Source of the DNA: a virus
Lineage: Duplodnaviria > Caudoviricetes
Direction: 5' to 3' (one strand)
Virus record (IMG/VR): IMGVR_UViG_3300037067_023527
Coordinates: 32,001 to 96,000 of that record
Length of the DNA: 64,000 nucleotides
Shown here: positions 1-64,000 of the stretch, piece after piece
How the letters are laid out: each line of letters begins with the position of its first letter
How positions within the stretch are numbered: position 1 is the stretch's first letter
Notes under the pieces: model-generated
What the model was told of the DNA's origin: nothing
What the model saw: the letters and a program-made list of their open reading frames with translations, nothing else
Databases searched by the model: none
Program-made: the position numbers and the translations under genes

Positions 1-330
1 ACCATGAAAATACCTTTCGGGCCGGGAGAAGACGAAACAGTTATGATCGTCATGGACTGGAATACCGCCTGCCTCTTCAGACAAGCTTTTAACGATATTA
101 TGCAGGAGCACATGCCAGAAAAGGAGAAACATGAAAAAACCAATGGAAAGGTTTGAGGAAATTTACGGGACTTCCCTCTCCCTGCACGGATCTGCAGCCA
201 CATCTTGTGCGCTGATCGTCATCGCTGATCAGCTCGCGGAAATTTCCGCCCAGCTCGCAAAATTGAACACTCACCTGGAACAAATCGGCCAGAAAACAAT
301 AATCGGAGAGGCGCCTCAATTGCGCATGGA

Positions 331-606
331 GTGAAAATGCCCGTACAAAAATTCAGATCCAGGCACATCCCGGTGGAAGCAATCCAATATGATGGCAAAA
401 ATCAAGAGGAAGTGATCGAATTTGGAGGAAAGCGAATCGTTAAAAGCCAGATTCCGTTCAAATCAAACCCTCTGTATTTGCTGGATGGTCGATATTCGAG
501 CCTCATCAGTGTCGGGGATTGGGTTGTCCGCGGGGAAATGGGGTCGTACACCATCGTGCAGAGCGAAGATTTCCCCGTGGCTTTCGAGCCATATTTGGGA
601 AAATAG
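331..606 (+). CDS. conserved phage hypothetical protein (xxKFRxxxxxVEAIQY family)
   Basis: KFRSRHIPVEAIQYDG...SVGDWVVRG pattern typical of small phage proteins; overlaps stop of ORF 131-334. Confidence 0.6.
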   Translation: MKMPVQKFRSRHIPVEAIQYDGKNQEEVIEFGGKRIVKSQIPFKSNPLYLLDGRYSSLISVGDWVVRGEMGSYTIVQSEDFPVAFEPYLGK

Positions 607-810
607 CGGAAATATATATGTTTCTCTTATTTGTCAGAACTCGAAGATTTTGGTTGATGATAATAAAAAAACAGCCAATGGGTTATGTGAAAGCCGCGCC
701 TCCATGCATGAAAGGTGAAATAGTATTGCCTTTCTGTAGGAAATCCCTGGTATTCGGATGGCAAGCAAAATCAGGGGATTAGGCATAAAAATCGCTAAAA
801 TAGCGGAAAT

Positions 811-838
811 TTCCTGAAATTTCATGATATTTCAGGAA
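811..838. promoter_or_regulatory. 28-bp near-perfect palindrome (operator-like) in AT-rich intergenic region
   Basis: TTCCTGAAAT-T-TCATGA-T-ATTTCAGGAA; flanked by direct repeat AAAATAGCGGAAAT at 600-613 and 797-810. Confidence 0.5.
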
Positions 839-881
839 TTATATACTTCACAAACCCAATAGTTTCCCGTGAAACCATCGC

Positions 882-1292
882 ATGACAGCAAAACTGTGTC
901 CATCCTGTCTAACTCCCATGAAAAAAGACGGCCACACCCGCCGTGGGACGCAAAGATGGACCTGTCTCGCCGCCGGCTGCCCGGATTTTGATAAACCACG
1001 CATAGATTTTAATGGATGGTCGACCGGAGGCAATTATTTGCCGTCGACAATACGAGACGATGTGAGAGAACTTCTCCTGGACGGCGGCGAAGTGCGCAGA
1101 ATCGCCCGAATCATGAAAATAAGCAAAAATTCTGTGCGCCGCATAAAAAAGGAGCTGGTTTCGGCCGGCGCCGATCTCCGTTGCCCTTGCGGAAGATCAG
1201 CAAACCATAATGGTTGGTGTGTTGAGCGGTATCGCCGCAGCCCGGCGCGCCAGGAGTTCATGAAAAACTGGAATAATCGCAAAAAGTATTGA
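882..1292 (+). CDS. Zn-ribbon/HTH DNA-binding protein (IS1 InsA-like architecture)
   Basis: CPSC...KDGHTRRGTQRWTC, HTH VRRIARIMKISKNSVRRI, C-terminal CPCG..HNGWC. Confidence 0.6.
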   Translation: MTAKLCPSCLTPMKKDGHTRRGTQRWTCLAAGCPDFDKPRIDFNGWSTGGNYLPSTIRDDVRELLLDGGEVRRIARIMKISKNSVRRIKKELVSAGADLRCPCGRSANHNGWCVERYRRSPARQEFMKNWNNRKKY

Positions 1293-1310
1293 TTATTTGA
1301 AACATTTTGC

Positions 1311-1340
1311 TTGACATTCATGCCGGCTCGAATCTACATT
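1311..1340 (+). promoter_or_regulatory. sigma70-like promoter upstream of ACP
   Basis: TTGACA-N18-TACATT. Confidence 0.45.
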
Positions 1341-1377
1341 CTTAAAAACGCAATCGTTCAAATTCAATGGGGGTTGT

Positions 1378-1617
1378 ATGGAGTTCAAACCGGAGAGAAT
1401 TAAGGAAATTATAGCGGAACAGATCGGGGTCAAACCGAGCGAAATCGAAATGGACAGTACTTTTGAAGATCTCGGCGTGGATTCCTTGGATGCGATCGAA
1501 ATTACCATGTCGATCGAAGAGCAATTTGAAGTGGAAATCCCCGATGAGGTAATTGAAAAGGTCGTTTCGGTAAGGGAGCTGGCGGATTATGTCGAAAACG
1601 CCGTCAAACCAGGATAA
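1378..1617 (+). CDS. acpP: acyl carrier protein
   Basis: acidic 79 aa; FEDLGVDSLDAIEITMSIEEQFEVEIPDE with phosphopantetheine DSL serine. Confidence 0.93.
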   Translation: MEFKPERIKEIIAEQIGVKPSEIEMDSTFEDLGVDSLDAIEITMSIEEQFEVEIPDEVIEKVVSVRELADYVENAVKPG

Positions 1618-2054
1618 ATGGGACGAAATCACTCGTAAAACGAAGGAAGCGATCACGAAAGAATGCGCGAATTCGTTAAAAGAGTATTTCGAAATGTATT
1701 CTGCCGTGAAATCAGGGTATTGGTGCGTGTCCTGCAGGACGCCAATCACCTATATCGGCGTTGGTTTCGTGTGCAATTGCCCTCCGCCTCCCTTCAGGAT
1801 GGCATTTACATATTTGGAGCAGTGATCATGAGACCAGAGGAATACGAGGAACATTGTAGGCTGAAAAAAATGGTCGAGGAATGCCAAAAAAAGGATATGA
1901 GCCGCCTGTTTGTGCTGAGATTGGTTGGCTGGGTTTGTTCTATCCTTGCATTGATTTTGATCCTCTTGCTGGTGGGGCTTATCCCGTTTCTTGATTGGAT
2001 GAATCCTCCGTCGCAGATTCATAGGTACGGTCGTGATTATAAATTGGTGGACAA

Positions 2055-2885
2055 ATGAGGATTGCTCGAGTCTTCCCGAGAAGAACAAATGCCACTCCCG
2101 TAGACGATTTGGCTTTCGTCGGTGCGCCGGGCCTGTTTCCTCCCGATGTGGAAGAAGTCCATGTTTCTGTCTCTTTCACCTGGGATATCCCCGAAGCGCA
2201 ACGTCTCTCCCGGGCATGGGTGCGCGTGGCCCCAGTCAGAATAGGCGGGCCGGCTTTCAACAGGCGTAGCGGCCAGTTTGTACCGGGTATATACGTGAAG
2301 CCGGGCTACACAATCACTTCCCGCGGCTGCCCGAATAATTGCTGGTTCTGCCGGGTCCCCAAGAGGGAGGGAGCGGTCCGGGAGTATGAAATCTGCCCGG
2401 GACACGATATCCTGGATGACAACCTGCTCGCCTGCAGCCATGAACACATGGAAAAGGTGTTTTCCATGCTGGAATGCCAAAAAAGACGGATCAAATTCAC
2501 CGGCGGTCTTGAGGCGGCGCGCTTCGATGAATGGGTTGGGACAAGAATCAGGAAACTCAATCCGCATCGTTTGTATTTCGCTTACGATACCGAGGATGAC
2601 TGGGAACCGCTACGCCGGGCGGCTGAATTGTGCTGGGATCTGGGTTGGACGCCACAAGCTCATATCGTGATGGCATATGTACTGGTTGGATATCCCAAAG
2701 ACACAGTGCCGGCCGCGACCAGGCGCCTGAATAACGTGGCTCGTCTTGGAATAATGCCAATGGCAATGCAGTGGCGCGACGAATCGGGAGAAATCCGGCC
2801 GGAATGGACCGGTTTCCAGCGCAAATGGGCCCGAGTTGCCATTACTTCTCATGAAATAGATAAATTGAAAGGGGAATCGGTATGA
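2055..2885 (+). CDS. radical SAM protein
   Basis: TSRGCPNNCWFC (CxxxCxxC), LDDNLL, YVLVGY motifs. Confidence 0.88.
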   Translation: MRIARVFPRRTNATPVDDLAFVGAPGLFPPDVEEVHVSVSFTWDIPEAQRLSRAWVRVAPVRIGGPAFNRRSGQFVPGIYVKPGYTITSRGCPNNCWFCRVPKREGAVREYEICPGHDILDDNLLACSHEHMEKVFSMLECQKRRIKFTGGLEAARFDEWVGTRIRKLNPHRLYFAYDTEDDWEPLRRAAELCWDLGWTPQAHIVMAYVLVGYPKDTVPAATRRLNNVARLGIMPMAMQWRDESGEIRPEWTGFQRKWARVAITSHEIDKLKGESV

Positions 2886-3322
2886 AGAAATATGCCATTT
2901 TTCCAGTTTTATTTGTGTTGGTCGTGATCGGGTGTGAAACGGAAAAAGAGGAATTGTCGAACGTCATGACTGAATCCGCCATCGTGGCAGACACCATATT
3001 TATGCCCTCTCAGCACGGAAGCGGAAGCGGTACGACCTACAGCATGAGTTCCGGACATATTGGGATTTCGAGCGTCGACGTGGACATTCCTGAGAAGTAC
3101 GCCATCGTGTTTGAATGCGAACATGGAAAATTTGTGATCGAGCGAATGCCTGACGCTCGGGAAATGTGGAAAAATCTCAGGAAAGGTCAAAGCGTGAAGG
3201 TCTATTACCAGGAGAAATTTCGCAGGATTTACGAGAAGGACAAACAGATCAAGTCTTCCCTGATCGGATACCACTTCATACGGGCTGTTCCCAACAAGAT
3301 GCCGGCAGAATCGGTGAAATAA
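2882..3322 (+). CDS. putative lipoprotein
   Basis: MKK + hydrophobic stretch + VVIG-C lipobox-like. Confidence 0.5.
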   Translation: MKKYAIFPVLFVLVVIGCETEKEELSNVMTESAIVADTIFMPSQHGSGSGTTYSMSSGHIGISSVDVDIPEKYAIVFECEHGKFVIERMPDAREMWKNLRKGQSVKVYYQEKFRRIYEKDKQIKSSLIGYHFIRAVPNKMPAESVK

Positions 3323-4383
3323 TGGACGAGAAAATATGCGCAAACTGCCTTAGCCATCCTGCAGTCCCTGGATTTAAGCTGGGGACGTATGGCTTTTGCA
3401 GTGCAAACTGCGAATCCACTTTCCTGAGGGCCGTTTCGGCGCCTAAAAGGGACGATACCGGGTACAAGCTGGAACCTCGGGTTGCCAATCCGGAAGTTTT
3501 CCAGATCACCGCTGATGCATTCCGCATGAAGCAGTATCTTCGCGACCTGGCTGCAGCATGCGAGGAGAAAGTCGGGCCGGCCGCAAAAGAATCCGTTAAG
3601 ATCGTGGGCGCCGATATCGTGCGTCTGCTTACCACAACCCATGGCGAGAAAAATAACCTGGAGGCGATTGCCTCAGTGACACGCGTTCTTTTGTATATTT
3701 TGGATGAGACCGAAAAGAGGTCGATGCAAACAACCTCTTTAAAACAACTTACGCCTCAAGGAGGAATCCAATGAGCAAAATCCCACATATCACAGTGAAG
3801 TATAGTTGCGCATTGTGCGGCCTGCATCGGGTGGAATGCAATGTCCCGTCGCGGCCGGAGGAAATGAATCCAGACCGATGGCTGGAAAAAGTGTGCGGTT
3901 ATACTCTTGCCGCAGATCATGCCTGCAGATCTCCTCATTGCGAAGCAGAAACTCTGTCAGAGCTGATGATTCCTCTGGATAAAGCGAAAATTGTCGGCCT
4001 GGGTATCGGCAACTGATATGGTCGAAAACACGGGTAAAACACTTTCAGGCGGCACAAGGAAGGCTACAAAGTTCCCGGTTTACATCGGGCACAATAGCCA
4101 GGGTGACGGGTTCTACGTGGCGAGCCGTGAGCCGCTTACCTGGGTGAAACATGCGGTGACCTCCGGAGGGTCTTTTGAGCCGGTCAAGGGGAAAGGTTAT
4201 GCGTTCTCTCCCGGGGAGTGGACCGACATGGAGAATCACACTTTTCTGGCCGCGATGATGCGGGTGGTCATGATGGACCGGAATGAGTGGCGGGAACTTA
4301 TTCGGCCGCGGGGATACCCGACGGTGATCAAGGTGCGGAAATGAGCGAGACGGCTCGGATGGTGGAAAATTCTAAGGAGGACT

Positions 4384-5301
4384 ATGGATCACAGAACGAG
4401 TGATTTGATTGTGCTCGACAAGATGTGTGAGCTGGATAAGGACATTCGGATGGCGAAACTGCCTGACAACTTCGTGAACTGCCGGCGCGTTAAGGCTGGC
4501 GGCCATCTTACGATTGGCGTAGATGACTCCTGCGCGAGCATCCTCATGAATATGGCTCTTGGGGCGAAGGATTACGGCGCTGCGCTGATAATCTACAAGC
4601 GTGAGCACTTCGATGAGATCAAAACTGAGTTGAAAAACGGCATTCCTCTCCCACATTTCGGAGATCCTTGCCTCTGCGGGAAGGTGACTGAAGGATGCAC
4701 ACTGGACAGGGAAACACTCTACAACCGAGTAATCGAATTGCAGGGGAAGTTGGAAGCGGTAAAACCTAAGTCTACGCTGAAGGAGATGTTTCCAGGTGAA
4801 TTCTCTGGAGCTCTTCCTGGAAGCATTGAATCCAAGTGGGCCGCAGAAAAGAACACTCTCACGCCGGAACAGGTAAAGCAATTCGACCCTGCTTATCCCG
4901 GCGCGCGAATGCACTATGTTCCCGACAGATCGGAACTGGAGCGAAAGTATCGATACCGCCTCTGGATGGCCTATCCGGATCCGACCGGCTCAAAGTACGG
5001 CGATGACGGCGAAATGCAGCGCGCCGGGCTGGACTTTCTGCGCGCTCCGCTGGAAACGCTCGAGAATGCGGTCGACGAAGCACTGCTTAAATCAGCAGCT
5101 AAGAAGCCGATTCTCACAGAATTTCCAGAAAAGCCCAAGGAGTTTGCTCCTGTGGTGGGTAAATGCGGGGTGCATGCCCCTGGGACAGCGATCACGGATT
5201 GGACATGCGACTTAGATCGCGGTCATTCTGGGAGGCACAGCAATGGTCGCTTAGGTCGGGAACATGAGTGGGATGATAACGGCCATTTATATTATTTTTG
5301 A
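4384..5301 (+). CDS. hypothetical protein
   Basis: 305 aa ORF with strong RBS AAGGAGG; YGDDGEMQ motif; C-terminal Cys/His cluster. Confidence 0.55.
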   Translation: MDHRTSDLIVLDKMCELDKDIRMAKLPDNFVNCRRVKAGGHLTIGVDDSCASILMNMALGAKDYGAALIIYKREHFDEIKTELKNGIPLPHFGDPCLCGKVTEGCTLDRETLYNRVIELQGKLEAVKPKSTLKEMFPGEFSGALPGSIESKWAAEKNTLTPEQVKQFDPAYPGARMHYVPDRSELERKYRYRLWMAYPDPTGSKYGDDGEMQRAGLDFLRAPLETLENAVDEALLKSAAKKPILTEFPEKPKEFAPVVGKCGVHAPGTAITDWTCDLDRGHSGRHSNGRLGREHEWDDNGHLYYF

Positions 5302-5542
5302 GGATGTATGCCTCTATTCAAATGTCCGCGCTGCGGTTTCATCGAAAACACAGCCCTGGGAGAGTACCAGTTCCAGGATATCGTAGATGGTGACGATGGC
5401 ATCGTCCCGGAGATCTGTTCCGAGTGCGCTACTGGGACTTGGCACGGAAAGTTTCCCAAAAAGACTGCCGAGGAGTTGGGATACGTCGAGCTGGAGGATG
5501 GATATTATGGACCGCCCGGAGGATGGAAATGATCGGAGGAGT

Positions 5543-6523
5543 ATGGCGAACAATCGTGCCAGTCTGAAATGTAGCAGATGCCCCAATGATAAGGGCTTTA
5601 GCTTTCTGAAGTATTACCCCAGCCAGGGCTGGTATCTGAATCGGAACGAGAATAAGTTCGCGGCCGGTCTGGACGCCTGGCTGGATGTCCATAAACACGG
5701 TGAGCTCTTCGGTGCCCACCTTTACTTGGAGCTGGAAACCATGGGGAGGCAAGATATGTCGTTTGCCAGAGAAGCGTTGTTAGGCGAAATATCCCGGTTG
5801 GAAAAGGAAATCGAGGAAAAACGGGCAATTCAGAGAAAACTCCAGGATGATATGACTAATGCTAATGCCAATACCGAAATCCTAAATCAAAATGAACAGG
5901 TCCGAAAGATGAGCGAACGGGTTAGAGAACTGAAGAAGGAAGTCGACAAAATGCCGTTTCCATTTGGGGTGTGGGTTGGATGGAGAACGCCTTGGATTGA
6001 TCGCGATAAGGTCATTGAAATCCATTTGGATAAGAACACTTGGGACCAAATCCTGGAATGCATGCCGCCCGAAGCTCGTTTCCAACCGATGGTAAATTCC
6101 CTCGAAGACGCAAATAAGCGAATACTAGAATTACGCACACCCGGAGGCCGGCAGGTTTGGTTCGAAGACGATCGGCAGCATTACGGAGAGACGAAAAAGG
6201 TCGAGACCGCAACTGGCATGGTAGATGATTCAGGTCCAATGTCCGCGCTCGGCCGAAGCGTCCGGAGAAAGATCGATAGAGAAATGCAGGAAGCAGCCAA
6301 TCCTGTGCCTAAACCTAGTCCGTCTGGAGCGATTGAGGCATTGCGATCGGAAATGGCCTCATGTTCTAAACGCGCTGAAGAATTCGGGCGGGAATATAAA
6401 GATCTCGTTGCTAGGTCCAGAGGCATATCACAACAGATGGCTGAATATTTTTCTAAGAGGGAACAGGAGTTCGATAAAATGAAGCGGTTAGAAACCGCCA
6501 TCAATATCCTGGAAGGGAAGTAA
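5543..6523 (+). CDS. coiled-coil hypothetical protein
   Basis: RBS GGAGGAG before ATG 5543; heptad-rich segments. Confidence 0.5.
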   Translation: MANNRASLKCSRCPNDKGFSFLKYYPSQGWYLNRNENKFAAGLDAWLDVHKHGELFGAHLYLELETMGRQDMSFAREALLGEISRLEKEIEEKRAIQRKLQDDMTNANANTEILNQNEQVRKMSERVRELKKEVDKMPFPFGVWVGWRTPWIDRDKVIEIHLDKNTWDQILECMPPEARFQPMVNSLEDANKRILELRTPGGRQVWFEDDRQHYGETKKVETATGMVDDSGPMSALGRSVRRKIDREMQEAANPVPKPSPSGAIEALRSEMASCSKRAEEFGREYKDLVARSRGISQQMAEYFSKREQEFDKMKRLETAINILEGK

Positions 6524-6562
6524 TCCATTTTAAGAGCAGCATGAGAAAGGGAGAATTGTGAC

Positions 6563-7162
6563 ATGTTAGACGAAAAAGAATCTATACAATCGGAAATCAG
6601 CCGGCTCGAGGCGTCGATCGAGGATAACCGCCGCAGTCTTAAAAAACTGGAAGTTGAGAAGCGAAGCGTCCAGGATGGCATCGGATTCTATGAAAATGGC
6701 ATCGAGGAAATGGCGAAGAAAGTCCGGGCGCTGAAGGGTAGACTCAACTCCGCAGAAGGGTTGAGCACGGAAGATTTGTCTGATTTGGCCAAAAAGGTTG
6801 GCGAACAAATGAAGTCGGATTACGCGCATGTGAGCGGTCACGACTTCGCGCTTCCTTCCGGTATGGACAAGAAACCAAAGGAGAATTACTGCATTGCTGA
6901 AGCACTGAAAATGCTTCATTCCTCTTTGGAAAAGGAAATAGCCGTCTTCGATAAATGCATGGCAGAAGCGAGTAATTTCCAGGCGTTTATTGACGCGAAC
7001 CGAACACAACAAAATGAGTGGCGTGACTTGGCTTATGAAGCAGAGGATAGAATAAACCGAATCAGGTCGGCAATTTGCGCGCTGGAGAACAAGGATTCCA
7101 GACCCCCAGGCGTGATGTGGTCGGAAGCGGCCGGCGATATGGCTAAATTCCCGGGGGTTTAA
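6563..7162 (+). CDS. coiled-coil hypothetical protein
   Basis: heptad repeats EISRLEASIEDNRRSLKKLE. Confidence 0.5.
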   Translation: MLDEKESIQSEISRLEASIEDNRRSLKKLEVEKRSVQDGIGFYENGIEEMAKKVRALKGRLNSAEGLSTEDLSDLAKKVGEQMKSDYAHVSGHDFALPSGMDKKPKENYCIAEALKMLHSSLEKEIAVFDKCMAEASNFQAFIDANRTQQNEWRDLAYEAEDRINRIRSAICALENKDSRPPGVMWSEAAGDMAKFPGV

Positions 7163-8251
7163 CAATGTCTGATGAAATCAAAGAAGATCCACCGCCCAAA
7201 GATCAGTTTGACGATTTCTTGCGTAAGCTAAAAGACTTGGTCTCTGAGGCTTATAGTCGTGTTCCAAAAAGCAAGACAAGTCGGGCGAATAGAGTCATGG
7301 AAAAAGCCTTATCCGATTTGGTCGACAAGGATGGATTTCTCGATCTTCGCCAGGCGATTTACATGTGCGGTCATGGTTTGGTGTTTGCCATGGTCAAATT
7401 TAAAGAAAACCCGCCATGCAATCACTGCAAAAGATGCAACAAAAATGGGCCTTGTCCCGATAAAGAGCCGAAAATGATTACGATGCCACTCCCAAAAATG
7501 AAGATGTGAACGGAGGAAAGACAGAAATGCCAGGAACAATGAAGGGGAAACTGATTTACAAGTGCAGGCATTGCGGGGAAGAGGTAGAAGGAGTGGACAC
7601 AAAAGAATATTTGCTTTTTGAGGGTGACGATGCTCCTTCTTACGAAACAGTAATTCCGGAATATCGCACTCCCTCTGGAACGACTGTTGTTTACAAAAAT
7701 GTTAGTGTTCGGCTAAACGCTCCCAAAACAATTTGGCACGTATGCTATGGGAAAGCCGGCCTCATAATTCCGAATAAATATTTCGGCCTCTGCGATATCG
7801 TTGGATTCAGAGAGATTCCTGAAAAGGAGCCAGAAGAACATGAGTAATTGTCATCAGTGCGGCGCTGCGGCCCCAGAGCTATATATCGACCCTCATGAGC
7901 CTCCAGTTAAATATCTTTGCGCAAAATGCCGTATCAAACAGCTCGAGCTGGAGCTATCAGAGTGCGAACAGGACAGATTCACGGCCGAAAGGACCCGAGA
8001 TGAGCGCACAAAGTCGTTTGATGAGCTCGCTCGAGCCGTAGGATGGAGTCCGGAGCGGTGCAATCAGACGGGAGATTCGCCGGTGGCTGCCGCCCAGGAT
8101 CTTGTTCGGAGCGAAAAAGATCTCCGGGAATCCAACAAAAATCTACAGGCAGACCTGGATGAATTGCAGCAGAAATACCACGCTATGGCGCTCGAAATGG
8201 GGAAAATGCTGGGAAGTCTTAGTCTGTCTGAATCCAAAACGGAGTAACAAA

Positions 8252-8689
8252 ATGCGCAATATGTCATTTATCATGACCACCGACGCCTTCAGGAGTGGGG
8301 AGAAGACGGTGACGCGCCGGCTGGGATGGTGGGGCTTAAAACCTGGCGATCGCTTTATGGGCATCAAACAGGGACAGGGTCTCAAAAAGGGTGAGCATGT
8401 TATTCGTTTGCACCCAGCCGAAGTGATTTCTACGAGGTTTGAATGCCTTGAGAATATCACGATCAGAGATCTTCCCCTTGAAGGGTTTCCTGATATGACA
8501 ACGGAAGATTTTATTCAGAGATTCATGGAGCATAACGCAGCAAAATGCAAGAAGGACGGCCGAAGGACTCTGGTGAACCGGATCCAATTCAAACATCTTT
8601 CCCTCTGCCCGGGATGCCTGTACCCGGTTGCTTACCTGGGCGATTACTGCGGCGAGTGCCTTTGCGAGGATGACTGCGCTCCGGACTAA
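8252..8689 (+). CDS. ASCH/PUA-like domain protein
   Basis: SGEKTVTRRLGW..LKPGD and I...D...EGF motifs. Confidence 0.7.
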   Translation: MRNMSFIMTTDAFRSGEKTVTRRLGWWGLKPGDRFMGIKQGQGLKKGEHVIRLHPAEVISTRFECLENITIRDLPLEGFPDMTTEDFIQRFMEHNAAKCKKDGRRTLVNRIQFKHLSLCPGCLYPVAYLGDYCGECLCEDDCAPD

Positions 8690-8752
8690 ATTAGTGGGGA
8701 ATGACTGCGATTTATTCGTCGCCTGCAAGAAAGTCGAGGAAGGAGTTGTTCA

Positions 8753-9061
8753 ATGATTGGATTCCATGGAACAAATAAAGAGAACGCGTTAAAGATCATC
8801 AAGTCTGGCTTCGCTCCCTACACTCATTTTTCCCGGAATCTTCAAGATGCGTTGGAGTTTGGCGGATCCTGGGTGTTTATGGTGAAATTTCAGCGAGTAC
8901 CTGATAATTGGCAATTTCTTAACAAGAAATTAATACCCATAAACCGGATAGTCAGACTTACCCAATATCGGCCGATTGTGCGCATAGGATTTCAAACCCA
9001 TTTGACGCGCAAGATTGATGGTCCATGGGAACATCGAAATCTTAATGGAATACCGCTTTAA
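8753..9061 (+). CDS. putative ADP-ribosyltransferase-fold protein
   Basis: FHGT...IIKSGF...HFS....A pattern; RBS GAAGGAG. Confidence 0.45.
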   Translation: MIGFHGTNKENALKIIKSGFAPYTHFSRNLQDALEFGGSWVFMVKFQRVPDNWQFLNKKLIPINRIVRLTQYRPIVRIGFQTHLTRKIDGPWEHRNLNGIPL

Positions 9062-9338
9062 GAGGAGGATGGCGTCTAATGGATGTTCAGCGGTATTTCT
9101 GGCTTGGCGCCGCCCATGTTGCGGAAGAGATTACGATTCGTGAAGGAAAGCTGCTTGTCGTTATCCCTAAAAAGAAGTGGAAGGACATGCGCCGGTGGGC
9201 AGATGAACGTCAGTATTTCTATGATCCGGCCCTTCAAGATCAAGGGTTTATTAATTTCAGGGCTGTGTTTCGCCTGCAACCGTACTTTATTGGCTTCTGG
9301 AGAACTGAAGATGATTAAATTCGTGGGGTTTTAGAATA

Positions 9339-9872
9339 ATGACTGACGCGAACAATGGATTGGCGGAAGTATTCGGAAATTTGGGGTTGTTCAATAAGAG
9401 CGGAGCCCGATTCAGTGGCGATTCCAAGTACCGGTACACTCTTTTCCGTGAGCGCGCCGAAGGTTCTGGAACCGTGAACTTTATAATGCTCAACCCATCA
9501 ACCGCGGATGCTCAAGCCAACGATCCTACCGTCGAGCGGTGCCAACGCCGGGCTTGGGCTATGGGATATAAAAGACTGGTAGTTACAAACATTTTTGCGC
9601 TTCGATCGACAGATCCTAAAAATCTATATTCCGAAGTGGATCCCGTCGGGTTGGATAACGATTATTGGCTTGTTCAGGTGGCCTTAACATCCGACAAAGT
9701 TGTTTGCGCCTGGGGCTCTCATGGGAATTACCGCGATCGCGGGGGACTGGTCGAACGCATGCTTCGAGAGCAACACATTGATTTATGGCAATTGAGGCTG
9801 ACAAAAAAAGGGGAGCCCAGTCATCCATTGTATATTCCCTATAATGAGGAGCCAAAACCATGGATTCTCTAA
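9339..9872 (+). CDS. DUF1643 family protein
   Basis: YRYTL, FIMLNPSTAD, DPT, NIFALRSTDP, AWG, HPLY. Confidence 0.9.
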   Translation: MTDANNGLAEVFGNLGLFNKSGARFSGDSKYRYTLFRERAEGSGTVNFIMLNPSTADAQANDPTVERCQRRAWAMGYKRLVVTNIFALRSTDPKNLYSEVDPVGLDNDYWLVQVALTSDKVVCAWGSHGNYRDRGGLVERMLREQHIDLWQLRLTKKGEPSHPLYIPYNEEPKPWIL

Positions 9873-10310
9873 CTCAGGAATGTTGCGCCCGGTGTAAGTG
9901 TCCCAATGGTTCATTTTGTGTTGTGGAAAAAGGTAAATTGCTTTGCTCAGTATGTTTTAGATTGTACGAAGAGGAAAAAGATAAATTGCATTCAGTCCAA
10001 ATGGCCGCGGCTACAGAAGCCACACTGAAATGGCGCCAATCTAATCCGGAATGGTTTGAAATTTTGGGGGTATAAGCATGGAATCAGCGAGAAAAATAGT
10101 CAATGCAGCCTGCAGTGCGGTTGCCTTCATAATTTTTATGATTTTTGCTGGATATCTTGGTTTCAAGTCATTTGCAAACTCAGATTTCACTTCCAGTTTG
10201 ACTCAATTGGGAGCATGCATTGCTCTATTCCGGACGGCAAAATATTTCTTTGACTATTTTAGAGAATGGCTGCGCGAAGTCCTTGAGGCTTATGAGGAGG
10301 ATAATTATTA

Positions 10311-10673
10311 ATGGATCTCGTAGGGACCTGTCCTAAAGGATTCTGGGAAGAGTGGATATCAGAAGGCAATTGCGCCGGCGACCCGGAAAGAGCTGATATC
10401 GAATATTATTGGTTTACGAGAAGCAAACTCACATTGAAATTGCAGCCCGGAGACCGGTTTTATGTGGTATGCAACGGAAGTTTGCGCGGCTGGGCGCCCG
10501 TTGTTCGAATACTGACCGACATTCAGAACGACAAACAGTATTTCGCTATTGCCAGGTCCTGCGGCGCCGTGGCCTGCACGATACTCCAAAACATTCCTGG
10601 ATTCCGGGGCCTGCGTAAACGATGGTGGGAGCGCGAAGAAGAACTCCCATTCCCTGACTGGAGGAAACTATGA
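10311..10673 (+). CDS. hypothetical protein, possibly PUA/EVE-like
   Basis: QPGDRFYVV..G.LRGWA; IPGFRGLR. Confidence 0.4.
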   Translation: MDLVGTCPKGFWEEWISEGNCAGDPERADIEYYWFTRSKLTLKLQPGDRFYVVCNGSLRGWAPVVRILTDIQNDKQYFAIARSCGAVACTILQNIPGFRGLRKRWWEREEELPFPDWRKL

Positions 10674-11042
10674 AGTGGATGCAGCACGATCGTAAAGGGA
10701 AACGTCTTATTTTCAAGCTCGAGGAACACGAAATCGTCGACGGGATGCAGCATTTTCTATTTTTTTCCCATCCGGAGACAAATCAGAAGGATGCCAAGAT
10801 GGTTGAGATACCTCTCGGTCCCTCTATGATTAATTCGAACTGGGAGTTGATATTCAAATTTCCAGGCGAAATACCTCTTCATCTTGGCAGATGTGAGTTC
10901 TTTGTGAACGGGCACAGCGTAATGAAGGGAAGCTATATTGTGGCGACTGGATTCAGTGTTGCAAACAACATCGTCTGTCACCAGGCCCTTTCTAAACGAA
11001 TATGAAACATCCTGTTTTATAGTCAGAATCCCGAGGTAGTCA

Positions 11043-11888
11043 ATGATCAAACTGAAGAATTGCAGCGCCGAGGACATGGGAACCCTTCTTCCTGAAAACG
11101 TAATCCTGTTGGGATATCGCGGAAGTATTGCCCACGGAATGTATCTCGATCCGGACAATCCAGAGAGCGTCGATGATAAAGACGTCATGGGAGTTTGCAT
11201 TGGAGCTCGCGAGACATATCTGGGTCTCGAAGTCTTCGAACAGAAGCAGGTTCAGCTTCGAGAATGGGATTCCGTTACCTACGAACTACGGAAATACGTT
11301 CGCCTCCTCGAGAACGGGAATCCAAACGTGCTGTCACTGCTTTGGCTGAAAGATCATCACTATATTTATCGGGATGCCTGGGGTTACATGCTGCTCAATC
11401 ATAGGAATCTTTTCGTATCAAAGAAGGTCTATCACTCCTTTATTGGCTATGCGTATGGCCAGATTAAGAAAATGGAGCATGCTAACTTCCAGGGGTACAT
11501 GGGTTCGAAGCGAAAAGCCCTTGTGGAGCAATTCGGATACGATTGTAAGAATGCCGCGCATGCAATTCGTCTCCTCCGGATGGGGATTGAGTTCCTAAAG
11601 GAGGGTGAATTCCACGTCTTCCGGGAAGATGCTCCGCAACTCATGGAAATCAAAACCGGAAAGTGGACGTTGGAACAGGTGAAGATAGAGGCTGCCCACC
11701 AATTCAAAAGGATTGAGGCCGCATACGACGAATGTAAATTACCTAAGGCCCCTGACCGGAAGAAGATCAACGAACTTCTGATGGAAATGACTTGGATGTG
11801 GCTGAATAGTGCGCCGGCCGAACAAGTCCGAATGGCAGATTTCTTGCACGGCGAAGACTGGAGGAAGCAATGCCAACCAGAAAAGTAA
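11043..11888 (+). CDS. Pol-beta superfamily nucleotidyltransferase (RlaP/YcgL-like)
   Basis: RGSIAHG...DDKDVMG, NGNPN, YDCKNAAHAIRLL. Confidence 0.85.
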   Translation: MIKLKNCSAEDMGTLLPENVILLGYRGSIAHGMYLDPDNPESVDDKDVMGVCIGARETYLGLEVFEQKQVQLREWDSVTYELRKYVRLLENGNPNVLSLLWLKDHHYIYRDAWGYMLLNHRNLFVSKKVYHSFIGYAYGQIKKMEHANFQGYMGSKRKALVEQFGYDCKNAAHAIRLLRMGIEFLKEGEFHVFREDAPQLMEIKTGKWTLEQVKIEAAHQFKRIEAAYDECKLPKAPDRKKINELLMEMTWMWLNSAPAEQVRMADFLHGEDWRKQCQPEK

Positions 11889-12418
11889 AGGATTACGAAA
11901 AAGATCCTAAATATGCAACCTGCCTGGATCCTGATCACAAACCTCCAACAATGGTGGTTTGGGATCCCGGGGAATATGAGCACACATGCCCTAGATGTGG
12001 ACGCATAACCAAATTCGTCGTGCCAATGCGGGAATGCATGCATCACACGAAAGGGGTTTGCGGATGAAAATAGGAGATCCAGTAATAGAAGGCGTTCCAC
12101 AGAGAATCGCGGCCGAGCATCAACCGCCGTATATCCCTCTTCCGTGCATCAGAGTGGAAGATAGGGAGATCACACGATACGAATTGTCGATTTGGGAAAG
12201 GATAAAGGTCCTTTTCACTGGTTCTATCTACCTAGAACTCCTGACGGCAGAAGAGTTCGTGCATCCACGTATTGTATCGGTCGATAAACCAAAGATTTAA
12301 GCGACTGTGGGAGCGTTGTAAAAGTGCGTTTCGTTCAGACTCTTTGATCGAGGTCGAATAGAACAAACTTGCTGGTCTATGCCGGCGCGCTCCCATCTTT
12401 AACAAAAAGGAGGATTGG

Positions 12419-12676
12419 ATGGATAAGCCATTATTCCAAACAGAACGAGTAGCCAGTCCGGAAGTTGAAAAAGAAGTCCGGGAAATGATGACATACGCTC
12501 CATGGGGAGAGAAACAGAAAGCGGCCGGGAAAGAGGTTGTCGAATCCCTGACTAACTCGATTCTGGTTATCATCAAGAATGTGCCCCCGGGCGATGATCG
12601 CGATGTGGCGATCAGAAAGATCAGAGAAGCGAGAATGGATGCGAACTCTGCTTTGACGCATCAGGGCAGATTCTAG
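12419..12676 (+). CDS. Acb2/Tad1-like small helical protein
   Basis: TYAP...VPPGDDRDVAIRKIREARMDANSAL resembles the P.SRE.SLA.TKLEEA.MWANAAI pattern; RBS AGGAGG. Confidence 0.55.
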   Translation: MDKPLFQTERVASPEVEKEVREMMTYAPWGEKQKAAGKEVVESLTNSILVIIKNVPPGDDRDVAIRKIREARMDANSALTHQGRF

Positions 12677-12694
12677 CTGAAACGGAGAATTTGA

Positions 12695-12967
12695 ATGACC
12701 GGCGCCGAATTTGTATCTATACGTGAAAAATGCGGATTGAGCCAAGACCAAGTGGCTCAATATCTGGGGATAAGCAGAACAACGGTTTGGCGAATAGAGG
12801 GAGGAGTTGAGTCCGTCAATCTCTCAATCGAGCTTTCAATTAACGGAATGAAGGCTGGAAGTAGGACTTTCAACTCATGGCTTGCCAAATTACCCCCAAA
12901 AACACGCATGCATATTCGGCGCCGGCAGCACAGACATAATTCTAACGGATCTTCCGGAAACCCATGA
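12695..12967 (+). CDS. XRE-family HTH protein
   Basis: REKCGLSQDQVAQYLGISRTTVWRIEGG. Confidence 0.85.
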   Translation: MTGAEFVSIREKCGLSQDQVAQYLGISRTTVWRIEGGVESVNLSIELSINGMKAGSRTFNSWLAKLPPKTRMHIRRRQHRHNSNGSSGNP

Positions 12968-13425
12968 CTCAGTATATAAATCCATCCAAAAGCCAGGAGT
13001 GGGGAACTCCTCAGGATCTTTTTAATACCTTGAATGAGGAATTTCACTTCCAGCTCGATGCTTGCGCGAGCAAGGATATCGCCAAATGCCCGAAGTTCTT
13101 CTCACAGCAGGAGGACTCATTATTGCAACGGTGGGCGTCATCAACATTCTGCAATCCTCCCTATGGGAATTCATTGAAATTATGGGTCCGGAAAGCTTAT
13201 GACGAGGCCCGTCGCGGATGCACCGTGGTAATGCTTCTTCCCGCGCGCACGGATGTGGAATGGTTCCATCGATATTGCTTTGTACCCGGTACGGAAATCA
13301 GGTTTATAAAAGGCAGGCTTGGGTTTGAGGGAGTGCAGGGACGATCTCGAGCGCCTTTCCCCTCTATGATTGTTGTTTTCAGACCCCCGAAGTTGACCAA
13401 AGGTATTGACAAAAAAGCTGTATAG
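12964..13425 (+). CDS. phage DNA N6-adenine methyltransferase (Dam-like)
   Basis: EWGTPQ, LDACA, FCNPPYG, LLPARTD, KGRL.F. Confidence 0.93.
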   Translation: MTQYINPSKSQEWGTPQDLFNTLNEEFHFQLDACASKDIAKCPKFFSQQEDSLLQRWASSTFCNPPYGNSLKLWVRKAYDEARRGCTVVMLLPARTDVEWFHRYCFVPGTEIRFIKGRLGFEGVQGRSRAPFPSMIVVFRPPKLTKGIDKKAV

Positions 13426-13460
13426 ATAAATGATATGGTCATACAAATGGAGGGTTCCTA

Positions 13461-13670
13461 ATGGATAGCAGAGAGTTGCAGCAAGCCATGCATTCGCTCG
13501 GAGGAATCAGCCAGGGCGAGCTGGCAAAACGTCTCGGAGTGCGGCCGGAGACAGTGCACCGATGGATACGGGGAGTTAAGGGAAAACCCAGGAACGTACC
13601 CGGTCCAGCCGCGATCGCAATCCGGCAATGGATCGACGAGAAAAAGGACCGAGAAAAAGGACGAAAGTAA
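13461..13670 (+). CDS. Cro-like HTH protein
   Basis: SQGELAKRLGVRPETVHRW; RBS GGAGG; TTGACA at 13406. Confidence 0.8.
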   Translation: MDSRELQQAMHSLGGISQGELAKRLGVRPETVHRWIRGVKGKPRNVPGPAAIAIRQWIDEKKDREKGRK

Positions 13671-14358
13671 TCTCGTAGAGCAAGGACCTCCAAATGGACG
13701 AAATTTCTAGAAAACGAGCGGAAAAATTCGGCGATAGCAGGATGTGGAGCCCAGTCGATGCGCTTGAAGACGCGATCGAGACGATTAAGACAAAAGATCT
13801 CAAGGATATCCGGCTGGCAGTTCACTGGTTCGAGGTCCAGCCGGATGGATCGCGAAAACACCATTACACGGCAGCAAATCTAACATTCCCAGAGCACATA
13901 TCTCTTATCCGGGTGGCAGACCACCGATTGATACATGATTGGTTTGGAGATTAAGAGACCAGTTCCAGGAGGCATCATGGCGCAAAGTAAGAAGCCTGGC
14001 GGCGGTTTAGGAGATATGCCACGGATAGACATTGGACTCTTCCTTGAAGAGGTCAAGGCGCATCATTTATCGAAAGCCATCGAATGGAGCGGCCGAGAAT
14101 TGATGTCCAACCCCAAAATAGCGGAAAAGATTACCGGCCTTCTAATGGGGGAGTCGGAACTGACAAAAATCGTTCTGGCGATCGCGGTACAATCTGGAAT
14201 CCAACCTCCCATTGTGCACAACAATATTACGACCGGATTCATCATGGGGATTGCGCTTGCCCTTGAACTTCTAAATGAGAGGGAATCTCTATTCGGCAAC
14301 GTCGATGAAGATGATCCAAAAATAACTCCAGGACCCAAAACTATTCAATAAAAAGTAT

Positions 14359-14387
14359 TGACAGTATGTCAGTGACTATATATATTC
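14359..14387 (+). promoter_or_regulatory. sigma70-type promoter
   Basis: TTGACA-N17-TATATT. Confidence 0.7.
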
Positions 14388-14431
14388 TCACCACAGCATC
14401 ATTGAACAGCATTTTTGGAACATAAATTTAT

Positions 14432-14445
14432 TGTACCCGGGTACA
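14432..14445. promoter_or_regulatory. perfect 14-bp palindrome TGTACCCGGGTACA (variant of the dispersed motif)
   Basis: lies between the promoter and the probable Dcm start (14469). Confidence 0.6.
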
Positions 14446-14468
14446 GTAAAGATTGGAAATTACTAATA

Positions 14469-15800
14469 ATGATACGCGGAGTCGATCTTTTTTGTGGAGC
14501 CGGCGGTAGTACGACAGGTCTCATGATGGCCTGTAAAGAACTCGGGAGAAAGGTCGACGTGCTCGCGATAAATCATTGGAATATTGCTATCGCTACGCAC
14601 ATGACAAACCACCCGGGATTTCGGCACATGTGCGAAAACCTCGATTCCGTCAATCCTAAAAAGGCAATCCCGGGCGGGAAGCTGGATATTTTACTGGCTG
14701 GCCCAGAATGCACCCATCATTCCAATGCGCGCGGCGGCAAGCCGATGCTGGATCAGAGCCGGGCGAGCGCATGGCACGTTGTCAGATGGTGCGAAGCCCT
14801 GTATGTCCAGGATGTCGTGGTAGAAAACGTGATGGAATTCCAGAAATGGGGTCCTCTCGATCGCAAAGGCAGGCGCATAAAAGAGCGCGAAGGGGAAACC
14901 TTCAAGGCATGGATTGCAGCTCTGGAATCCCTCGATTACCGGGTTGAATGGAAAGTCCTCAATGCAGCAGACTTCGGTGATGCAACAACTCGAAAGCGCC
15001 TGTTTATTAGAGCGCGCAGAGGGGATAAGGCGATTTCGTGGCCAGATCCTTCCAATAATGCGGCATCGTGGCGCCCGGCGCGCGACGTGATTGATTGGAG
15101 TATCCCGGGTCAGAGCATATTCGATCGTAAGAAACCTCTCGCGCCGGCGACGATGGCCAGAATCATGGTTGGATTAAAGAAATTCGGCGGTGAGAAGATT
15201 GAACCCTTCCTCATTGTCTTTCGCAATCACCAAGACGCGAGTGATATCGATCAGCCGATTCCGACCATGACAACATCCGGGGCGAATTTCGGGCTGTGTG
15301 AGCCATTCGTCCTGGGCCAACAGTCTGGGAGTGTAGCCAGATCGGTGCAGAATCCGTTTCCAACTATCGCAACCGGCGGCGCGATCGCCCTCATTGAACC
15401 GTTCCTGGTTGAGTACCACGGGAGCCACAAGGAAAAAAAGGACGGCGACGGCCGTACAATGTCCGTACAACGTCCATTCAAGACCCTTGACACGTCAAAT
15501 CGGTTCGGATTGTGCGAGCCGTTCATGGTGAAGTATTACCGTACCGGTACGGCGTATCCTGTAAGCAAGCCAATGGACACGATCACAGCCAAGGACAGAA
15601 TCGGCTTGGTTGTCCCGGAAATTAATGGCGTGGCCCTGGACATTCGGTTTCGAATGCTTCAGCCCCATGAGTTGGCGGAAGCCATGGGATTCCCAAAGAC
15701 TTACAAGTTTGCCGGCACACGCGAGGCAAAGGTTAGGCAAATTGGTAATGCCTGGTCTGTCAGGACGGCCAAGGCTTTGTGTAAATCAGTTTTACAGTGA
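14469..15800 (+). CDS. DNA cytosine-5 methyltransferase
   Basis: DLFCGAGG, GPECTHHS, ENV, R.RLF, QIGNA; repeated EPF/PTxT segments. Confidence 0.93.
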   Translation: MIRGVDLFCGAGGSTTGLMMACKELGRKVDVLAINHWNIAIATHMTNHPGFRHMCENLDSVNPKKAIPGGKLDILLAGPECTHHSNARGGKPMLDQSRASAWHVVRWCEALYVQDVVVENVMEFQKWGPLDRKGRRIKEREGETFKAWIAALESLDYRVEWKVLNAADFGDATTRKRLFIRARRGDKAISWPDPSNNAASWRPARDVIDWSIPGQSIFDRKKPLAPATMARIMVGLKKFGGEKIEPFLIVFRNHQDASDIDQPIPTMTTSGANFGLCEPFVLGQQSGSVARSVQNPFPTIATGGAIALIEPFLVEYHGSHKEKKDGDGRTMSVQRPFKTLDTSNRFGLCEPFMVKYYRTGTAYPVSKPMDTITAKDRIGLVVPEINGVALDIRFRMLQPHELAEAMGFPKTYKFAGTREAKVRQIGNAWSVRTAKALCKSVLQ

Positions 15801-15810
15801 GGTAATTATC

Positions 15811-16047
15811 ATGCCCGATGACGATAAAAAGAAAAGTGACATGATTTTCGTTGGTCAAGGATGGACCAGGAAAACCCGAAACAATGAAAACATGATTTCG
15901 GGAGAGGTCAGATTCAAGCTGGTAATCCTTCCGAACAAAAAGCATAAGCAGGGTGACAACCTGCCAAATGTGAACCTCTTTTTTGCTCCTGCGGACAGGG
16001 AGAAAAAAGAGAAGAAGGACGAGGAAAACCCCGAAGATCTCATCTAG
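15811..16047 (+). CDS. small putative ssDNA-binding protein (DUF736-like)
   Basis: VGQGW......ISG....VILPNK....PN, acidic tail; RBS GAGG. Confidence 0.4.
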   Translation: MPDDDKKKSDMIFVGQGWTRKTRNNENMISGEVRFKLVILPNKKHKQGDNLPNVNLFFAPADREKKEKKDEENPEDLI

Positions 16048-16054
16048 GAGGGTT

Positions 16055-16387
16055 ATGGACCGCAGACAGTTTTTCCAACAATGCATTGGCGCAGCGGCGC
16101 TTGCTGCTGTGCTTCCGGCCGCAAAGGCAGGGATACCTGAGAAAAAGACAGGGGATGTCAATGTCGACTATCCGTTGTACTGGCTTAGCGAAGGCGCTCT
16201 CTGCCGACTTGTGAAAGTAGAAGGGAACGCCCGGAAGGGAGATCTCTGTGGATGGACAGGCAGACCCAATGAAGTGGGACCGTTCACCGGACGATGGCCG
16301 ATCGCCGGCGCACTTTACACGGACCCATCGAACGGGTGGGCTTGGCTGTGTTTCTCTGGCGGGCCTGCGCCCGTCCGAGCATTATAA
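16055..16387 (+). CDS. Tat-signal protein
   Basis: MDRRQFF + hydrophobic stretch + AKA; RBS AGGAGG. Confidence 0.6.
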   Translation: MDRRQFFQQCIGAAALAAVLPAAKAGIPEKKTGDVNVDYPLYWLSEGALCRLVKVEGNARKGDLCGWTGRPNEVGPFTGRWPIAGALYTDPSNGWAWLCFSGGPAPVRAL

Positions 16388-16409
16388 ACGAGCAAAACTG
16401 GAGGTTAGG

Positions 16410-16658
16410 ATGAAGAAAGTCAGAAAGCCGGTTCGTCCCCGTTGGACGAAGGGCGAAGTAAAGATTCTCAAGTCAATGTACCGAACTCACAGTAATTGGG
16501 AGATTGCCGTCCATCTCGGTCGGAAAGTCTCATCTGTCGTTTTAAAGGGGCATCGCCTGGGATTGAGAAAGAGCGCCGCCAGGTTGAAGGCCATGGGAAA
16601 AGAAAATATCGCTCGGCGATGGGAGACTACCCGTGGGCGTACAAAAAAACGGAATTAG
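16410..16658 (+). CDS. small basic Myb/SANT-like HTH protein
   Basis: RWTKGEVKILKSMY...EIAVHLGRKVSSV..KGHRLGL. Confidence 0.65.
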   Translation: MKKVRKPVRPRWTKGEVKILKSMYRTHSNWEIAVHLGRKVSSVVLKGHRLGLRKSAARLKAMGKENIARRWETTRGRTKKRN

Positions 16659-17529
16659 CTGGACCGACAGGACTTGGAACCCGATTGTTGGCTGCAGTCG
16701 GGTTTCTTCCGGATGCGACCACTGCTGGGCAGAACGTATGGCTCGCGTCCATTACCACCATGAATTCCCGAAGGGATGGAATGGTAACGTCATGGCGTTC
16801 CCTGATCGCATTCTACAGCCAAACCATTGGAAGAAACCATGCAGGGTAGCTGTTGGCCTGATGGGAGATATCTTCCACAAAAAAATGTCATTCGGTTTAC
16901 TTGATCATATCTGGGCAACAATGGGTTGTTGCGAGTTGCCCGATTTACGTCACTTGACCTTCCAGATTCTTACAAAACGTCCTGATCGCATGCTTGAGTA
17001 TGCAAAATATCGGGCAGAATCTGGAATGGTCTTTGGTTTGCCAAACCTTTGGGTGGGCGTCTCCGTGGAAGATCAGGAAACCGCAAATATACGCATACCA
17101 ATCCTTAACGATCATATTAAGGCGGTGGTCAAGTTTGTCAGTCTGGAACCATTGCTTGGTCCGGTAATATTTAGAAATGTCCCTGGATTCAATCGAATAG
17201 ACCTGAATCTGAGAAATTGGTGGATCATCGTCGGCGGTGAGTCAGGCCCAGGATCCCGGCCGATGAATCCCAATTGGGTTAGATCGATCCGAGATCAGTG
17301 CCAAGTGTCAGGTGTGCCGTTTCATTTTAAGGGTTGGGGAGATTGGGCTCAAAACCAATATGTGGCAGGAAATGCGTTTGGATATGCCAAGGCTAAACGT
17401 ACTTTGTTCGATAACTCATCGCATAAGTTCGCCTTTGACGATCAGACAATGATGGAACGCGTTGGCAAGAAAGCCGCCGGCCGAATGCTGGATGGACATG
17501 AATGGTTGGAATTTCCGGAGGTAGCATAA
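16633..17529 (+). CDS. DUF5131 (phage Gp37/Gp68) family protein
   Basis: ISWTDRTWNPIVGCSRVSSGCDHCWA, ILTKRP, SLEPLL, GGESG. Confidence 0.92.
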   Translation: MGVQKNGISWTDRTWNPIVGCSRVSSGCDHCWAERMARVHYHHEFPKGWNGNVMAFPDRILQPNHWKKPCRVAVGLMGDIFHKKMSFGLLDHIWATMGCCELPDLRHLTFQILTKRPDRMLEYAKYRAESGMVFGLPNLWVGVSVEDQETANIRIPILNDHIKAVVKFVSLEPLLGPVIFRNVPGFNRIDLNLRNWWIIVGGESGPGSRPMNPNWVRSIRDQCQVSGVPFHFKGWGDWAQNQYVAGNAFGYAKAKRTLFDNSSHKFAFDDQTMMERVGKKAAGRMLDGHEWLEFPEVA

Positions 17530-18260
17530 TGGCCTGCAAGGTTACTTTAAAAGACGGTTCGACGATGATCGTCTGCGGCAAGTTCCTTGGTAAACAACAG
17601 TATTGCGCTCATTGCGGCCGCCCGGCGAATCTGCTTTGCGATTGGCCTCTTACAAATGGAAAGACTTGCGATCTGCCGATCTGCCCGAACTGCAGCACTC
17701 CGGATGGACCAGACAAGGATTATTGCAAGAGTCATATCGTGGAGTCAAAACGATAAGATATGAAAAATAAATGGGTTAAGATAAAAGCCGGGGCACGTTG
17801 GAGATACATGAATGGAAGTAGGATTTTGGGCGTTGTTACCTGGGCCTTTGACGGATGGGATGCTTTTGTATTAACCCAGCGTAAATGGCCCAATGGAGTA
17901 AGGCAACTCAATACAACTCGAAGATTTTGGGATGCCAGAAGATCTGTTGAAGAGGAGGTCTCGAATGGGAAATAAAACTATATTCGACATGGGGAAAAAT
18001 CTTCACCCTGACCGTTTGGATATACCAATGTTCGAGCCGCCAAAACTTAGCCCAGAGGTTATAGTTGCGTTGGATTATGCAAAAGAAGGAATGGACTACA
18101 CGGGTGTGTACGTTCAGCATATTAAGTGGGCTCCGAATCCGGGTCCCTGGTTCCACAATCGTCCATTTGATAGTGGCTACGGCCCAGTCATTGATCTTAA
18201 GCCAGAAGATTACAGTGTGAGCACCGCTCCGGCCGAATTGCCCGAGCACAAGCACAAGGA

Positions 18261-18572
18261 TTGACGCGAATGACTGTCTATGTCGACAATGCTTTCCTGA
18301 AATTTCGCAATATGCTGATGTGTCATCTCGTAGCGGACTCTACGGAAGAACTTTTGGACATGGCCAGGAAAATTGGTGTTAAGGTCAAATGGATCCAGCA
18401 TGCCGGGCAGCCGGGAAGAGAGCATTTTGATATTTGCCAGACCAAAAGAAATCTTGCCCTTAAGGCAGGAGCTGTACCGGTATCATGGCCAGAGTTGGCT
18501 GTTATGCTGAGAACCAGAAAAAATGGAATTTTAGTAACTCCCGCGAAGTCGAAAGACTTGCTGATGCGCTAG
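18261..18572 (+). CDS. DUF4031 family protein
   Basis: MTVYVD, MCHLVADS.EEL, HFDI. Confidence 0.85.
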   Translation: MTRMTVYVDNAFLKFRNMLMCHLVADSTEELLDMARKIGVKVKWIQHAGQPGREHFDICQTKRNLALKAGAVPVSWPELAVMLRTRKNGILVTPAKSKDLLMR

Positions 18573-18724
18573 TGGCTAGTCTCGCAATACACGCGTGAGC
18601 CGGCGCTGGACCGACAAGTGGTAGTCGGAAAAGGCTAAAGGCAGATGGGCCCGCCGCCACCGGAGCCCGTCAATACGGCGAAGAAAGTGGCGAGACCGCG
18701 GGAGACCCAAAATAGGAGAGCAAA

Positions 18725-19198
18725 ATGTCTCTTTACATGGAAAGTACGAAAATCAGCGCAGAAAGAACCGCCCATGAGATTTCAAATATTCTTATCCAGG
18801 CTGGGGCCTCTGCTATCCGGCACGATGTAAAAGAAAAGAAGATTTGCGGTCTTTCATTTACCTTGGAGATCAAAGGGGATCAGGTTCCATTTACTCTTCC
18901 AGTGCGCATCGAACCTATTTTTAGATATCTGCAGAAGAGAATTTCTCCAAGAAATAGGGACAGGAACAAGCCGGCTCAACTTCTTCAGGCGGAGAGAGTT
19001 GCATGGCGCCAACTTCTTCGATGGATACAGGCGCAGGTGGCGCTTATTGATACCGGAATGGTGAAAGCCGATGAGGTTTTCCTGCCTTACATTCAGACCG
19101 GAGTGAACGAAACGCTTTATGAAAGGCTTTCGAGTTGTTCACTATCCAATCTTCATCGTCTTGCTCTTCCATCCGGAAATGACAATAAAATAGGTTGA
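18725..19198 (+). CDS. conserved phage hypothetical protein
   Basis: QAERVAWRQLLRWI.AQ, VFLPY; RBS AGGAG. Confidence 0.6.
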   Translation: MSLYMESTKISAERTAHEISNILIQAGASAIRHDVKEKKICGLSFTLEIKGDQVPFTLPVRIEPIFRYLQKRISPRNRDRNKPAQLLQAERVAWRQLLRWIQAQVALIDTGMVKADEVFLPYIQTGVNETLYERLSSCSLSNLHRLALPSGNDNKIG

Positions 19199-19253
19199 CA
19201 GTTAGACGTAGTTATACGATAAAGATTCTTATACCACACACTCGGGAGGTTGC

Positions 19254-19817
19254 ATGGAAACAAAGAACGAAACAAGAACTCTGCCCGTAAAACTGGACGA
19301 TGTTGAGCGCAAAGCAAAGGCTCTTGAATTGGCCAGGGTGATCAAAGAAAAATCAGACCTCGAAGAAAGTCTCAGCCGGCTTTCCAATAATATGAAGATT
19401 GAAATCAAAACGAGGTCATTGAAGATCAGCATGCTGGCAGAGATTGTTGACAGCGGCATCGAGCGGCGAGAAGTAGAATGTTTCGAACGCCAGGACCGAG
19501 AAAAACTTATTGTCGAGATCGTGCGTTGCGATACCCAGGAAGTCATCCAGACTCGGGAAATGACGCCCAATGAACGGCAACTGGTTTTATTTCCTAAGGA
19601 CAAGATTCACCTGGTAGGCGATGATCGCAAAGAACTTAAGGATCTTGCGGACAAGGTTGCCAACAGCGTTGAAAAAGCCCTGACGGGAACGGACGGCAAC
19701 AATCAGAATGAGCACGTCCAGCCGGATAGTCCCGGGGATGACGATCAGACCAAAAAACAACCGCCAGATTCCTCTGGGTCGAATAATACCATTGGCCCGG
19801 AGGGCGAGGATGAGTAG
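19254..19817 (+). CDS. hypothetical protein
   Basis: TRTLPVKL..., REMT..ERQ motif; RBS GGAGG; TTGACA at 19195. Confidence 0.55.
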   Translation: METKNETRTLPVKLDDVERKAKALELARVIKEKSDLEESLSRLSNNMKIEIKTRSLKISMLAEIVDSGIERREVECFERQDREKLIVEIVRCDTQEVIQTREMTPNERQLVLFPKDKIHLVGDDRKELKDLADKVANSVEKALTGTDGNNQNEHVQPDSPGDDDQTKKQPPDSSGSNNTIGPEGEDE

Positions 19818-20051
19818 AAGACACAGGAAATGGAGACCGCCCCAAAAGGCTGCTCGCAAAGATCAGAATCGAGCCGATGGAGCATGGGAAGTAACGTATG
19901 AGTGTGGAGAGATTGTTCCGTTTCCTCCTGCTTCTTCTCAGGATATAGAATCCATTGTGCGGGATCATAAGCATCTTTGCAGTCGACCTGGATGCCGGCC
20001 GTACCACTATATACAGCAGGAAGCAAAAAGATCTTCTTGAGGGGGTAAAAT

Positions 20052-20270
20052 ATGGCGGAATGGGTGCAAACTCCTGAGAGTTCCCATGTCGTTGCGATTA
20101 AATACGAACCCGAAACCCAGGATGTGCACGTTCAATTCAACGATGGATCAGAATATGTTTATTCGAACGTGCCCTCATCGGTGTGGGAAGAACTGTTGGA
20201 CGCCGGCTCGAAAGGAAGATTCATAAACATAGTCCTGCGGCGCCGATTTCCGTATTCAAGGATTTCATAA
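20052..20270 (+). CDS. KTSC domain protein
   Basis: SS.V....Y......V.F..G..Y.Y..VP........A.SKG.F. Confidence 0.88.
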   Translation: MAEWVQTPESSHVVAIKYEPETQDVHVQFNDGSEYVYSNVPSSVWEELLDAGSKGRFINIVLRRRFPYSRIS

Positions 20271-20796
20271 TGTCCGGTAATTTTGGACCGCTTCCAGTGG
20301 GAGCGCAAATATTGTGGCAAACTCCCGGGGTTATGCTAATGTACGCCGATGCAAAGGGAGGAATTTGGCGATATCTGTACGATTACCACGCAAGATGGCC
20401 GGTTGAATTCAACCCGCCGATCGACGTGAAACGACATATTCAGCAAGAACCGGCCGCCAATATCAAACATGGTCTGACCGAGAAGGAAATCGAGGATCTT
20501 ATATGACAAACGATGAGGCAATTTTCCTGGGAACGCAAAAATTCCTCGAGAGCAACAAGGAATGGGTTGGAAATCGCATTGAAAAGGGAGTCGAGTTGGC
20601 CACGGCGGAAATAGCAGCAAGCATTGGGCTGCAGATAGCCGCCCGCGTTGGCAAGTTCATGGAAAACAATAAAGCTGATCTTATTCTTGCCTACAAGGAG
20701 ATGAGCGGGAAGGCTTTGCTTGAACAGTTGCGCGAGAAATTACATGACATTCGTACCAGCGAAAAAGCCTTTGATGTCCCTAAAAAGGATTGAGCG

Positions 20797-21150
20797 ATGA
20801 ATATTGATTTCATAGACATTCTGATTGCAAGCCTCTGTGTGTGGCGCCTGGCGCACATGATAAAATACGAGGCCGGACCATGGGATATCTTCATCCGGAT
20901 CAGGGAGAGGCTTGGAACTGGAATGCTGGGGAAATTGATGGACTGCATCTGGTGCAGCTCAGTCTGGCTGGCAATAATATATTTTGTACCCGGTACAAAA
21001 TACCTCGTGATCCTGTTGGCAATTTCAGGCTTGGCGATATTACTGGAGGGATTGCATGTCTTGTTGTGGCGGTCAAAAGAGAAAACAATCACTAATTCTG
21101 GCATATCCCCAATTTACCGTGATTTATTTAGGATCAAACCCGACGTATAA
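20797..21150 (+). CDS. DUF1360-like membrane protein
   Basis: VWRLAH, GPWDIF..IRE, L.DCIWCSSVW; hydrophobic segments. Confidence 0.6.
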   Translation: MNIDFIDILIASLCVWRLAHMIKYEAGPWDIFIRIRERLGTGMLGKLMDCIWCSSVWLAIIYFVPGTKYLVILLAISGLAILLEGLHVLLWRSKEKTITNSGISPIYRDLFRIKPDV

Positions 21151-21459
21151 GGTACAGGGCTCCATGACTCGACAATGGTACCGATTCCGTGGACAGAATT
21201 TCCAGGTGAAGATGGATAAACGAGATTGGGATTCCATGCAGGATCCAATGCTTAAACGGATATTATGAAAATACACTTAAAAACGAAGATCATGCCGGCT
21301 CCATTATCGATTTATCGAGGAAGCCGGCGCGGTGGGCTGGGAGCGCCACAGGAGTACCTTCCCGGATGGTGCAACCCACATCGGAGTTGAATGCCGCAGA
21401 TGATGGCGCCCGAGCCGGGCTCCGGGCGCAGCGGACAAAACTTAATTCTGGAGGAAAAT

Positions 21460-21804
21460 ATGAAACCAACGATCGGAAGAATAGTTATTTTCAAGTTGAC
21501 TGAAGAAATGGCGCACCAGATTAACCGGAGACGGACAATAGGGAGTTCGATCTCTGAAAGGATACAGCGAAATACTCCCAATGTGACACATTGGCCGCTT
21601 GGCGCACAGGCTCACATAGGAAATAACGCCCATCCTGGAGAGGAATATCCTCTGGTGGTAACGCGCGTGTGGCCTGATGAATTCGGTCCGGACGTTCCCG
21701 GAGTGAACGGTCAGGTATTGCTGGATGGCAACGACTGTCTCTGGGTGACAAGCGTTGGCGAAGGGCCAAACGAAGGCCAATGGCATTGGCCGGAAAGAGT
21801 TTAA
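21460..21804 (+). CDS. conserved phage protein (MKPTIGRIV family)
   Basis: MKPTIGRIV...VTRVW...W.WP; RBS GGAGG. Confidence 0.7.
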   Translation: MKPTIGRIVIFKLTEEMAHQINRRRTIGSSISERIQRNTPNVTHWPLGAQAHIGNNAHPGEEYPLVVTRVWPDEFGPDVPGVNGQVLLDGNDCLWVTSVGEGPNEGQWHWPERV

Positions 21805-21811
21805 AAACTAA

Positions 21812-21886
21812 GGCGGGGTGGAGCAGAGGTAGCTCGTTGGGCCCATAACCCAAAGGTCGCGAGTTCAAATCTCGCCCCCGCTCCCA
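21812..21886 (+). tRNA. tRNA-Met(CAT), initiator-like
   Basis: cloverleaf; GGG/CCC anticodon stem; loop CCCATAA; TTCAAAT; encoded CCA. Confidence 0.92.
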
Positions 21887-21887
21887 T

Positions 21888-21963
21888 GGGCTGATCGTCC
21901 AATTTGGCAAGACACCTGATTTGCATTCAGGAGATCGGGGTTCAAGTCCCCGTCGGTCCACCA
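21888..21963 (+). tRNA. tRNA-Ala(TGC)
   Basis: G3:U70, anticodon arm CCTGA-TTTGCAT-TCAGG, A73, CCA. Confidence 0.93.
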
Positions 21964-22496
21964 GCAATCATAGGAGCTAACTTTGGCCAAAAAATTCATT
22001 CTTAGGCGAATCTATCTATGGTTTCGCGCTCGGTGGATGCTGCACAAGACTCTCATGAATGACAAGACCGCGCTCGAGCTGGTAAAAGACAGGGAAAAGG
22101 CCCTCATGGATAGAGAAGTCCTTAGATTCATTTCGCAACGGCAGTGCAGCGCAGTGCGCCAGGAGCAATGCATTGTGGAGAAGCCGAAGGATCTAAAAGA
22201 TTGGTGCCCGCGGTGCATAGCCTTGGATCACTTGGTCAATTATAGGGGATAAAATGGAAAAGCTTCAGTCTCCAGACGTCACTGTCCCTGCCATTGTGCA
22301 AGATCCAACGGAGCCGTGTCCGGTATGTTGTTTTGTGCCCACCGGAGGGGATACGCCGATTCTTCTTCGATGGAGAAGGCTAACTATAGGCCCGAGAGAA
22401 GAAACGGTTTATTGGCTTAGCGATGCCGGAGTATGGATATGCAAGGCTTGTCATCCTCCGGGGCATCCAGATTTGGTCAAAAGGGAAATAACTATT

Positions 22497-22572
22497 CGGG
22501 GCGTGGCCAAGCGGGAAGGCTCTCGGCCTGGGACTGAGGAATGCGCTGGTCCGAATCCAGCCGCTCCGACCA
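22497..22572 (+). tRNA. tRNA-Pro(TGG)
   Basis: C1-G72 acceptor CGGGGCG/CGCTCCG, CTCGG-CCTGGGA-CTGAG, T arm GCTGG-TCCGAAT-CCAGC, CCA. Confidence 0.85.
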
Positions 22573-22601
22573 TGGAAGAATTTATTATATAGTGGTGAAG
22601 T

Positions 22602-22772
22602 ATGCCGAGAGTAGTAACGAAGCGGTGTAACAGGTGGGGGACTGGCAAAGAACTTGTTGGAAAAAACAAGACTATTGAAAGATCCCTTCTTCGCATTGAA
22701 CGCAGTGATCGTTGGCGCCGAGACAGAAATAAGCGCCGGCGGGAAAGGCAGAAGTTGAATGGAAGACCTTAA
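22602..22772 (+). CDS. small basic protein (56 aa, below ORF-track cutoff)
   Basis: MPRVVTKRC...RRRERQKLNGRP, translated by hand. Confidence 0.4.
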   Translation: MPRVVTKRCNRWGTGKELVGKNKTIERSLLRIERSDRWRRDRNKRRRERQKLNGRP

Positions 22773-22944
22773 GACTGGAGATGTTGTCAGGTTGAATAGC
22801 GGTGGACCTAAAATGACGGTAGAAAAGGTTCTCCTGGACGATCATTCTAACCGTATCATCCGATGCGCTTGGATGGATGATCCTGGGGCAATGCAGGTTC
22901 AAAGGGGTGAGTTTTACGAAGCAGAGGTAAGTAAAATCGCGTAA
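22759..22944 (+). CDS. DUF2158/YodC family protein
   Basis: LKTGDVVRLNSGGPKMTV...C.W. Confidence 0.85.
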   Translation: MEDLKTGDVVRLNSGGPKMTVEKVLLDDHSNRIIRCAWMDDPGAMQVQRGEFYEAEVSKIA

Positions 22945-22945
22945 G

Positions 22946-23034
22946 GGAAGGGTCGCCTAACGGTATGGCACCCGGTTGCTAACCGGACGCTGGGGAAACC
23001 CGGCATAGAGGTTCGAGTCCTCTTCCTTCCGCCA
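22946..23034 (+). tRNA. tRNA-Ser(GCT)
   Basis: long variable arm, loop TTGCTAA, G73, CCA. Confidence 0.93.
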
Positions 23035-23294
23035 ATATCAGGATCAAATAATGAAGAATCTACGTCAAGTATGGGTCATCGAAGTGAGAGTAAATAAAGG
23101 ACCATGGATACCGGTTGAATCTAGGCTAACAAGATCTATGGCAAGGACAAGTTGCCATAATCTGCGTCCGCAATTCAACAAAAGGTTGAGCCGATTGCGG
23201 GTTAGTAAATATATTCCGGTTCCATAATTCAGGGGCCCTGCGAATAGGGAGCGCGGGTAAGCGGAAACTACATCCCTTTAAAACGGCCTCTTAA

Positions 23295-23370
23295 GGTTCC
23301 ATCGTCTAGTGGCCCAGGATGTCTGACTGTCGATCAGAGGACACGGGTTCGAATCCCGTTGGGACCGCCA
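23295..23370 (+). tRNA. tRNA-Asp(GTC)
   Basis: GGTTCCA/TGGGACC acceptor, TCTGA-CTGTCGA-TCAGA, G73, CCA. Confidence 0.93.
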
Positions 23371-24479
23371 AAGGGGAAGTAAAATGGAATACGAAAGAGG
23401 CCCATTTTCAATTAAAAGCAGGCCAGTTCCGGATGATACCGTAGATAGATGGTCTGCTTATCCCATCGATAGTCAGATACACAGGGAACAGAAGCTTCCA
23501 TGCCTTGTATCTAAGTCTCAGGAGAAGATAAACCAGATGGTCGATTTCGTTCTGGAACTACCGATCGAGGAACGTCCCGACGGATCAGACGCGGCGGCTT
23601 GGAATAAACTACTCGAGGAGCGCGGAATCATACCGTAATGTACCATGCAAAAATTGTTTCAAGTAGGGGTTTTCACGGAATTCCGCGACGGCCGCAAGCC
23701 ACTTATCTCTGCCTATACCACTTGGTTCAATCCCGAGTGGGAAGGATGCTGCGTTCATGGAATAAGAGCCAATTCCGGTGCAGAGGCTAAAAAAATGGCA
23801 ATCGAAGATCATAAGAAAAGATGCCTGGATAAAATGGAGGCAAAGCATGCCCGGCGCGAAGGGATCTAGAGCGATTCTAACAATTAAAGATGCCAGCCTG
23901 ATGTCGCAAGATAGTCGCAGGGAACTGGCTGCATGGTTGAATCTGCGCGCTGCCAATCTGATTACCAATGGAGCTGGATACGAAACTATTCAAACATTCG
24001 AATATCTAGTGAGGAGAACTGATCGAAAATGTCAGTCCTGATCGCCTATAAAAACAACCCCGACAAAAAACCCCTCATCGACCTTCTGGATGAACCAATT
24101 CATCTCGTACTGGCCAAAGACATGGCCGAAGCCCGTTTCATCTGTCAGGGAGATCTGAAAAACTGCGAAACCAATATCTTTGAGGGGAAAGAGGTTAAGA
24201 ACTGGAGGGATCCTGTTTTTCCGTGGGATGTTACAGTTGATCTTATCACCTGCAGTGATCTTATCCAGAAATACGGCGGCCAAAGAGAGGCGACGATCGC
24301 CTATTTAGAAGATCGTATGACGCCATCGGAAGAGTTGGCGGTTGCCATGAAGTTCAGTCAGGCAATCGTGCTCACCTTTGCCGCGGAACACTTCTCCAGG
24401 AAGATAGCCGAATTTCTCCGGGTTATCCGGGAAGCCAAGGATAGATGCAAGGTTCCGATGGGCTAAACGAGACAAATCA

Positions 24480-25061
24480 TTGAGGTTATATCACCCGTGG
24501 TACAAGGATAAGAAAAGTGGATTTATCCATCGGTCAAGTCCATGGTGGATCACCTATTACGAGAATGGAATCAGGATTCGTCGACGTGCGACCAAGGAAG
24601 AAATAGAGAGGGAATGCGAAATGAACCTTCAGCCGGCAATACAGGAAATAAAAACTTACAAACAGGCCCTTGAGAAGAAAATTCATGATATCGATGAAGC
24701 CTTGTCGGTGCTAGAGAGGTTGAACATCGAAATGCCCTCTCAGTTAACTATCCCAAAAGAAACCCCTTTTGAGGCTGAGGTTGCCGTAACCCCCAGGGTT
24801 AATGTGGAAAAGGACAAGCAGGCTCAGAAACCTTTTCCCATGCCTCCCGCTGCATCGAGTCGGGTATCATGCGCAATGTGCCATTGCACATTCTCAAGTC
24901 AGTCCAGCCTTGAATCTCATAACAGTATTTGTCACCCGGCCGAGGGAGAGCCTAACCATAATCCCGTTGGCAAGCATAAATGCTCGTATTGCGCTAAGAA
25001 ATTCAACACTTCGGTCGGACTCAATGAGCATATTGAGCTGAGGCACGAAAAGGAGAAGTAA
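24480..25061 (+). CDS. protein with two C2H2 zinc fingers (alternative start 24621)
   Basis: CAMCHCTFSSQSSLESHNSICH and CSYCAKKFNTSVGLNEHIELRH. Confidence 0.75.
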   Translation: MRLYHPWYKDKKSGFIHRSSPWWITYYENGIRIRRRATKEEIERECEMNLQPAIQEIKTYKQALEKKIHDIDEALSVLERLNIEMPSQLTIPKETPFEAEVAVTPRVNVEKDKQAQKPFPMPPAASSRVSCAMCHCTFSSQSSLESHNSICHPAEGEPNHNPVGKHKCSYCAKKFNTSVGLNEHIELRHEKEK

Positions 25062-25386
25062 ATGCCATCAAAAAAAGGTGAAAGCGATGTATTTATGAAG
25101 GGGATACACGGAATCCGCTGGACCGGGTACAAAGAATCGCAGGACAATGTTTGTCTTATAGGACAATGGGTTGCCATAACAAAGACTGGCAAGGTGGCTT
25201 GGGCCACAACTAATGGAGTGACCTCGATCGGGGTTATGGAACGGGCAGTTGAACGATTCTATATTCCAGACCCGGAATGGAAGCCAATCAACCTATTTTC
25301 CAGCGGAGCGGAAAAAGAGGAAAGAAAACAGCAGACATTGGCTTTGCTCATTAAATTCATCGAAAGTCTTGATCCTAAGGAGTGGC

Positions 25387-25698
25387 ATGAGGAATCGCCC
25401 GAAACTGTGTAATCGGGGACACGCTTTGGTGCAGGGGAATATTGCTCCAGACGGGACCTGTCTTAAATGCCAAGGACAATTTATCGGCACAGGGGGGGTG
25501 CCCAATAAGGACCGCACCCATTGCATATGGGGTCACTTGTTCACGTCGACAAACGTGCGCGTGTTTAAGGATGCAGACGGCCGGGAGCATCGGAGATGCA
25601 TGCAATGCGAGGCTGAGCGCGCGATCGCGCGCTACTGGAACAAGATCAAAGACGTCAAACATCCTCGGAGCACTCCGGGTCGGCCGAGAAAATATTGA
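25387..25698 (+). CDS. small Zn-binding protein (THC..GH motif seen with phage HNH proteins)
   Basis: CNRGH...CLKC; RTHCIWGH...RRCMQC. Confidence 0.5.
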   Translation: MRNRPKLCNRGHALVQGNIAPDGTCLKCQGQFIGTGGVPNKDRTHCIWGHLFTSTNVRVFKDADGREHRRCMQCEAERAIARYWNKIKDVKHPRSTPGRPRKY

Positions 25699-25748
25699 CT
25701 ATTTGCCCTAAATAGATGTAATTTCATTGCATCGGAGAAATATTCGTC

Positions 25749-26201
25749 ATGAGTGATCTGATAATTCAGATTTCCAACAACTCAGTGCAATTATCCCTAT
25801 TTTTGTTTTTTTTCGCTTTGGCCATGGCTGGATTAGCATGGTCCATCGTGGCTTTTGCCCGTTTGTTTCAGCTTCAAATTGCAACAAATGTCGCCATCAC
25901 TCGGGAGATTTCAGCCATTCAACATGCCTTGGCAGCGCCAATTCAACCTGGCGTTCCTCAGGCTACTGCCTTTGTTCCTTCGTCAGAACAAAGCCCAGCC
26001 GCCGCTCCGGTAAAAAGGGGCAAGATACCCAAAATGCCGGAAGGTGAAATAATCCTCCCAACTGATTCTGATTTAGCTGATCAGGAAACTATCAGGAATA
26101 TGCGTACTCAATCCATTGTTGAACAGGGGATGTCAGATGAGTCTCTTCAGCAACACATAGAAGAGCTTAGGCAGCAGGGCTTTCCAGACGAACGGGTTTA
26201 A
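25749..26201 (+). CDS. membrane-anchored hypothetical protein
   Basis: N-terminal TM helix; TTGACT-N18-TAATTT upstream (25695-25724). Confidence 0.5.
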   Translation: MSDLIIQISNNSVQLSLFLFFFALAMAGLAWSIVAFARLFQLQIATNVAITREISAIQHALAAPIQPGVPQATAFVPSSEQSPAAAPVKRGKIPKMPEGEIILPTDSDLADQETIRNMRTQSIVEQGMSDESLQQHIEELRQQGFPDERV

Positions 26202-26247
26202 TCGGGAGCAGCTCAGTCAACTACAGGACAAGTAATTGACGTGACGA

Positions 26248-28230
26248 TTGGCTCTACATCGCGCAAATAGAGAGCTCATTGAGCCTATCCAAAAGCTCGA
26301 AGCTCGATACGCAGAAGCCGGGAAAGATTTTCGTGCAGCGTGGAATTCGCTGGATGGGGATGATGTCGCTTTCGCTGTCCGCGAAATCAATCGTTGCCTG
26401 AAAGATCCGACTTATTATTTAGAAAACTACCATTTCATCCGCAGGAAAAACCTCACCCTCGCAACGATTTTCCCTCTGTATGACGCTCAGCAACTTCTTC
26501 TGAATGAATTCATGAGGCAGTTCAATCTGAATGAGGCTATTAGGATCATCGTCCTGAAGGCGAGACAGATGGGGATTACAACCATCAGCGTTGCATTTAT
26601 GTGCTGGCTCGTTTTCCTCCATCCGATGTGCCATGTCATTTCCATGAGCGACACAGAGGACAAGGTGGAGATGAATTTCGGCATGGCCAGGACCGCCTAT
26701 AAATTGTTGCCATGGTGGATGAAGCCGGAAAAGCGGTACGATCAAATGCCCATCCTGCTCGGGTTCGATCGCATCAAGTCTGAGGACCGCGAGGAATCTC
26801 CCGGACTGGAAGCAAAACTGTTCTTTGAATCTGCGAATAAACCCTCCGGAGCTGCATACTCCAAATCTCTCTATGGAGCTCACCTGGCTGAGATCGGCCG
26901 GTACAACAACGCGAAACCGATCACTGAAGGGATTTTTGGTTCCCTGGTTGGATTCGCGCACTCGGTAGGCATTCTCGAGGGCACCGCTCAAGGCCGGCAC
27001 ACGATTTTCCATAAACTCTGGAAAAAAGCTGAAGAGGGAAAGTTCTGGGCGCCCGTCTTCATGGAATGGTTTCGAGAGGCCGGATATACAATGGCTGTGC
27101 CGGCGAACTTCCAGAGAACCTATGAAGAAAAAATGATTGTCCAAAAGGTCGAGGAAGAGTGCCAATACAAACTGAGCGATGGCCAATTGATGTGGCGCCG
27201 TGAAAAATATTCCGAATTTGAAGCGGCCGGAGAGGAAGAAGCCTTCCCCCAGGAATTCCCTCTCACTCCGGAAGAAGCGTTTGTTTCTAGCGGACTGACC
27301 GCATTTCCTAAAAAACGTCTCAAAGAGATGCTTTTGAACTTCGGCCGAAAGGCGAAATGGATCGGAGAAATAAAACTCGATCAGAAGGACAACAGAACTC
27401 CAATTCTTTGGCCGTATCTTGAAGGCAATTTCCAAATGTGGGAATTTCCTCAAGCCGGCATGAAGTATCAGGTTGGAGCTGATTGCGCTCTGGGAATCGA
27501 TGGAGCCGATTATTCCTGCGCTCAGGTTTACGCGATCCCGGACGATATTAAACAACCTCTTCGCCAGGTTGCGCGCTGGCGCGGGTACATGCCTCCGACA
27601 GAGTATGCCCGGGTGCTGTGCGCGATCGGGTATCTTTACAACGGCGCCGAACTCGCCCCGGAATGCAACAAGATCGATTCTGTGGCTTCGGATGCGTCCA
27701 AAGTCATCATGTATCCCAGCGTGTATCGATGGATACGCGAGGACAAAATCAAAAATCAGCAGTCGATGTTCATCGGCTGGCTCACCACCAACAAAACCAA
27801 AAACGGCCTTATCGGCCGCATGCGCGATGCTCTTCTGGGTTGGACCGTCATTATCCGATGCCCGGAAGATATAGACGAAATGTTTGATTTTGTTGAGACT
27901 GATCCCGGATCCAACACATTTGGCGCCCGGGAAGGCGCCCATGATGATACCGTCATGGCCAACTTAATTGCATATTACACAGCCGTCCAGCTCCGGCCGA
28001 GATGGGCGATCGATGAAGATGCGGATCAAAAGGAACTCCACTGCAGCAAATGCCACAAAATCATTTTAGGCACCAAGCCCGGCATCAGATGCACTGTACC
28101 CGGGTGCGATGGAATCCTCGAGGAAGGACCGAAAGCGGATTTCCAAAATACGGATTATTCGCCGATTTATGACAAGGAAGGTCAAGACAACGACCCAATG
28201 GCAGGAACGCCCAGCTTTATGGAGTTATAA
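26248..28230 (+). CDS. terL: terminase large subunit
   Basis: IIVLKARQMGITT Walker A, LEGTAQG, VGADCA, HDDTVMA nuclease motifs. Confidence 0.93.
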   Translation: MALHRANRELIEPIQKLEARYAEAGKDFRAAWNSLDGDDVAFAVREINRCLKDPTYYLENYHFIRRKNLTLATIFPLYDAQQLLLNEFMRQFNLNEAIRIIVLKARQMGITTISVAFMCWLVFLHPMCHVISMSDTEDKVEMNFGMARTAYKLLPWWMKPEKRYDQMPILLGFDRIKSEDREESPGLEAKLFFESANKPSGAAYSKSLYGAHLAEIGRYNNAKPITEGIFGSLVGFAHSVGILEGTAQGRHTIFHKLWKKAEEGKFWAPVFMEWFREAGYTMAVPANFQRTYEEKMIVQKVEEECQYKLSDGQLMWRREKYSEFEAAGEEEAFPQEFPLTPEEAFVSSGLTAFPKKRLKEMLLNFGRKAKWIGEIKLDQKDNRTPILWPYLEGNFQMWEFPQAGMKYQVGADCALGIDGADYSCAQVYAIPDDIKQPLRQVARWRGYMPPTEYARVLCAIGYLYNGAELAPECNKIDSVASDASKVIMYPSVYRWIREDKIKNQQSMFIGWLTTNKTKNGLIGRMRDALLGWTVIIRCPEDIDEMFDFVETDPGSNTFGAREGAHDDTVMANLIAYYTAVQLRPRWAIDEDADQKELHCSKCHKIILGTKPGIRCTVPGCDGILEEGPKADFQNTDYSPIYDKEGQDNDPMAGTPSFMEL

Positions 28231-28232
28231 CC

Positions 28233-28853
28233 ATGCCTAAACCTTCAGCGCCCGGACCAACGCTTTGTCCGGATTGTTTTCTGTTCCAGGGTATCGATAC
28301 GCCTATCATTTCTCGCGCCGGAGCCACGTTGCGATGCTCAGCCGGGCATACGTGGCCGGGCAATGATGTTGTGTCAGATATGGAGATTTTCCAGCAACGA
28401 CAAGATCTCGCCCGTAAGAAACGGGCTGCAGTCGAAGCCCAGAGCAATCCGAATGCTGTCCAAGAACCAGTAGAAACCACAAAAATTGGGGTTGCTCCTG
28501 GGTTGGGCAGACAGATTGCAATCAACGAGGAAGACCACGATCGAATAGCCAAGTTGATTGGCGAGTTCGGCGACGGAGCCACCCTGTATGGCACGATCAT
28601 GTCGCTCACAATGGACCTGAAAGGCGTTCAGGATGAACTCAATAAAGCGCGCAAAGCCGCGGCGCCCGGAGCAGCCGCTGCGCTCAATCCAAAACTTGAA
28701 CTTCTGGCCACTGGGGATCTGCCGGTTACGATCATCGTTCCGGAAAGATACGTCCAGCCGCTGAAGGACATTGCAGAGGCCAACAGTTGCGAGGTCCCCG
28801 ACTATATGAATTCAGTCATTGCCAATGGGTTTGACGGGGGTTGGTTCTTCTGA
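28233..28853 (+). CDS. hypothetical Zn-binding protein
   Basis: CPDC...CSAGH; directly after terL. Confidence 0.5.
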   Translation: MPKPSAPGPTLCPDCFLFQGIDTPIISRAGATLRCSAGHTWPGNDVVSDMEIFQQRQDLARKKRAAVEAQSNPNAVQEPVETTKIGVAPGLGRQIAINEEDHDRIAKLIGEFGDGATLYGTIMSLTMDLKGVQDELNKARKAAAPGAAAALNPKLELLATGDLPVTIIVPERYVQPLKDIAEANSCEVPDYMNSVIANGFDGGWFF

Positions 28854-28860
28854 GTTAAAT

Positions 28861-29142
28861 ATGTGCAAACACGGGACATATGGAACGGTCAAAATAGATG
28901 GCGTATCGCTTAATACAGTAGACGCTTGCATTGTTCCAATAGTGCAGGCGCTTAACGATTCCGGGTTTAAAACGATTGCTTCATGCTGTGGTCACGGGAA
29001 TATGCCTGGATCAATTGCTTTGAGAGACGGCCGGGAAATACTCATAGCCCGTAACTACGATGAAGCAAGAAAGATGGAGAGTGTTTGTCCGACCGATATT
29101 CATGGAGTTACCAGAAGGAAATTTATAGGAGAATCCAAATGA
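28861..29142 (+). CDS. conserved phage protein, Tyw3-N-like
   Basis: VDACIVPIVQALNDSGFKTIASCCGHG. Confidence 0.55.
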   Translation: MCKHGTYGTVKIDGVSLNTVDACIVPIVQALNDSGFKTIASCCGHGNMPGSIALRDGREILIARNYDEARKMESVCPTDIHGVTRRKFIGESK

Positions 29143-29722
29143 TAGATCCTAACAAAGAAGCAAATTTGCGTCCGCTCAGTCCCGGATGCACCCCTAATCC
29201 CAGCATGGATCATCCAATTATGCACCGTGGATGGAATATCTATAAATGGACAGGATGGAAAGGTAACACGTCGATCTTCGAAGACGCCGATCATGTGACT
29301 AATAGATTCCCGGTCAAATGTTCAGAATGCGGCAAACCCTTTCAGGCTGGAGACCGGTTTATCGAAACCCAGGCGACCGACAATATTTTCCACTTCGAAT
29401 GCTCCAATAGCCAAATTAAGGGACAAATGATCGGGCAGTGGGTGGCTTTTAAATTGGGAGCCAACAAAGACCATAGCGATGATCAATTTGCATACGCCGG
29501 CGTTCCTGGTAATCAAGGTCCCTTTAATAGGGGGGATGCATTTTTGGTTATTCCTCAAGGTTTGCAGGAGGCATTATATCCTGACACGCCTCAGGAAAAA
29601 TTAGAACAAGCGCGCGAAGAAGGCCTCGTCAGACTCAAAGCGGTGATCGATGAGATAGAAAACGCAGCCAATTGACGTAGGGACTTGACATCAGTCGCGC
29701 ACAATAATTGAGGAGGTTCGCC

Positions 29723-30106
29723 ATGCCTATGTATGAGGCGGAGTGCACCGTCTGCAAAAGCTATTTTGAGTATTATTCCGCTCACATTACGGAATTCACC
29801 AATCCATGCCCTAAGTGCGGTGGAAAAGCAGATAGGCTTTTTAGCACCTACAGCCCAAAATTTTTCACCCCGTTTACGACCCGGAATATAGATCCGTCTG
29901 GAATGCCGATTCTCGTCAAATCTCAGAGGCAACTTTCCAGTCTGTGCAACGAACATAAACTCATTCACCACGACGATCCGAAGTGGCAGCCAAAACCGCG
30001 CCAGGCGCCCAATATCCATGATGCATTTGGGTCCAAGGATTTGGCTGAAGCACTCCGCGGCGTTGAAGGTGGAGCCTGCAGGCAGGAGGAACTTCTTGCC
30101 CCCTAA
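29723..30106 (+). CDS. FmdB-family zinc ribbon protein
   Basis: MPMYEAECTVC...CPKCGG..RLFS; RBS GAGGAGG. Confidence 0.8.
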   Translation: MPMYEAECTVCKSYFEYYSAHITEFTNPCPKCGGKADRLFSTYSPKFFTPFTTRNIDPSGMPILVKSQRQLSSLCNEHKLIHHDDPKWQPKPRQAPNIHDAFGSKDLAEALRGVEGGACRQEELLAP

Positions 30107-30118
30107 GAGAAAGCTATT

Positions 30119-31987
30119 ATGACTCTTCCGGCTTGGTTTTCATTTGATTATGCTGGCAATCACACTGTCGACACCCTTAAAAACCATCAGGTTTATACCC
30201 GTCGATGGTGCAACTCGGTTTACGATGAAGCCAAAGTTGAGCAGGAGCAATGCGAAGAGATCATCGAGATCGACAAGCACATTCGCTATCTGATGGGAAA
30301 ACAATGGCCAGAGAAGAGGCCTACGTACAAAGCCAGCCCGGTTGCCAACCGAACATGGACGAACATGATCCAGTTGGTTTCCTATCTGACCGATATCCGG
30401 CAGTCGTTCGAAGTCCAGGCCCGAGACCGTTCCTACAATAACACGGCCGAAAAGCTCAACAGAATGGCCAGGTCGTGGTTTGTCGATAATGACGTCGACG
30501 TGACTACCGCCATGGTAATCATCTATTCCGCACTGACAACAGGATATGCGCGTCAGGTGTGGAATCAGGATCTTAATTCCGGAGAGGGCGATATTGAATT
30601 AACCGCCTGTGGACCTCTGGATGTGATGCCGATCAAACCCAGCCAAAAACTCCAGGATGCATACGGGCTTATTTACGAAAAGCCGATGCCGCTTGCATGG
30701 TTTCAAGAAAAGTTTCCAATTTTCGGAGACCTTGTAAGACCGGATGAGCGGTATAGCCGGTACAAAGGACGAACGACCTCTTTCGCCAATCAAGCTTTCT
30801 GGTACCTTGGGGCGGCATATCGAAGATTATTTGGATTGACGGAAAACCCCACCGTTTCCTCTGTCATTCCAATGGGCAGATATCGGGAGTTTTGGCTGAA
30901 GGACCATAGCATTAATACCTCCAACGTAGAAGTTTATGTCGGAGATATGACCAAGGGCACCGGGTATTTTGTTCAACCGCGCGGCCGGCTATATCCACGC
31001 GGCCGGCTGATCATCATGGGTGGAGATGTGGTGCTTTTTGATGGTCCCAACCCCTTTTGGCATGGACGGTTCCCGTTCTCAGCTCTGCGCATCAACCAAG
31101 TGCCCTGGCAATGGCCGGGCGTCTCTGAATTTAGAAACCAGATACCGATGCAGGATGTCATGAACAACATCCTGGCCGGCATTCTGGATATGGTGAAAAA
31201 GGCAGTCAATCCGCCGATGAGCGCCCCCCTGAATGCTTTCTCTGACGCAATGCGTAAAACCATGGATCCCAACATGCCGGGCGCCAGACTCTATTACAAT
31301 CCAGGAGCTGGGCAACCGCCTACTTGGGCTCAGATCGCGCAGCTTCCATCGTTTGTGTTCGAAACCATGATGTATGCCCGCGAGGAACTGACCGCCCAAA
31401 CCGGTTTCATTGACCCGTCCGCGGCAATGAACAAAAAGATCATTCCATCGGCAGATACGCTCGAGTCTCTTGGACAGAACCAACAAACCCTGGTCCGTTT
31501 GAAGGTGAGATACATTGAAGCCTTCTTCCGCGAGGTTGGAGAACAGTGGGTGGCCAATTCGTTTCAGTATCTGCGAGTGAAACGCAGGATTCTTTCCATG
31601 GGCCTCGATGGTCTCATATGGACTGATTGGACTTGGGATCCGAGAGAAATTACTCCAGAGCCTCTCAATCCATATGATCACTGGAGAAGTTATAAGTGGA
31701 CCGTCATGCCAGGATCATTGTTGAAGAGCTCGAGAGAGCCCGATCAGGCAAAAGCAATGAGACTGCGCCAGCAAGGAGACATGGATCGCAAGAATCTCTA
31801 CAAGATCCTCGACCTTGAATCTCTTACTGAGTCTGTGGAACGTAACCTTAAGGCTGAAGGCGCCGATATTTTGACCAATATGCTACGTCAAAAGATGTCC
31901 ATGACGGCGGGCGGCGGCGGGTTGAGTCCCGAGGCGCTTGAACAGCTAAATCAGGCAACGACTGCACGTCCGGAGCCAATAAATTAA
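30119..31987 (+). CDS. portal protein (P22-like)
   Basis: 622 aa, position after terL, NPFWHGRFPF..., QDVMN. Confidence 0.85.
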   Translation: MTLPAWFSFDYAGNHTVDTLKNHQVYTRRWCNSVYDEAKVEQEQCEEIIEIDKHIRYLMGKQWPEKRPTYKASPVANRTWTNMIQLVSYLTDIRQSFEVQARDRSYNNTAEKLNRMARSWFVDNDVDVTTAMVIIYSALTTGYARQVWNQDLNSGEGDIELTACGPLDVMPIKPSQKLQDAYGLIYEKPMPLAWFQEKFPIFGDLVRPDERYSRYKGRTTSFANQAFWYLGAAYRRLFGLTENPTVSSVIPMGRYREFWLKDHSINTSNVEVYVGDMTKGTGYFVQPRGRLYPRGRLIIMGGDVVLFDGPNPFWHGRFPFSALRINQVPWQWPGVSEFRNQIPMQDVMNNILAGILDMVKKAVNPPMSAPLNAFSDAMRKTMDPNMPGARLYYNPGAGQPPTWAQIAQLPSFVFETMMYAREELTAQTGFIDPSAAMNKKIIPSADTLESLGQNQQTLVRLKVRYIEAFFREVGEQWVANSFQYLRVKRRILSMGLDGLIWTDWTWDPREITPEPLNPYDHWRSYKWTVMPGSLLKSSREPDQAKAMRLRQQGDMDRKNLYKILDLESLTESVERNLKAEGADILTNMLRQKMSMTAGGGGLSPEALEQLNQATTARPEPIN

Positions 31988-32392
31988 TGCGGGGATAAAA
32001 ATGCCAGGAATTGTCTTGTCCGCTAATCCGATAGGAACGACTTCACGTCCGGCTCATTTTGAATATTACAACCATTATGACGAGGTAGATCTCGGCTTCG
32101 GAAAAAAGAAACGCGTCCGAACACGCATGCAACGTCACGTACCCGCCTGCGAGGCCGTTATCTTTATTTGCCCTGCTTCCAGATGCGGCAAAAGAAACGA
32201 GCAATCGATTCTGCGCGCCAAGGCGTCTATCGGAGAAACTCTTAGTTTTACCTGTGCAAAATGCGGCCGTGAAATAGAAGTCTCGAAGCCCAAGCCAAAA
32301 CTACAGGCGATCGTTGTACCCGGTATAGAAAAAGCGAAGCCATTCGGATTGGTCGATCCTTCTGGCCGGCCAATTCATTCATAGGAGAGTTT

Positions 32393-32599
32393 ATGGCCGA
32401 AAAATGGATCCAGGGCGCAATCAAGAAGCCTGGAAGCTTTACAGCTTCTGCAAAAAAAGCCGGTAAATCTGTGGCTGAATACGCGCAAGAAAAGAAGGGC
32501 GCCAAGGGAGCTATTGGTCGCCGCGCGCGTTTGGCCAATACACTGCGGAAGCTTGGTAGAAAGCGGTCGCGAAGCAAATCACGCGGCGGATCGAGATAA
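32393..32599 (+). CDS. small basic phage protein (KWIQ.AIKKPG family)
   Basis: K/R-rich, RRARLA.TL.K. Confidence 0.7.
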   Translation: MAEKWIQGAIKKPGSFTASAKKAGKSVAEYAQEKKGAKGAIGRRARLANTLRKLGRKRSRSKSRGGSR

Positions 32600-32735
32600 T
32601 TTTAAAGAAATTTTCGAGGGGACTTGACAAGGCTTTGAGAGAATCAAATCTGACGAAAGATATTCTCCCGATAAGCAATGCGGGAGGAAAACTTTTACTT
32701 GTCCGTTTTCCTCTCGCAAAGCTTTTGGAGGCCCA

Positions 32736-32966
32736 ATGCCGAAATTAACGCCAAGTGCATCGAAGTCAGCCAAAAAAGAACGGATGCACGAGGAGATGAA
32801 GAAATTCTCCGAGGGTAAGATGCATAGCGGCTCCAAGACAGGCCCAACCGTAACCTCGCGGGCGCAGGCGATCGCGATTGGACTCAACGAATCTGGTCAG
32901 TCAAAAAAAGATCGCGGCAAGAGACGGAAGAACAGAAGCAACAATAGATCTTCGGGGAGGAGATAA
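32736..32966 (+). CDS. DUF6496-like basic protein
   Basis: GKMHSGSKTGPTVTSRAQAIAIGLNESG. Confidence 0.75.
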   Translation: MPKLTPSASKSAKKERMHEEMKKFSEGKMHSGSKTGPTVTSRAQAIAIGLNESGQSKKDRGKRRKNRSNNRSSGRR

Positions 32967-33292
32967 TGCCGAAAACAGCCGATGAATATATTGCTTCTGC
33001 CGATAAAAAATTGGAGCGAATCAGAGAACTCGGCGCCAAATCAGAACAGCGTTGGCTGGCCATTGGTCCCAAAAAGCGATTGACCCCAGAGGACCGAATG
33101 GAGCAGAGACTTCTTTCTCAGAACGAACTTCTGGACCGTTCAAGAGGGATGCAGCTCAAACGCGCGGAGCGGGAAAAATCAGGAATGCGTAAGGGCGGAC
33201 AGGTTCGCGCAACCGGGAAGCGCACTCTTCATAAGGGAGAGATGGTAGCCCGCAAGGCGCGCCGAACCAATTACAGGGGCGGCGGGCGATAA
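32966..33292 (+). CDS. basic hypothetical protein
   Basis: KGGQVRATG..TLHKGEMV motif, RGGGR tail. Confidence 0.55.
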   Translation: MPKTADEYIASADKKLERIRELGAKSEQRWLAIGPKKRLTPEDRMEQRLLSQNELLDRSRGMQLKRAEREKSGMRKGGQVRATGKRTLHKGEMVARKARRTNYRGGGR

Positions 33293-33341
33293 CGAATTTC
33301 GGGAGAATGCTTTTCAGGGTGTATTCACAAAGGAGAAAGCG

Positions 33342-33515
33342 ATGCCGGATAAAGTAGGATCTGCAAACGAGCCTTCCAGTGGACAGGGAATCCAGGGTGA
33401 CGGGACTGCCCTTAAGGGACAGTACGATAGCCCGGGAACTCATGTTCCGTTGGATAGGACTCCACACAATGTTGAATCGACTATCCCTCCCAACAAAGGG
33501 GGCGGAAAGGACTAA
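33342..33515 (+). CDS. small protein (57 aa, not in ORF track)
   Basis: RBS AAGGAG; MPDKVGSANE...KGGGKD. Confidence 0.5.
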   Translation: MPDKVGSANEPSSGQGIQGDGTALKGQYDSPGTHVPLDRTPHNVESTIPPNKGGGKD

Positions 33516-33518
33516 GCC

Positions 33519-33878
33519 ATGGCTTCTTTTCCGATGGCATTAGGGCAGGCGCCTCCTCAGCCTCCGGATGTAACGGGGCAGATGGGCGCCGGCCCGGGTC
33601 CAGGTCCAATGGGGCCCATTGCCGCACGGCAGCAAGCGGCTTCAGAAGGCCAGGCCAACCCGCACGGGGCATTGATGTCCCAGGCGAGCGCCGTAAAAGC
33701 AGTTTTGGAGCAAATGGCTGAGCTGGAAGAGGGGTTCGCTCCTTTCGCCCGGCAGGCTATTCAAGTCATTACCAATGGAGTGTCAGCTGTCAGTGCGGCT
33801 CCACCGCCTTCGGCGTTGCCTCCGGAGATGAGTCAGGCTCCTCCTGGCATTCCGGGCGCTACTCCGCCCTTGGCGTAA
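33519..33878 (+). CDS. Pro/Ala-rich head-associated protein
   Basis: composition and position before scaffold. Confidence 0.55.
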   Translation: MASFPMALGQAPPQPPDVTGQMGAGPGPGPMGPIAARQQAASEGQANPHGALMSQASAVKAVLEQMAELEEGFAPFARQAIQVITNGVSAVSAAPPPSALPPEMSQAPPGIPGATPPLA

Positions 33879-33938
33879 GACAAACTGATGGCATCGGGAG
33901 AATGCCAAACAAAGGACGAGTAGAAAATATGGTTTAAA

Positions 33939-34877
33939 ATGCCGCTAACACCGGAACTCGAAGCGTTGCTCGGCAAAGTTGCCGATCCGACGAAACGAGA
34001 AGGGTTGCGCAAACAATTGGAAGATCCTACCTTGCTGGATTTCGGCAAGGAATTGTCGGCCGGTTATCTGCGTCAATCCGAATTTTCTCGAAAGATGAAT
34101 GAAATAACCGAAGCCGACAATGTTCGCAGAGCCGCCTATGATAAGGGATTGGGCTGGGTAGAACAGAATCGGGCCAACTACACCCAGGCCGTAAAAGAGC
34201 GGGAAGCCGCCATTGAAAAGGCCAAAGCCGCAGAAGCCAGAGCCGCAGAACTGGCAAAGGGATCCAATCCATCGGCAACGAATACTACCATCGAAGACAT
34301 TAACATGTCGGATGACAACGCCGTTGCGAGAGCCATCAAAGAGGCTCGCACGGATGCTGCCAATGCCCGTCTGGAAGCTCAACGATTAGCCGGCGTGGTA
34401 ACCAAAATCAATACGATGCTGGATAGCGGGGAATTGCTTACCACAAAGCAATTCCAGGATGAAGCCGGAAAACAGCTTGAAGCTTATTCCCGTGCAACCA
34501 TGGACGTTATGGGAACGATGCAGAGGGCAAAGTCTGAATTTGGCCTCGACCTTGATCGCGATGCGTTGTTGAGAGAGTCGGCAAATTACAACGGAGACCT
34601 CTCGAAAGCTTACGAAAAGCTCACATCCGATGCCCGGATGGAAAAAATCAAAAATGATATTCGGGCTGAATTGCAGAAGGAATTTGACGCCAAACAACAG
34701 GCGACCCAGGGAAACCCCCTCGCTGCCGGCGCGCCGCCCATTATGGGGCCACTGCAGCAAATGGTTTATCAGTCTAAGAATACTGAATCGCAGATTGATC
34801 CGAATATTCCAGCGGATGGATCGCATCGGCTTGCTCATGCGATTGCCGCTGAGCTTCGCGCTGAAGGAAAGTATTAG
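33939..34877 (+). CDS. putative capsid scaffolding protein
   Basis: helical; GYLRQSEFSRK motif; immediately before the capsid gene. Confidence 0.7.
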   Translation: MPLTPELEALLGKVADPTKREGLRKQLEDPTLLDFGKELSAGYLRQSEFSRKMNEITEADNVRRAAYDKGLGWVEQNRANYTQAVKEREAAIEKAKAAEARAAELAKGSNPSATNTTIEDINMSDDNAVARAIKEARTDAANARLEAQRLAGVVTKINTMLDSGELLTTKQFQDEAGKQLEAYSRATMDVMGTMQRAKSEFGLDLDRDALLRESANYNGDLSKAYEKLTSDARMEKIKNDIRAELQKEFDAKQQATQGNPLAAGAPPIMGPLQQMVYQSKNTESQIDPNIPADGSHRLAHAIAAELRAEGKY

Positions 34878-35056
34878 CAGTCTCAACCCGATCGGGGAAG
34901 GCTCCCCCGATCGGGGCACCGCCGGTCGACCGGAGCCACAATGGAAGCCCACGGGCGGAACCAGAGTGGAAGGTAGCGACAAACAAGGTGAGTGCACAGT
35001 AAGAGCCAATTAAGTGCATTTACGGTGTTTGTTCAACTTAACTCAAGGAGAGTCAA

Positions 35057-36710
35057 ATGCTTACGTGGGATTAAAATTGAGTATGGTCCCACTCAAACTT
35101 CGCTATATGCTGGAACAGCCTAAAGCCAAGGATGCCAATGAGCGAAAATTCCGAGGATAAGACAATGGCCAATCAGCAGGAAACAGATATAGCATGGCTT
35201 GCAGGTATCTTCGATGGAGAAGGTACGATATCGGTGACAAAGAACAATGGGACAAAAAATCCCGAATGGAATTGCCGGAAAACAGATATGGCTATAGGGA
35301 ACGGTGACGAGAGAATTATTTTGAGGGCAGTACAAATATTAGAATCTCTCGGAATCCGTCCATATTTGACATGTGCTGAGCCGGCAAGTCACCAGAGGCT
35401 AAAACGGTGGAGAATTGGCGTTACCAAAAGAGCTGATGTAAGAAGGCTCACAGAGTTGCTTATTCCCCAACTGACGGCCAAAAAAGAACAAGCCATTTTA
35501 TTGAATCGGTATGTGACCTCAAGGATCGAACGTGAAGAGAAGTTAGGGATGACACGTAAGAATCCGGTTTCTTTGGATGAAGTATCTTTGGGGAATCAAA
35601 TACTAGACTTCAATAATCCACTATCTGGCCCCTCACAGACTGCACGCGAAGACGCAAGAAATAGCTTGCGGATGATACAGTCGGGCCTCATGTGAAAGCA
35701 TGAGAGGTCAGCAGAAATGACTGGCCCCTTCGCTCGCGCGAAGAGTAACAAAAGCGGACATAACTGGAAAAGTCCAGCGGCATATTATCCCTCGGTTGAT
35801 CGATGTCGTTTATAAATCGTCACCCGTCTTCACCCGTCTTCGGACACGGTGCGCGGAGCGATTTGAGGGCGGCACCAAGATCAGCCAACCGATCGGATAT
35901 GCCGAGCTGAATGGAGACGCGTACAAACGCGGCGGTCAGTTCAAAACTGAGTACGTCCAAACCGATACCAACATTGAGGTCGCGCCAAAGTTTTACTATG
36001 TCACGATCTCTGCCTATGGACCGGACAATGTTCTGGCTCGTGGGCCCGAAGCCGCAATGTCTTACATCGAATCCAAATTTGTGAATGCTTCTGGAAAAAT
36101 GGCCAAACTCCTGGCCCAGAACATGTATCGGGATGGAACTGGCGTTGTATCCGATACCATTCACGTCGATGGATTCCTGGCTGCACTGGACAATGGTTTG
36201 ACCTACGGGTCCTATGCAGGAGTGGATCGTAGCGATCTCGGTATCGCGGACGGCACCAACAACCAGGGGATTAACGCGTATGTTAATACCCTGTCGACCT
36301 TCACCATGAAGGGCATGCAGACCGCCTATGGAGCTTCTTACATGGGCAACGAGCATGTGGATATGATCGCGACCACTCAGGATTGCTGGAACCTGATTTA
36401 CAACAAAATTCTCCCGCAGCAACGATTCGAGGCGACGGGCGAAGATGTTGCCAAAATCGGTTTTCAGGCTCTTCGGTGGAATGGAGTCACCATCGTGGTC
36501 GACCAGTATTGCCCGGCCGGCTACATCTGGGGGCTCAACACGAATTACATCCAGTTCTGGGTTTCCACTCTTCCGCGTTACCAGTTCGGCTGGACCGGTT
36601 GGAAAGAGGCGCAGGGCACAGATGACATGGTCGGACAGTATTTGTGGAGTGGCAACTATCTGGTTACCAACCCACGCATGATGTTCCAATTGAACGGAGT
36701 TACGGCCTAA
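35057..36710 (+). CDS. major capsid protein, spliced join(35057..35071,35757..36710), 322 aa
   Basis: RBS AAGGAG; exon1 MLTWD is in frame with exon2 DITGKVQRHIIPRLIDVVYKSSP...; GFQALRWNGVTIVVDQYCP. Confidence 0.88.
35072..35756 (+). mobile_element. group I self-splicing intron
   Basis: P1 GTGGGAT/GTCCCAC with U.G at the 5' splice site; P3 CTTCGC/GCGAAG; P4 TGCTG/CAGCA; P7 GACTG/CAGTC; P8, P9; terminal omega-G 35756. Confidence 0.92.
35165..35695 (+). CDS. intron-encoded LAGLIDADG homing endonuclease (alternative start 35132)
   Basis: IAWLAGIFDGEGTI; LIPQLTAKKEQA. Confidence 0.9.
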   Translation: MANQQETDIAWLAGIFDGEGTISVTKNNGTKNPEWNCRKTDMAIGNGDERIILRAVQILESLGIRPYLTCAEPASHQRLKRWRIGVTKRADVRRLTELLIPQLTAKKEQAILLNRYVTSRIEREEKLGMTRKNPVSLDEVSLGNQILDFNNPLSGPSQTAREDARNSLRMIQSGLM

Positions 36711-36737
36711 ATTCAACAATCTGGAAGGAGTAATGTC

Positions 36738-37259
36738 ATGGGAGAGCAGTTGCTTTATGGTCCCAACCAGGTTGCTGAGTTTCCGCAATCTGGACCTGCT
36801 TATGCAAACGATGCGTCCGCTATTAACGTCCCGGGCCGCATCATCCAGTACAAGGGCAAGTTATACCGGTACGTCAAATTCGATAACGGCGCTGGCGATG
36901 TAGATGCTGTCGCCGGCGGAGTTGCGCACTGGAAAACTTTGGATCCCGACACTGGGTCATTCGTTGTCACCAGCGATTATGATGATTCCATTGGCGGAAA
37001 GAATTCCGTCGCTGGAGTTTTCGAAGTCGCGGGTGTAACGCATGGTTATTACACCTGGATCGTTGTCGGAGGAGTTCAGCACACTAAGGTGGCTGCGGCT
37101 ACAGTTGCAGGCGATCGCTTGATTGCCGGCACAACCGACATGCAATTCGAACGCATTGCCACTACCGTGGCGCCCACCGAGAATGTTTACGGTGTCGCTC
37201 TGGATGCCTATGATACTTCAGGGTACGCTCGCGTTCTCTTGCAGAATCTTGACTGGTAA
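36738..37259 (+). CDS. putative capsid decoration/cement protein
   Basis: after the capsid gene; YRYVKF...VAGV...YYTWIVVGG. Confidence 0.6.
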   Translation: MGEQLLYGPNQVAEFPQSGPAYANDASAINVPGRIIQYKGKLYRYVKFDNGAGDVDAVAGGVAHWKTLDPDTGSFVVTSDYDDSIGGKNSVAGVFEVAGVTHGYYTWIVVGGVQHTKVAAATVAGDRLIAGTTDMQFERIATTVAPTENVYGVALDAYDTSGYARVLLQNLDW

Positions 37260-37273
37260 TAAGGAGGCCAGAG

Positions 37274-37528
37274 ATGGGTGCTGTTACGATTACCAAAGAT
37301 AACGAGGCTGTCGGCCAGGGCAATTCGCCCTGCAAACGCTGCACAGCCTCATCTATAACCGATGGCGATACCCTGGAATCTGGATTCAGCAAGGTCAACC
37401 AGGTATTTGCCAGCGGTCTCGGAGAAACCCAGGCGATCGCCTGGACGCAGAGCGACGGCACGATCACCTTCACGGTCACCGCCGGGCCTGCAACCAATAT
37501 CGACCTGTTGATCTTCGGGGAATTCTAA
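37274..37528 (+). CDS. small virion protein
   Basis: RBS AAGGAGG; beta-rich. Confidence 0.5.
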   Translation: MGAVTITKDNEAVGQGNSPCKRCTASSITDGDTLESGFSKVNQVFASGLGETQAIAWTQSDGTITFTVTAGPATNIDLLIFGEF

Positions 37529-37590
37529 TCTGCCGTTGCGTCCCGGGTTCGGCATCTGATTGACGCCGGCCCGGGATTGCAAGAACAAGG

Positions 37591-38772
37591 ATGACAATGA
37601 ACGAATATATCGGCCCTATCCAGCCGTTTACCGGCGCGATGGCTCAGGAGAATTTTGGGCAGATGATCGATCATGTCATTTCCTGGAATAGTAAAATCCC
37701 TTCGCAACTCGTTAAGCGCCGAATAAACCTGCATCTTAGAGAAATCCAAGGCTTGCGCACATGGGCAGGTCTTTTTGTGCGTGGGGAGTTTAGAATCCAC
37801 GCCGCTTACACGACAGGAACTATCGCAGCCACGCCTGGATCTGACATCATTACAGGAACAACAACCGCATGGCCATATCGAGATTCAGTCAATACGACTC
37901 TCTCGGTGGACGTGACGGTGGCCAACGAACTGCAGGACGTGACTCCTGTCTTGATGACCAATATCGAAATGGGGGACTGGATTCTTATTGGCGAGGGAAC
38001 GGCCAACGAGGAGTTTGTCCTGGTTCATTCGGTGACCTCTACGACATTCCAGGCGAGGCCGACCAAGGTCCATTCCGCTGGAGAAACCATTACAAAAAGC
38101 TCATATATCGGCCGGGCGATGCGCGTGGGATACCGGAAAAGCATGTATCCCATTATAGGGATTACTTCCGATCAGCGCATGAAAATAGACTGCCCTTACT
38201 CGCATGACGCCGAAACCGCCCAGACCTACCAGATCGTTGAGCCGTACATAACGATGCCTCCAGGACTGAAAGTCGTTTGGTCGATCGTAAACATGAATCA
38301 GGGCTGGGCGATAAAGGCGTATCTCCCCCAGGAGGTTGTGCAACGCTATGACGCTTGGCGCGCCGCCCAGGGCTGGCCTTCTTTAATGCTAAATTTCACA
38401 CCAGACCATATTGGCCGGATTAGATACGAACTATATCCCACCCCGACAGTCGATCAATCCATTCCATTCATAGCCTCCAGGATAATTCCCAATTTGACTG
38501 ATGATGAGGATTGCCCGCCTACCTGCATCCCCAGCGGAATTATCGTCAATCACACCCTGGCCGACGCATTGCTGCACGACCGCAAGAGCGAATATTACGA
38601 CCCGACGGCATCCAGGGAATTCCGCAACCAGGCCCAGATCGCAATGAACGGCGCCATTCTCGATGATGACAATGTTTATATGCAGAACCTGGAATGGATA
38701 ATTTCGCGCTATAATCTAGTTGCGCCAGGCAGCGATTTCTGGCAATCCCACGACGAAGGCTATTTTTTATGA
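37591..38772 (+). CDS. head-tail adaptor-like protein with inserted beta domain
   Basis: ELYPTPT..., position in head/tail module. Confidence 0.55.
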   Translation: MTMNEYIGPIQPFTGAMAQENFGQMIDHVISWNSKIPSQLVKRRINLHLREIQGLRTWAGLFVRGEFRIHAAYTTGTIAATPGSDIITGTTTAWPYRDSVNTTLSVDVTVANELQDVTPVLMTNIEMGDWILIGEGTANEEFVLVHSVTSTTFQARPTKVHSAGETITKSSYIGRAMRVGYRKSMYPIIGITSDQRMKIDCPYSHDAETAQTYQIVEPYITMPPGLKVVWSIVNMNQGWAIKAYLPQEVVQRYDAWRAAQGWPSLMLNFTPDHIGRIRYELYPTPTVDQSIPFIASRIIPNLTDDEDCPPTCIPSGIIVNHTLADALLHDRKSEYYDPTASREFRNQAQIAMNGAILDDDNVYMQNLEWIISRYNLVAPGSDFWQSHDEGYFL

Positions 38773-39437
38773 TCTCCTGTCCCAAAGTCCTAGTTACCAT
38801 TCCTGTTTATCAATCCGTAGAAGCCCTTCCCTACATGACGCATCTATTATTTTCTCAACAGACCGGGAAGGCTGAGGCGATGGGAAAATACAAGGTGCGC
38901 TTTAATGTGGGCGGCCCAGGGGTAAGATGCCCTCTTGTCCGGAATGGAGGCGTCGAAATCGCACTTACTGGTGGAGGGGATTTCCTGTTCTTTGTCGACG
39001 ATGACATGCTTATCCAACCAGATATCCTGGAAAGACTTCTGGAAATAGACAAGCCAATCGCAACTCCAATCTTCTTTAGATCCGGGGGAAACAACGCCCC
39101 TCTCGTCTATGACATTGATTCATCGACCGGGGAACCGGTCAACATGACCAATTACCCTGTCGATCAGGTGTTCGAGGCGCCCGGAGGCTGTGGCACGGGA
39201 GTAATGCTTATTAAGAGAGAGGTCTTCGAAGCCCTCGACGCCCCATATTTTTATTATCCGCAGGATACCCGGTACGGCATGGATCTATTGTTTTGCCGAA
39301 GAGCTCGAGAGAAAGGATTCGCTACTTATTGCGATAGCCGGATCCTGGTTGAGCAGATGGATAACCCGCAGCCGGTCGGCCGGCGGCAATGGACCGAAAG
39401 GAAGCTTAGAAATGAACAATCCAAAGGCTCAGTTTAA
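38769..39437 (+). CDS. GT-A fold glycosyltransferase-like protein
   Basis: LFFVDDDM (DxD), GCGTGVMLIKREVF, GMDLLFC. Confidence 0.8.
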   Translation: MISCPKVLVTIPVYQSVEALPYMTHLLFSQQTGKAEAMGKYKVRFNVGGPGVRCPLVRNGGVEIALTGGGDFLFFVDDDMLIQPDILERLLEIDKPIATPIFFRSGGNNAPLVYDIDSSTGEPVNMTNYPVDQVFEAPGGCGTGVMLIKREVFEALDAPYFYYPQDTRYGMDLLFCRRAREKGFATYCDSRILVEQMDNPQPVGRRQWTERKLRNEQSKGSV

Positions 39438-39642
39438 CATCCCGACTGACTCAGGACCTGTACCTCGTAAAGGCTCTCCGGCCGGAGAAGGGTTGCCGCC
39501 TTTCCCAAAGGACAATCAGCCCAAAGAACGCACAATTGAATTCGAATATCCTCCCTCGGTCAATTCTAAACCCGGGAAAAGTGAATAATCTCACTGTCGC
39601 TTGACATCCCTCCGTTAACATAGTTGTCGGGAGGGAATAGAA

Positions 39643-39957
39643 ATGTTTATTTTTCTTGAAAAGATTTTGGCAGGAGACACCGCGGAACCGCTCAGCGCAA
39701 CATCATTAAAAGTCAGCCTAGCCCTTGTCCAGGTGAAGAGAACGAATTCCCACGCAATAGAAATCGCCCCCAAGGATGTTAATGGAAATCTTCCCACAAC
39801 GGGAAAGGCTCACGAATTGATTAAACCAGTGGCTGATGAGCAATTGGTAGATTACGAGATCAGTCCTACGGGAGATCAAAACGTCGAAGATCTTTCCGAG
39901 TGGTACATTCTTGGAACTGCAGGGGAAGGGGTGAACATAGTCTACGAGGTATTTTAA
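39643..39957 (+). CDS. putative virion protein
   Basis: RBS GGAGG; context. Confidence 0.45.
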   Translation: MFIFLEKILAGDTAEPLSATSLKVSLALVQVKRTNSHAIEIAPKDVNGNLPTTGKAHELIKPVADEQLVDYEISPTGDQNVEDLSEWYILGTAGEGVNIVYEVF

Positions 39958-39958
39958 A

Positions 39959-41659
39959 ATGGGACACCTTAGAATTGGCAAAAGACCAGGTCCTCAGGGA
40001 CTATCCGCTTCCAGCAGTCCATCATTTGCCGGAATCACGATCGGGGGCATCCTAACCACTGGCGTCAGACAAAAACTTGCAGCCAATGCCAGTTATTATG
40101 TCCGGACAGATGGAAGTGATTCCAATGACGGAAGCGCAAATAATTCTGGCCATGCCTGGCTGACAATCCAGCACGGCATCGATTATATTCGTGAATTCAT
40201 AGACCCCGCTGGTCACGATGTCACGATTTATGTTGCTGATGGAACATACAGCGCCGATTATCCGATAATCCTCATGAATTCGATTCCGCACATGGGGAAA
40301 TTCTCCATTATCGGAAACTCAACCAATCCGGAAAATGTTGTCATTTCCGCGGTCTATGACTGCATTGCTGTGTTTGGATGGTGGAATGGCAAAATAGCCC
40401 TGGATGCCAAGGGACAACTTTATTTTGGCGGCATGAAACTGGTTGCCGGCATCGGGAACCGACCATGCATTTATGCCGAAAGCTCTTGGGTAACCTTCGG
40501 CAATATAGACTTTGGGGCGTCAAATTACACTCACATCCGATCGGTCAGGGGATCAGTCGTATATGCCGTTGAGGATTACAAAATCTCAGCTGATGCTCCG
40601 ATGCACATGGATGCAGAATATTTCGGCCAGATCATTCCTTTCAGTCCTCCCGTTACCGTAACCATAGTGGGAACCAGGAATTTCTCAAGCGGTTTTGCCT
40701 ACGTTGCAACGAATGGAATTGTAGACACCACTGGCACGATTTGGTCAGGATCGGCCACGGGAGTTCGCTATGTGTCCGACAAAAATTCGACCATTTGGAC
40801 CGGAGACGGAAGCGAACTGAGTCTTCCTGGTAACGCCGCTGGCATCAAGGCCGCGGGGGGGACCTACAACGGATATCCGGAAAGAGAAATCCTTAGGGCA
40901 GCGAGAACTTATTATGTTCGAACGGATGGGAACGACACCAATAATGGACTGGCGAACACCGCCGCCGGAGCGTTCCTGACAATTCAAGCCGCTGTAAATA
41001 AAATATTGAGTAGCCTGGACTTTGATGGATACGACGTTACTATTCAAGTAGGGGATGGAACGTACACCGCTGGGGCTGTGGTCAGGGGATACACGACCAA
41101 TATAGGACGTTTGACGATCAAAGGGAATACTGGGACGCCGGCGAACGTTCTGATAAATCTCACAAGCGCCGATGGTTTTCATGCAGTCGACAATTACGAT
41201 TGCCCTGTTAACGTAAAAGACATGAAGATCGTCACAGGGACAAGTGGCACCGCTCTCAGAGCGACAAATGGCATATTGAGATTCGCAAATATAGAATTCG
41301 GCGCCGCGGCAACCTATCACTTGTATGCCTTAAATGGAGGAATCATTGAGGCTACTGGCAATTATGCTGTTAGCGGTGGGGCCTTGGCGCATGGCTATGC
41401 CAATAATTGCGGGAAAATATTCCTGAGTGGAAGAACGATCACTTTTAGCAATACTCCGGCATTTAGTTCCTGGACATTTGGATCGCGGACGGGCTCAACA
41501 ATCACTGCATCGTCAATGACATTCACGAATGGAAACACTGTAACGGGTACACGATATTACGTTGACAAAGTTTCCCTTATCGACAGTGATGGCGGCGGAG
41601 ATAATTATCTTCCAGGCAATGCAGGCGGATCGTTTGCAACTGGTGGCGTTTATTCATAG
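39959..41659 (+). CDS. tail fiber/spike with two tandem beta-helix-like modules
   Basis: duplicated YYVRTDG.D.N.G.AN....A.LTIQ and LPGNA.G. Confidence 0.75.
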   Translation: MGHLRIGKRPGPQGLSASSSPSFAGITIGGILTTGVRQKLAANASYYVRTDGSDSNDGSANNSGHAWLTIQHGIDYIREFIDPAGHDVTIYVADGTYSADYPIILMNSIPHMGKFSIIGNSTNPENVVISAVYDCIAVFGWWNGKIALDAKGQLYFGGMKLVAGIGNRPCIYAESSWVTFGNIDFGASNYTHIRSVRGSVVYAVEDYKISADAPMHMDAEYFGQIIPFSPPVTVTIVGTRNFSSGFAYVATNGIVDTTGTIWSGSATGVRYVSDKNSTIWTGDGSELSLPGNAAGIKAAGGTYNGYPEREILRAARTYYVRTDGNDTNNGLANTAAGAFLTIQAAVNKILSSLDFDGYDVTIQVGDGTYTAGAVVRGYTTNIGRLTIKGNTGTPANVLINLTSADGFHAVDNYDCPVNVKDMKIVTGTSGTALRATNGILRFANIEFGAAATYHLYALNGGIIEATGNYAVSGGALAHGYANNCGKIFLSGRTITFSNTPAFSSWTFGSRTGSTITASSMTFTNGNTVTGTRYYVDKVSLIDSDGGGDNYLPGNAGGSFATGGVYS

Positions 41660-41668
41660 GGGTGTGTA

Positions 41669-42055
41669 ATGGCGCGAATAGCCTATATCACCAATGCCGG
41701 GTTGTCCATTCTGGCCAATCGTCTTAAGGGAGTGGGGAACGAACCGGTCTATTTTGCATGGGGCACCGGAGCGGGGAATGCCTCTCCCACGAGTACGCAA
41801 TTGTTTACAGAGGCCTCCGAGGCTCGTCCAGTCATGGTGAGCCAAATTGTCACCGTTACCGCAGTCGGGGATGGATACCAGCTCACGGGCGCCATTGTCG
41901 CGGATGCGAATAAAACCATTACGAATTGGGGCGTGTTTGATGCCGCAAGTGGCGGCAATCTTCTTATTCATGAATCGTCCAATCCAGGAGAGGCGTACAC
42001 GCTTGGACAAATTGGAGCGTTTTTGTTCCGCCTCCAATTCATCAGAGGAACATAA
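41669..42055 (+). CDS. tail/baseplate structural protein
   Basis: ITNAG..., AWGTG, ITNWGVFDAASGGNLL. Confidence 0.65.
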   Translation: MARIAYITNAGLSILANRLKGVGNEPVYFAWGTGAGNASPTSTQLFTEASEARPVMVSQIVTVTAVGDGYQLTGAIVADANKTITNWGVFDAASGGNLLIHESSNPGEAYTLGQIGAFLFRLQFIRGT

Positions 42056-42057
42056 AA

Positions 42058-42831
42058 ATGTCTATTCCGCAATTTCTTGCTGGAAGCTTCAGATATTTAT
42101 CCACGGCGGCCGTTACGGACGTCCAAACTATCATAGATGATCTCTATACCGAGCTGATCGCCAATGGTTGGACATGCACCGTTGGAGGAAGCGGCCTATC
42201 CCCGAGCACGTTTCTTTCCCCTGTCAGAGCGGATCAGATCAGAATAACACTCACTCTGACGCGGGCCTCTGCGACCGCGCTCACCATCGATATGCTCGAT
42301 GATGCCGGATTGGCAATCACTGCGGCGTCTGTAACCTTGAACGTCGACGCAGGAGGGAACACTGTAAAGTATTCCACTGGTCCATTGCATTGCTATATCC
42401 TCAGTGAAAAATCGACAGCGGTGCACTTTTTCAGGGGCGGAGTTCTGGATAATTATCCTGCAGCCTCTCTGGTTTCTCCACGTCCGATATATTTTGCCAG
42501 CAAAACCCTGAATAACTTCTATGAATATTATCTCTACGATCCAAGCACAGGAGCTTATGTCAATAACCAGGGGGGGATTCAGCGTTCACTGAATTGGTCG
42601 GATATCGCTGACTTCCAGGCTTTAAGCGGATCATATATGTTTGCTCCGCTGGAGGTCATGATTAAAGACACAAACCAATTATGCGGCAGACTTCCTCATT
42701 GTCTTGTGACTGGAGATATTACAGAAGGAACCGAGCTCACCGTACCAATCGATTCCGGCGTGACCGCAGTGTTTATTGTTGCCATGACCTCTGACACATA
42801 TGGGGTTAAACCTATGATGAGAAAGGCATAA
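42058..42831 (+). CDS. virion structural protein, paralog A
   Basis: VTDVQTIIDD...GTELTVPIDSGVT. Confidence 0.6.
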   Translation: MSIPQFLAGSFRYLSTAAVTDVQTIIDDLYTELIANGWTCTVGGSGLSPSTFLSPVRADQIRITLTLTRASATALTIDMLDDAGLAITAASVTLNVDAGGNTVKYSTGPLHCYILSEKSTAVHFFRGGVLDNYPAASLVSPRPIYFASKTLNNFYEYYLYDPSTGAYVNNQGGIQRSLNWSDIADFQALSGSYMFAPLEVMIKDTNQLCGRLPHCLVTGDITEGTELTVPIDSGVTAVFIVAMTSDTYGVKPMMRKA

Positions 42832-42833
42832 GC

Positions 42834-43664
42834 ATGGCTATCGCTGATTTCTTAAATTCCAGCAAGTATTTTTTTGAACGAGCAGGGGTAACTGACGTTC
42901 AGACGATTATGGATGATTTTGCGACTCAGGTCCTTGCCAATGTTCCCGCCTGGACGAATCCAACTGGAGCCCGGTACGCCTCTCCCGTAGACGGGGCGGG
43001 AAGGTTTTTCGATGTTGAGTTCACCCGCACGACTCAGTATAAACTGACAATAGTTGTTCGCGACCAAAGCGGAACAACCATCATGACCCGGCGCATCCAG
43101 ATCCCTTCGGCAAATGGATCTATTGTTCGCATATTTACCGGACAATTCCACTGTTTCATCGATATCCAAACTCAAAGCACGGATCCCGAATATTTTTGGG
43201 CGGGAATCTTAGACTTGTCCCCGGAAGTGCAAAACGTACATTCAAAATATGTTTTTGCATATTCAACCAGAACAACGGCCGATGTTTATGGGGCGGGGTA
43301 TTTTCAATATGCCTTTATGATTGACGATGCGGCCCCTGCGAGCATTCAGCGAATTTGCCATTATGCTTGTGAAGTTACCGGACGCCCCAGACCGCAACGG
43401 GACTTGCTTGGCTTTTGGATATTCCACAATCTTATGTTTTACGTGCAGCCTGTTGGCGGAGGGGACCATCGGTATGCGGGCAGGGCCTATCAATGCCTTC
43501 TTGTACCAGAAGACGCAGGGGATCCCGGGACTGAACTTACCATCCCAATCGACGCTGGCGTGACCGGACAATTTATGATAGTTAGCGGACTGGTGGATCC
43601 TACTCCCAGAGCTACTGTAAATGATTATCGTGGATATCGTATGGCGATTCGAGTCCCGGACTAA
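42834..43664 (+). CDS. virion structural protein, paralog B
   Basis: VTDVQTIMDD...GTELTIPIDAGVT. Confidence 0.6.
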   Translation: MAIADFLNSSKYFFERAGVTDVQTIMDDFATQVLANVPAWTNPTGARYASPVDGAGRFFDVEFTRTTQYKLTIVVRDQSGTTIMTRRIQIPSANGSIVRIFTGQFHCFIDIQTQSTDPEYFWAGILDLSPEVQNVHSKYVFAYSTRTTADVYGAGYFQYAFMIDDAAPASIQRICHYACEVTGRPRPQRDLLGFWIFHNLMFYVQPVGGGDHRYAGRAYQCLLVPEDAGDPGTELTIPIDAGVTGQFMIVSGLVDPTPRATVNDYRGYRMAIRVPD

Positions 43665-43667
43665 AAA

Positions 43668-44192
43668 ATGGCTGAAGATCCGATCAGGGTAAACAAAGCA
43701 GGTCCGATCAATTTGGGCTTGTATGACGATTCGGTTGATCCAGGGATTACCTTGGATTGGGCTGGATTTGTCAACCCTGTGGCAAACCATTTTTCACTGG
43801 TTCAGTTTTGGCAAAATCAATATGGCAATCCTAATAATTTCTCTCTTTTAGCGACACAGCCCAATCCAAACACAATGTTGCTCCATTTCCAGGCGGCTGC
43901 TTTAAATGCGATGCCATTCTTCTCTCCGGTGCCGTTGGAATCCGCTCCTACGGTCAGTCATACCACATATCTTCAGGTAACAGTCGGACTGTGGAGCAAT
44001 CAAATTCCGGTCGATCCTGGGGGCGCAAGCGGGGAGGAATGCAGTACTGTGCCGGCTGCATGCAAACCACTTGCAGAATTAGAGCTGAACGATGCTCCGA
44101 TTGCGGTTCTCGTTCAATCCGCTGTTCCGGTCGCTGATTTAGAACAGAATGCGGCGCCTGTGGCAGATCTTGAGTGCCAAATTCTTTCATGA
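43668..44192 (+). CDS. hypothetical protein with C-terminal 10-aa repeats
   Basis: PLAELELNDA PIAVLVQSAV PVADLEQNAA PVADLE. Confidence 0.5.
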   Translation: MAEDPIRVNKAGPINLGLYDDSVDPGITLDWAGFVNPVANHFSLVQFWQNQYGNPNNFSLLATQPNPNTMLLHFQAAALNAMPFFSPVPLESAPTVSHTTYLQVTVGLWSNQIPVDPGGASGEECSTVPAACKPLAELELNDAPIAVLVQSAVPVADLEQNAAPVADLECQILS

Positions 44193-44202
44193 GGAGAATG
44201 CT

Positions 44203-44553
44203 ATGAATTTTTCAATGACTCGAGGTGACAGCGTGTCGTGGGCTGGAACCGCAACTTTATCCTCAAGCCCATATGATCTTACCGGAATTCTTGGCATGTC
44301 GTTTACGGCCAAAAATAAAACTACTGATACCGACGCCAATGCGGTCTTTAAAAAAACCATTGGCGATGGGATTACCGTAACCAGCGCGGCTCAAGGATTG
44401 TTTACAGTCGCTATCTTGCCGGCCGATACGGCTTCAGTCTCAAAAGTAAAGACAATCTTGGTTTGGGATCTGGAAGTAGTCGATTCAGGAGGGAATGTTT
44501 ACACTCTGAATTCTGGCAATCTTGTTATCAATCCTGATGTTACGAGTTCTTAA
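44203..44553 (+). CDS. BppU-N-like Ig-fold structural protein
   Basis: MTRGDS, PADTAS, WDLEV, G.L.I.PDVT; RBS GAGGAG. Confidence 0.6.
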   Translation: MNFSMTRGDSVSWAGTATLSSSPYDLTGILGMSFTAKNKTTDTDANAVFKKTIGDGITVTSAAQGLFTVAILPADTASVSKVKTILVWDLEVVDSGGNVYTLNSGNLVINPDVTSS

Positions 44554-45221
44554 TGAACGCAAACGATTTAATCAGTCAGATACTCAGAAGGCTGGATGTG
44601 CTTGATCCGCTGGTTCCCATTCACTGGACTAGAGCGGAGATCCTTGTCTTCGTGAACGAAGCAATTGGAGAACTCAATCTCATTGCGTGGGAATTCCAGC
44701 TTACGGCCTCACTGAGCGTCGACGCGACCCACAATGTTTATGACAATCCAGCGACAATTATCGCCCCTATTTCTGTCCGGGATGGAAAGTATTTGCGGCG
44801 CCAAGCGGTATCGGACCTGGATTTTGAAGTCGATTGGGAAAAGACCGCAGAGCAGAAATCCACTTTAAAAAACTGGTCTCCAATTGGATTGAATAAGATC
44901 CTTATTCATCCTCGTCCGCTGGGAGCCAAAACAATATACGTTGAAGGCCTGACGGACCATGCGCCCGTTACGGATGCCGCGGTTGCGTTGCCAGTCAAGG
45001 CTGAATACGAATCTGCGATCGAGGATTACTGTGTCGAGAGAGCTACGTTTAAGGAAGGCGGGCCCGAGCTGCAACAGGTAGGATCTCTTTATCGTTCATT
45101 TCTGAGGAGTGTGCAGGATGCGGCCGGGCGCAATGTGATTCGAATGTACCCGGTATATTCGTTCGGCCAGGTCGACCCGAGTGAATCCCTGAGGCCTCAG
45201 GTTGAGGAAAAACAACAGTGA
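44553..45221 (+). CDS. head-tail adaptor (tail tubular A-like)
   Basis: WTRAEILVFVNEA; IHPRP. Confidence 0.65.
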   Translation: MNANDLISQILRRLDVLDPLVPIHWTRAEILVFVNEAIGELNLIAWEFQLTASLSVDATHNVYDNPATIIAPISVRDGKYLRRQAVSDLDFEVDWEKTAEQKSTLKNWSPIGLNKILIHPRPLGAKTIYVEGLTDHAPVTDAAVALPVKAEYESAIEDYCVERATFKEGGPELQQVGSLYRSFLRSVQDAAGRNVIRMYPVYSFGQVDPSESLRPQVEEKQQ

Positions 45222-45844
45222 CCATAGCAATTACTGATTTTTTAACCCGAATCGCCACTGATCTCAATGAAGAGGACAACGATTTTCCGTCTCTTGCCTG
45301 GACCAGAACGGAAATGCTCGCCTATCTGAATAATGCGGAAAGGGATTTTCTGAGGCTTACCGGCATGGTTCAGACAGATGTGAATGTGTCGGCGGATGGA
45401 TCGACAATCCTGTTTAATCGTCCAGACAATACGATGGATCTCAACAGGGTCAGTTTCAACGGTAAGAATCTGCGGCGGCAGACTTCGAATGATTTTATGA
45501 TGGAAGATCGCAATTGGAGAAACAACGCGGTTGGTAAGCCATCATATTGGCACGAAGATCATCTCGCCGTCACTCAGTTTGAATTGAATAAAATCCCGGC
45601 TGCCGGCGGAACAATCAGAATATTTGCCGACTACCTATATGATGAGTACGCATCAGTGTTCGAGGACCTTCACTTAAGAGATATCTGGGAACCCTATTTG
45701 CGCTGGAAAGTGTTGTCTCTTGCTTTGGCCAAAGACGGAGAAAACCAGGATCTGGGCAGGAGCAGTTACGCTCAGGAAAGATATATGGTAGGCGTTAGGC
45801 TCGCGTTGCGTCTCATCAAAGAAGATTCTGCTATCCAAATTTGA
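45218..45844 (+). CDS. head-tail adaptor paralog
   Basis: WTRTEMLAYLNNAE; LAKDGE. Confidence 0.65.
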   Translation: MTIAITDFLTRIATDLNEEDNDFPSLAWTRTEMLAYLNNAERDFLRLTGMVQTDVNVSADGSTILFNRPDNTMDLNRVSFNGKNLRRQTSNDFMMEDRNWRNNAVGKPSYWHEDHLAVTQFELNKIPAAGGTIRIFADYLYDEYASVFEDLHLRDIWEPYLRWKVLSLALAKDGENQDLGRSSYAQERYMVGVRLALRLIKEDSAIQI

Positions 45845-45851
45845 GGTAAGA

Positions 45852-46520
45852 ATGCAGACCATTTATTTATTGCGAGATCCCAGGAATAGCGCCCCAAGGT
45901 ATGTGGGAGTGACAGCCAATACTCTTAGGAAGCGGCTGCGCGATCATTGCAATGACAAACGGAGAACACATCGAACCGCTTGGATTCAAAGTCTAAGAAA
46001 AATTGGGTTACGACCTATCGCCGAAATATTAGAAACCTGCGAAGACCACCAGCGCATAGATGCCGAAAAAGCGTGGATTCTTGGATTTAGGCAGTCTGGC
46101 GCTGACTTGGTTAATGTAACCGATGGAGGAGAGGGGACTGTCGGCATTAAGGTATCGGAAGAAACCCGATCGAAAATGAGGGCAGCAAAACGACGAATTC
46201 CTCCTGAAAGAAGATCGGAAATATCCTCTTTGGCTTCTAAGTCCCGTATTGGATATAAACATAAAGCAGAAACAATCGAAAAGATAAAAAAGGCTAATAC
46301 GGGACAGTCCCACCCAAAACATACGGAAGAATGGAAAAGACAAAAATCTCTTCTAGGTAAACGTCCTGAAAATATTGAGCATTGTCGGAAAATGGCAGAA
46401 TCGCATAAGGGGATTCCACGTCCACCGCATGTAGTTGAAATGATGAGAGCTCGTCGGCATAGTCAAGAAACTAAAGAGAAGATAAGAGCATCGGCCAAGA
46501 ATAGGAAGGCTAGGGTATGA
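45852..46520 (+). CDS. free-standing GIY-YIG homing endonuclease with NUMOD3 repeats
   Basis: TIYLLRDPR..RYVGVT...RLRDH, NVTDGGEG, HSQETKEKI repeats. Confidence 0.88.
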   Translation: MQTIYLLRDPRNSAPRYVGVTANTLRKRLRDHCNDKRRTHRTAWIQSLRKIGLRPIAEILETCEDHQRIDAEKAWILGFRQSGADLVNVTDGGEGTVGIKVSEETRSKMRAAKRRIPPERRSEISSLASKSRIGYKHKAETIEKIKKANTGQSHPKHTEEWKRQKSLLGKRPENIEHCRKMAESHKGIPRPPHVVEMMRARRHSQETKEKIRASAKNRKARV

Positions 46521-49500
46521 ATCGAGAAATCGTCTCTGTGCCGATTTCCTTCGCCAACAGTGGCATCATCATCAAGTCCAGTCCGGATGAAATTCCCATT
46601 ACTGCCTATAAGATGCTTTCGAATGCCCAGACTGATCGCGAAAACTCGGTCTCAGTTCGGAAGGGATTTGGACGTTTGAATGCAGGATTGCCGGCGGCGC
46701 CATATTCTTCCTATTATCTGAAGGACTCCGATAATCGACAGTGGAGATATGCCATCACAAATGGCCAGCTTTACGTGGCTCCGATTGTCGACCCAGAAGA
46801 TGCTGCAGTGTGGCCGCTTGCCAGTCATAATTATTTCGGAGCCGTGATAGGAGGGGAAAATCTCTCCGTCGCGACCGATCCCAGGGCTCTTTGGGCAACA
46901 TTCAGTTTGCGCGGCACAGAAACCAAACCATATGCCTTTATGGCCGACGGCACCAAATTCTTGAAGCATTGTGCCGGAATGGCTTCTGCGCGCCGGGTCG
47001 GGATTCCTAAACCGATGAGTCCGATCACCAATGTCGCCTTGTCGAGCGTCACCGATGTTTTGATTGATGCGTGTGAAGACTATACGACTTGGACCGGAGG
47101 AGACTCTTCAAAAACTTCCGCGGCGGATTATCCCTCGATTTGGTGGTACGGGGTTGGAACCTCTCTCGCGCGATGGATTTGGGCAAAATACACTTTTGTT
47201 CTTAATGACGGTACGGAAACCTTTAGCAGTGCAGCCAATTTGCCCAATTATATTCCCAGCGGAAAAACATCAAAGCTTTTCTGGAAAAAAGCCAAATATA
47301 CCTATCACTCTGAATCCACCGCCGGGAACAATGATCCGAATATCACCATCGGAGTCCTCACCTATCCCAATCATTATTTTTCTGATGCCGAATACGCCTC
47401 CGTCCCAGACGGAGTGAGAGTCCGCGGAGTCAGGCTCCAGGCTGGGTCGATGATCGATCGTATTCAGGTATTGTGGGAGTCTAGCGATGGAACTGCTTCG
47501 GATGGTCCTTTTCATGGTGGAGGCGGCGGAGATTTATTCGAGTTCATGCTGGATTTTGATGAATATATTATTGAACTGAAGGGTCGTTACGATACCTACG
47601 TAAATTCGCTCACCATCGTCACAAACAAGCGCGAGTCTCAAAAATATGGCGGAGACGGCGGGACCGCAGATTACAGCGTGACCCTTCCCGCGGGAGATTC
47701 GCTTCAGTCTAAAATGCTGATCGGGTTCACTGGCCGCCATGCCGGAGTGACAGACTTCCAGAACAAATTGACGGCAATCGGAATGGCCACCAGGTATGAC
47801 ACCTACGACAATACGTCTTCTGCTCCAGTCGCCGCAGTGGGCTACAATCTGTATGTCGGAGAAACTCCCAATAGTCTTTACAAAGTAAACGAAGATCCGA
47901 TCGACTTGGCTGATCCTTATTTGGAGCCTCCGGGAGGCTGGGTCTATGGGATCGATCGTCCTCCGATGGCCAATGTTGGCGATCTTTCGAACGATGCAGC
48001 GGGAGAAACAACCAATGCTGTAAAAATTAGTCTCACGGGCGCCGGCAAACTGGGCAGAGCCCTAAAGGCACTCGTTAATGACATTGGATACCCGATCGTC
48101 TCTGATTTCGGGACTATGGACCCGGATGAATCTTTTAAGATTTCAATAAAATTTGCCGATGCCACAGCTTTATCTAACTGTGCTTCTATCCGTTTAAATT
48201 TCGTCTTGAGCGATATCCCGGGAGACACCGGTGACAAATACAATTATATTGCCACCGCGGAAGTGACCGATTTTTCCGGTCATACTCCTGGATCATGGCA
48301 GCAAATTCAAATCTATAAATCTTCCTTTGTTCTGAATAATTACAGTGGAAGCGCACTCATTAATTTGGGTTGGGATACGGTAACAGCCGTTAGCGTCGAA
48401 GTGGTTACAAAAGATCCCGTTGTTGGCGCGGGAACCTGTGTTGTCAGTTTTGACAATATCTATTTTTCCCCGGTCGGAAAATTAAACGGCGCCGATCTTG
48501 AATGGACCTATACCTTTTACAACTCTAAGACCGATACCGAAAGCGATTACGCAGATTCATTTGCCAATACCCTGGGGACCTTGGTCGATAAGGCAGTGGA
48601 ATTGAGTTTCCCTTCGACTCCGCTGACAAATGCCCCTATGGCAAATCCTGACAAAATCAGGATTTACAGAATGGGCGGTACGATTACCCAATTCCAAAGA
48701 GTGGCTGAGATTGACTACGTGGCGGGATTCCCATTCAGTTACGTGGACAACATCGGGGATGAATCCCTTGGGGATGTGCTCGAGACCGACAATCAGCTCC
48801 CGCCGGAAAATGTCGAGGGTGTTGAAATTTTCGATGACCGACTTTGGACCTGGGGAGGCGTTTCCCTTGAAGGAATTGCCGAGCCTGGAAACTGGCTTAG
48901 ATTCTCTAAGGGAGCCAGGATCGAGCACTTTCCGTCTGACAATTACGTTATTGTCGGGTCCGGCAATGAAAAAATCATGCGAGTGTTTGAGCATGATGGG
49001 GAATTGTTCATTTTCACTCTCACTAAGGTTTATCGAATTGTTGGGCAGAATGGAGACTATAAGGCCGTATCGACAGCCGTCAACCAGGGAATCAAAAACA
49101 AATTTGCTGTTTGTCGGGGCGCTCGCGGCCTTTACATGCGCTCCTATGATGGGATTTGGGAATTTCCTAATGGACGAAAAATTTCCGAGCCAATCAACCA
49201 AGTGTTTTTTGGGGAGACCGTCAATGGAATTGAGCCAGTTGCGGCCGATCGGGAAGATGAAGAAGCAATGGCGTTTTGGAATTCCATGGTCTTTTTCTCC
49301 TATTGCGCCACAACCGATGCTTCCATCCGAAACGATCGTACTCTAATTTGGGACACCCAGCATGAGCGTTGGTTTTGGTACATTTACGGAGCCCAAAATC
49401 TCTATCAGGAACCAGAGACAGATCTCCTGATTGGCGCCAACCTCACGCAATGGTACAGCGTTGTGCCCGGTGTACCCGTTACAGTGCGCCGCTCCGGAGC

Positions 49501-50860
49501 CTATCCGATCAGGATGGAATATGGGACCGCGGACGAATGCTCGGACGGCAGCGGGTACCTTGTCCGATATGGGATCCCGTGCATAATTGACACAAAGGAA
49601 TTCGATTTAGGATTCCCAGATCAGGAAAAGCAGTTTATCGATATCACGGTCGACGCTGACACTCAGGGATATCCAATCACATTGCAGGCCAGCTTCGATG
49701 ATGGGGAATATGAGGTTATAGGAATCATCCAAACGGCCGCGCGCGGGCGCGTTGTCTTCCCATTCGTCATGGGAGACGAAAACAGCAAGATGGCCACCAG
49801 GATGACGTTGCGCATTTCCTTCGAATCGGATCCCGACGCCGATTCGTCGACGCGCATATTCAAAGTAGTTCACCGCGTTCTCATAGAGCCTCAGAAGCAT
49901 CGTACCTTTGTGACAGATTGGGATTATTGTGGGCATCAGGGCCCGAAGTTTCTTACTAAATTCTGGGTCGAGATGGACACCTTTGGCGTCCCTCTTCTTG
50001 GCATTGAGGCCCAAGGAGATCACGAAGTCATCAAAACCATTGTCGACAATGTGACGGCCGACGGCCGGAAGAAATTCTATTATGGGCTTGGATTGGACAA
50101 ACGCTTCACCCTGGCTCGTCTTAAATTTCTCACAGACGGAGACAATGAGGTAAAAGTTTACGATTACGGATTCGAGATCATCCCAGAGCCGCCATTAATT
50201 AACAGTTTGCAAACTTCATACACTGATAACGGATTCCCATACCGCAAACTGTGGAAACACGTCGAGATGGACATTGACACCGATGGTAAGCTGATTGAAT
50301 TCAATTTCTGGCTGGACAATGAAATAAAGCAGACTTTTAACATCCTGACCTCCGGCCGGCAGAAAATAACTCAATCCTTGGATCAAAATTTGTTTGGAAA
50401 GATTGGTCGCATTACGGTGGATGTCGATGGGGTTGGAACTGATGGCCTACCGCAGGGAATCAGGCTCTACGCAGATCCGATATTCATCACTGAACAGCGT
50501 AATCCAGACGTCACCATTGCGGATTCATTCGAACAGGTTCTGTCCTATGAGAGAATTAAAGTTTTAAAGCAGCTCTTTTATGTGCTTGAGAATCCAAATG
50601 AATCTGTCACCATGCAGCTATACATTGATGGAAGCCTAAGGGTTACCTACACCCTTACCGCAAATACGAGCACTTATCCGGATATCTCAATCCGGCGCCA
50701 GGATTTCCCGACCGGGATGAAGGGGAAACTTTTCCGTTTTGTTTTTACCTCCAACCAGGCGTTCGAAATCGATTGGCCCAGAAGCCAGGTGGTTTTACGC
50801 GATGTGAATACGGAAGAAACTCATCGCCGGCCGCGGCTTGAACCGCCACAAACTTATTAA
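46517..50860 (+). CDS. large tail nozzle/stabilization protein (tail tubular B-like) with jacalin-like insert
   Basis: 1447 aa; beta-propeller-like repeats; IDTKEFDLG.PDQEKQF repeats; position after adaptors. Confidence 0.7.
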   Translation: MNREIVSVPISFANSGIIIKSSPDEIPITAYKMLSNAQTDRENSVSVRKGFGRLNAGLPAAPYSSYYLKDSDNRQWRYAITNGQLYVAPIVDPEDAAVWPLASHNYFGAVIGGENLSVATDPRALWATFSLRGTETKPYAFMADGTKFLKHCAGMASARRVGIPKPMSPITNVALSSVTDVLIDACEDYTTWTGGDSSKTSAADYPSIWWYGVGTSLARWIWAKYTFVLNDGTETFSSAANLPNYIPSGKTSKLFWKKAKYTYHSESTAGNNDPNITIGVLTYPNHYFSDAEYASVPDGVRVRGVRLQAGSMIDRIQVLWESSDGTASDGPFHGGGGGDLFEFMLDFDEYIIELKGRYDTYVNSLTIVTNKRESQKYGGDGGTADYSVTLPAGDSLQSKMLIGFTGRHAGVTDFQNKLTAIGMATRYDTYDNTSSAPVAAVGYNLYVGETPNSLYKVNEDPIDLADPYLEPPGGWVYGIDRPPMANVGDLSNDAAGETTNAVKISLTGAGKLGRALKALVNDIGYPIVSDFGTMDPDESFKISIKFADATALSNCASIRLNFVLSDIPGDTGDKYNYIATAEVTDFSGHTPGSWQQIQIYKSSFVLNNYSGSALINLGWDTVTAVSVEVVTKDPVVGAGTCVVSFDNIYFSPVGKLNGADLEWTYTFYNSKTDTESDYADSFANTLGTLVDKAVELSFPSTPLTNAPMANPDKIRIYRMGGTITQFQRVAEIDYVAGFPFSYVDNIGDESLGDVLETDNQLPPENVEGVEIFDDRLWTWGGVSLEGIAEPGNWLRFSKGARIEHFPSDNYVIVGSGNEKIMRVFEHDGELFIFTLTKVYRIVGQNGDYKAVSTAVNQGIKNKFAVCRGARGLYMRSYDGIWEFPNGRKISEPINQVFFGETVNGIEPVAADREDEEAMAFWNSMVFFSYCATTDASIRNDRTLIWDTQHERWFWYIYGAQNLYQEPETDLLIGANLTQWYSVVPGVPVTVRRSGAYPIRMEYGTADECSDGSGYLVRYGIPCIIDTKEFDLGFPDQEKQFIDITVDADTQGYPITLQASFDDGEYEVIGIIQTAARGRVVFPFVMGDENSKMATRMTLRISFESDPDADSSTRIFKVVHRVLIEPQKHRTFVTDWDYCGHQGPKFLTKFWVEMDTFGVPLLGIEAQGDHEVIKTIVDNVTADGRKKFYYGLGLDKRFTLARLKFLTDGDNEVKVYDYGFEIIPEPPLINSLQTSYTDNGFPYRKLWKHVEMDIDTDGKLIEFNFWLDNEIKQTFNILTSGRQKITQSLDQNLFGKIGRITVDVDGVGTDGLPQGIRLYADPIFITEQRNPDVTIADSFEQVLSYERIKVLKQLFYVLENPNESVTMQLYIDGSLRVTYTLTANTSTYPDISIRRQDFPTGMKGKLFRFVFTSNQAFEIDWPRSQVVLRDVNTEETHRRPRLEPPQTY

Positions 50861-50868
50861 GGTGATTT

Positions 50869-52620
50869 ATGCCCGGAGAATCCCCTCAGATTGATTTCGA
50901 CCGCAAAGGAACGCTCGCCAACCAGTTTGAAAGACTGAATCAAATACTGAGGAGAATATTCCAGAGATTGAATGAAGTGGAGGCATTGGCTGCCGCTGGG
51001 GGGTCCGGCGGGGGAGGCGGCGGCACAATGGATCATGCCCTGTTGACCAACTTGGGATATGCCCAGGCCGCTCATACTGGATTCACGCCGAGTTCGCGAG
51101 CAATCAATACGACAGCGCCTCTTCAAGGCGGCGGTAATTTAAGCGCAGATCGTACTCTAACCATCCTGCAGGGAGAAGGATCAGGACTGGATGCGGATAA
51201 AGTCGACGGCCATCACGCTTATGAGACGGCTCCGTATTGGGGATTTCCGAATAGAAGCGATTCTCTTATTTCATTCTCCTATCCAACATTTACGATCGCT
51301 CCGGCTGTAACCCAATACGTTTTTTATGTCAATGGGGTGAAGTACACCAAGACAACTTCGTTGACGGCCGACATAACGGATACGGAGGGGATTTGGTTTT
51401 TTTATTTCAACTCCGCCGGCACGTTGGTGGCCAGCCAAACCCTTTGGGAAATAGATCAAATTGTCAGTCTGGCATATCTCTATTGGGATTCAGCTAACAA
51501 TGCCGTCCTGGTTTTTGCAGATGAGCGCCACGGTCCATCAATGGATCAAGTCACCCACAAATACCTGCACGAAACGATTGGTACAAGATTCGAAACCGGA
51601 GTGCTTGTAAGTGGTAATACAGCCGGAGATGGCGATCAGGATGTTCATGCTGAGTTGGGGGTATCGAGCGGATTTATTCACGATGAAGACGTGGAAATCA
51701 ACATTATAGACGATGCTACTCCCACGCCGCCATATCAGCAGATCCTCACTGTCCCAGCTCAGATACCGGTGTTTTATCGTGATGGGGCGGCCACATGGAG
51801 AAAAAAGACTGCCAATAATTTTCCCGTCCTGGAGGGATCATATTTCAGCCCGGCGCGTACCCGGTGCAGTTACAATCAATTCACCGCAGGGGCGTGGACT
51901 CAGACAGAAGTGACCAATCTGGATTTCTTCGCGGTATGGATATTTGCGACCAACGATATCAATACTCCCATTATCGCAATCCTAGGACAAAGAACGGACA
52001 CCACCTACGCAAACGCCCAGAACAATAATTCTTATAATTCTCTTAGCTTTGGCACGATGCCGTTTCAGGAGTTCAAGGTAATTGCCCGGGTCATTTTCCA
52101 GACTGCAAATGGTTATGCCAATGCGCCAAAAGCCAGAATCAGAGAGATTATTGATTACAGAAATTTCGGAACAGTGACAACGGCGGGATTCCCGGCCTCA
52201 ACCTCTCACTCTTCTTTAACCGGTCTTGGGGTTGATGACCATCTGCAATATCTCATTCTTACCGGAGTTCGCCCTATGGCGGGAGCCCTCGGGCCCGCGA
52301 TTATTGCTCTGACCGATGCCGCCACTATTGCGACGGATGCCTCCTTGGGAAATCACTTCAGGGTAACACTAGGAGACAATCGAATATTTGACAACCCGAC
52401 TGGGGCGCATGACGGTCAAATCCTGCGCATAGAATTCAAACAGGATGGGACCGGAGGAAGAACTCTTTCCTGGGGAGCCAATATCATAAAACCATACAAT
52501 GTTCCCGCTATTGTTCTTAGCATCGATCCAAACGTCACCGACATGATCCAGTTGGTTTACAATAGCTCAGAAGACAAATATGTTATAACTGGTTTCCTGA
52601 ACAACATTTACGGGGTTTGA
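50869..52620 (+). CDS. tail fiber protein
   Basis: GSGLDADKVDGHH, HSSLTGL..DDHLQY, LTDAATIATDAS, QDGTGGRTLSW. Confidence 0.8.
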   Translation: MPGESPQIDFDRKGTLANQFERLNQILRRIFQRLNEVEALAAAGGSGGGGGGTMDHALLTNLGYAQAAHTGFTPSSRAINTTAPLQGGGNLSADRTLTILQGEGSGLDADKVDGHHAYETAPYWGFPNRSDSLISFSYPTFTIAPAVTQYVFYVNGVKYTKTTSLTADITDTEGIWFFYFNSAGTLVASQTLWEIDQIVSLAYLYWDSANNAVLVFADERHGPSMDQVTHKYLHETIGTRFETGVLVSGNTAGDGDQDVHAELGVSSGFIHDEDVEINIIDDATPTPPYQQILTVPAQIPVFYRDGAATWRKKTANNFPVLEGSYFSPARTRCSYNQFTAGAWTQTEVTNLDFFAVWIFATNDINTPIIAILGQRTDTTYANAQNNNSYNSLSFGTMPFQEFKVIARVIFQTANGYANAPKARIREIIDYRNFGTVTTAGFPASTSHSSLTGLGVDDHLQYLILTGVRPMAGALGPAIIALTDAATIATDASLGNHFRVTLGDNRIFDNPTGAHDGQILRIEFKQDGTGGRTLSWGANIIKPYNVPAIVLSIDPNVTDMIQLVYNSSEDKYVITGFLNNIYGV

Positions 52621-52621
52621 T

Positions 52622-53827
52622 GTGACGCTGCACAAGACGGATTTTATTGAGTATCTTACGGGATCCCAACCCACTGGCTGGACTAAAAGATATACCACGA
52701 CCAACATCACGTATACCGTAGAAACTTCTGATTGGGCTTTAGCCCCGGGAAAATGCCTCCATGTAGTGAATAGCGCCACGGCACGGAAAATGTTCTCGTG
52801 GGACGCACTGGATGGCACTCAGAATTTCAGTGCTTTAGTTTTGATAAAGATTAGCAATATAAATACTGCTACGGCAGCATGGGGTCTTTACTTTAGATCC
52901 TCTGGTGCTGCAGGGTCAGAAACAACCTATTGGTTTAACTCAACCGCCACCCCTGGTGATTTCCGTTTTGGCAGGGTGGTTTCTGGGTCTGGAACGATTG
53001 GATCAGGTAATTCAATAGGCATGCCGGGCGGCAGAGATGACATGTATTTGTGGATGCGCTGGAGCGCGTCCGGATCTGCCATGAAATTCAAAATGTGGAG
53101 GTTTGACAGCGTTGAGCCCAATGAGTGGCATATTGAAATAACCGACACCACTATATCCGCGGCCGGATGGTTTGGATTTGGCGCGAGGTACGCCACCGAT
53201 TATAGGATTTATTGGATCGGTGTTGATGACGCCGCCACGGTGTCTGTCCCAGATGTATGGAGAGAAAGTACAAACTGGGGAATGAACCAAGTTGATGCCG
53301 ATACCTTAACCGGAGCAGGGGCGCTGATAAATTCTTTCGTTGTTCAGGGGGAACTTTATAACCTTTCCAATACGTTTCTAAAATCTGTTTCAGTTAAATT
53401 CGGGACACACACGCTTGGAAAAGATATTAGATTGGGAGCATATAGCGGAGGCGCGGCTAATGATCCCGCCGGGGCCTCATTGCTGGCAGATTTTGGTTTA
53501 ACCTCTGGCAGCGGGGCCGGATGGGTGACGCTGGTCGCCGGGAATCCCGTCCTAATTCCAGCAGGACAATATTTGTGGATCGCGGCTAAATCAAACGAAA
53601 CAACTGGCGTAAATATAAATAGTACAACAACTAGGCACTATGCCAGTAATATCCAGTCATTACGTGGTCGTGGCATCAATACGACAATGAGTGTCGACGA
53701 ACAGGACCCCTATCCCGCAACATATACTGGGGGGGTTACCTTTTCTGGGGCTTGGTACGCAATGCGTTTGGGGTTATGGCTTCCCCCTCCCATGTCTGTA
53801 TTCGGAGATTTGCATGGATATATTTGA
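52622..53827 (+). CDS. beta-rich receptor-binding/lectin-like virion protein
   Basis: G/S/T/W-rich, follows tail fiber. Confidence 0.5.
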   Translation: MTLHKTDFIEYLTGSQPTGWTKRYTTTNITYTVETSDWALAPGKCLHVVNSATARKMFSWDALDGTQNFSALVLIKISNINTATAAWGLYFRSSGAAGSETTYWFNSTATPGDFRFGRVVSGSGTIGSGNSIGMPGGRDDMYLWMRWSASGSAMKFKMWRFDSVEPNEWHIEITDTTISAAGWFGFGARYATDYRIYWIGVDDAATVSVPDVWRESTNWGMNQVDADTLTGAGALINSFVVQGELYNLSNTFLKSVSVKFGTHTLGKDIRLGAYSGGAANDPAGASLLADFGLTSGSGAGWVTLVAGNPVLIPAGQYLWIAAKSNETTGVNINSTTTRHYASNIQSLRGRGINTTMSVDEQDPYPATYTGGVTFSGAWYAMRLGLWLPPPMSVFGDLHGYI

Positions 53828-53872
53828 TCGGACTTGACTCGATTGTTTTAAGCTATCAGTCGGGAGAAACTT

Positions 53873-54457
53873 ATGGCAGAGAAAAAGGAATTTCAGTGGC
53901 TGCAGCCTCCATTCATGCTTATGCCCTACGTGGTGCAGGAGGGGATGTTCGCTCCGGAGGATCTCATATCTCTTCACAATCGAATCAAAGAAGAAGGGCT
54001 TTGGGATACGGTTTTTCATGACAATCCTCAGATGAATTTGCTGGAATTCATGAACTTCTTCAGCGCGCGCGGCGTCATGCTCCAAATTATCCACACTGTA
54101 GAAGGCGATGTCATTCAGGACAAGGCTGCGATAGCGTGGCTTTCCGGAGTGGAGCAGTACGGAGACAGCCTGAGGGCCATTGCATCATTCTGTGTTTTCA
54201 GGGATTACCAGAATCCGGTTATTGTCGACCGAATGGCCAAAATGGTTTTCTCCTACTGGTTTGATGAACTGGGGATGGAGATCGTCATAGGCATGACTCC
54301 GGAATCAAATTCACATGCAGTCAATTTCATAAAGCGGATTGGATTTATCGAAATAGGTCGGATCCCAAAATATTCATATTTGAAGGGGTCCAAGACTCCA
54401 TGCGTGATCACCTACATGGACAATGAACAGTATAAAACTCTCTATGGGGGCAAATAA
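53873..54457 (+). CDS. GNAT-like acetyltransferase
   Basis: GMTPESNSHAVNFIKRIGF..IG.IP. Confidence 0.7.
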   Translation: MAEKKEFQWLQPPFMLMPYVVQEGMFAPEDLISLHNRIKEEGLWDTVFHDNPQMNLLEFMNFFSARGVMLQIIHTVEGDVIQDKAAIAWLSGVEQYGDSLRAIASFCVFRDYQNPVIVDRMAKMVFSYWFDELGMEIVIGMTPESNSHAVNFIKRIGFIEIGRIPKYSYLKGSKTPCVITYMDNEQYKTLYGGK

Positions 54458-55032
54458 TGGGATCCGGGGAGCGCAAAAAGGCATCATCTGCCCTGCAACA
54501 ACAGGGATTGTTTGCTCAACGACAAGGCAATTTATCTCGACAATTGCTGGATGAATCAGCTCCATGGAGAGCAATCGCCGGGAAATATTACACGGATGTG
54601 GCAAAAGGCGGCGATGAACTGACTCGATCGGTTGCGCCCCAGATCAATGCGACCACCATGCAGTATCAAACCGCACTTAAAAGAGCGCGGGAGATGCCGG
54701 CGGGAGGATCCCGCGATCGCATGGTCCGAGAAATAAGATTGGGCGAGGCTGGAACAAAGGCCGGAATTTATTCTGGCGGCGTTCAGGATGCCGTAAACAA
54801 ATTGACCTCCATGAGCCAGTTTAACACGGGCGCCGGAATGGAGGGGTACGGAGCTGCAGGATCAGGATATTCCAGCGTGGCTCGCAGTTATTCCGATATG
54901 GCCAGAGACAAAGGCCAACAGGTAGCGGGCATGGCAGGCGGTCTGGGAGGATTGACGGCCATGGTTGGAGGCGGGAAGGGCAGTGGCACGCCTGGACCCA
55001 GTGCAGCACCATCAACCGCCGGATTGGCGTAG
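54457..55032 (+). CDS. putative DNA ejection/internal virion protein
   Basis: Gly/Ala-rich helical protein; position. Confidence 0.6.
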   Translation: MGSGERKKASSALQQQGLFAQRQGNLSRQLLDESAPWRAIAGKYYTDVAKGGDELTRSVAPQINATTMQYQTALKRAREMPAGGSRDRMVREIRLGEAGTKAGIYSGGVQDAVNKLTSMSQFNTGAGMEGYGAAGSGYSSVARSYSDMARDKGQQVAGMAGGLGGLTAMVGGGKGSGTPGPSAAPSTAGLA

Positions 55033-55039
55033 GAGACTC

Positions 55040-55153
55040 ATGAAAAAGAAATATTCCAAACCTGTTTTTAAGAAACTTTCAAAGTTCGACTTCACGCCGA
55101 AAAAATTCAAGCTTTCCTGCAGGCAATGCGGCGGGTGCCATGGCTGCAGATAA
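55040..55153 (+). CDS. 37-aa Cys-rich RiPP-precursor-like peptide
   Basis: RBS AGGAG; MKKKYSKPVFKKL...CRQCGGCHGCR. Confidence 0.55.
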   Translation: MKKKYSKPVFKKLSKFDFTPKKFKLSCRQCGGCHGCR

Positions 55154-55274
55154 AAAAGTCGGAGTAGTCGACAAGGCCAAGAAATATTTTTTGCGAAAAG
55201 GCGAGTACGTCGTTCCAGCTCGTAAGGCGAAGCGAATTCGCCGGGCTGCATCTCGCCCCGGACGTAGGGGATAG
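55140..55274 (+). CDS. 44-aa basic peptide (not in ORF track)
   Basis: MAADKKVG...LRKGEYVVPARKAKRIRR...RRG. Confidence 0.45.
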   Translation: MAADKKVGVVDKAKKYFLRKGEYVVPARKAKRIRRAASRPGRRG

Positions 55275-55282
55275 GAGGCGTC

Positions 55283-56755
55283 ATGCCTGATGCTCAGGGA
55301 GTATCGTCTGTCGTTGGGGAATTCCTCAAAGGCTACATGGGTCAGACCGCCCAAGAAGAGCAGAAGAAGGTCGAGAAGGTGCGCGGCATCCTGGACATAG
55401 CCGATCGATACCGGCGCATTGCAGAGGATCCGGACGCTTCCGACGTGGAATATAACCACGCCCAGGAGCAATACCAGACCTTTCTCGGCATGGCCGATAA
55501 AGAGTTCAACCGCAGCACCAGCGGTCTCGGCTCCATCATGAAGATCTTCGGTTTCGGCAAAAAAGGCAAAAATGGGACAACTCCATCAATGCCGAGGCAA
55601 TGGTTTCAAAAACCTCCTGAAAAGGGAGCCCCAACCGTCGCCGCGGCAATGCCTCGTCCGGGCTTTATGGGCCCGGAGCCAACTATCCCGCGGGAAGAAG
55701 ATATGCCGGCCGAATTCCGCGGCATTCCCCGTCAGATGTATGCCTCTGTACCCGGTACGGCCGCTCCCGCCCCCATTGCTCCTGTCGCAAATCCGGCGCC
55801 TCCAGACCAATATGCTGGTATGAGTCCAAGATTGGTGAGAAGAGCCCAATTTGCCGACATTCAAGCTGATAAAAACCAGCAGAGACAAATTGAAGCCGCA
55901 AAACAGACTGCGGAAATAAATAAACAAAACCAGCAGGATGTTTACAATTGGCAGCAACAACAGAGGCAGGCGCTGATCAAAGATCAGCTCGATGCATATC
56001 GCGCCAGACCCGAATATGGAACGGATCCCGAAGCCGACAGGCGCATGGAGGATTATATCCAATTTGGCATACAGCCTCGGCAAGAATCATTGCGGACAAA
56101 AACAGAAATAGTGCGCAATGAGGCAAACCAATTAGTCAGACGAACGACAGATTTGAGGAACGGGGAAACTATAAGCGAAGATCCTTATGCCAATGCCAAC
56201 GACGAACCTTTAATTCAGGCAATAATCGAAAACCATAGGGCAAAAGGAGAAACAGTAACGCCTGATCAGGCTTTGGCTGAATTAGGACAAGTTCGGTTAA
56301 GGGGATTGACCTTGACTAATACCGGGAAGGAAGCCGGCATTCAAGCCCAAGCCGCCCTTACTAAATCCAGGCAACAGAGAACGCAATTCCTTAAAGACAA
56401 GGAAAATAATGGAGGAACGCTTACTCCATCCCAGGCTGCCAGCCTGTATAAAGCGGCTAAGGCAAGTGCAATATCTAGATTTAAAGCAGAAGTTAGTGAA
56501 ATGGATCAACTGCAAATGAATCAGGCCACAAAGAATGCCATGATAGCCCGATTTGAAAAAGAGTATGTCGAAGGCGGTAGTGGGCAGGAAGGCATTATGG
56601 CATGGGATGAAATGATAAAACTTGTCAATCCCAATGCCGCGCCTCCGAAAACACCAGAGGAAAAAGCAAAGGCTTTCATTCAAAGCATGGTTGGAGCGCA
56701 AAAGAATAATCCTTCCGCTCCTGCAACGATCAGGCCTGGCAATTTACCCAAGTGA
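55283..56755 (+). CDS. putative ejection protein
   Basis: RBS AGGAGG; Q/A-rich helical with Pro-rich linker. Confidence 0.65.
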   Translation: MPDAQGVSSVVGEFLKGYMGQTAQEEQKKVEKVRGILDIADRYRRIAEDPDASDVEYNHAQEQYQTFLGMADKEFNRSTSGLGSIMKIFGFGKKGKNGTTPSMPRQWFQKPPEKGAPTVAAAMPRPGFMGPEPTIPREEDMPAEFRGIPRQMYASVPGTAAPAPIAPVANPAPPDQYAGMSPRLVRRAQFADIQADKNQQRQIEAAKQTAEINKQNQQDVYNWQQQQRQALIKDQLDAYRARPEYGTDPEADRRMEDYIQFGIQPRQESLRTKTEIVRNEANQLVRRTTDLRNGETISEDPYANANDEPLIQAIIENHRAKGETVTPDQALAELGQVRLRGLTLTNTGKEAGIQAQAALTKSRQQRTQFLKDKENNGGTLTPSQAASLYKAAKASAISRFKAEVSEMDQLQMNQATKNAMIARFEKEYVEGGSGQEGIMAWDEMIKLVNPNAAPPKTPEEKAKAFIQSMVGAQKNNPSAPATIRPGNLPK

Positions 56756-56766
56756 GCGATTCTTCT

Positions 56767-59700
56767 ATGGCAACAAATCCTGCTATTGCTCCGCAAGACG
56801 ATCCGTGGGAAAAGATAAAGGCGAAAGACGTTTATCTCAATCCCGAGTTTTACAAATTAGACAGGGATACTCGGGCCTACATTACGAGCAAGGTTGTTCC
56901 CGATTGGCAAAAATGGGATGAACCGACGCGCAACGCGACGATAGATGCACCGCTTACATATTGGCAGGAATATTACAAACCTGCTCCTCCACCCGAGGAA
57001 CCCTCCTTTTTCAGTAAAGCCGCCGGCGCGGTAAAGAATGTTTTGAATGAATTCGCCCTCTCCCAGGGTGAGGCCGCAAAAGAGCGGTCGCTTGCTGCAT
57101 TGCCGCAAGACTTTGGTCAGCCTCCAGACATTGATGAGGAAATCAAAAAGCAAAAAGAGGCCAGAAAGCCCAAAGCCAAATTCGACCCCGAGGGATCCGG
57201 GTACGACTATGAAGCCGCTCGATCAGCCGGATTGAATATGGACGAAACGGGCCATTGGCCTAGCCGTGATCCTAAAACAGGATTAATTTTGAAGGGCCGC
57301 GCTCATGAAACATGGTCTAAAACCGAGGAGGGTGAGCGGCAAGCCGGGTATCAAATTTATAAGAAAAACGGGAGATATTATTCCAAACCGATAAATATTC
57401 CTGCGTACAACGACCAGATTATTGCCGAACAAGCCGAAAAACTGAATGACGAATTGGGAGAAATTTCATTTAATTTGAAAGAAAGAGGCAAGGAAATTGA
57501 CTCTTTACTTCCTACCGTCGACCGGGCTAATCCCCAGAGCGTGGAATATTTCAATACCAAGGTTAATGAATATAATGGATTGATCACCCAGGCGAAAGAA
57601 CGCAAAAGTAAACTGGATCCGCTTCTGGCCACCGGCTATAAACTGAAACGCAGCGTTTGGGGCGCATCCGTAAATATCCCGGGAGGCGTTCCTGTCATCG
57701 ATCGCAGAACGGAAACCGAGAAACTTCCGCTGGAAACTGCCGCTCCGAAAACCAAGACGGGATTGAAGCCCGGCGAGACCGCGGAAATTTCCGAAGACGT
57801 TATCGCCCCAGACTTGGCAAACTACCAAGCAATGCCGGACGGTACGTTTATAGACCGGCGCCCAAATTCTCAGGGCAAGCACGACACCGTAAAGCTGATT
57901 GGCGGGCAACCCTATCGCGTAATAGAGCCTCCAGAAAAAACCGCTGAAGAACGCGTCATGCAGATCAATATCGATCGCATAACGAATGGTCAGGCTCCTC
58001 TTCCTATCCCAACCAGTCGTTTCGGCAATGCCGTGATGTCTACGATGAAGGGATTCGCTGAAGGATTGCCGGCGAATTTTAAATCTATCGCCGCAATGGG
58101 CCACCTGGCTCAATATGCGATGAATCCGCAAATTGACACGATCGCCGCAACAGGGATTGCTCCTGAACCTCCCAGATTGGAAGATAGTTGGTTGTGGCAA
58201 GCAGCTCAGGCGATTCAGGATAAAATTGATGCAGGACTCCCTGTCAATCCAGCTTTCCAGAATGAATTTTGGGCCTCCATGGTTCCGCAGGGGTTGGGAT
58301 CGACAGCATACTTCATGACAGTAGGAGCCCTCTCGAGCCGGCTTGGAATCAATCCACTCCTTTCAACGGCTGGTGGCGGCGCACTCGTTCAAATGGGACC
58401 GATGTATGAGGAAGCTTATTTGTCTGGAGCTCCACCGCTGGAATTATTTGCGACCGCGCTCGCGGGAATCGGCCTTGGTGCATCAGAAGCTATTCCGATA
58501 AACAAAGCCCTGAAAAGGTTTGATGACGTTACCGGAGGATTCGCCTCTCGATTTATCAAAAATCGCATGAGGAAGGCGCTCGAGGGCGGGATTCAGGGAT
58601 TCGCAGAGGAATTCCTGCAGGAGTTTTCACAGAACATTGGGCAGGATTGGGTGTCGAGCGCCACTACCCGCCGCGGGATCCCAACTGATTTAGACAAAAC
58701 ATACGGCCTGCCACAGAACCTTAATAGACCTCCCGCCAAAGAGATGAATATTAAGGAAGATTTCATGCAGGGATTGGCCGGCGGTGTGTCGGGCGCCGCA
58801 ATGTCTGCCCTGATGGCAACTCTGGGCGTCTCCAATTTCAGGAATCGCATTCGGCAAGCTTACAAGCAATCTGTCGACAATCTGCAAATGGAGATGCGAG
58901 ATCAGAGGGTCCCAGAAGAAGAAGTTAGATTGCGCATCGGATTGCTGAGAGCCCAGGAAAAGCAACTTATCCGGCGCCTGGAAAGACAGGCCGATGAGTT
59001 GGATAAAAAGGCAGATAACAAAGTTAAGGAATGGGAGAAACTTACAGGGACGAAGGCCGTAATGGTCCTCGATCCAGAAAGTGGCTCCGTCATTTCCATC
59101 AACAATAAGGCGGATTACGATCGCGCAAAAGAATCCCAGGAAAATGAAGCCCCTCCTGCTCCTCCAGCCGCGGCGGCTCCCGTTGTTCCGGAAGAGGCCG
59201 CGCCGCCGGCCCCGCCGGCGGTTACCCCAGAAACTCCTGCAATGACTGAAGAGCAAATTCAGCAACAGGTGTCGACCGGGGAAGAAAAGATTCGCCAGGA
59301 AGCCAAAAGAGTTGCGGATCAAAAAACGGATGAAGCCTTTGCCGCGGCCAGAGAAAAATGGAATAAACTCAAAGGGGAAATGGGACAGCTTTTTGAGGGC
59401 GCCGCGCCGGCCGTTCAGCCTGCTCAAAAAGAAGGACCCGCCGGCATGGAAACTCCACCGCTCTCCCCAGAGCAAGAGGCTTTCCATGGCTGGTTGAATA
59501 CCGTCTCTCCTTCCGAAAAAGCGGAATCCGTTGGTCAATACCAGGATTGGGTGAAAGAGACCCTTCCAGAAGAACTCAGGCCGTATGCTCCGTCATACTT
59601 GCGAGCGCAAGCGCATTTTGCCGAGGGACTTATTGGAACTGAAGGTATGGCCGAATGGGCCGCAAAAGAAGCCCAAAGAATCCAAGTGGAGGCGGCTAAA

Positions 59701-62700
59701 CCGATCGATGCCGAATCTTTGTTGCAGAAGATGCCTCCGGAAAACCTGGAGGCTCTTGTCCAGAACGGCACAACCGATGAAGATCTCAAAGCCATCATTG
59801 GGAAAGCCTTTGGCATGCGCGGGGGATGGGGCAATGAAGATGAGGCATTGCCGATTGTTCGTTACAGCGGTGGCCCGCATCCGTTCTTCAATATCAAAAA
59901 GCCTCACACCAAAGAAGAAGTGAAACTCACCGGAAAAAATCTGGTTGAGGCATACCGGAAAACCTTCGGCATACCGCAAGTACAGACTCCGGCCGTGGCG
60001 GAAACCACAGTAACCCCTGAAGCTACTCCGGTAAAACCAAATGGAACAGAAGATGATGGAACTAGTCCGTTTGGTTTTGGGGTCCAAAAGATTGCCGGAA
60101 AAATGCAATTGGCTCTCAGCAAAGAACAGATCGAATCGCTCAAGAAAATGCCTGTAGAAAGAGCGACCCAGATTGTTCAGAATCGAATCGATCGCGCAAT
60201 CGAGTTGGGATCGAACTATCAGGAAAAACTTTCTGATATCCTGCAATCTCTTGCTCCACCAGAAATTACTCCTGCCCAAGTTCCATTTATGATTACAAAA
60301 TTGGATCGTCAGTCATTATTGGATCTCGGGTGGACCAATAAGCAAATTGACGGAATGACGCCCGCCGATGCGCAGACATATCTGGCTCAAAACCAGGGTC
60401 CAGAAGCGGCCACGCCGGCACAAAAAGAAGTAGTTCCAGAAGAATTCGGACAGGCTCCGGAGGCACCAGGGCCTTTGACGGAAACGCCTGTCGTTGAGCC
60501 GGTCGCAACTCCGCCGGCAGAAGCTTCCGATGTTAGACTCGCCAGAAGGATAGCGGAGCATCTGAAATTGGGCGCTGGCATCGATAAAAATGTCTTCTTT
60601 ACCTTTGCCGATGAAGAGTATGGCGGCACCCGGGCTGAAGGCAAGTATGGACCCAGCGAAGCATACGACGCTCTGGAACTGGGCATCAATCTCTACATCC
60701 AGGGGATGGATGATTCTGGTTGGCTCAATGCGGATCTTGAAACTGCGCATAAGACGATCGGAATGCTGCAGGACCTGCAAGCTGATATCGTTTCCCAAAC
60801 AAACCGATCTGGCAATAAGGAATTGCTGCAGCAATTCTCCACCCCTCCGGCCTATGCGTATGCGATCTCCTGGATAGCCAATGTCCAGCCAGGTGATATC
60901 GTCGCCGAGACTTCCGCGGGCACAGGCGATATCGCCCTGCAGGCGCAGAAAATGGGCGGAGAAGTTCATGCGAATGAAATCGATCCTCGCCGGGCGGCGT
61001 TGCTCGAGCAGATCATTCCGAATGTTACGCAATATGATGCGGAACAGATCGGCAACATCCTCCGGAACAAATTAAAGCCGACCGTTGTTGTGATAAATCC
61101 GCCATTCAGCCACGCCGGAACGAGAATGGGCGGCAAGAAAGTCATCGGAATCGATCGGAATCATATCGACGCGGCTTTATCCCTTCTTCAGACGGCCGGC
61201 AGGCTTGTGGCGATTATTGGGGCGCCGTTGCAGGGCGGAGAAACCCTTGGCATGTCGGAATGGCTCGAAAAAACAAGATCAAAATATAATATCAGGGCCA
61301 ATGTCCAGGTTGGCAGGGATGTCTACAAGGGTTATGGCACCACATTCCCGACCCGAGTGCTGGTGATTGACAAAACGGGATCCACGCCCGAGGGGTCGAC
61401 AATAACGAGCAATGTGGAAAATCTCAGTCAGTTAATTGACAATTTAGAGGGAGTGCGCAATGAACGAAAGCCTGCGCCAAAGCCAAGTATTCAAGGCGAA
61501 CCAGTCGCCGCTGGGGCAACTGACGTCCAAGTGCCTGGAACTGCTCCAGGCGGAGGACCCGGACCAATACGTACTGTACCCGTTACAACTGGTCCAGTCG
61601 ATGTTGGAGAACCATCAGGACAGCCTGCCGTTGCTGGTGCGCAAGAACAGGGAATTTCTCCTGAGCCAGGCGGACGTAATGTCGGACTGGGACCCCAGCC
61701 TGGTGCTGGTGCAACTCCTGCAGCCGGAGCCGGGGGAATCGTTGGAGGAGAACGCGAAACAGGCGGCAAAGAGCCTGCAAAACAAGAGCCCGGAGCAGGT
61801 AGGGGAAATATTAGCGGAGAACCTTCTGTTCAGCCTGGCGAAAGGGCGGCCGAGTCTGTTGGGACCGAGCCCAGAGCAGTAGCTCCCCAAAGAAAACTGG
61901 ACGAAAATGTAATTTTCGATCCTTACACTCCCACCAATGTCACCCTAAAGGGAGCGCAGAAACATCCGGCCTCCGTCGTTGAGAGCAGCACGATGGCCGC
62001 AGTCAATTTTCCCAACACCAATTACGTTCCAGACATTCCTGAAAGCCTCATAGCCACAGGAGCACTCTCTGATATCCAATTGGAATTTATCGCCTCTGCC
62101 GGAGACAACCATTCCAGACTGATGCCCGATGGAAGCCGGTATGGAATCTTGCTGGGTGACGGCACCGGAATGGGGAAGGGACGCCAGCTTGCGGGAGTAA
62201 TCCTGGATAATTGGCGCCGGGGAAGGCGCAAGGCCATCTGGATTTCCAAAAACAAAAAGCTTTTTGATGAGACTGTGCGCGATTGGCGTGATCTGGGACA
62301 AAATGATAAACAGGTTTACAACATCAGCAAGTTCGGCGGTGACGCCGAGATCGACATTGATGAAGGGATATTGTATTCGACCTATGACACCCTGAGATCC
62401 TCATCGAGAAATGGGAAAAGCCGGCTTCAACAATTGTCAGACTGGCTGAATAAAGGAGATAAAGAGTTTGACGGCGTGATCGTTTTCGATGAAGCGCATC
62501 TGATGGGAAGCCTTTCTTCTGAGCGCAGCGTAGCAGCTCGCGCGCTTCAGAATACATTTCCCAAAGCCCGCATTGTGTATGCTTCAGCCACTGCAGCAAC
62601 GGAGATTGAGAGTTTGATTTTCGGGCAAAGATTGGGCCTGTGGGGCCCAGGAACTCCTTTCCCAACCGTGGAGGAGTTTGCTGCACAAATTGGCAGCTCT

Positions 62701-64000
62701 GGGGTGTCGGCTATGGAGGCAACCGCTCTTTCCTTGAAAGCCATGGGGCGCTACATGGCTCGTTCCATCAGTTTTGATGACGGCACAGATGAGGGGCGCG
62801 TCGAATATGAACGCTTAGAGCACAAACTCACCGGCGATCAAACATTGATGTACGACCGAATGGCGGAAGCATGGCAATCAGTTATCGGAAGGATCGAATC
62901 GGTTCTTAAAGAGACCAAAGCACCCGGGCAGGCCCGCGGGCGGGCGCGGGCAAATTTCTGGTCAGCGCATCAACGCTTTTTTAATATGATGCTGACCTCC
63001 ATGCAGATGCCGGCCGTGCTGGAGCGCATAGAGCATGATCTTGCCTCAGGAAACTCCGTTGTGCTGCAGTTGACCAATACGGGTGAGGCTGATCAGGAGC
63101 GCGCCGTTGCCAACAGGGATCCAGAGGAAGATCTGGATGATTTCGCTATTGATCCTTTTGACACCCTCGTTAATTTGGTTAGCGATCATTTTCCAACGCA
63201 AGCATACGAGGATTATATAGGAGCCGACGGGAAAGTTAGAACCAGGGCAGCCTATACGGGGGGATACCTAGATGGAGTTCCTCAAGGAGAGCCGATTCAA
63301 GATGCGGCCGCGGTCGCCGCTAAAGAGGCTTTACTGGATGATCTGAATAGTATGAGCGCGCTCATGCCTGAGAGTCCGCTGGACATGATCGTGAATACTT
63401 TTGGTTCAGATAGGGTGGCTGAAGTAACCGGGCGTAAACGGCGGTTCACCTGGGAGACGCAGCCGGATGGAAGCCGAAAGCGCGTCGAGCAACGCCGCAC
63501 AAAGGAATTATCCAACAAAGCGGAAATAAACGCCTTCCAAAATGACAAGAAACAGATTCTTGTGTTTTCTGAAGCTGGGGGGACCGGGGCAAGCTATCAC
63601 GCCGATCGCAGGGCGGTGAACCAGAGGAAAAGAGTCCATTATCTGGTCCAAGCGGGATGGAGAGCAGACAATGCCATCCAAGGTCTCGGTAGAACGCATC
63701 GATCCAATCAGAGACAAGCCCCAGAATACGTCCTTGTTCACACTGATCTTTCTGGGCAAAAGAGATTCATCTCCACCATCGCGCGCCGCCTGGCTCAGTT
63801 GGGTGCGTTAACCAAAGGGCAACGCCAGGCCTCTGGTGGGGGAGTCTTTACTGCAGCGGATAATCTGGAAAGCCAGGAGTCGACCGATGCATTGCGCCAA
63901 TTCTTTATTGCGCTTAGAAATGGGGATGTTCCTGATATAACTATTGATGATTTTGAGGCCCAAACTGGACTGCAGCTTCGTAACGAGCAAACCAGGAATC
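56767..64000 (+). CDS. giant DarB-like polyvalent protein (N6-MTase-like + strawberry-notch SF2 helicase), >=2411 aa, truncated by window end
   Basis: QFSTP, SAGTG, NPPF (61096), GDGTGMGKG (62155), DEAH (62488), SAT, QGLGRTHRSNQ (63679); no stop seen in this frame and the ORF track has no + ORF in it. Confidence 0.88.
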   Translation, partial: MATNPAIAPQDDPWEKIKAKDVYLNPEFYKLDRDTRAYITSKVVPDWQKWDEPTRNATIDAPLTYWQEYYKPAPPPEEPSFFSKAAGAVKNVLNEFALSQGEAAKERSLAALPQDFGQPPDIDEEIKKQKEARKPKAKFDPEGSGYDYEAARSAGLNMDETGHWPSRDPKTGLILKGRAHETWSKTEEGERQAGYQIYKKNGRYYSKPINIPAYNDQIIAEQAEKLNDELGEISFNLKERGKEIDSLLPTVDRANPQSVEYFNTKVNEYNGLITQAKERKSKLDPLLATGYKLKRSVWGASVNIPGGVPVIDRRTETEKLPLETAAPKTKTGLKPGETAEISEDVIAPDLANYQAMPDGTFIDRRPNSQGKHDTVKLIGGQPYRVIEPPEKTAEERVMQINIDRITNGQAPLPIPTSRFGNAVMSTMKGFAEGLPANFKSIAAMGHLAQYAMNPQIDTIAATGIAPEPPRLEDSWLWQAAQAIQDKIDAGLPVNPAFQNEFWASMVPQGLGSTAYFMTVGALSSRLGINPLLSTAGGGALVQMGPMYEEAYLSGAPPLELFATALAGIGLGASEAIPINKALKRFDDVTGGFASRFIKNRMRKALEGGIQGFAEEFLQEFSQNIGQDWVSSATTRRGIPTDLDKTYGLPQNLNRPPAKEMNIKEDFMQGLAGGVSGAAMSALMATLGVSNFRNRIRQAYKQSVDNLQMEMRDQRVPEEEVRLRIGLLRAQEKQLIRRLERQADELDKKADNKVKEWEKLTGTKAVMVLDPESGSVISINNKADYDRAKESQENEAPPAPPAAAAPVVPEEAAPPAPPAVTPETPAMTEEQIQQQVSTGEEKIRQEAKRVADQKTDEAFAAAREKWNKLKGEMGQLFEGAAPAVQPAQKEGPAGMETPPLSPEQEAFHGWLNTVSPSEKAESVGQYQDWVKETLPEELRPYAPSYLRAQAHFAEGLIGTEGMAEWAAKEAQRIQVEAAKPIDAESLLQKMPPENLEALVQNGTTDEDLKAIIGKAFGMRGGWGNEDEALPIVRYSGGPHPFFNIKKPHTKEEVKLTGKNLVEAYRKTFGIPQVQTPAVAETTVTPEATPVKPNGTEDDGTSPFGFGVQKIAGKMQLALSKEQIESLKKMPVERATQIVQNRIDRAIELGSNYQEKLSDILQSLAPPEITPAQVPFMITKLDRQSLLDLGWTNKQIDGMTPADAQTYLAQNQGPEAATPAQKEVVPEEFGQAPEAPGPLTETPVVEPVATPPAEASDVRLARRIAEHLKLGAGIDKNVFFTFADEEYGGTRAEGKYGPSEAYDALELGINLYIQGMDDSGWLNADLETAHKTIGMLQDLQADIVSQTNRSGNKELLQQFSTPPAYAYAISWIANVQPGDIVAETSAGTGDIALQAQKMGGEVHANEIDPRRAALLEQIIPNVTQYDAEQIGNILRNKLKPTVVVINPPFSHAGTRMGGKKVIGIDRNHIDAALSLLQTAGRLVAIIGAPLQGGETLGMSEWLEKTRSKYNIRANVQVGRDVYKGYGTTFPTRVLVIDKTGSTPEGSTITSNVENLSQLIDNLEGVRNERKPAPKPSIQGEPVAAGATDVQVPGTAPGGGPGPIRTVPVTTGPVDVGEPSGQPAVAGAQEQGISPEPGGRNVGLGPQPGAGATPAAGAGGIVGGERETGGKEPAKQEPGAGRGNISGEPSVQPGERAAESVGTEPRAVAPQRKLDENVIFDPYTPTNVTLKGAQKHPASVVESSTMAAVNFPNTNYVPDIPESLIATGALSDIQLEFIASAGDNHSRLMPDGSRYGILLGDGTGMGKGRQLAGVILDNWRRGRRKAIWISKNKKLFDETVRDWRDLGQNDKQVYNISKFGGDAEIDIDEGILYSTYDTLRSSSRNGKSRLQQLSDWLNKGDKEFDGVIVFDEAHLMGSLSSERSVAARALQNTFPKARIVYASATAATEIESLIFGQRLGLWGPGTPFPTVEEFAAQIGSSGVSAMEATALSLKAMGRYMARSISFDDGTDEGRVEYERLEHKLTGDQTLMYDRMAEAWQSVIGRIESVLKETKAPGQARGRARANFWSAHQRFFNMMLTSMQMPAVLERIEHDLASGNSVVLQLTNTGEADQERAVANRDPEEDLDDFAIDPFDTLVNLVSDHFPTQAYEDYIGADGKVRTRAAYTGGYLDGVPQGEPIQDAAAVAAKEALLDDLNSMSALMPESPLDMIVNTFGSDRVAEVTGRKRRFTWETQPDGSRKRVEQRRTKELSNKAEINAFQNDKKQILVFSEAGGTGASYHADRRAVNQRKRVHYLVQAGWRADNAIQGLGRTHRSNQRQAPEYVLVHTDLSGQKRFISTIARRLAQLGALTKGQRQASGGGVFTAADNLESQESTDALRQFFIALRNGDVPDITIDDFEAQTGLQLRNEQTRN
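61460..61882 (+). CDS. probable nested overprinted gene (+1 frame), 140 aa
   Basis: RBS GAGGGAG 6 nt upstream of ATG; GC3-biased codons in this frame; host frame here is a P/G/A linker. Confidence 0.6.
   Translation: MNESLRQSQVFKANQSPLGQLTSKCLELLQAEDPDQYVLYPLQLVQSMLENHQDSLPLLVRKNREFLLSQADVMSDWDPSLVLVQLLQPEPGESLEENAKQAAKSLQNKSPEQVGEILAENLLFSLAKGRPSLLGPSPEQ

What the first reader, a model, noticed from the sequence alone, without database searches (positions are those of the whole stretch)
2279..61587. Dispersed 13-bp palindrome TGTACC(C/G)GGTACA written into coding sequence across the whole window
Seen: ten sites within 1 mismatch, starting at 2279, 13281, 20985 (perfect, extended to a 23-bp palindrome 20980-21002), 25119, 32315, 41539, 45145, 49471, 55747 and 61575. 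Two-mismatch copies occur at 3454, 13595, 30752 and 51856. Spacer variants occur at 14432 (TGTACCCGGGTACA, just downstream of a TTGACA-17-TATATT promoter), 28095, 9428, 15539 (CCGTACCGGTACGG), 18473 and 36862. A uniform-base model gives ~0.07 expected <=1-mismatch hits in 64 kb (76/4^13 x 64000); the motif was chosen post hoc and scanned by hand. Sites fall in unrelated early and late genes, in different frames (VPGT, WTGY, MYPVY, RTRC), spaced ~4-11 kb apart, which points to selection at the DNA level. Inference: a dimeric protein binds the genome at intervals. Analogies are mycobacteriophage L5 stoperators (13 bp, but asymmetric and mostly intergenic) or matS/NBS/SBS-type genome-organising sites. 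Candidate binders are the HTH genes at 12695 and 13461 (the latter contains a site), the Myb-like gene at 16410, and the C2H2 protein. This is my best candidate for an undescribed system.
Basis: partly seen in the sequence, partly recalled or inferred. Interest (0 to 1): 0.9.

Follow-up and report, generated by a model that had tools for sequence, protein, structure and literature searches.

The report
Lineage-specific dispersed palindromes in phage
An uncultured ~113-kb phage carries about 20 copies of the 13-base palindrome TGTACC(C/G)GGTACA. Each related phage has its own different palindrome at the same gene junctions, so these are most likely docking sites on DNA for a fast-evolving phage protein whose identity and purpose are still untested.

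Summary
All ten sites lie where stated, against 0 in dinucleotide shuffles. The whole 112.8-kb phage has 18 sites with at most one mismatch. Twelve are in coding DNA, against 0.6 in protein-preserving codon shuffles.

Selection acts on the DNA, and a symmetric reader is the best explanation. The main new result is comparative: every relative I fetched whole has its own dispersed palindrome:
- TGTAAACC-S-GGTTTACA
- TGTGCAC-N2/3-GTGCACA
- TCCAAC-GTTGGA
- TCCRATATYGGA
- GTCTACACGTGTAGAC

These different motifs often sit at the same gene junctions. Across the family the sites are mainly intergenic and start-proximal, not "written into coding sequence".

this HTH fails a covariation test, as does a second HTH family.
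- **Better lead:** a diverged HU/IHF-fold gene just outside the window carries a site 15-41 nt upstream of its start codon in six of seven genomes.
- **RNA hairpin role for the core:** not supported.

Binding, function and host remain untested. The closest published parallel is the unexplained 17-bp dyad repeat of Cluster O mycobacteriophages. This scan noted a similar motif before on other DNA (e1-3605929), probably a relative.

The parts
2279..2291 (.). Site TGTACCGGGTATA (1 mismatch), inside the 276-aa ORF 2055-2885
   Evidence: Not conserved in relative G003.
3454..3466 (.). Weak site GATACCGGGTACA (2 mismatches), inside a gene
9427..9438 (.). Spacer-0 variant AGTACCGGTACA, inside the 177-aa ORF 9339-9872
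13281..13293 (.). Site TGTACCCGGTACG inside the Dam-like methyltransferase gene 12964-13425
   Evidence: Kept at the orthologous position in G003 with the centre flipped C to G and the flanks diverged.
13595..13607 (.). Weak site CGTACCCGGTCCA (2 mismatches) inside the small HTH gene 13461-13670
   Evidence: Not a motif in L016.
14358..14386 (+). Sigma-70-like promoter TTGACA-17-TATATT, 11 of 12 consensus matches
   Evidence: A promoter of the same kind, followed by the site, is also seen in L016.
14432..14445 (.). Spacer-2 variant TGTACCCGGGTACA in the leader, about +46 from the promoter and 24 nt before the start of the C5 methyltransferase gene (14469)
   Evidence: Identical spacer-2 site at the equivalent place in G003; near-identical in L016.
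15539..15552 (.). Spacer-0 variant CCGTACCGGTACGG inside the C5 methyltransferase gene
20980..21002 (.). Perfect site TGTACCCGGTACA (20985-20997) extended to a 23-bp palindrome, in the DUF1360-like ORF 20797-21150
   Evidence: Kept at the orthologous position in G003 and L016.
25119..25131 (.). Site TGGACCGGGTACA (1 mismatch), 62 nt into the 116-aa ORF 25062-25412
30752..30764 (.). Weak site TATAGCCGGTACA (2 mismatches) in the portal gene
32315..32327 (.). Site TGTACCCGGTATA, about 72 nt upstream of the next gene start (32393)
41539..41551 (.). Site TGTAACGGGTACA, 116 nt before the stop of the 566-aa gene 39959-41659
   Evidence: Not conserved in G003.
45145..45157 (.). Site TGTACCCGGTATA, 72 nt before the stop of gene 44553-45221 and about 67 nt upstream of the next start. 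G001 has its own motif in the same neighbourhood.
49471..49483 (.). Site TGTACCCGTTACA in the middle of the 1447-aa tail gene
51856..51868 (.). Weak site CGTACCCGGTGCA (2 mismatches) in the 583-aa tail gene
55747..55759 (.). Site TGTACCCGGTACG, 469 nt into the 490-aa gene 55283-56755
61575..61587 (.). Site TGTACCCGTTACA inside the 3998-aa polyvalent-protein gene, which starts at 56767 and runs past the end of the window

Best explanation
The palindrome is a cis-acting site read on double-stranded DNA by a two-fold symmetric, phage-encoded protein. That protein has changed specificity repeatedly within this phage family, and all its sites in a genome have changed with it.

Most sites sit at boundaries of expression units: just after stop codons, in gene leaders, next to ribosome-binding sites, and in the divergent early control region. 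The likely effect is genome-wide control or organisation of transcription, with bound dimers acting as operators or roadblocks.

Extra copies are tolerated or selected inside long genes. Those compared with a relative (G003) are not kept there.

This lies about 3.7 kb upstream of the window. A perfect site is centred 26 nt upstream of its start codon.

Shown: enrichment, DNA-level selection, lineage-specific motifs at conserved positions, and the DNABII fold with its own upstream site. Inferred: protein binding, which protein binds, and the regulatory outcome.
For: 1. Enrichment beyond amino-acid sequence and codon usage.
   - This genome, 13-mer form: 12 coding sites against 0.58 in shuffles.
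   - This genome, with spacer variants: 15 against 1.4.
   - Lineage D genome G004: 13 against 1.6.

2. Each relative has its own dispersed palindrome.
   - G003 and L016 share TGTACC..GGTACA.
   - G005, G006, G007 and G011 have TGTAAACC-S-GGTTTACA (9-11 sites in each complete genome).
   - G001 has TGTGCAC-N2/3-GTGCACA (11 sites; 20 of its 23 GTGCAC hexamers lie in such pairs).
   - G004 has TCCAAC-(0/1)-GTTGGA (19 sites).
   - G008 has TCCRATATYGGA (10 sites).
   - G009 and G012 have further palindromes.
   - Sources.

3. Different motifs occupy the same junctions.
   - Between the stop codon of the orthologue of genome gene 86544-87032 and the ribosome-binding site of the next gene, in three lineages.
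   - About 63 nt upstream of the gene orthologous to genome 65939-66877 (possibly the capsid gene; no family match), in two lineages.
   - About 50 nt upstream of radC, in two lineages; in this phage the site lies 52 nt inside radC.
   - Sources.

4. The core behaves as a double-stranded DNA site.
   - The half-site sequence is conserved while the centre varies.
   - The central C or G shows no strand bias.
   - Sense-strand G.U against A.C mismatches: 35 against 43.
   - The bare motif folds weakly as RNA: -1.9 kcal/mol, and 0 for the spacer-0 form.

5. Orthologous sites at 13281, 14432 and 20985 persist in G003 or L016 while flanks diverge and the centre flips.

6. The DNABII lead.
   - AlphaFold2 model with mean pLDDT 84.
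   - The top 33 structural matches are all HU or IHF, with Z up to 7.8 and 71-86 residues aligned at 1.8-3.8 A.
   - PF00216 is hit by 3 of 7 family members.
   - A profile search of solved structures finds HU at E = 0.003.
   - The gene sits at the divergent early region in all seven complete genomes.
   - It has a motif copy 15-41 nt upstream of its start codon in six of them.

7. Two Xre HTH families are excluded by covariation.
Against: - No binding data of any kind exist.
- DNABII proteins usually read DNA shape, not 12-17-bp words. The arms of this protein are truncated in lineages A and D.
- The central spacer varies by 0-3 bp within one genome. That is unusual for a rigid dimer.
- In the early block the motif caps longer hairpins. 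Their flanks show compensatory changes and G.U pairs favoured on the sense strand, 8 cases to 3. An RNA structure therefore exists there.
- Several sites abut or overlap ribosome-binding sites or start codons. This also fits translational control.
- The sites rarely overlap sigma-70-type promoters.
- G008 has no site upstream of its DNABII gene.
- No DNABII homologue was detected in the four partial genomes G009-G012.
Confidence: 0.5

Rival explanations
1. The element works in RNA. It would be a short hairpin in polycistronic transcripts that a phage RNA-binding protein or endoribonuclease recognises. That would control translation of the next gene or process and stabilise the message between cistrons.
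For: - Many sites lie exactly between a stop codon and the next ribosome-binding site, or overlap the start codon.
- 41 of 100 sites lie within 80 nt upstream of a start codon, against 11.4 expected.
- In the early block the motif caps long stems with compensatory changes and sense-strand G.U pairs, followed by a second hairpin and the ribosome-binding site.
- A variable loop of 0-3 nt is easy for a hairpin to accommodate.
- A KTSC-domain protein is found in all seven complete genomes. From memory, Pfam suggests this domain may bind RNA.
Against: - The conserved part is the stem sequence and the variable part is the loop. Known hairpin-binding proteins show the opposite pattern (established knowledge).
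- The core shows no excess of sense-strand G.U over A.C: 35 against 43.
- In G008 the commoner sense form has an A.C mismatch.
- Bare motifs fold at only -1.3 to -3.7 kcal/mol in four of the five lineages, and the spacer-0 form does not fold.
- Copies inside genes are strongly enriched in two lineages. A translation-start role does not explain that.
Confidence: 0.15
2. The palindromes are binding sites of a host protein, such as a global regulator or nucleoid protein. The motif would differ between relatives because they infect different hosts.
For: - GC content ranges from 42% to 58% across the family, which suggests different hosts.
- Conserved positions with changing words would also follow from host switching.
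- Several motifs have TGT...ACA ends, reminiscent of CRP/FNR-type sites (from memory, not tested).
Against: - Motif length and half-site spacing change between lineages from 12 to 20 bp. This fits poorly with one conserved host regulator family.
- A scan of 2.9 million viral contigs for TTGTACCSGGTACAA found only single hits in 98 stretches, about what I estimate for chance. No unrelated phage shows a cluster of sites.
- The host is unknown, and no prophage relatives were found in reference genomes, so the host genome could not be examined.
Confidence: 0.1
3. The sites are targets of a phage enzyme rather than of a regulator. Possibilities are localised nicks, recombination or replication-restart hot spots linked to the phage Mre11/Rad50-like nuclease or the small Xer-like recombinase, or sequence-specific DNA modification.
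For: - The phage encodes an SbcCD-like pair and a 196-aa catalytic-domain-only tyrosine recombinase present in every complete genome.
- It also encodes three DNA methyltransferases. All three genes carry a copy inside, and one also has a site in its leader.
- Spacing in this genome is more even than random.
- The coding sites compared with G003 are not conserved there, as expected if number matters more than position.
- In Cluster O phages, recombination between repeats has produced insertions and deletions.
Against: - Known phage nick sites are asymmetric (from memory).
- Tyrosine recombinase core sites need a 6-8-bp spacer between arms, and these have 0-3 bp (established knowledge).
- Strong enrichment at gene starts and conserved junctions is not expected for nicks or modification.
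- The runs found are stored only as assembled contigs, so molecule ends could not be seen.
Confidence: 0.1
4. There is no function. The excess would be a by-product of composition, codon pairs or shared ancestry of repeated segments.
For: The motif was chosen after seeing the data. Other palindromes such as GTCGAC are also over-represented.
Against: - Unbiased k-mer ranking recovers the motif first.
- Neither dinucleotide nor codon shuffles reproduce the counts.
- Nine relatives each have a different palindrome or share a lineage's motif, and several sit at the same junctions.
- Flanks of the copies are unrelated, so they are not duplicated segments.
Confidence: 0.03

Closest known systems
17-bp dyad repeats of Cluster O mycobacteriophages (TGTTCGG-N3-CCGAACA; Cresawn et al. 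2015, PMC4351075)
   Same: - A short dyad-symmetric word dispersed through a large siphovirus-type genome.
- The copies divide between intergenic regions, the 5' ends of genes and gene interiors.
- The central spacer shows no meaningful orientation.
- Positions are mostly shared between relatives, with occasional loss by single base changes.
- The authors suspect a dimeric DNA-binding protein; the function is unknown.
   Different: - A different word and an unrelated phage and host.
- 9-24 copies per genome here, against more than 30 there.
- The spacer length varies here.
- Here the word itself differs between related lineages while positions are kept. This is not reported for Cluster O, whose five genomes share one word.
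- A DNABII gene with its own upstream site is a specific lead here.
Stoperators and operators of Cluster A mycobacteriophages (L5 gp71 repressor)
   Same: A 13-bp word at about 20-30 dispersed places, many in short gaps between genes. It is thought to let one protein act on transcription along the whole genome. Different subclusters have different words matched to their repressors (from memory).
   Different: - Stoperators are asymmetric and oriented with transcription, and a monomeric immunity repressor of a temperate phage binds them (from memory).
- Here the sites are palindromic with no orientation.
- No immunity cassette or full-length integrase was seen (only part of the genome was scanned for families), and no prophage relatives were found.
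Transcription factor 1 (TF1) of Bacillus phage SPO1, a phage-encoded HU-family protein
   Same: A phage-encoded DNABII homodimer that prefers a set of sites in its own genome and affects early transcription (from memory). Here a phage DNABII-fold gene sits in the early control region with a motif copy in its own leader.
   Different: TF1 recognition depends on hydroxymethyluracil DNA and on flexibility rather than on a strict palindrome (from memory). No binding has been shown here, and the arms of the protein are truncated in this phage.
KorB OB operators of IncP plasmids, and dispersed SopB/ParB sites of phage N15
   Same: A 13-bp palindrome with a central C or G, present about a dozen times around a replicon and used for global control (from memory).
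   Different: These sites need a ParB-family protein. No ParB N-terminal domain is encoded in this phage or in G001.

Membership tests
Cluster A mycobacteriophage stoperators | Asymmetric site whose orientation follows the direction of transcription | tested here: not met
   The site is a perfect palindrome. The central C or G splits about evenly relative to the sense strand.
Cluster A mycobacteriophage stoperators | Belongs to a temperate phage with an immunity repressor and an integrase | tested here: inconclusive
   Only a 196-aa catalytic-domain-only Xer-like protein was seen. No close relative lies inside the 185,579 reference genomes. The absence of a repressor cannot be shown from sequence.
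ParB/KorB-type centromere or operator sites | A ParB-family (ParB N-terminal domain) protein encoded by the same replicon | tested here: not met
   PF02195 searched in six frames in G000 and G001 gave no match at E <= 0.01. The control genomes were positive.
Cluster O-type dispersed dyad repeats | A short dyad-symmetric word present many times per genome, both between and inside genes, far above chance | tested here: met
   18-24 copies in this genome and 9-19 in relatives. Coding copies number 12-15 against 0.6-1.4 in codon shuffles.
Cluster O-type dispersed dyad repeats | Positions largely shared between related genomes | tested here: met
   Three of the sites compared are kept in G003 or L016. 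Several junctions are shared across lineages even though the word differs.
Cluster O-type dispersed dyad repeats | The same word or a homologous phage (membership in the strict sense) | tested here: not met
   The word is different. The large terminase is below 30% identical to any cultured phage in the collection.
Intrinsic terminators or autonomous RNA hairpins | A stable stem-loop followed by a run of U | tested here: not met
   The bare motif folds at -1.9 kcal/mol, and at 0 for the spacer-0 form. No T run follows the sites. Rfam finds only tRNAs.
Intrinsic terminators or autonomous RNA hairpins | Pairing preserved on the transcribed strand (G.U tolerated, A.C not) | tested here: not met
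   In the core, 35 G.U against 43 A.C. The flanking stems of the early-block copies do meet this criterion, 8 cases to 3.
Localised nick sites (T5, phiKMV-like phages) | A strand break at the word in virion DNA | not testable with these tools
   Only assembled contigs of public runs were available, so no read ends could be seen.
DNABII (HU/IHF) proteins, for the candidate reader at genome 27925-28281 | HU/IHF fold: a helical body plus a beta-ribbon arm | tested here: met
   - AlphaFold2 mean pLDDT 84.
- Top 33 structure matches are all HU or IHF, Z 5.5-7.8, then a drop to 4.7.
- PF00216 is hit by 3 of 7 members.
- Profile search of solved structures finds HU at E = 0.003.
DNABII (HU/IHF) proteins, for the candidate reader at genome 27925-28281 | Binds the palindrome | not testable with these tools
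   The support is positional only: a site 15-41 nt upstream of the gene's start in six of seven genomes.

The most novel reading that the evidence does not exclude
The palindromes are genome-wide docking sites of a sequence-specific phage HU/IHF-fold protein that regulates its own gene. This protein would have re-tuned its specificity at least five times within one phage family, dragging 10-20 sites per genome along with it. That would make it a natural series of DNABII proteins with switchable word recognition, acting as a phage chromatin organiser or global transcription brake.
Probability: 0.2. Interest if true: 0.8.

Novelty: new variant of a known kind. Interest (0 to 1): 0.58.

Why it matters
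Dispersed dyad repeats have been reported in phage genomes for years without a mechanism; Cluster O mycobacteriophages are the clearest case. This family offers a natural experiment. At least five, and probably seven, different palindromes occupy equivalent places in otherwise collinear genomes.

- That pattern separates "which word" from "which place" and shows that a trans-acting reader evolves together with its sites.
- It gives a short list of testable readers. A diverged HU/IHF-fold protein comes first, and two HTH families are already excluded.
They could also show what a large virulent-looking phage gains from marking its genome every 5-10 kb.

If the sites turn out to be ordinary operators of an unremarkable repressor, the interest is moderate.

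Tried and rejected
- **Close relatives among cultured phages:** megablast of 20 kb found nothing. By protein, the large terminase is below 30% identical to any cultured phage.
- **Host identification:** the terminase profile against 185,579 reference genomes gave only matches at 30% identity or less, so there is no host and no prophage form.
- **ParB/KorB and sigma factors:** PF02195 and PF04542 are absent.
- **Known RNA families:** only five tRNAs were found.
- **Literature search for the exact words:** only unrelated tRNA, 7SL RNA and primer sequences. A search for follow-up work on Cluster O repeats found no functional study.
- **Sigma-70 promoter association:** only the leader site at 14432 and three sites 108-134 nt upstream of early promoters. 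Most sites are not at promoters.
- **Self-BLAST for longer repeats around the sites:** nothing.
- **Public sequencing runs:**
  - Holders are landfill, groundwater and wastewater metagenomes, kept only as assembled contigs.
  - No RNA holder is listed.
  - Laying four runs on 2001-22000 gave variants, but the table is truncated (803 differences not shown). Conservation at the sites could not be scored and no molecule ends are visible.
- **Viral-contig scan for TTGTACCSGGTACAA:** 98 single hits, about what I estimate for chance.
- **Looking up the contig behind L016:** not held, so only 22 kb of that relative was used. One further relative had no DNA available.
- **DNABII homologues in the partial genomes G009-G012:** none found at E <= 0.01.
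- **Pfam and PHROGs on the proteins flanking the early control region (153 aa and 225 aa):** no hits.
- **Considered and dropped:** an N4-type hairpin promoter. The giant protein is a polyvalent helicase-type protein, not an RNA polymerase.
- **Considered and dropped:** a LexA or CRP box. This was a resemblance recalled from memory only, and the spacing does not fit.

Full report
**What the window is.**
- The window is bases 32001-96000 of a 112,783-bp IMG/VR phage contig. Its 127-bp terminal overlap is probably the assembler's k-mer, so the assembly is probably circular.
- GC content is 49.6%.
- Nearly all genes in the window are on the + strand. A block on the minus strand lies at genome 13-28 kb, and a divergent control region lies at about 27.75-28.3 kb.
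- Recognisable genes:

| Gene | Location |
|---|---|
| Large terminase | window 26248-28230 |
| Portal | window 30119-31987 |
| 1447-aa tail protein | window 46517-50860 |
| 3998-aa polyvalent protein (Strawberry-notch helicase and LPD38 domains) | starts at window 56767, runs past the window end |
| DnaB | genome 1005-2339 |
| Two helicases | genome 14634-17568 |
| Mre11/Rad50-like pair | genome 105460-109702 |
| Three DNA methyltransferases | genome 3738-4709; window 12964-13425; window 14469-15800 |
| RadC | genome 25520-26335 |

- No cultured phage is close: the terminase is below 30% identical.
- Public runs that hold the sequence are landfill, groundwater and wastewater metagenomes.

**The observation.**
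- Genome-wide there are 4 perfect copies, 18 within one mismatch and 26 within two.
- An unbiased ranking of all 8-mers and 10-mers puts pieces of the motif first.
It gives 0.58 +/- 0.65 coding sites (maximum 3 in 1000) against 12 observed. With spacer variants included it gives 1.4 against 15.
- The conserved core is GTACC/GGTAC. The half-sites are separated by 1 bp in 11 exact copies, by 0 bp in 5 and by 2 bp in 1.
- Gaps between sites are more even than random, with a coefficient of variation of 0.59 (P = 0.006). In the relatives this trend is not significant.

**Where the sites lie.**
- About a third are not in genes. Three of the four perfect copies lie in or beside the minus-strand block and its control region.
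- The copy at 14432 lies in a leader about 46 nt downstream of a strong TTGACA-17-TATATT promoter. A similar promoter and the site recur in a relative in which the downstream methyltransferase gene is missing.
- Two early-block copies (genome 20699 and 24047) cap long hairpins. Each is followed by a second small hairpin and the ribosome-binding site.

**The family comparison, which changes the picture.**
- Terminase homologues define a large family of phages of about 100-115 kb. I fetched seven IMG/VR relatives whole and several more in part.
- Relatives with 78-79% identical terminase (G003, L016) carry the same half-sites.
- More distant relatives lack that word and each have their own:

| Genomes | Palindrome | Sites |
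|---|---|---|
| G005, G006, G007, G011 | TGTAAACC-S-GGTTTACA | 9-11 in each complete genome |
| G001 | TGTGCAC-N2/3-GTGCACA | 11 (20 of 23 GTGCAC hexamers are in such pairs) |
| G004 | TCCAAC-(0/1)-GTTGGA | 19 |
| G008 | TCCRATATYGGA | 10 |
| G009 | GTCTACACGTGTAGAC | a few copies |
| G012 | 20-mer TGTCGTACTCGAGTACGACA | a few copies |

- G004 also shows coding enrichment, with 13 sites against 1.6 in codon shuffles.
- Pooled over eight genomes, 51 of 100 sites are intergenic (about 12 expected). In addition, 41 of 100 lie within 80 nt upstream of a start codon (11.4 expected).

**Different words, same places.**
- In three lineages, the gap between the stop codon of the orthologue of genome gene 86544-87032 and the next gene consists of the local palindrome plus the ribosome-binding site. 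In this phage that gap has no site.
- In two lineages the local word sits directly after the stop codon of the gene before the orthologue of genome gene 65939-66877. That is about 63 nt upstream of its start. This gene may encode the capsid protein, but it has no family match.
- In two lineages the word lies about 50 nt upstream of radC. In this phage it lies 52 nt inside radC.

A word that changes while the place stays implies that all sites in a genome co-evolve with one reader.

**DNA or RNA?**

For the core, the evidence favours double-stranded DNA:
- The half-site sequence is conserved and the centre is free.
- The centre shows no strand preference.
- Among mismatched copies, G.U on the sense strand is no commoner than A.C: 35 against 43.
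- In G008 the commoner sense form carries an A.C mismatch.
- The bare motifs are very weak RNA hairpins, at -1.3 to -3.7 kcal/mol in four of the five lineages.

For the flanks of the early-block copies the reverse holds:
- Stems extend by 4-11 pairs of unrelated sequence.
- G.U pairs favour the sense strand, 8 cases to 3.
- G005 and G007 differ by compensatory double changes.

My reading is that a DNA-level word has been placed where it costs least or acts best. A palindrome fits at the tip of an existing intercistronic RNA hairpin. Inverted uptake sequences doubling as terminators in Neisseria and Haemophilus are an analogous case (from memory). An RNA-level role at ribosome-binding sites is not excluded, and I rate it at 0.15.

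**Conservation and turnover.** Between this phage and G003 or L016, with flanks about 70-76% identical, three sites are kept with the central base flipping between C and G. These are the sites in the Dam gene, in the 14432 leader and in the DUF1360-like ORF. The late-gene sites that could be compared are not kept, and G003 has sites of its own elsewhere.

**Who reads it?**
- No ParB and no sigma factor is encoded.
- A second Xre family, found next to the control region in the relatives, has an identical helix-turn-helix in G001 and G004, whose motifs are unrelated. Both families fail covariation.
- The HTH at window 12695 is seen only in lineage A and cannot be judged.
- A profile built from the first gene beside the divergent control region finds a homologue at that place in all seven complete genomes. 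In this phage it is an ORF my first gene call missed, at genome 27925-28281.
- Its model (pLDDT 84) matches HU and IHF across the whole chain. The top 33 hits reach Z 7.8, followed by a gap. PF00216 and a profile search of solved structures agree weakly.
- In six of seven genomes a copy of the local palindrome lies 15-41 nt upstream of this gene's start codon. In this phage the copy is perfect, centred at -26, and its right half forms a TACAAT hexamer. That looks like autoregulation.
- This is positional evidence only. HU-family proteins are not known for reading long words, and the beta arms are truncated in lineages A and D. I give this assignment about 0.2 overall.

**Comparison with what is known.**
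- The nearest published case is the 17-bp dyad repeat of Cluster O mycobacteriophages. It has 34 copies in Corndog, divided between intergenic regions, gene starts and gene interiors. Positions are mostly shared, a dimeric binder is suspected, and the function is unknown (PMC4351075).
- L5-type stoperators work similarly in outline but are asymmetric and oriented. KorB/ParB sites need a ParB protein, which is absent. SPO1 TF1 is the precedent for a phage HU-family protein with preferred sites in its own genome (from memory).
- This scan has noted similar features on other DNA. One of them, e1-3605929 (GTSCAACGTTGSAC in a phage of about 104 kb), matches the lineage D word seen here in G004 and is probably a relative.

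**Verdict.**
- It is best explained as a network of DNA sites for a symmetric phage protein that co-evolves with them. The sites concentrate at expression-unit boundaries.

Noticed in passing
whole genome G000; also G001, G003, G007: TGTACA is completely absent: 0 copies against 14-28 expected in G000. It is also absent from three relatives, while G004, G005, G006 and G008 have 4-13 copies. GGTACC is also under-represented (8 against 22). This may reflect avoidance of a host restriction site.
   Followed up: partly
whole genome G000 and relatives G001, G005, G007: A second palindrome is over-represented across lineages. GTCGAC occurs 54 times against about 30 expected. CGTCGACG is counted 22 times over both strands against 1.7 expected, and it is also enriched in G001, G005 and G007. 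Unlike the main motif, this word is shared between lineages.
   Followed up: no
L014:7925-8281 (genome 27925-28281, about 3.7 kb upstream of the window): An unannotated 118-aa HU/IHF-fold gene lies in the divergent early control region, with the perfect palindrome 20 nt upstream of its ATG. Homologues sit at the same place in all seven complete family genomes.
   Followed up: yes
L014:1-8300 (genome 20-28.3 kb, minus-strand early block): The gaps between early genes repeat one architecture: a long GC-rich hairpin about 25 nt after the stop codon, a 5-bp hairpin, then GAAAGGAGA and the ATG. Only some of the long hairpins carry the palindrome at the tip. The same module occurs in relatives, with compensatory changes.
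   Followed up: partly
window 56767 to beyond 64000 (genome 88767-100763): A single 3998-aa ORF carries a Strawberry-notch-type helicase (AAA_34 and Helicase_C_4) and an LPD38 domain. It is a 'polyvalent protein' of the kind packaged by phages and conjugative elements. It contains two or three copies of the motif.
   Followed up: partly
window 21812-23367: A cluster of five tRNA genes.
   Followed up: no
window 14469-15800 compared with L016:1206-1600: The C5 DNA methyltransferase gene looks like an insertion between a conserved promoter-plus-palindrome leader and the downstream small genes. Relative L016 has the leader but not the methyltransferase.
   Followed up: partly
L013:13180-13770 (-) and L013:13785-14465 (+): A 196-aa tyrosine recombinase with only the catalytic domain (Xer-like) lies beside a divergently transcribed 226-aa protein of no known family. 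Both are present in every complete genome of the family.
   Followed up: partly
L014:1430-1891 (-): A 153-aa early protein carries a domain like the C-terminal domain of the RNA polymerase alpha subunit (PF03118, E = 5e-11). It may modulate or mimic host transcription.
   Followed up: no
window 33878-33939, and the same junction in relatives: A conserved non-coding stretch (consensus around CTGAYGGACWTCGGGAAA) lies upstream of the gene at window 33939-34877, which may encode the capsid protein, across lineages. In lineages B and D the local palindrome sits directly in front of it.
   Followed up: no
L014:7768-7850 (genome about 27768-27850): The early control region also holds another inverted repeat, TGTGACA-N11-TGTCACA. 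Relatives have GTGAA-N5-TTCAC at the equivalent place. This may be a second operator type.
   Followed up: no
contig ends of G000: The 'direct terminal repeat' is exactly 127 bp. This looks like an assembler k-mer overlap of a circular assembly, not a true terminal redundancy.
   Followed up: partly

What the first reader, a model, noticed from the sequence alone, without database searches (positions are those of the whole stretch)
35057..35795. Group I intron after codon 5 of the major capsid gene, with the endonuclease ORF overlapping the ribozyme core
Unspliced mRNA yields only MLTWD-stop; splicing 35072-35756 restores an N-terminus that gene callers miss. The LAGLIDADG ORF starts just before the P4 3' strand and reads through P7, P3' and P8, stopping in P9 (core creep). 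Capsid production would then depend on splicing, competing with endonuclease translation. Classic phage introns sit mostly in DNA-metabolism genes with GIY-YIG/HNH ORFs.
Basis: partly seen in the sequence, partly recalled or inferred. Interest (0 to 1): 0.7.

Follow-up and report, generated by a model that had tools for sequence, protein, structure and literature searches.

The report
Capsid-gene intron with interwoven endonuclease
The major capsid gene of this 113-kb phage is split after its fifth codon by a self-splicing group I intron whose homing-endonuclease gene is threaded through the ribozyme itself, and the same intron-endonuclease lineage turns up only in capsid genes of many unrelated phages.

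Summary
No RNA data could be obtained, so splicing is inferred, not shown.

- **Junction.** Joining 35071|35757 gives an N-terminus identical to an intronless 322-aa homologue and shared by more than 90 others. The 13 codons before TTG 35796 lack a start codon but are under purifying selection.
- **Ribozyme.** 35072-35756 folds as a complete group I intron (P1-P9.2, U·G at the 5' splice site, terminal G). P3, P5a, P6a, P7, P8 and P9 covary across relatives. ORF-less relatives pass Rfam's group I threshold.
- **Endonuclease.** The I-CreI-type LAGLIDADG ORF lies in loop L6a. It starts at an AUG inside the ribozyme core (P5 3' strand) and stops in the P9 loop, overlapping about 99 of 253 core nucleotides. 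Both candidate ribosome-binding sites lie in P5a.

Capsid-gene introns are already known (LittleE, Tuc2009), as is ORF-into-core extension, so the kind is not new. Three things appear new:

- The fusion is double-ended and shared across the family.
- A compensated P7 base-pair change removes an in-frame stop and lengthens the ORF.
- All about 24 placeable members with the fused LAGLIDADG sit in major capsid genes (six families, at least 11 sites), against 5 of 22 other family members.

The scan had noted this same stretch before, not other DNA.

The parts
35045..35050 (+). Shine-Dalgarno (AAGGAG) of the capsid gene, 6 nt before ATG 35057
   Evidence: Sequence. The equivalent RBS plus ATG is conserved in L021 and L001. 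No such site precedes TTG 35796.
35057..35071 (+). Capsid exon 1: five codons (MLTWD), ending in U35071
   Evidence: More than 90 homologues begin M(A)LTWDD.
35072..35756 (+). Group I intron, 685 nt: a 253-nt ribozyme plus a 432-nt insert in L6a. In-frame TAA at 35072-74, terminal G at 35756.
35065..35092 (+). P1: 35065-73 pairs with the internal guide 35084-92, with U35071·G35086 at the 5' splice site
   Evidence: 9/9 pairs. Compensatory changes in L021 (C-G for G-C) and L001 (G-C for A-U).
35098..35103 (+). P3 5' strand (CUUCGC). Its partner GCGAAG lies at 35646-51, about 540 nt away.
   Evidence: Recovered by RNAalifold. 9 sequence variants in 11 members, 95% paired against 62% with swapped partners.
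35108..35178 (+). P4 (35108-13/35173-78), P5 (35118-20/35167-69), P5a (35126-27 and 35130-32 / 35150-52 and 35155-56), P5b (35133-35/35142-44)
   Evidence: P5a has four pairs with compensated changes. Weak Rfam fragment hit at 35108-78.
35165..35695 (+). LAGLIDADG homing endonuclease ORF: 176 aa from the core AUG 35165 (SD GAGGA 35153-57). In-frame alternative starts at ATG 35138 (SD AAGGA 35128-32, 185 aa) and ATG 35132. Stop UGA at 35693-95.
   Evidence: Pfam LAGLIDADG_3 at 1.8e-6. Homologues. AF2 model with pLDDT 79 and Foldseek hits to I-CvuI/I-CreI/I-MsoI at probability 1.0. Acidic residue at the catalytic position of the motif.
35179..35189 (+). P6 (35179-80) and P6a (35184-89) 5' strands. 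Their partners lie at 35631-32 and 35622-27. The 432-nt ORF body lies between them (L6a).
   Evidence: P6a differs in sequence yet pairs in every member. ORF-less members have a short hairpin here.
35636..35683 (+). P7 (C35636, bulged A35637, 35638-42 / 35678-83), enclosing the P3 3' strand (35646-51) and P8 (35653-58/35665-70)
   Evidence: R and S elements aligned by Rfam. P7 has 4 covarying variants, 100% paired, with an invariant first G-C pair. P8 is wholly different in sequence but paired in relatives.
35687..35743 (+). P9 (35687-93/35698-704, GAAA loop 35694-97), P9.1 (35706-11/35721-26, conserved loop CAGAAAUGA), P9.2 (35728-33/35738-43)
   Evidence: Hairpins are conserved with compensatory changes in relatives.
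35757..36710 (+). Capsid exon 2 (317 codons plus stop). TTG 35796 is an internal Leu codon.
   Evidence: phrog_9953 major head protein at 7e-25. 7 synonymous and 0 non-synonymous codon differences against L044 in 35757-35795, and L044 has CTG at the TTG position.

Best explanation
35072-35756 is a functional, mobile group I intron in the major capsid gene. SHOWN from sequence and comparison: the exon junction, a complete covarying ribozyme fold (P1, P3-P9.2, no P2), and an I-CreI-type single-motif LAGLIDADG ORF sitting in loop L6a and fused in frame to ribozyme core at both ends. INFERRED mechanism: the late pre-mRNA folds, and the guide sequence 35084-92 pairs with the last exon nucleotides (U35071·G35086). 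Guanosine attacks the 5' splice site, G35756 docks in P7, and the exons ligate to UGGGAU|GACAUA. The result is a 322-aa capsid protein translated from ATG 35057. Ribosomes that start on unspliced RNA make only MLTWD and stop at UAA 35072, and they sit on P1 while doing so. The endonuclease is translated from unspliced or excised intron RNA. Its two possible ribosome-binding sites are the two strands of P5a, and the G of its AUG pairs in P5, so ribozyme folding and endonuclease translation should be mutually exclusive. The homodimeric enzyme then cuts intronless capsid alleles (such as L044) in co-infecting relatives, and repair copies the intron in. The ORF's reach into the ribozyme varies by lineage. 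In this lineage the P7 variant GACUG/CAGUC removes the UAG that ends the ORF in relatives, so the ORF runs on to UGA in the P9 loop.
For: Junction: the predicted N-terminus is identical to intronless P0003/L044 and conserved in more than 90 homologues of 318-327 aa. There are 7 synonymous and 0 non-synonymous differences in the start-less 13 codons. The same intron sits at the same site in L021 and L001. Ribozyme: Rfam gives 22 bits for the split window copy, but 58.7 and 51.5 bits (threshold 50) for ORF-less relatives L036 and L033. RNAalifold recovers P3, P4, P5, P6 and P9, and on ORF-less members alone it recovers P4, P5, P5a, P6 and P7 with 7 compensated pairs. Segment folds and partner-swap controls agree. 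Endonuclease. Sporadic distribution: about 74 of 80 related capsid genes are uninterrupted. Stop position tracks the P7 variant: UAG at S+4 in GAUAUAGUC members, read-through to S+19..+70 in all six GAUACAGUC members. The genome is a complete 112,783-bp virus with terminal repeats, so its capsid gene must work.
Against: The window copy itself scores below Rfam's threshold. P10 is weak (4 bp, offset by 2 nt) and not conserved in L021. P4, P5 and P6 are nearly invariant, so they are supported by conservation, not covariation. Endonuclease activity, its true start codon and any translational gating are untested. The AF2 model does not show that the core-encoded tail is dispensable (terminal helix, pLDDT 65-75).
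Confidence: 0.93

Rival explanations
1. There is no splicing. A free-standing endonuclease gene was inserted near the 5' end of the capsid gene, and the capsid is made from TTG 35796 as a 304-aa protein.
For: Gene callers produce exactly this product (P0002, 304 aa). ORF listing gives TTG 35796 as the first start.
Against: There is no Shine-Dalgarno before the TTG. The 13 upstream codons are conserved with only synonymous change. L044 has CTG there. A full covarying ribozyme surrounds the ORF. The join reproduces the homologues' N-terminus exactly.
Confidence: 0.03
2. The intron is real but no longer self-splices efficiently. It depends on its own LAGLIDADG protein acting as a maturase, or on a host factor, so endonuclease translation helps splicing instead of competing with it.
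For: The ORF covers about 40% of the core, and the ORF-ribozyme fusion is retained across a diverse lineage. LAGLIDADG maturases are established for organellar group I introns (general knowledge; mentioned in PMC3073962).
Against: ORF-less relatives with the same core exist in many genes, so the ribozyme does not in principle need the protein. The core helices are intact. No bacterial or phage LAGLIDADG maturase is known to me.
Confidence: 0.12
3. The capsid-only distribution of the fused-LAGLIDADG introns is a sampling artefact or simple shared ancestry, not a real specialisation.
For: Endonucleases partly cluster by capsid family. About 10 control loci have unidentified hosts.
Against: Neither search key (ribozyme core DNA or endonuclease protein) refers to the host gene. 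The hosts span six PHROG capsid families with no detectable sequence similarity and at least 11 insertion sites. The same search returned DNA polymerase, tape-measure, terminase, psbA, RNR, RNAP and tRNA hosts for non-LAGLIDADG members. Fisher p is 1.5e-8 by locus and 1.2e-3 by capsid family.
Confidence: 0.2

Closest known systems
Mycobacteriophage LittleE capsid intron (Pope et al. 2013, PMC3706429)
   Same: An intron, probably group I (U before the 5' splice site, G at the intron end), in a phage major capsid gene. It carries an I-CreI-like LAGLIDADG ORF. Splicing was shown by RT-PCR and N-terminal protein sequencing. Distribution among relatives is sporadic.
   Different: The LittleE ORF is on the opposite strand, so there is no ORF-ribozyme fusion. 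The intron type was left unclear. The site is not at the extreme 5' end. No family-wide capsid preference was reported.
T4 td intron with I-TevI (reviewed in Edgell et al. 2011, PMC3073962)
   Same: The ORF sits in the P6 loop of a phage group I intron. Its 3' end overlaps P6a/P7. The ORF's ribosome-binding site is sequestered by RNA structure, and ribosomes in the core impair splicing. A stop codon lies just inside the intron.
   Different: The endonuclease is GIY-YIG, in a nucleotide-metabolism gene. The overlap is only 20 nt and only at the 3' end. The start codon lies in the loop, not in the core.
Synechococcus lividus LSU rDNA intron with a LAGLIDADG ORF (Table 1 of PMC3073962)
   Same: A LAGLIDADG ORF overlaps P6/P7/P3/P8/P9.0/P9 of a bacterial group I intron. 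At 81 nt it is the largest overlap in that table.
   Different: The host is an rRNA gene on a bacterial chromosome. The ORF is inserted in P8. The overlap here is about 99 nt in the window and about 150 nt in L021, and it is at both ends.
PhiPA3 gp210 intron endonuclease (Birkholz et al. 2024, PMC11620839)
   Same: An intron-borne homing endonuclease in an essential, conserved phage gene. It was shown to cut the homologous gene of a co-infecting phage and to give a competitive advantage. This is a possible functional model for capsid targeting.
   Different: It is an HNH nickase in a virion RNA polymerase gene of a nucleus-forming jumbo phage. No ORF-core fusion was described.

Membership tests
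Group I intron (Rfam RF00028) | 5' exon ends in U forming a U·G wobble with the internal guide in P1; the intron ends in G | tested here: met
   U35071·G35086, P1 9/9 pairs, G35756. P1 covaries in L021 and L001.
Group I intron (Rfam RF00028) | Conserved core P3-P9 with the P3/P7 pseudoknot and R/S elements | tested here: met
   Helices mapped. P3 and P7 covary. RNAalifold agrees. Segment folds agree.
Group I intron (Rfam RF00028) | Covariance-model score at or above the curated gathering score (50 bits) | tested here: not met
   The window copy scores 22 bits (E 0.004), plus an 11-bit fragment, because the 432-nt ORF splits the core. ORF-less members of the same family do pass: 58.7 and 51.5 bits.
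Group I intron (Rfam RF00028) | Excision restores an uninterrupted host reading frame | tested here: met
   The joined exons equal the intronless homologue's N-terminus and its length of 322 aa.
Group I intron (Rfam RF00028) | Guanosine-dependent self-splicing of the RNA | not testable with these tools
It needs in vitro transcription or RT-PCR.
LAGLIDADG homing endonuclease, I-CreI type (single motif, homodimer) | LAGLIDADG motif with an acidic catalytic residue | tested here: met
   WLAGIFDGEG is invariant in 16 homologues. Pfam PF14528 at 1.8e-6. It aligns to the I-MsoI motif with E at the catalytic D position.
LAGLIDADG homing endonuclease, I-CreI type (single motif, homodimer) | Alpha-beta-beta-alpha-beta-beta-alpha fold | tested here: met
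   AF2 pLDDT 79, pTM 0.72. Foldseek top hits are I-CvuI, I-CreI and I-MsoI at probability 1.0, TM 0.56-0.67.
LAGLIDADG homing endonuclease, I-CreI type (single motif, homodimer) | Cleaves the intronless allele at the insertion site | not testable with these tools
   Only indirect support: intronless alleles exist (L044) and the intron is sporadic among relatives.
ORF extension into ribozyme core ('core creep', Edgell et al. 2011) | Start and stop positions vary among related intron-ORF pairs, while the ORF body sits in a peripheral loop | tested here: met
   Starts: in L6a (L006), at the core AUG/UUG in P5' (most members; L003), in L5b (L081). L032 reads the core in another frame. Stops range from S-5 to S+73 and track the P7 variant.
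Intein | The insert is in frame with the host protein and free of stop codons | tested here: not met
   TAA lies directly after codon 5, and the ORF is in a different frame from the capsid.

The most novel reading that the evidence does not exclude
The window's element belongs to an undescribed, widespread lineage of mobile group I introns. In this lineage an I-CreI-type endonuclease gene is fused to the ribozyme: its start codon comes from the conserved P5'/J5-4 core, and its stop often comes from the conserved S element. The lineage colonises only phage major capsid genes, hopping between unrelated capsid families. Because the endonuclease's ribosome-binding sites and AUG are ribozyme helices, the enzyme may be made in useful amounts only from the most heavily transcribed late mRNA. 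That would explain the capsid restriction, and the enzyme may also act as a weapon against co-infecting relatives.
Probability: 0.5. Interest if true: 0.78.

Novelty: new variant of a known kind. Interest (0 to 1): 0.62.

Why it matters
**Annotation.** Gene callers truncate this capsid protein by 18 residues. They do the same in every relative carrying the intron, for example the roughly 300-aa homologues P0009, P0037-42 and P0046. Rfam at its curated threshold misses the intron because the ORF splits the core. Capsid-based phage phylogenies and proteomics would inherit that error.

**Biology.** The element is an unusually clear natural series for how a protein gene and a ribozyme come to share nucleotides. 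About 40% of the ribozyme is also coding. The start codon is a ribozyme residue that ORF-less relatives also have. A compensated base-pair swap in P7 decides whether the ORF stops or runs on. This makes the 'core creep' hypothesis and the splicing-versus-translation conflict directly testable in one small construct.

**If the capsid-only distribution holds up.** It would be the first intron-endonuclease lineage known to specialise on a functional class of gene and not on a sequence. It would also raise the question of whether it serves inter-phage competition.

Tried and rejected
- **Searches that found nothing.** Megablast of the region against GenBank phages gave no match. Phage-record tblastn gave only about 25%-identical capsids such as Mx8, Mx9 and BUCT555. 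The single-protein endonuclease query in viral contigs found nothing; the alignment query worked. Rfam at gathering threshold found only five tRNAs in the window. RF00028 over the whole phage found no other group I intron.
- **Chance hits.** The 3'-core motif scan gave one chance hit (L042, in an unrelated gene). 22 of the 84 hits to ATGGGCAATCAGCAGG lack the P4 core and are ordinary proteins beginning MGNQQ.
- **Structure details.** P10 is only a 4-bp offset pairing, not conserved, so I do not claim it. An alternative hairpin at 35077-96 is not conserved in L021 or L001 and was dropped. MAFFT misaligns the variable stems (P1, P5a/b, P6a, P8, P9.1/9.2), so RNAalifold misses them; I tested them by folding the segments between conserved anchors. 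I made no subgroup assignment (IA-like or IC3-like): L033 has P7.1/P7.2-like hairpins and L036 sits in a tRNA, but no classifier was available.
- **Inconclusive test.** The AF2 check of whether the core-encoded C-terminal tail is disordered was inconclusive.
- **Rejected readings.** Intein, TTG start and translational bypass were all rejected on sequence grounds.
Full report
**1. What is there**

The window is bases 32001-96000 of a complete 112,783-bp virus record with direct terminal repeats. A strong ribosome-binding site (AAGGAG, 35045-50) precedes ATG 35057. Five codons (MLTWD) follow, then TAA at 35072-74. The next listed capsid ORF starts at TTG 35796 (304 aa; phrog_9953 major head protein, E 7e-25). 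Its frame is open back to 35721 with no start codon in between. Between the two lies a 176-187-aa ORF matching Pfam LAGLIDADG_3.

**2. The splice junction is real**

- A search with 35757-36707 found more than 300 homologues. Most are 318-327 aa and begin M(A)LTWDDITGKV.
- P0003 (90% identical, 322 aa) begins with exactly the predicted join, MLTWD|DITGKVQRHIIPRLIDVVYKSS. The predicted product is also 322 aa (5 + 317).
- The DNA of an intronless allele (L044, 91% amino-acid identity) runs uninterrupted across the junction. In the 13 codons 35757-35795 it differs from the window at 7 codons, all synonymously. Where the window has TTG it has CTG.
- So the stretch upstream of the TTG is translated, the TTG is an internal leucine codon, and only removal of 35072-35756 can supply a start.
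- L021 and L001 carry the same insertion at the same codon.

**3. The insert is a complete group I ribozyme**

Rfam's group I model gives only 22 bits (E 0.004) for 35489-35704, plus an 11-bit fragment at 35108-78. The score is low because a 432-nt ORF body splits the core.

A 21-nt motif from the 5' core retrieved relatives from viral contigs. These include ORF-less copies in a DNA polymerase gene (L033) and in a tRNA gene (L036). Both pass Rfam's curated threshold of 50 bits, at 51.5 and 58.7 bits.

Exact helices in the window:

| Element | 5' strand | 3' strand | Note |
|---|---|---|---|
| P1 | 35065-73 | 35084-92 | U35071·G35086 at the splice site |
| P3 | 35098-103 | 35646-51 | strands about 540 nt apart |
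| P4 | 35108-13 | 35173-78 | |
| P5 | 35118-20 | 35167-69 | includes the G of AUG 35165 |
| P5a | 35126-27, 35130-32 | 35150-52, 35155-56 | holds both candidate SD sites |
| P5b | 35133-35 | 35142-44 | |
| P6 | 35179-80 | 35631-32 | |
| P6a | 35184-89 | 35622-27 | ORF body lies between the strands |
| P7 | C35636, 35638-42 | 35678-83 | A35637 bulged |
| P8 | 35653-58 | 35665-70 | |
| P9 | 35687-93 | 35698-704 | GAAA loop 35694-97 |
| P9.1 | 35706-11 | 35721-26 | conserved loop CAGAAAUGA |
| P9.2 | 35728-33 | 35738-43 | |

The intron ends in G35756. There is no P2.

Support for the fold:

- RNAalifold on ORF-deleted cores recovers the long-range P3 plus P4, P5, P6 and P9.
- Every segment between conserved anchors folds into the expected hairpin in nearly all ten members despite different sequences.
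- P3 has 9 variants in 11 members, 95% paired against 62% when partners are swapped. P7 has 4 variants, 100% paired against 82%, with an invariant first G-C pair.
- RNAalifold on 13 ORF-less relatives, without the window, returns P4, P5, P5a, P6 and P7 with 7 compensated pairs.
- P4, P5 and P6 are almost invariant, so they rest on conservation. P10 is weak, and I do not claim it.

**4. The endonuclease and its interleaving with the ribozyme**

The protein has one LAGLIDADG motif (WLAGIFDGEG, invariant in 16 homologues). It aligns to I-MsoI with an acidic residue at the catalytic position. It models as an alpha-beta-beta-alpha-beta-beta-alpha fold (pLDDT 79). Its best structural matches are I-CvuI, I-CreI and I-MsoI. 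It is therefore a homodimeric I-CreI-type enzyme.

The ORF body fills loop L6a, but the ORF is fused to the core at both ends.

- **Start.** AUG 35165 lies in the stretch AUGG(G/C)CAAUCAGCAGG, which forms the P5 3' strand, J5/4, the P4 3' strand and the start of P6. ORF-less relatives found without reference to this AUG also carry it (L033, L034, L040 and L041 have AUG; L036 has GUG). So the ribozyme supplies the start codon and the first residues (MxNQQ).
- **Stop.** The ORF then reads P6a' through P6', P7, P3', P8 and P7', and stops at UGA 35693-95 on the P9/L9 boundary.
- **Size of the overlap.** It is 25 + 74 = 99 nt of a 253-nt ribozyme, or 126-132 nt if the in-frame ATG 35138 or 35132 is used. 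The largest overlap listed by Edgell et al. (PMC3073962, Table 1) is 81 nt.
- **Ribosome-binding sites.** Both candidates, AAGGA 35128-32 and GAGGA 35153-57, lie on the two strands of P5a.

**5. Start and stop positions move among relatives**

- Starts: inside L6a with no overlap (L006); at the core AUG, or UUG in L003, in most members; further upstream in L5b in L081, whose core AUG is AUU. L032 reads the same core nucleotides in another frame.
- Stops: where the conserved S element reads GAUAUAGUC in this frame, the ORF ends at that UAG (S+4). All six members with GAUACAGUC, including the window, read on to S+19..S+70. That C pairs with the last base of the P7 5' strand (GACUG/CAGUC against GACUA/UAGUC), so a compensated P7 change toggles the stop.
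- Within the window's own clade, L021 has CGA where the window has UGA. A C-G pair in P9 has become U·G. L021's ORF runs to a UAA 8 nt before the 3' splice site.
- These are the variable extensions that the 'core creep' hypothesis predicts.

**6. Likely mechanism (inferred)**

Splicing of the late transcript is required for any capsid protein. With exon 1 only 15 nt long, a ribosome initiating at 35057 or terminating at 35072 covers P1. Initiation on unspliced RNA and P1 formation should therefore exclude each other. The in-frame stop just inside the intron is the usual phage arrangement (PMC3073962).

Endonuclease translation requires P5a, P5, P4 and P6 to open, so it should compete with the folded ribozyme, as shown for I-TevI and the td intron (cited in PMC3073962). 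None of this was tested here.

**7. Distribution**

About 74 of 80 related capsid genes in viral contigs are uninterrupted. Others in the same capsid family are interrupted elsewhere:

| Locus | Position of the interruption |
|---|---|
| L081 | one codon further in; same intron family, sister endonuclease |
| L084 | about codon 9-14; double-motif LAGLIDADG |
| L035, L117 | about codon 24 |
| L119, L092 | about codon 86 |

The window's phage has only this one copy of the intron family and no other Rfam group I hit.

**8. A capsid-only lineage**

Of 84 examined, 62 have the P4 core upstream.

- **Members with the LAGLIDADG ORF fused at the core start.** Every one whose host gene could be named sits in a major head protein gene. 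That is about 24 loci, in six PHROG capsid families (9953, 1357, 267, 212, 1328, 10), at 11 or more insertion sites.
- **The remaining family members** (ORF-less, or carrying HNH or other ORFs). They interrupt DNA polymerase (5), tape-measure genes (3-4), exonuclease (2), and terminase, psbA, RNR, a RecJ-like gene, RNA polymerase, a virion protein and a tRNA (1 each). Only 4-5 interrupt capsid genes.
- **Statistics.** Fisher p is 1.5e-8 by locus, 2e-5 by site and 1.2e-3 by capsid family.
- **Endonuclease tree.** The window, L021, L001 and L081 form a clade (99/96). Deeper branches interleave capsid families, with about 10 label changes against a minimum of 6. That implies repeated moves between unrelated capsid genes.
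- **Caveats.** The searches used exact motifs in one collection, about 10 control hosts are unnamed, and the loci are not independent.

**9. Comparison with the literature**

- Capsid-gene introns are known. LittleE was shown to splice, and its I-CreI-like ORF is on the opposite strand. Tuc2009 is also cited (PMC3706429).
- ORF-core overlap and RBS sequestration are known (PMC3073962).
- An intron endonuclease that acts in phage-phage competition is known (PMC11620839).
- I found no report of a capsid-specialised intron-endonuclease lineage, nor of a P7 covariation that sets ORF length.

**10. Verdict**

This is a real group I intron with a mobile LAGLIDADG endonuclease. The kind is known. The double-ended fusion and the capsid-only lineage make it a new variant worth experimental follow-up.

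Noticed in passing
L033:7748-8044: A second, unrelated group I intron (Rfam 86 bits) lies about 700 nt upstream of the family member at L033:8733-9000. Both sit in the same DNA polymerase (phrog_405) gene of a 216-kb viral contig.
   Followed up: partly
L036 (minus strand, about 114-364): An ORF-less member of the same ribozyme family (Rfam 58.7 bits) sits in the anticodon region of a tRNA gene on a 183-kb viral contig. Unlike the window's copy, it has a P2 hairpin.
   Followed up: partly
L084:400-1500; L117:700-1500; L119:780-1500; L092: The same capsid family (phrog_9953) is interrupted at other positions: by a double-motif LAGLIDADG element at about codon 9-14, and by inserts of 700-800 nt at about codon 24 and about codon 86. 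Rfam gives no hit at E<=0.01 for these, and their nature was not resolved.
   Followed up: partly
window 34880-34920: A strong GC-rich hairpin (CCCGATCGGGG...CCCCGATCGGG) lies directly after the upstream 312-aa gene (33939-34877) and about 140 nt before the capsid start. No T-run follows it. Rfam gives a weak partial match to Pseudomonas sRNA P10 (18.9 bits, below threshold). It could be a processing or stabilising element, or an attenuator ahead of the capsid mRNA.
   Followed up: no
window 21812-23367: A cluster of five tRNA genes (Rfam 43-63 bits).
   Followed up: no
L034, L040 (P8 inserts): Two members of the same ribozyme family carry HNH or endonuclease VII-like ORFs in P8, not P6a, and interrupt an exonuclease gene (phrog_284). 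This shows independent ORF invasions of one ribozyme family.
   Followed up: partly
L135: A compact member of the ribozyme family lies next to a photosystem II D1 (psbA) exon on a 243-kb viral contig.
   Followed up: no
PHROG phrog_5046: The PHROG family that matches these I-CreI-type LAGLIDADG proteins is labelled 'HNH endonuclease'. For these members the label appears to be wrong.
   Followed up: partly

What the first reader, a model, noticed from the sequence alone, without database searches (positions are those of the whole stretch)
61447..61882. Nested +1-frame gene occupying the MTase-helicase linker
Seen: RBS plus ATG, and 140 codons that span almost exactly the low-complexity linker. 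The +1 frame encodes an ordered-looking Leu/Glu/Gln helical protein with CTG/GCG/CAG-type codons, while the host frame is P/G/A-rich, as if constrained by the inner gene. It also contains a copy of the 13-bp motif (61575). Inference: an overprinted inhibitor, antitoxin or chaperone for the giant protein.
Basis: partly seen in the sequence, partly recalled or inferred. Interest (0 to 1): 0.7.

Follow-up and report, generated by a model that had tools for sequence, protein, structure and literature searches.

The report
Real gene hidden inside giant-protein linker
A complete 140-codon gene for a small, well-folded helical protein of an undescribed family lies one base out of step inside the floppy linker joining the DNA-methylase and helicase parts of a giant phage virion protein; relatives keep both readings, so one stretch of DNA makes two products, and annotation misses the small one.

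Summary
The ORF is there as described: SD GAGGGAG at 61447-61453, ATG at 61460, stop at 61880-61882, 140 codons, +1 frame of the giant ORF that starts at 56752. An open +1 frame alone is not evidence, because the Gly/Pro/Ala-rich linker leaves it open by chance (P about 0.2).

Comparative evidence shows the gene is real:
- Against the closest relative, variation at the host's third codon position falls from 58% in the flanks to 24% in the linker (P = 1e-14). Substitutions favour changes that are silent in the nested frame.
- All 18 distinct related loci tabulated have an ATG or GTG at the same column, behind an SD-like run.
- The host frame stays open although 3-11 stops would be expected.
- A search of 1.84 billion proteins found 33 end-to-end relatives.
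- AlphaFold gives pLDDT 96 for the nested frame and 55 (no structure) for the host frame of the same DNA.
- One copy stands alone with no overlapping frame, just upstream of type I restriction genes.

The protein matches no Pfam, PHROG, NCBIfam, PADLOC or PDB entry and no solved fold. Its function is unknown. My inference is a trans-acting binding protein in restriction/anti-restriction conflict. Earlier notes of this scan describe similar hidden genes in other giant phage genes. I found no publication describing the arrangement.

The parts
56752..63999 (+). Host gene: giant polyvalent virion-type protein. The window holds 2416 codons; the full protein is 3998 aa.
   Evidence: ORF. Pfam AAA_34, Helicase_C_4, ResIII and DEAD. 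P0003 carries LPD38. It lies after TerL, portal and internal-virion-protein genes.
60913..61113 (+). Core motifs of the N6-adenine-type methylase domain in the host frame: SAGTGD (60913-60930) and NPPFSH (61096-61113).
   Evidence: Read from the translation. JGI names relatives 'predicted RNA methylase'. No Pfam MTase model reached E 0.01.
61447..61453 (+). Shine-Dalgarno-like GAGGGAG of the nested gene, written inside host codons Leu-Glu-Gly.
   Evidence: Sequence. An SD-like purine run sits 6-10 nt before the aligned start in 18 of 18 distinct loci.
61460..61882 (+). Nested +1-frame gene: 140 codons plus TAG. The product is an acidic all-alpha protein of 15.6 kDa (P0001).
61465..61890 (+). 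Host-frame disordered Gly/Pro/Ala-rich linker between the methylase and helicase modules.
   Evidence: Composition. Poor conservation. AF2 pLDDT 54.6, pTM 0.12 and no secondary structure. Kept free of stops against expectation.
61575..61587 (+). 13-mer TGTACCCGTTACA. It lies in a 24-nt block identical in L001 that encodes the nested LYPLQLVQ core and the host VPVTTGP.
61960..62859 (+). Strawberry-notch-type SF2 ATPase core (AAA_34) of the host protein.
   Evidence: Pfam residues 1737-2036, E 1e-97.
63376..63981 (+). Helicase_C_4 domain of the host protein.
   Evidence: Pfam residues 2209-2410, E 3e-71.

Best explanation
Window 61460-61882 is a genuine protein-coding gene wholly embedded, same strand and +1 frame, in the gene for a 3998-aa DarB-like polyvalent virion protein.

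Shown or strongly supported:
- Ribosomes would start at its own ATG, behind an SD written inside the conserved host motif LEGVRN(E/D).
- The product would be a 15.6-kDa acidic, nine-helix globular protein of an undescribed family.
- The same nucleotides in the host frame encode an intrinsically disordered spacer that only has to stay open and flexible, so that methylase and helicase remain one polypeptide.
- Selection acts on both readings: on the amino-acid sequence of the nested protein, and on stop-freeness of the host frame.

Inferred:
- The small protein is co-expressed late, from the same mRNA as the giant protein.
- It has no conserved catalytic-type residues. Its conserved positions are mainly Leu and Pro, plus one Asn and one Gln.
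- It therefore most likely acts in trans as a binding protein in restriction/anti-restriction conflict. The target would be an adenine-methylase plus SF2-motor machine: either the phage's own methylase-helicase dyad or host type I restriction-modification enzymes.
For: 1. Frame-specific substitution, W versus L001. Host codon positions 1/2/3 differ at 0.20/0.10/0.58 in 993 flanking codons and at 0.42/0.25/0.24 in the 140 linker codons. Fisher P is 1.3e-14 for position 3 and 9e-8 for position 1.
2. Among changes silent in exactly one frame, nested-silent ones are in excess. W-L001: 47 to 30, expected 33 to 39, P = 0.006. L003-L024: 38 to 14, expected 19 to 21, P = 2e-4.
3. phmmer of P0001 against 1.84e9 representatives gave 33 hits. 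Most are 110-150 aa and match end to end. Together they form a clean helical-pattern alignment.
4. I retrieved loci through the host's methylase motif only. The nested-family HMM then hit their +1 frame at E 1e-10 to 1e-50. The three that gave no HMM hit (L005, L013, truncated L021) still carry a +1 ORF starting at the same spot.
5. An ATG (17 loci) or GTG (1 locus) sits at the same alignment column in 18 of 18 distinct loci. It is made by a T-ending host Asn/Asp/Ser codon, although T-ending codons are the minority in these genes. An SD-like run lies upstream in each.
6. Given the nested protein, the host frame should carry 3-11 stops. It carries none in 16 of 16 loci, with P at or below 0.01 in most.
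7. AF2 on the nested frame gives pLDDT 95.8 and pTM 0.90. On the host frame of the same DNA it gives pLDDT 54.6, pTM 0.12 and no secondary structure.
8. L004 holds a stand-alone homologue (P0129, C-terminal half, E 1e-27 to the HMM). The would-be host frame there is full of stops. It lies 174 nt upstream of hsdR-hsdS.
9. In the flanks, the codon-usage score of the +1 frame is -0.34. In the linker it rises to +0.04.
Against: - No direct evidence of translation exists (no Ribo-seq or peptides), and the phage is uncultured.
- The open frame is expected by chance.
- Simple pairwise identity does not discriminate. Mean identity is 0.27 for the nested frame, 0.21 for the host frame and 0.26 for the stop-containing +2 frame.
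- The syn/nonsyn asymmetry is significant only for the closer pairs; distant pairs are saturated.
- The functional part rests on few contexts: one stand-alone copy beside type I R-M with DNA in hand, and two contexts known from gene calls only.
- Net charge of -1 to -9 is too modest for a classic DNA mimic.
- No fold or family match gives any functional handle.
Confidence: 0.85

Rival explanations
1. Chance ORF. The Gly/Pro/Ala-rich linker has few codons with T at position 2, so the +1 frame is open without encoding anything.
For: Synonymous shuffles keep the +1 frame open in 19-22% of trials for the window and in 20-90% for most relatives. Other long alternative-frame ORFs exist in the same gene, including antisense runs of up to 300 codons.
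Against: The frame-specific substitution pattern, the conserved start and SD, the 33 database homologues, the pLDDT-96 fold and a stand-alone copy without an overlapping frame are not explained by chance. Control +1 ORFs inside the methylase domain translate to Arg/Cys/Ser-rich junk and are less conserved than the host frame there.
Confidence: 0.02
2. Programmed +1 ribosomal frameshift. The alpha-helical domain is made as a C-terminal extension of a truncated N-terminal-plus-methylase product that lacks the helicase, and the SD-like element acts as frameshift stimulator rather than initiation signal.
For: Phages often make two products from one gene by recoding. An internal SD-like sequence stimulates +1 shifting in prfB (own knowledge). 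Both frames are open across the junction region.
Against: - In the window, L001, L002, L003, L012 and L024 a nested-frame stop lies only 4 codons before the ATG. That leaves a 12-nt window with no recognisable slippery or hungry-codon site.
- The ATG/GTG is conserved at one column in 18 of 18 loci.
- Copies outside a methylase-helicase gene begin at about the same position.
- SD-to-ATG spacing of 6-10 nt fits initiation.
Confidence: 0.04
3. Fusion scar. A once-separate small gene was overrun when the methylase and helicase genes fused. It is no longer translated and is decaying.
For: The folded, older-looking partner is the nested one and the host frame is a featureless spacer, which fits read-through fusion across an intervening gene. 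Stand-alone family members exist.
Against: The frame, start codon and SD persist across relatives whose flanking domains are only about 40% identical. Closely related pairs still show purifying selection on the nested frame (38:14 and 47:30). A dead frame would have lost its start and gathered nested-nonsynonymous changes.
Confidence: 0.04
4. A nucleotide-level element, not a second protein, suppresses synonymous change here. Candidates are RNA structure, a packaging or regulatory site, or the repeated 13-mer.
For: A 24-nt block including the 13-mer is identical between the window and L001, and the 13-mer recurs three times in the window.
Against: The suppression spans all 420 nt with three-base periodicity in the +1 frame. 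The conserved block encodes the most conserved peptide of the nested family. Distant relatives conserve the amino-acid pattern, not the nucleotides. I did not test RNA structure.
Confidence: 0.02

Closest known systems
Rz/Rz1 embedded spanin genes of phage lambda
   Same: A complete gene with its own start lies wholly inside another phage gene, on the same strand and in the +1 frame. Both products are made, and annotation pipelines tend to miss the inner gene.
   Different: There is no sequence or fold relation. Rz1 is a short lipoprotein that pairs with Rz. Here the inner product is a 140-aa globular helical protein, the outer frame is a disordered interdomain spacer of a 4000-aa protein, and a functional link between the two products is not shown.
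Hepatitis B virus polymerase spacer overlapping preS/S
   Same: A disordered, poorly conserved spacer between two enzymatic domains shares its DNA with a better-constrained gene in another frame, and the constraint is asymmetric in the same way.
   Different: It is an animal virus with a compact genome under strong size pressure. This is a 113-kb tailed phage with no obvious need to save 420 nt.
comS inside srfAB of Bacillus subtilis (own knowledge)
   Same: A small out-of-frame gene is embedded in a giant multidomain gene and expressed from the same transcript.
   Different: ComS is a 46-aa regulatory peptide confined to a narrow lineage. The present family is 110-150 aa, folded, and kept across deeply diverged phages.
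DarB of phage P1 and the methylase-helicase dyad of polyvalent proteins (Iyer et al. 2017, PMC5512222)
   Same: The host gene has an adenine-methylase module fused to an SF2 ATPase inside a giant multidomain protein encoded with virion genes. LPD38 is phage-type according to that paper.
   Different: The paper does not mention the linker, overlapping frames or low-complexity regions (0 occurrences of 'overlapping' and 'linker'). The helicase here is Sno/AAA_34 type. No relative was found among 50,697 deposited phage records.
TnpV-like genes nested in polyvalent genes
   Same: The architecture is the same: a +1-frame small gene in a linker of a giant anti-restriction-type gene.
   Different: None of the 30 family members matches PF14198 at E 0.1 or below. 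Neither does the six-frame search of the whole phage at E 10 or below. This is a different protein family occupying an analogous niche.

Membership tests
Embedded same-strand out-of-frame overlapping gene | Both reading frames are kept open across relatives. | tested here: met
   The nested frame is open in all loci examined. The host frame is open in 16 of 16 loci although 3-11 stops are expected.
Embedded same-strand out-of-frame overlapping gene | Purifying selection acts on the embedded frame, seen as suppressed host synonymous change and an excess of embedded-silent substitutions. | tested here: met
   Host position 3 differs at 24% in the linker and 58% in the flanks, P = 1.3e-14. Nested-silent versus host-silent changes are 47:30 and 38:14, P = 0.006 and 2e-4. 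Distant pairs are saturated.
Embedded same-strand out-of-frame overlapping gene | The embedded gene has its own translation-initiation signals. | tested here: met
   ATG or GTG at the same column and an SD-like run 6-10 nt upstream in 18 of 18 distinct loci. This is sequence-level evidence only.
Embedded same-strand out-of-frame overlapping gene | The protein product is detected. | not testable with these tools
   No expression data are at hand. As a proxy, AF2 gives pLDDT 95.8 and pTM 0.90.
TnpV (Pfam PF14198) | Match to the family profile. | tested here: not met
   No hit at E 0.1 or below for any of 30 members. No six-frame hit in the phage at E 10 or below. I made no profile-profile or fold comparison with TnpV.
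DNA-mimic anti-restriction proteins (Ocr, ArdA) | Very high negative charge that imitates the DNA backbone, and the corresponding fold. | tested here: inconclusive
   Family pI is 4.6-5.9 and net charge -1 to -9, far below what I recall for Ocr or ArdA (own knowledge). Neither appears in the Foldseek or VIA lists, which does not exclude them.
DarB-like methylase-helicase polyvalent protein (host gene) | Adenine-methylase module fused N-terminal to an SF2 ATPase in a giant multidomain protein of a phage. | tested here: met
   SAGTGD and NPPF motifs at 60913 and 61096. AAA_34 and Helicase_C_4. LPD38 on the full protein. Virion-module neighbours. Methylase specificity and virion packaging were not tested.
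   Nothing indicates that the giant protein is toxic. One stand-alone copy lies beside a PemK toxin gene that already has its own 85-aa upstream partner.

The most novel reading that the evidence does not exclude
The linker between methylase and helicase in giant phage polyvalent proteins is a conserved dual-coding site, and the folded protein it hides is an autonomous, mobile conflict module. On the quick, midpoint-rooted tree, copies outside the giant gene sit at three or more separate positions among nested ones. If that rooting holds, the gene has left the giant gene several times and settled beside restriction and defence genes (type I R-M; GmrSD and PARIS-like genes). It would then modulate methylase plus SF2-motor machines in trans, as a new class of restriction regulator or anti-restriction factor. 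The methylase-helicase fusion itself may have arisen by reading through this pre-existing gene.
Probability: 0.25. Interest if true: 0.85.

Novelty: new variant of a known kind. Interest (0 to 1): 0.72.

Why it matters
- Embedded out-of-frame genes are textbook rarities in double-stranded DNA phages, Rz1 in Rz being the standard example. Gene finders forbid them by design. Here a 140-aa folded protein family with no Pfam, PHROG or PDB relative is invisible in every full-length record. It surfaces only on short contigs, where the caller cannot see the giant ORF.
- The case shows that long 'low-complexity linkers' of giant anti-restriction proteins can be coding in a second frame.
- It gives a clean natural example of asymmetric dual coding, with an ordered protein over a disordered spacer.
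- It points to an unstudied player in the methylase-helicase (DarB-type) anti-restriction module.
- Together with the similar cases already noted in this scan, it suggests a general and so far apparently unpublished feature of polyvalent protein genes.

Tried and rejected
- **Open-frame length as evidence:** rejected, because shuffles reproduce it.
- **Mean pairwise identity per frame:** not discriminating, because the stop-containing +2 frame scores as high as the nested frame.
- **Nested-guided identity (115 of 120 pairs favour the nested frame):** biased by the alignment, so I used it only as support.
- **Family libraries:** Pfam, PHROGs, NCBIfam, PADLOC and PDB sequence profiles gave no hit for the nested family.
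- **Fold searches:** Foldseek against PDB and BFVD gave nothing below E 0.4. VIA-align wide gave a best Z of 4.0.
- **ESM Atlas:** only ARM/HEAT-like leads, below the recognition threshold.
- **Deposited records:** tblastn of P0001 against deposited phages and plasmids found nothing. The host segment also found nothing useful in phages.
- **The search for related loci:** a single sequence found nothing.
- **Search for longer fused forms:** none found, which is weak evidence.
- **TnpV lead from earlier notes:** not met.
- **Alphaproteobacterial plasmid methylase-Sno proteins (L030, L031):** they have a shorter linker and no nested homologue.
- **Other +1 ORFs in the host gene (59585, 60590, 60881):** junk-like translations, and their matches in relatives are by-products of host conservation.
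- **N-terminal half of P0129:** not a duplicate of the domain, and no family or Atlas lead.
- **Careful ML tree:** did not finish, so only the quick tree with a midpoint root was used.
- **P0123, P0149 and P0005 contigs:** DNA could not be fetched.
Full report
**Setting**

The window is bases 32001-96000 of a complete 112,783-bp virus record with direct terminal repeats. It carries a large terminase gene at 26248, a portal gene at 30119 and an internal virion protein gene at 46517. At the end of this virion module lies a giant ORF starting at 56752. Its full product is 3998 aa (P0003).

In the part held by the window, Pfam finds AAA_34 (residues 1737-2036), Helicase_C_4 (2209-2410), ResIII and DEAD. 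Upstream of these are adenine-methylase motifs, SAGTGD and NPPFSH. The full protein also carries LPD38. This is the 'DNA methylase-helicase dyad' of phage polyvalent proteins, whose archetype is P1 DarB (Iyer et al. 2017, PMC5512222).

**The observation**

- ATG at 61460 and TAG at 61880-61882, 140 codons.
- +1 frame relative to the host.
- GAGGGAG lies 6 nt upstream of the ATG.
- A nested-frame stop lies just before that, at 61445-61447.

Over the same DNA the host frame reads a linker dominated by Gly, Pro, Ala, Glu and Val. The 13-mer at 61575 recurs at 49471 and 41539.

The open frame alone means little. A +1 stop needs T at host codon position 2, which a Gly/Pro/Ala linker rarely has. Synonymous shuffles of the host keep a run of at least 144 codons over the linker in 22% of trials, and the gene has one somewhere in 41%. 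In 13 relatives the same test gives P mostly between 0.2 and 0.9.

**Comparative evidence that the frame is coding**

The closest relative with DNA in hand is L001 (P0004, 70% identical over the region searched). It has a 140-codon +1 ORF with start and stop at the homologous positions.

Differences between the two, by host codon position:

| Region | Codons | Position 1 | Position 2 | Position 3 |
|---|---|---|---|---|
| Flanking methylase and helicase | 993 | 0.20 | 0.10 | 0.58 |
| Linker | 140 | 0.42 | 0.25 | 0.24 |

Host third-position change is suppressed (Fisher P = 1.3e-14). The most variable position becomes host position 1, which is nested position 3 (P = 9e-8).

I then classified single differences by their effect in each frame. 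Changes silent in the nested frame but replacing a residue in the host frame outnumber the reverse class.
- W versus L001: 47 to 30, expected 33 to 39, P = 0.006.
- L003 versus L024: 38 to 14, expected 19 to 21, P = 2e-4.
- More distant pairs are saturated.

A control supports this reading. +1 ORFs inside the conserved methylase domain also 'match' L001, but at lower identity than the host frame there, and they translate to junk. In the linker the order is reversed: 62% identity for the nested frame against 45% for the host frame.

**A protein family**

phmmer of P0001 against 1.84 billion representative proteins found 33 hits. Most are 110-150 aa and match end to end. They align into a family with a regular hydrophobic pattern. 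Shared motifs are LN.sPLg.La, dP..LY.LQL, LP.P and AENL..NL....P.L.

Most of these proteins come from contigs of about 1 kb. There the gene caller cannot see the giant ORF, so it calls the complete small ORF instead. L002 and L003 show this, with the host frame open right through.

As an independent check, I retrieved relatives through the host's methylase motif only (alignment A2). The nested-family HMM then hit the +1 frame of those loci at E 1e-10 to 1e-50. The three loci without an HMM hit (L005, L013 and the truncated L021) still have a +1 ORF starting at the same place.

**Start signals and the host frame**

All 18 distinct loci tabulated have ATG (17) or GTG (1) at one alignment column. 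The start is formed by a host Asn, Asp or Ser codon ending in T, followed by G. T-ending codons are the minority for these residues in these genes (AAT 44%, GAT 40%, AGT 28%). Each start is preceded by an SD-like purine run. These loci are related, so the counts are not independent.

The reverse test concerns the host frame. Given each nested protein and the host gene's codon usage, the host frame should contain 3-11 stops. It contains none in 16 of 16 loci, with P at or below 0.01 in most. Read-through from methylase to helicase is therefore itself under selection. This is true dual coding.

**Structure**

AlphaFold2 with the 30-sequence alignment gives pLDDT 95.8 and pTM 0.90 for P0001, with nine helices. 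The host-frame translation of the same DNA, with its own 16-sequence alignment, gives pLDDT 54.6, pTM 0.12 and no secondary structure.

The fold has no convincing match.
- Foldseek against PDB and BFVD gives nothing below E 0.4.
- VIA-align against 48,161 chains gives a best Z of 4.0.
- No Pfam, PHROG, NCBIfam, PADLOC or PDB-sequence hit exists.
- ESM Atlas offers only ARM/HEAT-like leads below its recognition threshold.

**Copies outside the giant gene**

- **L004.** P0129 (276 aa) carries the domain as its C-terminal half. The would-be host frame there is full of stops. The gene lies 174 nt upstream of hsdR and hsdS of a type I R-M system.
- **P0123.** It is 57% identical to P0001. It is called 65 nt downstream of a DUF4276 gene, itself preceded by AAA_15/21 ATPase and GmrSD genes (PARIS-like plus type IV restriction). 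This rests on gene calls only, with no DNA.
- **P0149.** It lies in an integrative element with HTH_17, ParB, D5-type primase and integrase genes. Again gene calls only.
- **L034.** P0156 lies in a 332-kb bacterial contig, after a PemK toxin pair. Relics of the host frame still flank it (SLREVRNDR before, RKTELTDSV after), so this copy derives from a nested one.
- **L028.** This copy has no helicase downstream.

No Sno-type helicase (AAA_34) was found in the assemblies holding L004 and L028, while positive controls rang. These are MAGs, so absence is not proven.

On a quick ML tree the outside copies sit at three or more separate positions among nested ones. The root is a midpoint only, and the careful search did not finish.

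Alphaproteobacterial plasmid methylase-Sno proteins have a shorter linker and no nested homologue. No relative of either gene occurs in 50,697 deposited phage records. A sample of 401 genomes from one phylum gave 3 matches, one of them weak and probably spurious.

**How it most likely works**

Shown at the sequence and evolutionary level:
- Two overlapping frames are both under selection.
- The nested gene has an internal SD and start.
- The nested product is folded, and the host spacer is disordered.

Inferred:
- The small protein is translated from the late mRNA of the giant gene by internal initiation.
- It lacks conserved catalytic-type residues. The near-invariant positions are N14, L18, L26, Q43, L44, P57, L118, L122 and L126. 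It therefore probably acts by binding.
- Its target is probably in the restriction/anti-restriction sphere, because it sits in a DarB-type dyad and its escaped copies sit near restriction and defence genes. The strictly 'dedicated chaperone or inhibitor of the giant protein' version is weakened by those escaped copies.

I put the reality of the gene at about 0.93-0.95. I put the specific functional guess at about 0.4.

**Rivals**

- **Chance ORF:** contradicted by all the comparative evidence.
- **Programmed +1 frameshift:** unlikely. A nested-frame stop lies 4 codons before the ATG in the window and several relatives, and the start codon is conserved.
- **Decaying fusion scar:** contradicted by purifying selection in close pairs.
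- **Nucleotide-level element:** does not explain three-base periodicity over 420 nt, or amino-acid-level conservation in distant relatives. RNA structure was not tested.

**Novelty**

Embedded +1 genes are a known kind; Rz1 in Rz, comS in srfAB and the HBV spacer/preS overlap are the ones I know. The polyvalent-protein paper does not mention overlapping frames or linkers, and my literature searches found no description of this arrangement.

Earlier AI notes of this scan report more than ten analogous hidden genes in giant methylase-helicase genes of other genomes. Some are TnpV-like, and one is a 143-aa undescribed family. They are leads, not evidence. They agree with this reading. The one claim I could test here, TnpV membership, is not met.

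Noticed in passing
window 61575-61587, 49471-49483, 41539-41551 (-), 20985-20997: The 13-mer TGTACCCGTTACA occurs three times exactly and once with one mismatch. In the nested gene it lies in a 24-nt block identical in L001. I did not examine whether the other copies mean anything, such as a protein-binding or methylation site.
   Followed up: partly
L034:8001-8396 (ENA ERZ25039519 contig_982, 332 kb): A family member sits in a bacterial chromosome right after an 85-aa/PemK toxin-antitoxin pair. It still has relics of the host frame on both sides (the SLREVRNDR methylase-end motif and the RKTELTDSV helicase-lead motif) but no methylase or helicase. It looks like a fragment of a giant gene trimmed down to just the hidden gene.
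   Followed up: partly
Contig of P0123 (JGI 3300075153, 6454 bp; no DNA available): The closest database relative of the nested protein (57% identity) is called as a separate gene immediately after GmrSD, an AAA_15/AAA_21 ATPase and a DUF4276 protein. That gene order resembles a type IV restriction plus PARIS defence island.
   Followed up: no
L002, L003, L032, L035, L036: On short or broken contigs the gene caller reports the nested ORF and restarts the helicase as a separate gene. Public protein collections therefore hold this family only as 'hypothetical proteins' from fragments, never from intact giant genes.
   Followed up: yes
Host motif LEGVRN(E/D), window 61444-61464: This motif at the end of the methylase domain is conserved in nearly all relatives. 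It coincides base for base with the SD and start codon of the nested gene, so its conservation may owe as much to the inner gene's initiation signals as to the methylase.
   Followed up: partly
window 57508-61071, minus strand: Antisense stop-free runs of 239-300 codons lie opposite the giant gene in one frame. This is the usual artefact of the frame complementary to a long gene. I did not look at them further.
   Followed up: no
L033:3400-3997: In this relative the host frame starts only about 35 codons before the nested start, after a separate 589-aa gene with no Pfam hit. This may be a variant in which the upstream part is a separate gene, or an assembly frameshift. The contig ends in a poly-Pro/CCN run.
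   Followed up: no
window 14415-15800: The phage carries a second, separate DNA methyltransferase gene (PHROG 116, E 6e-74) far from the giant gene.
   Followed up: no
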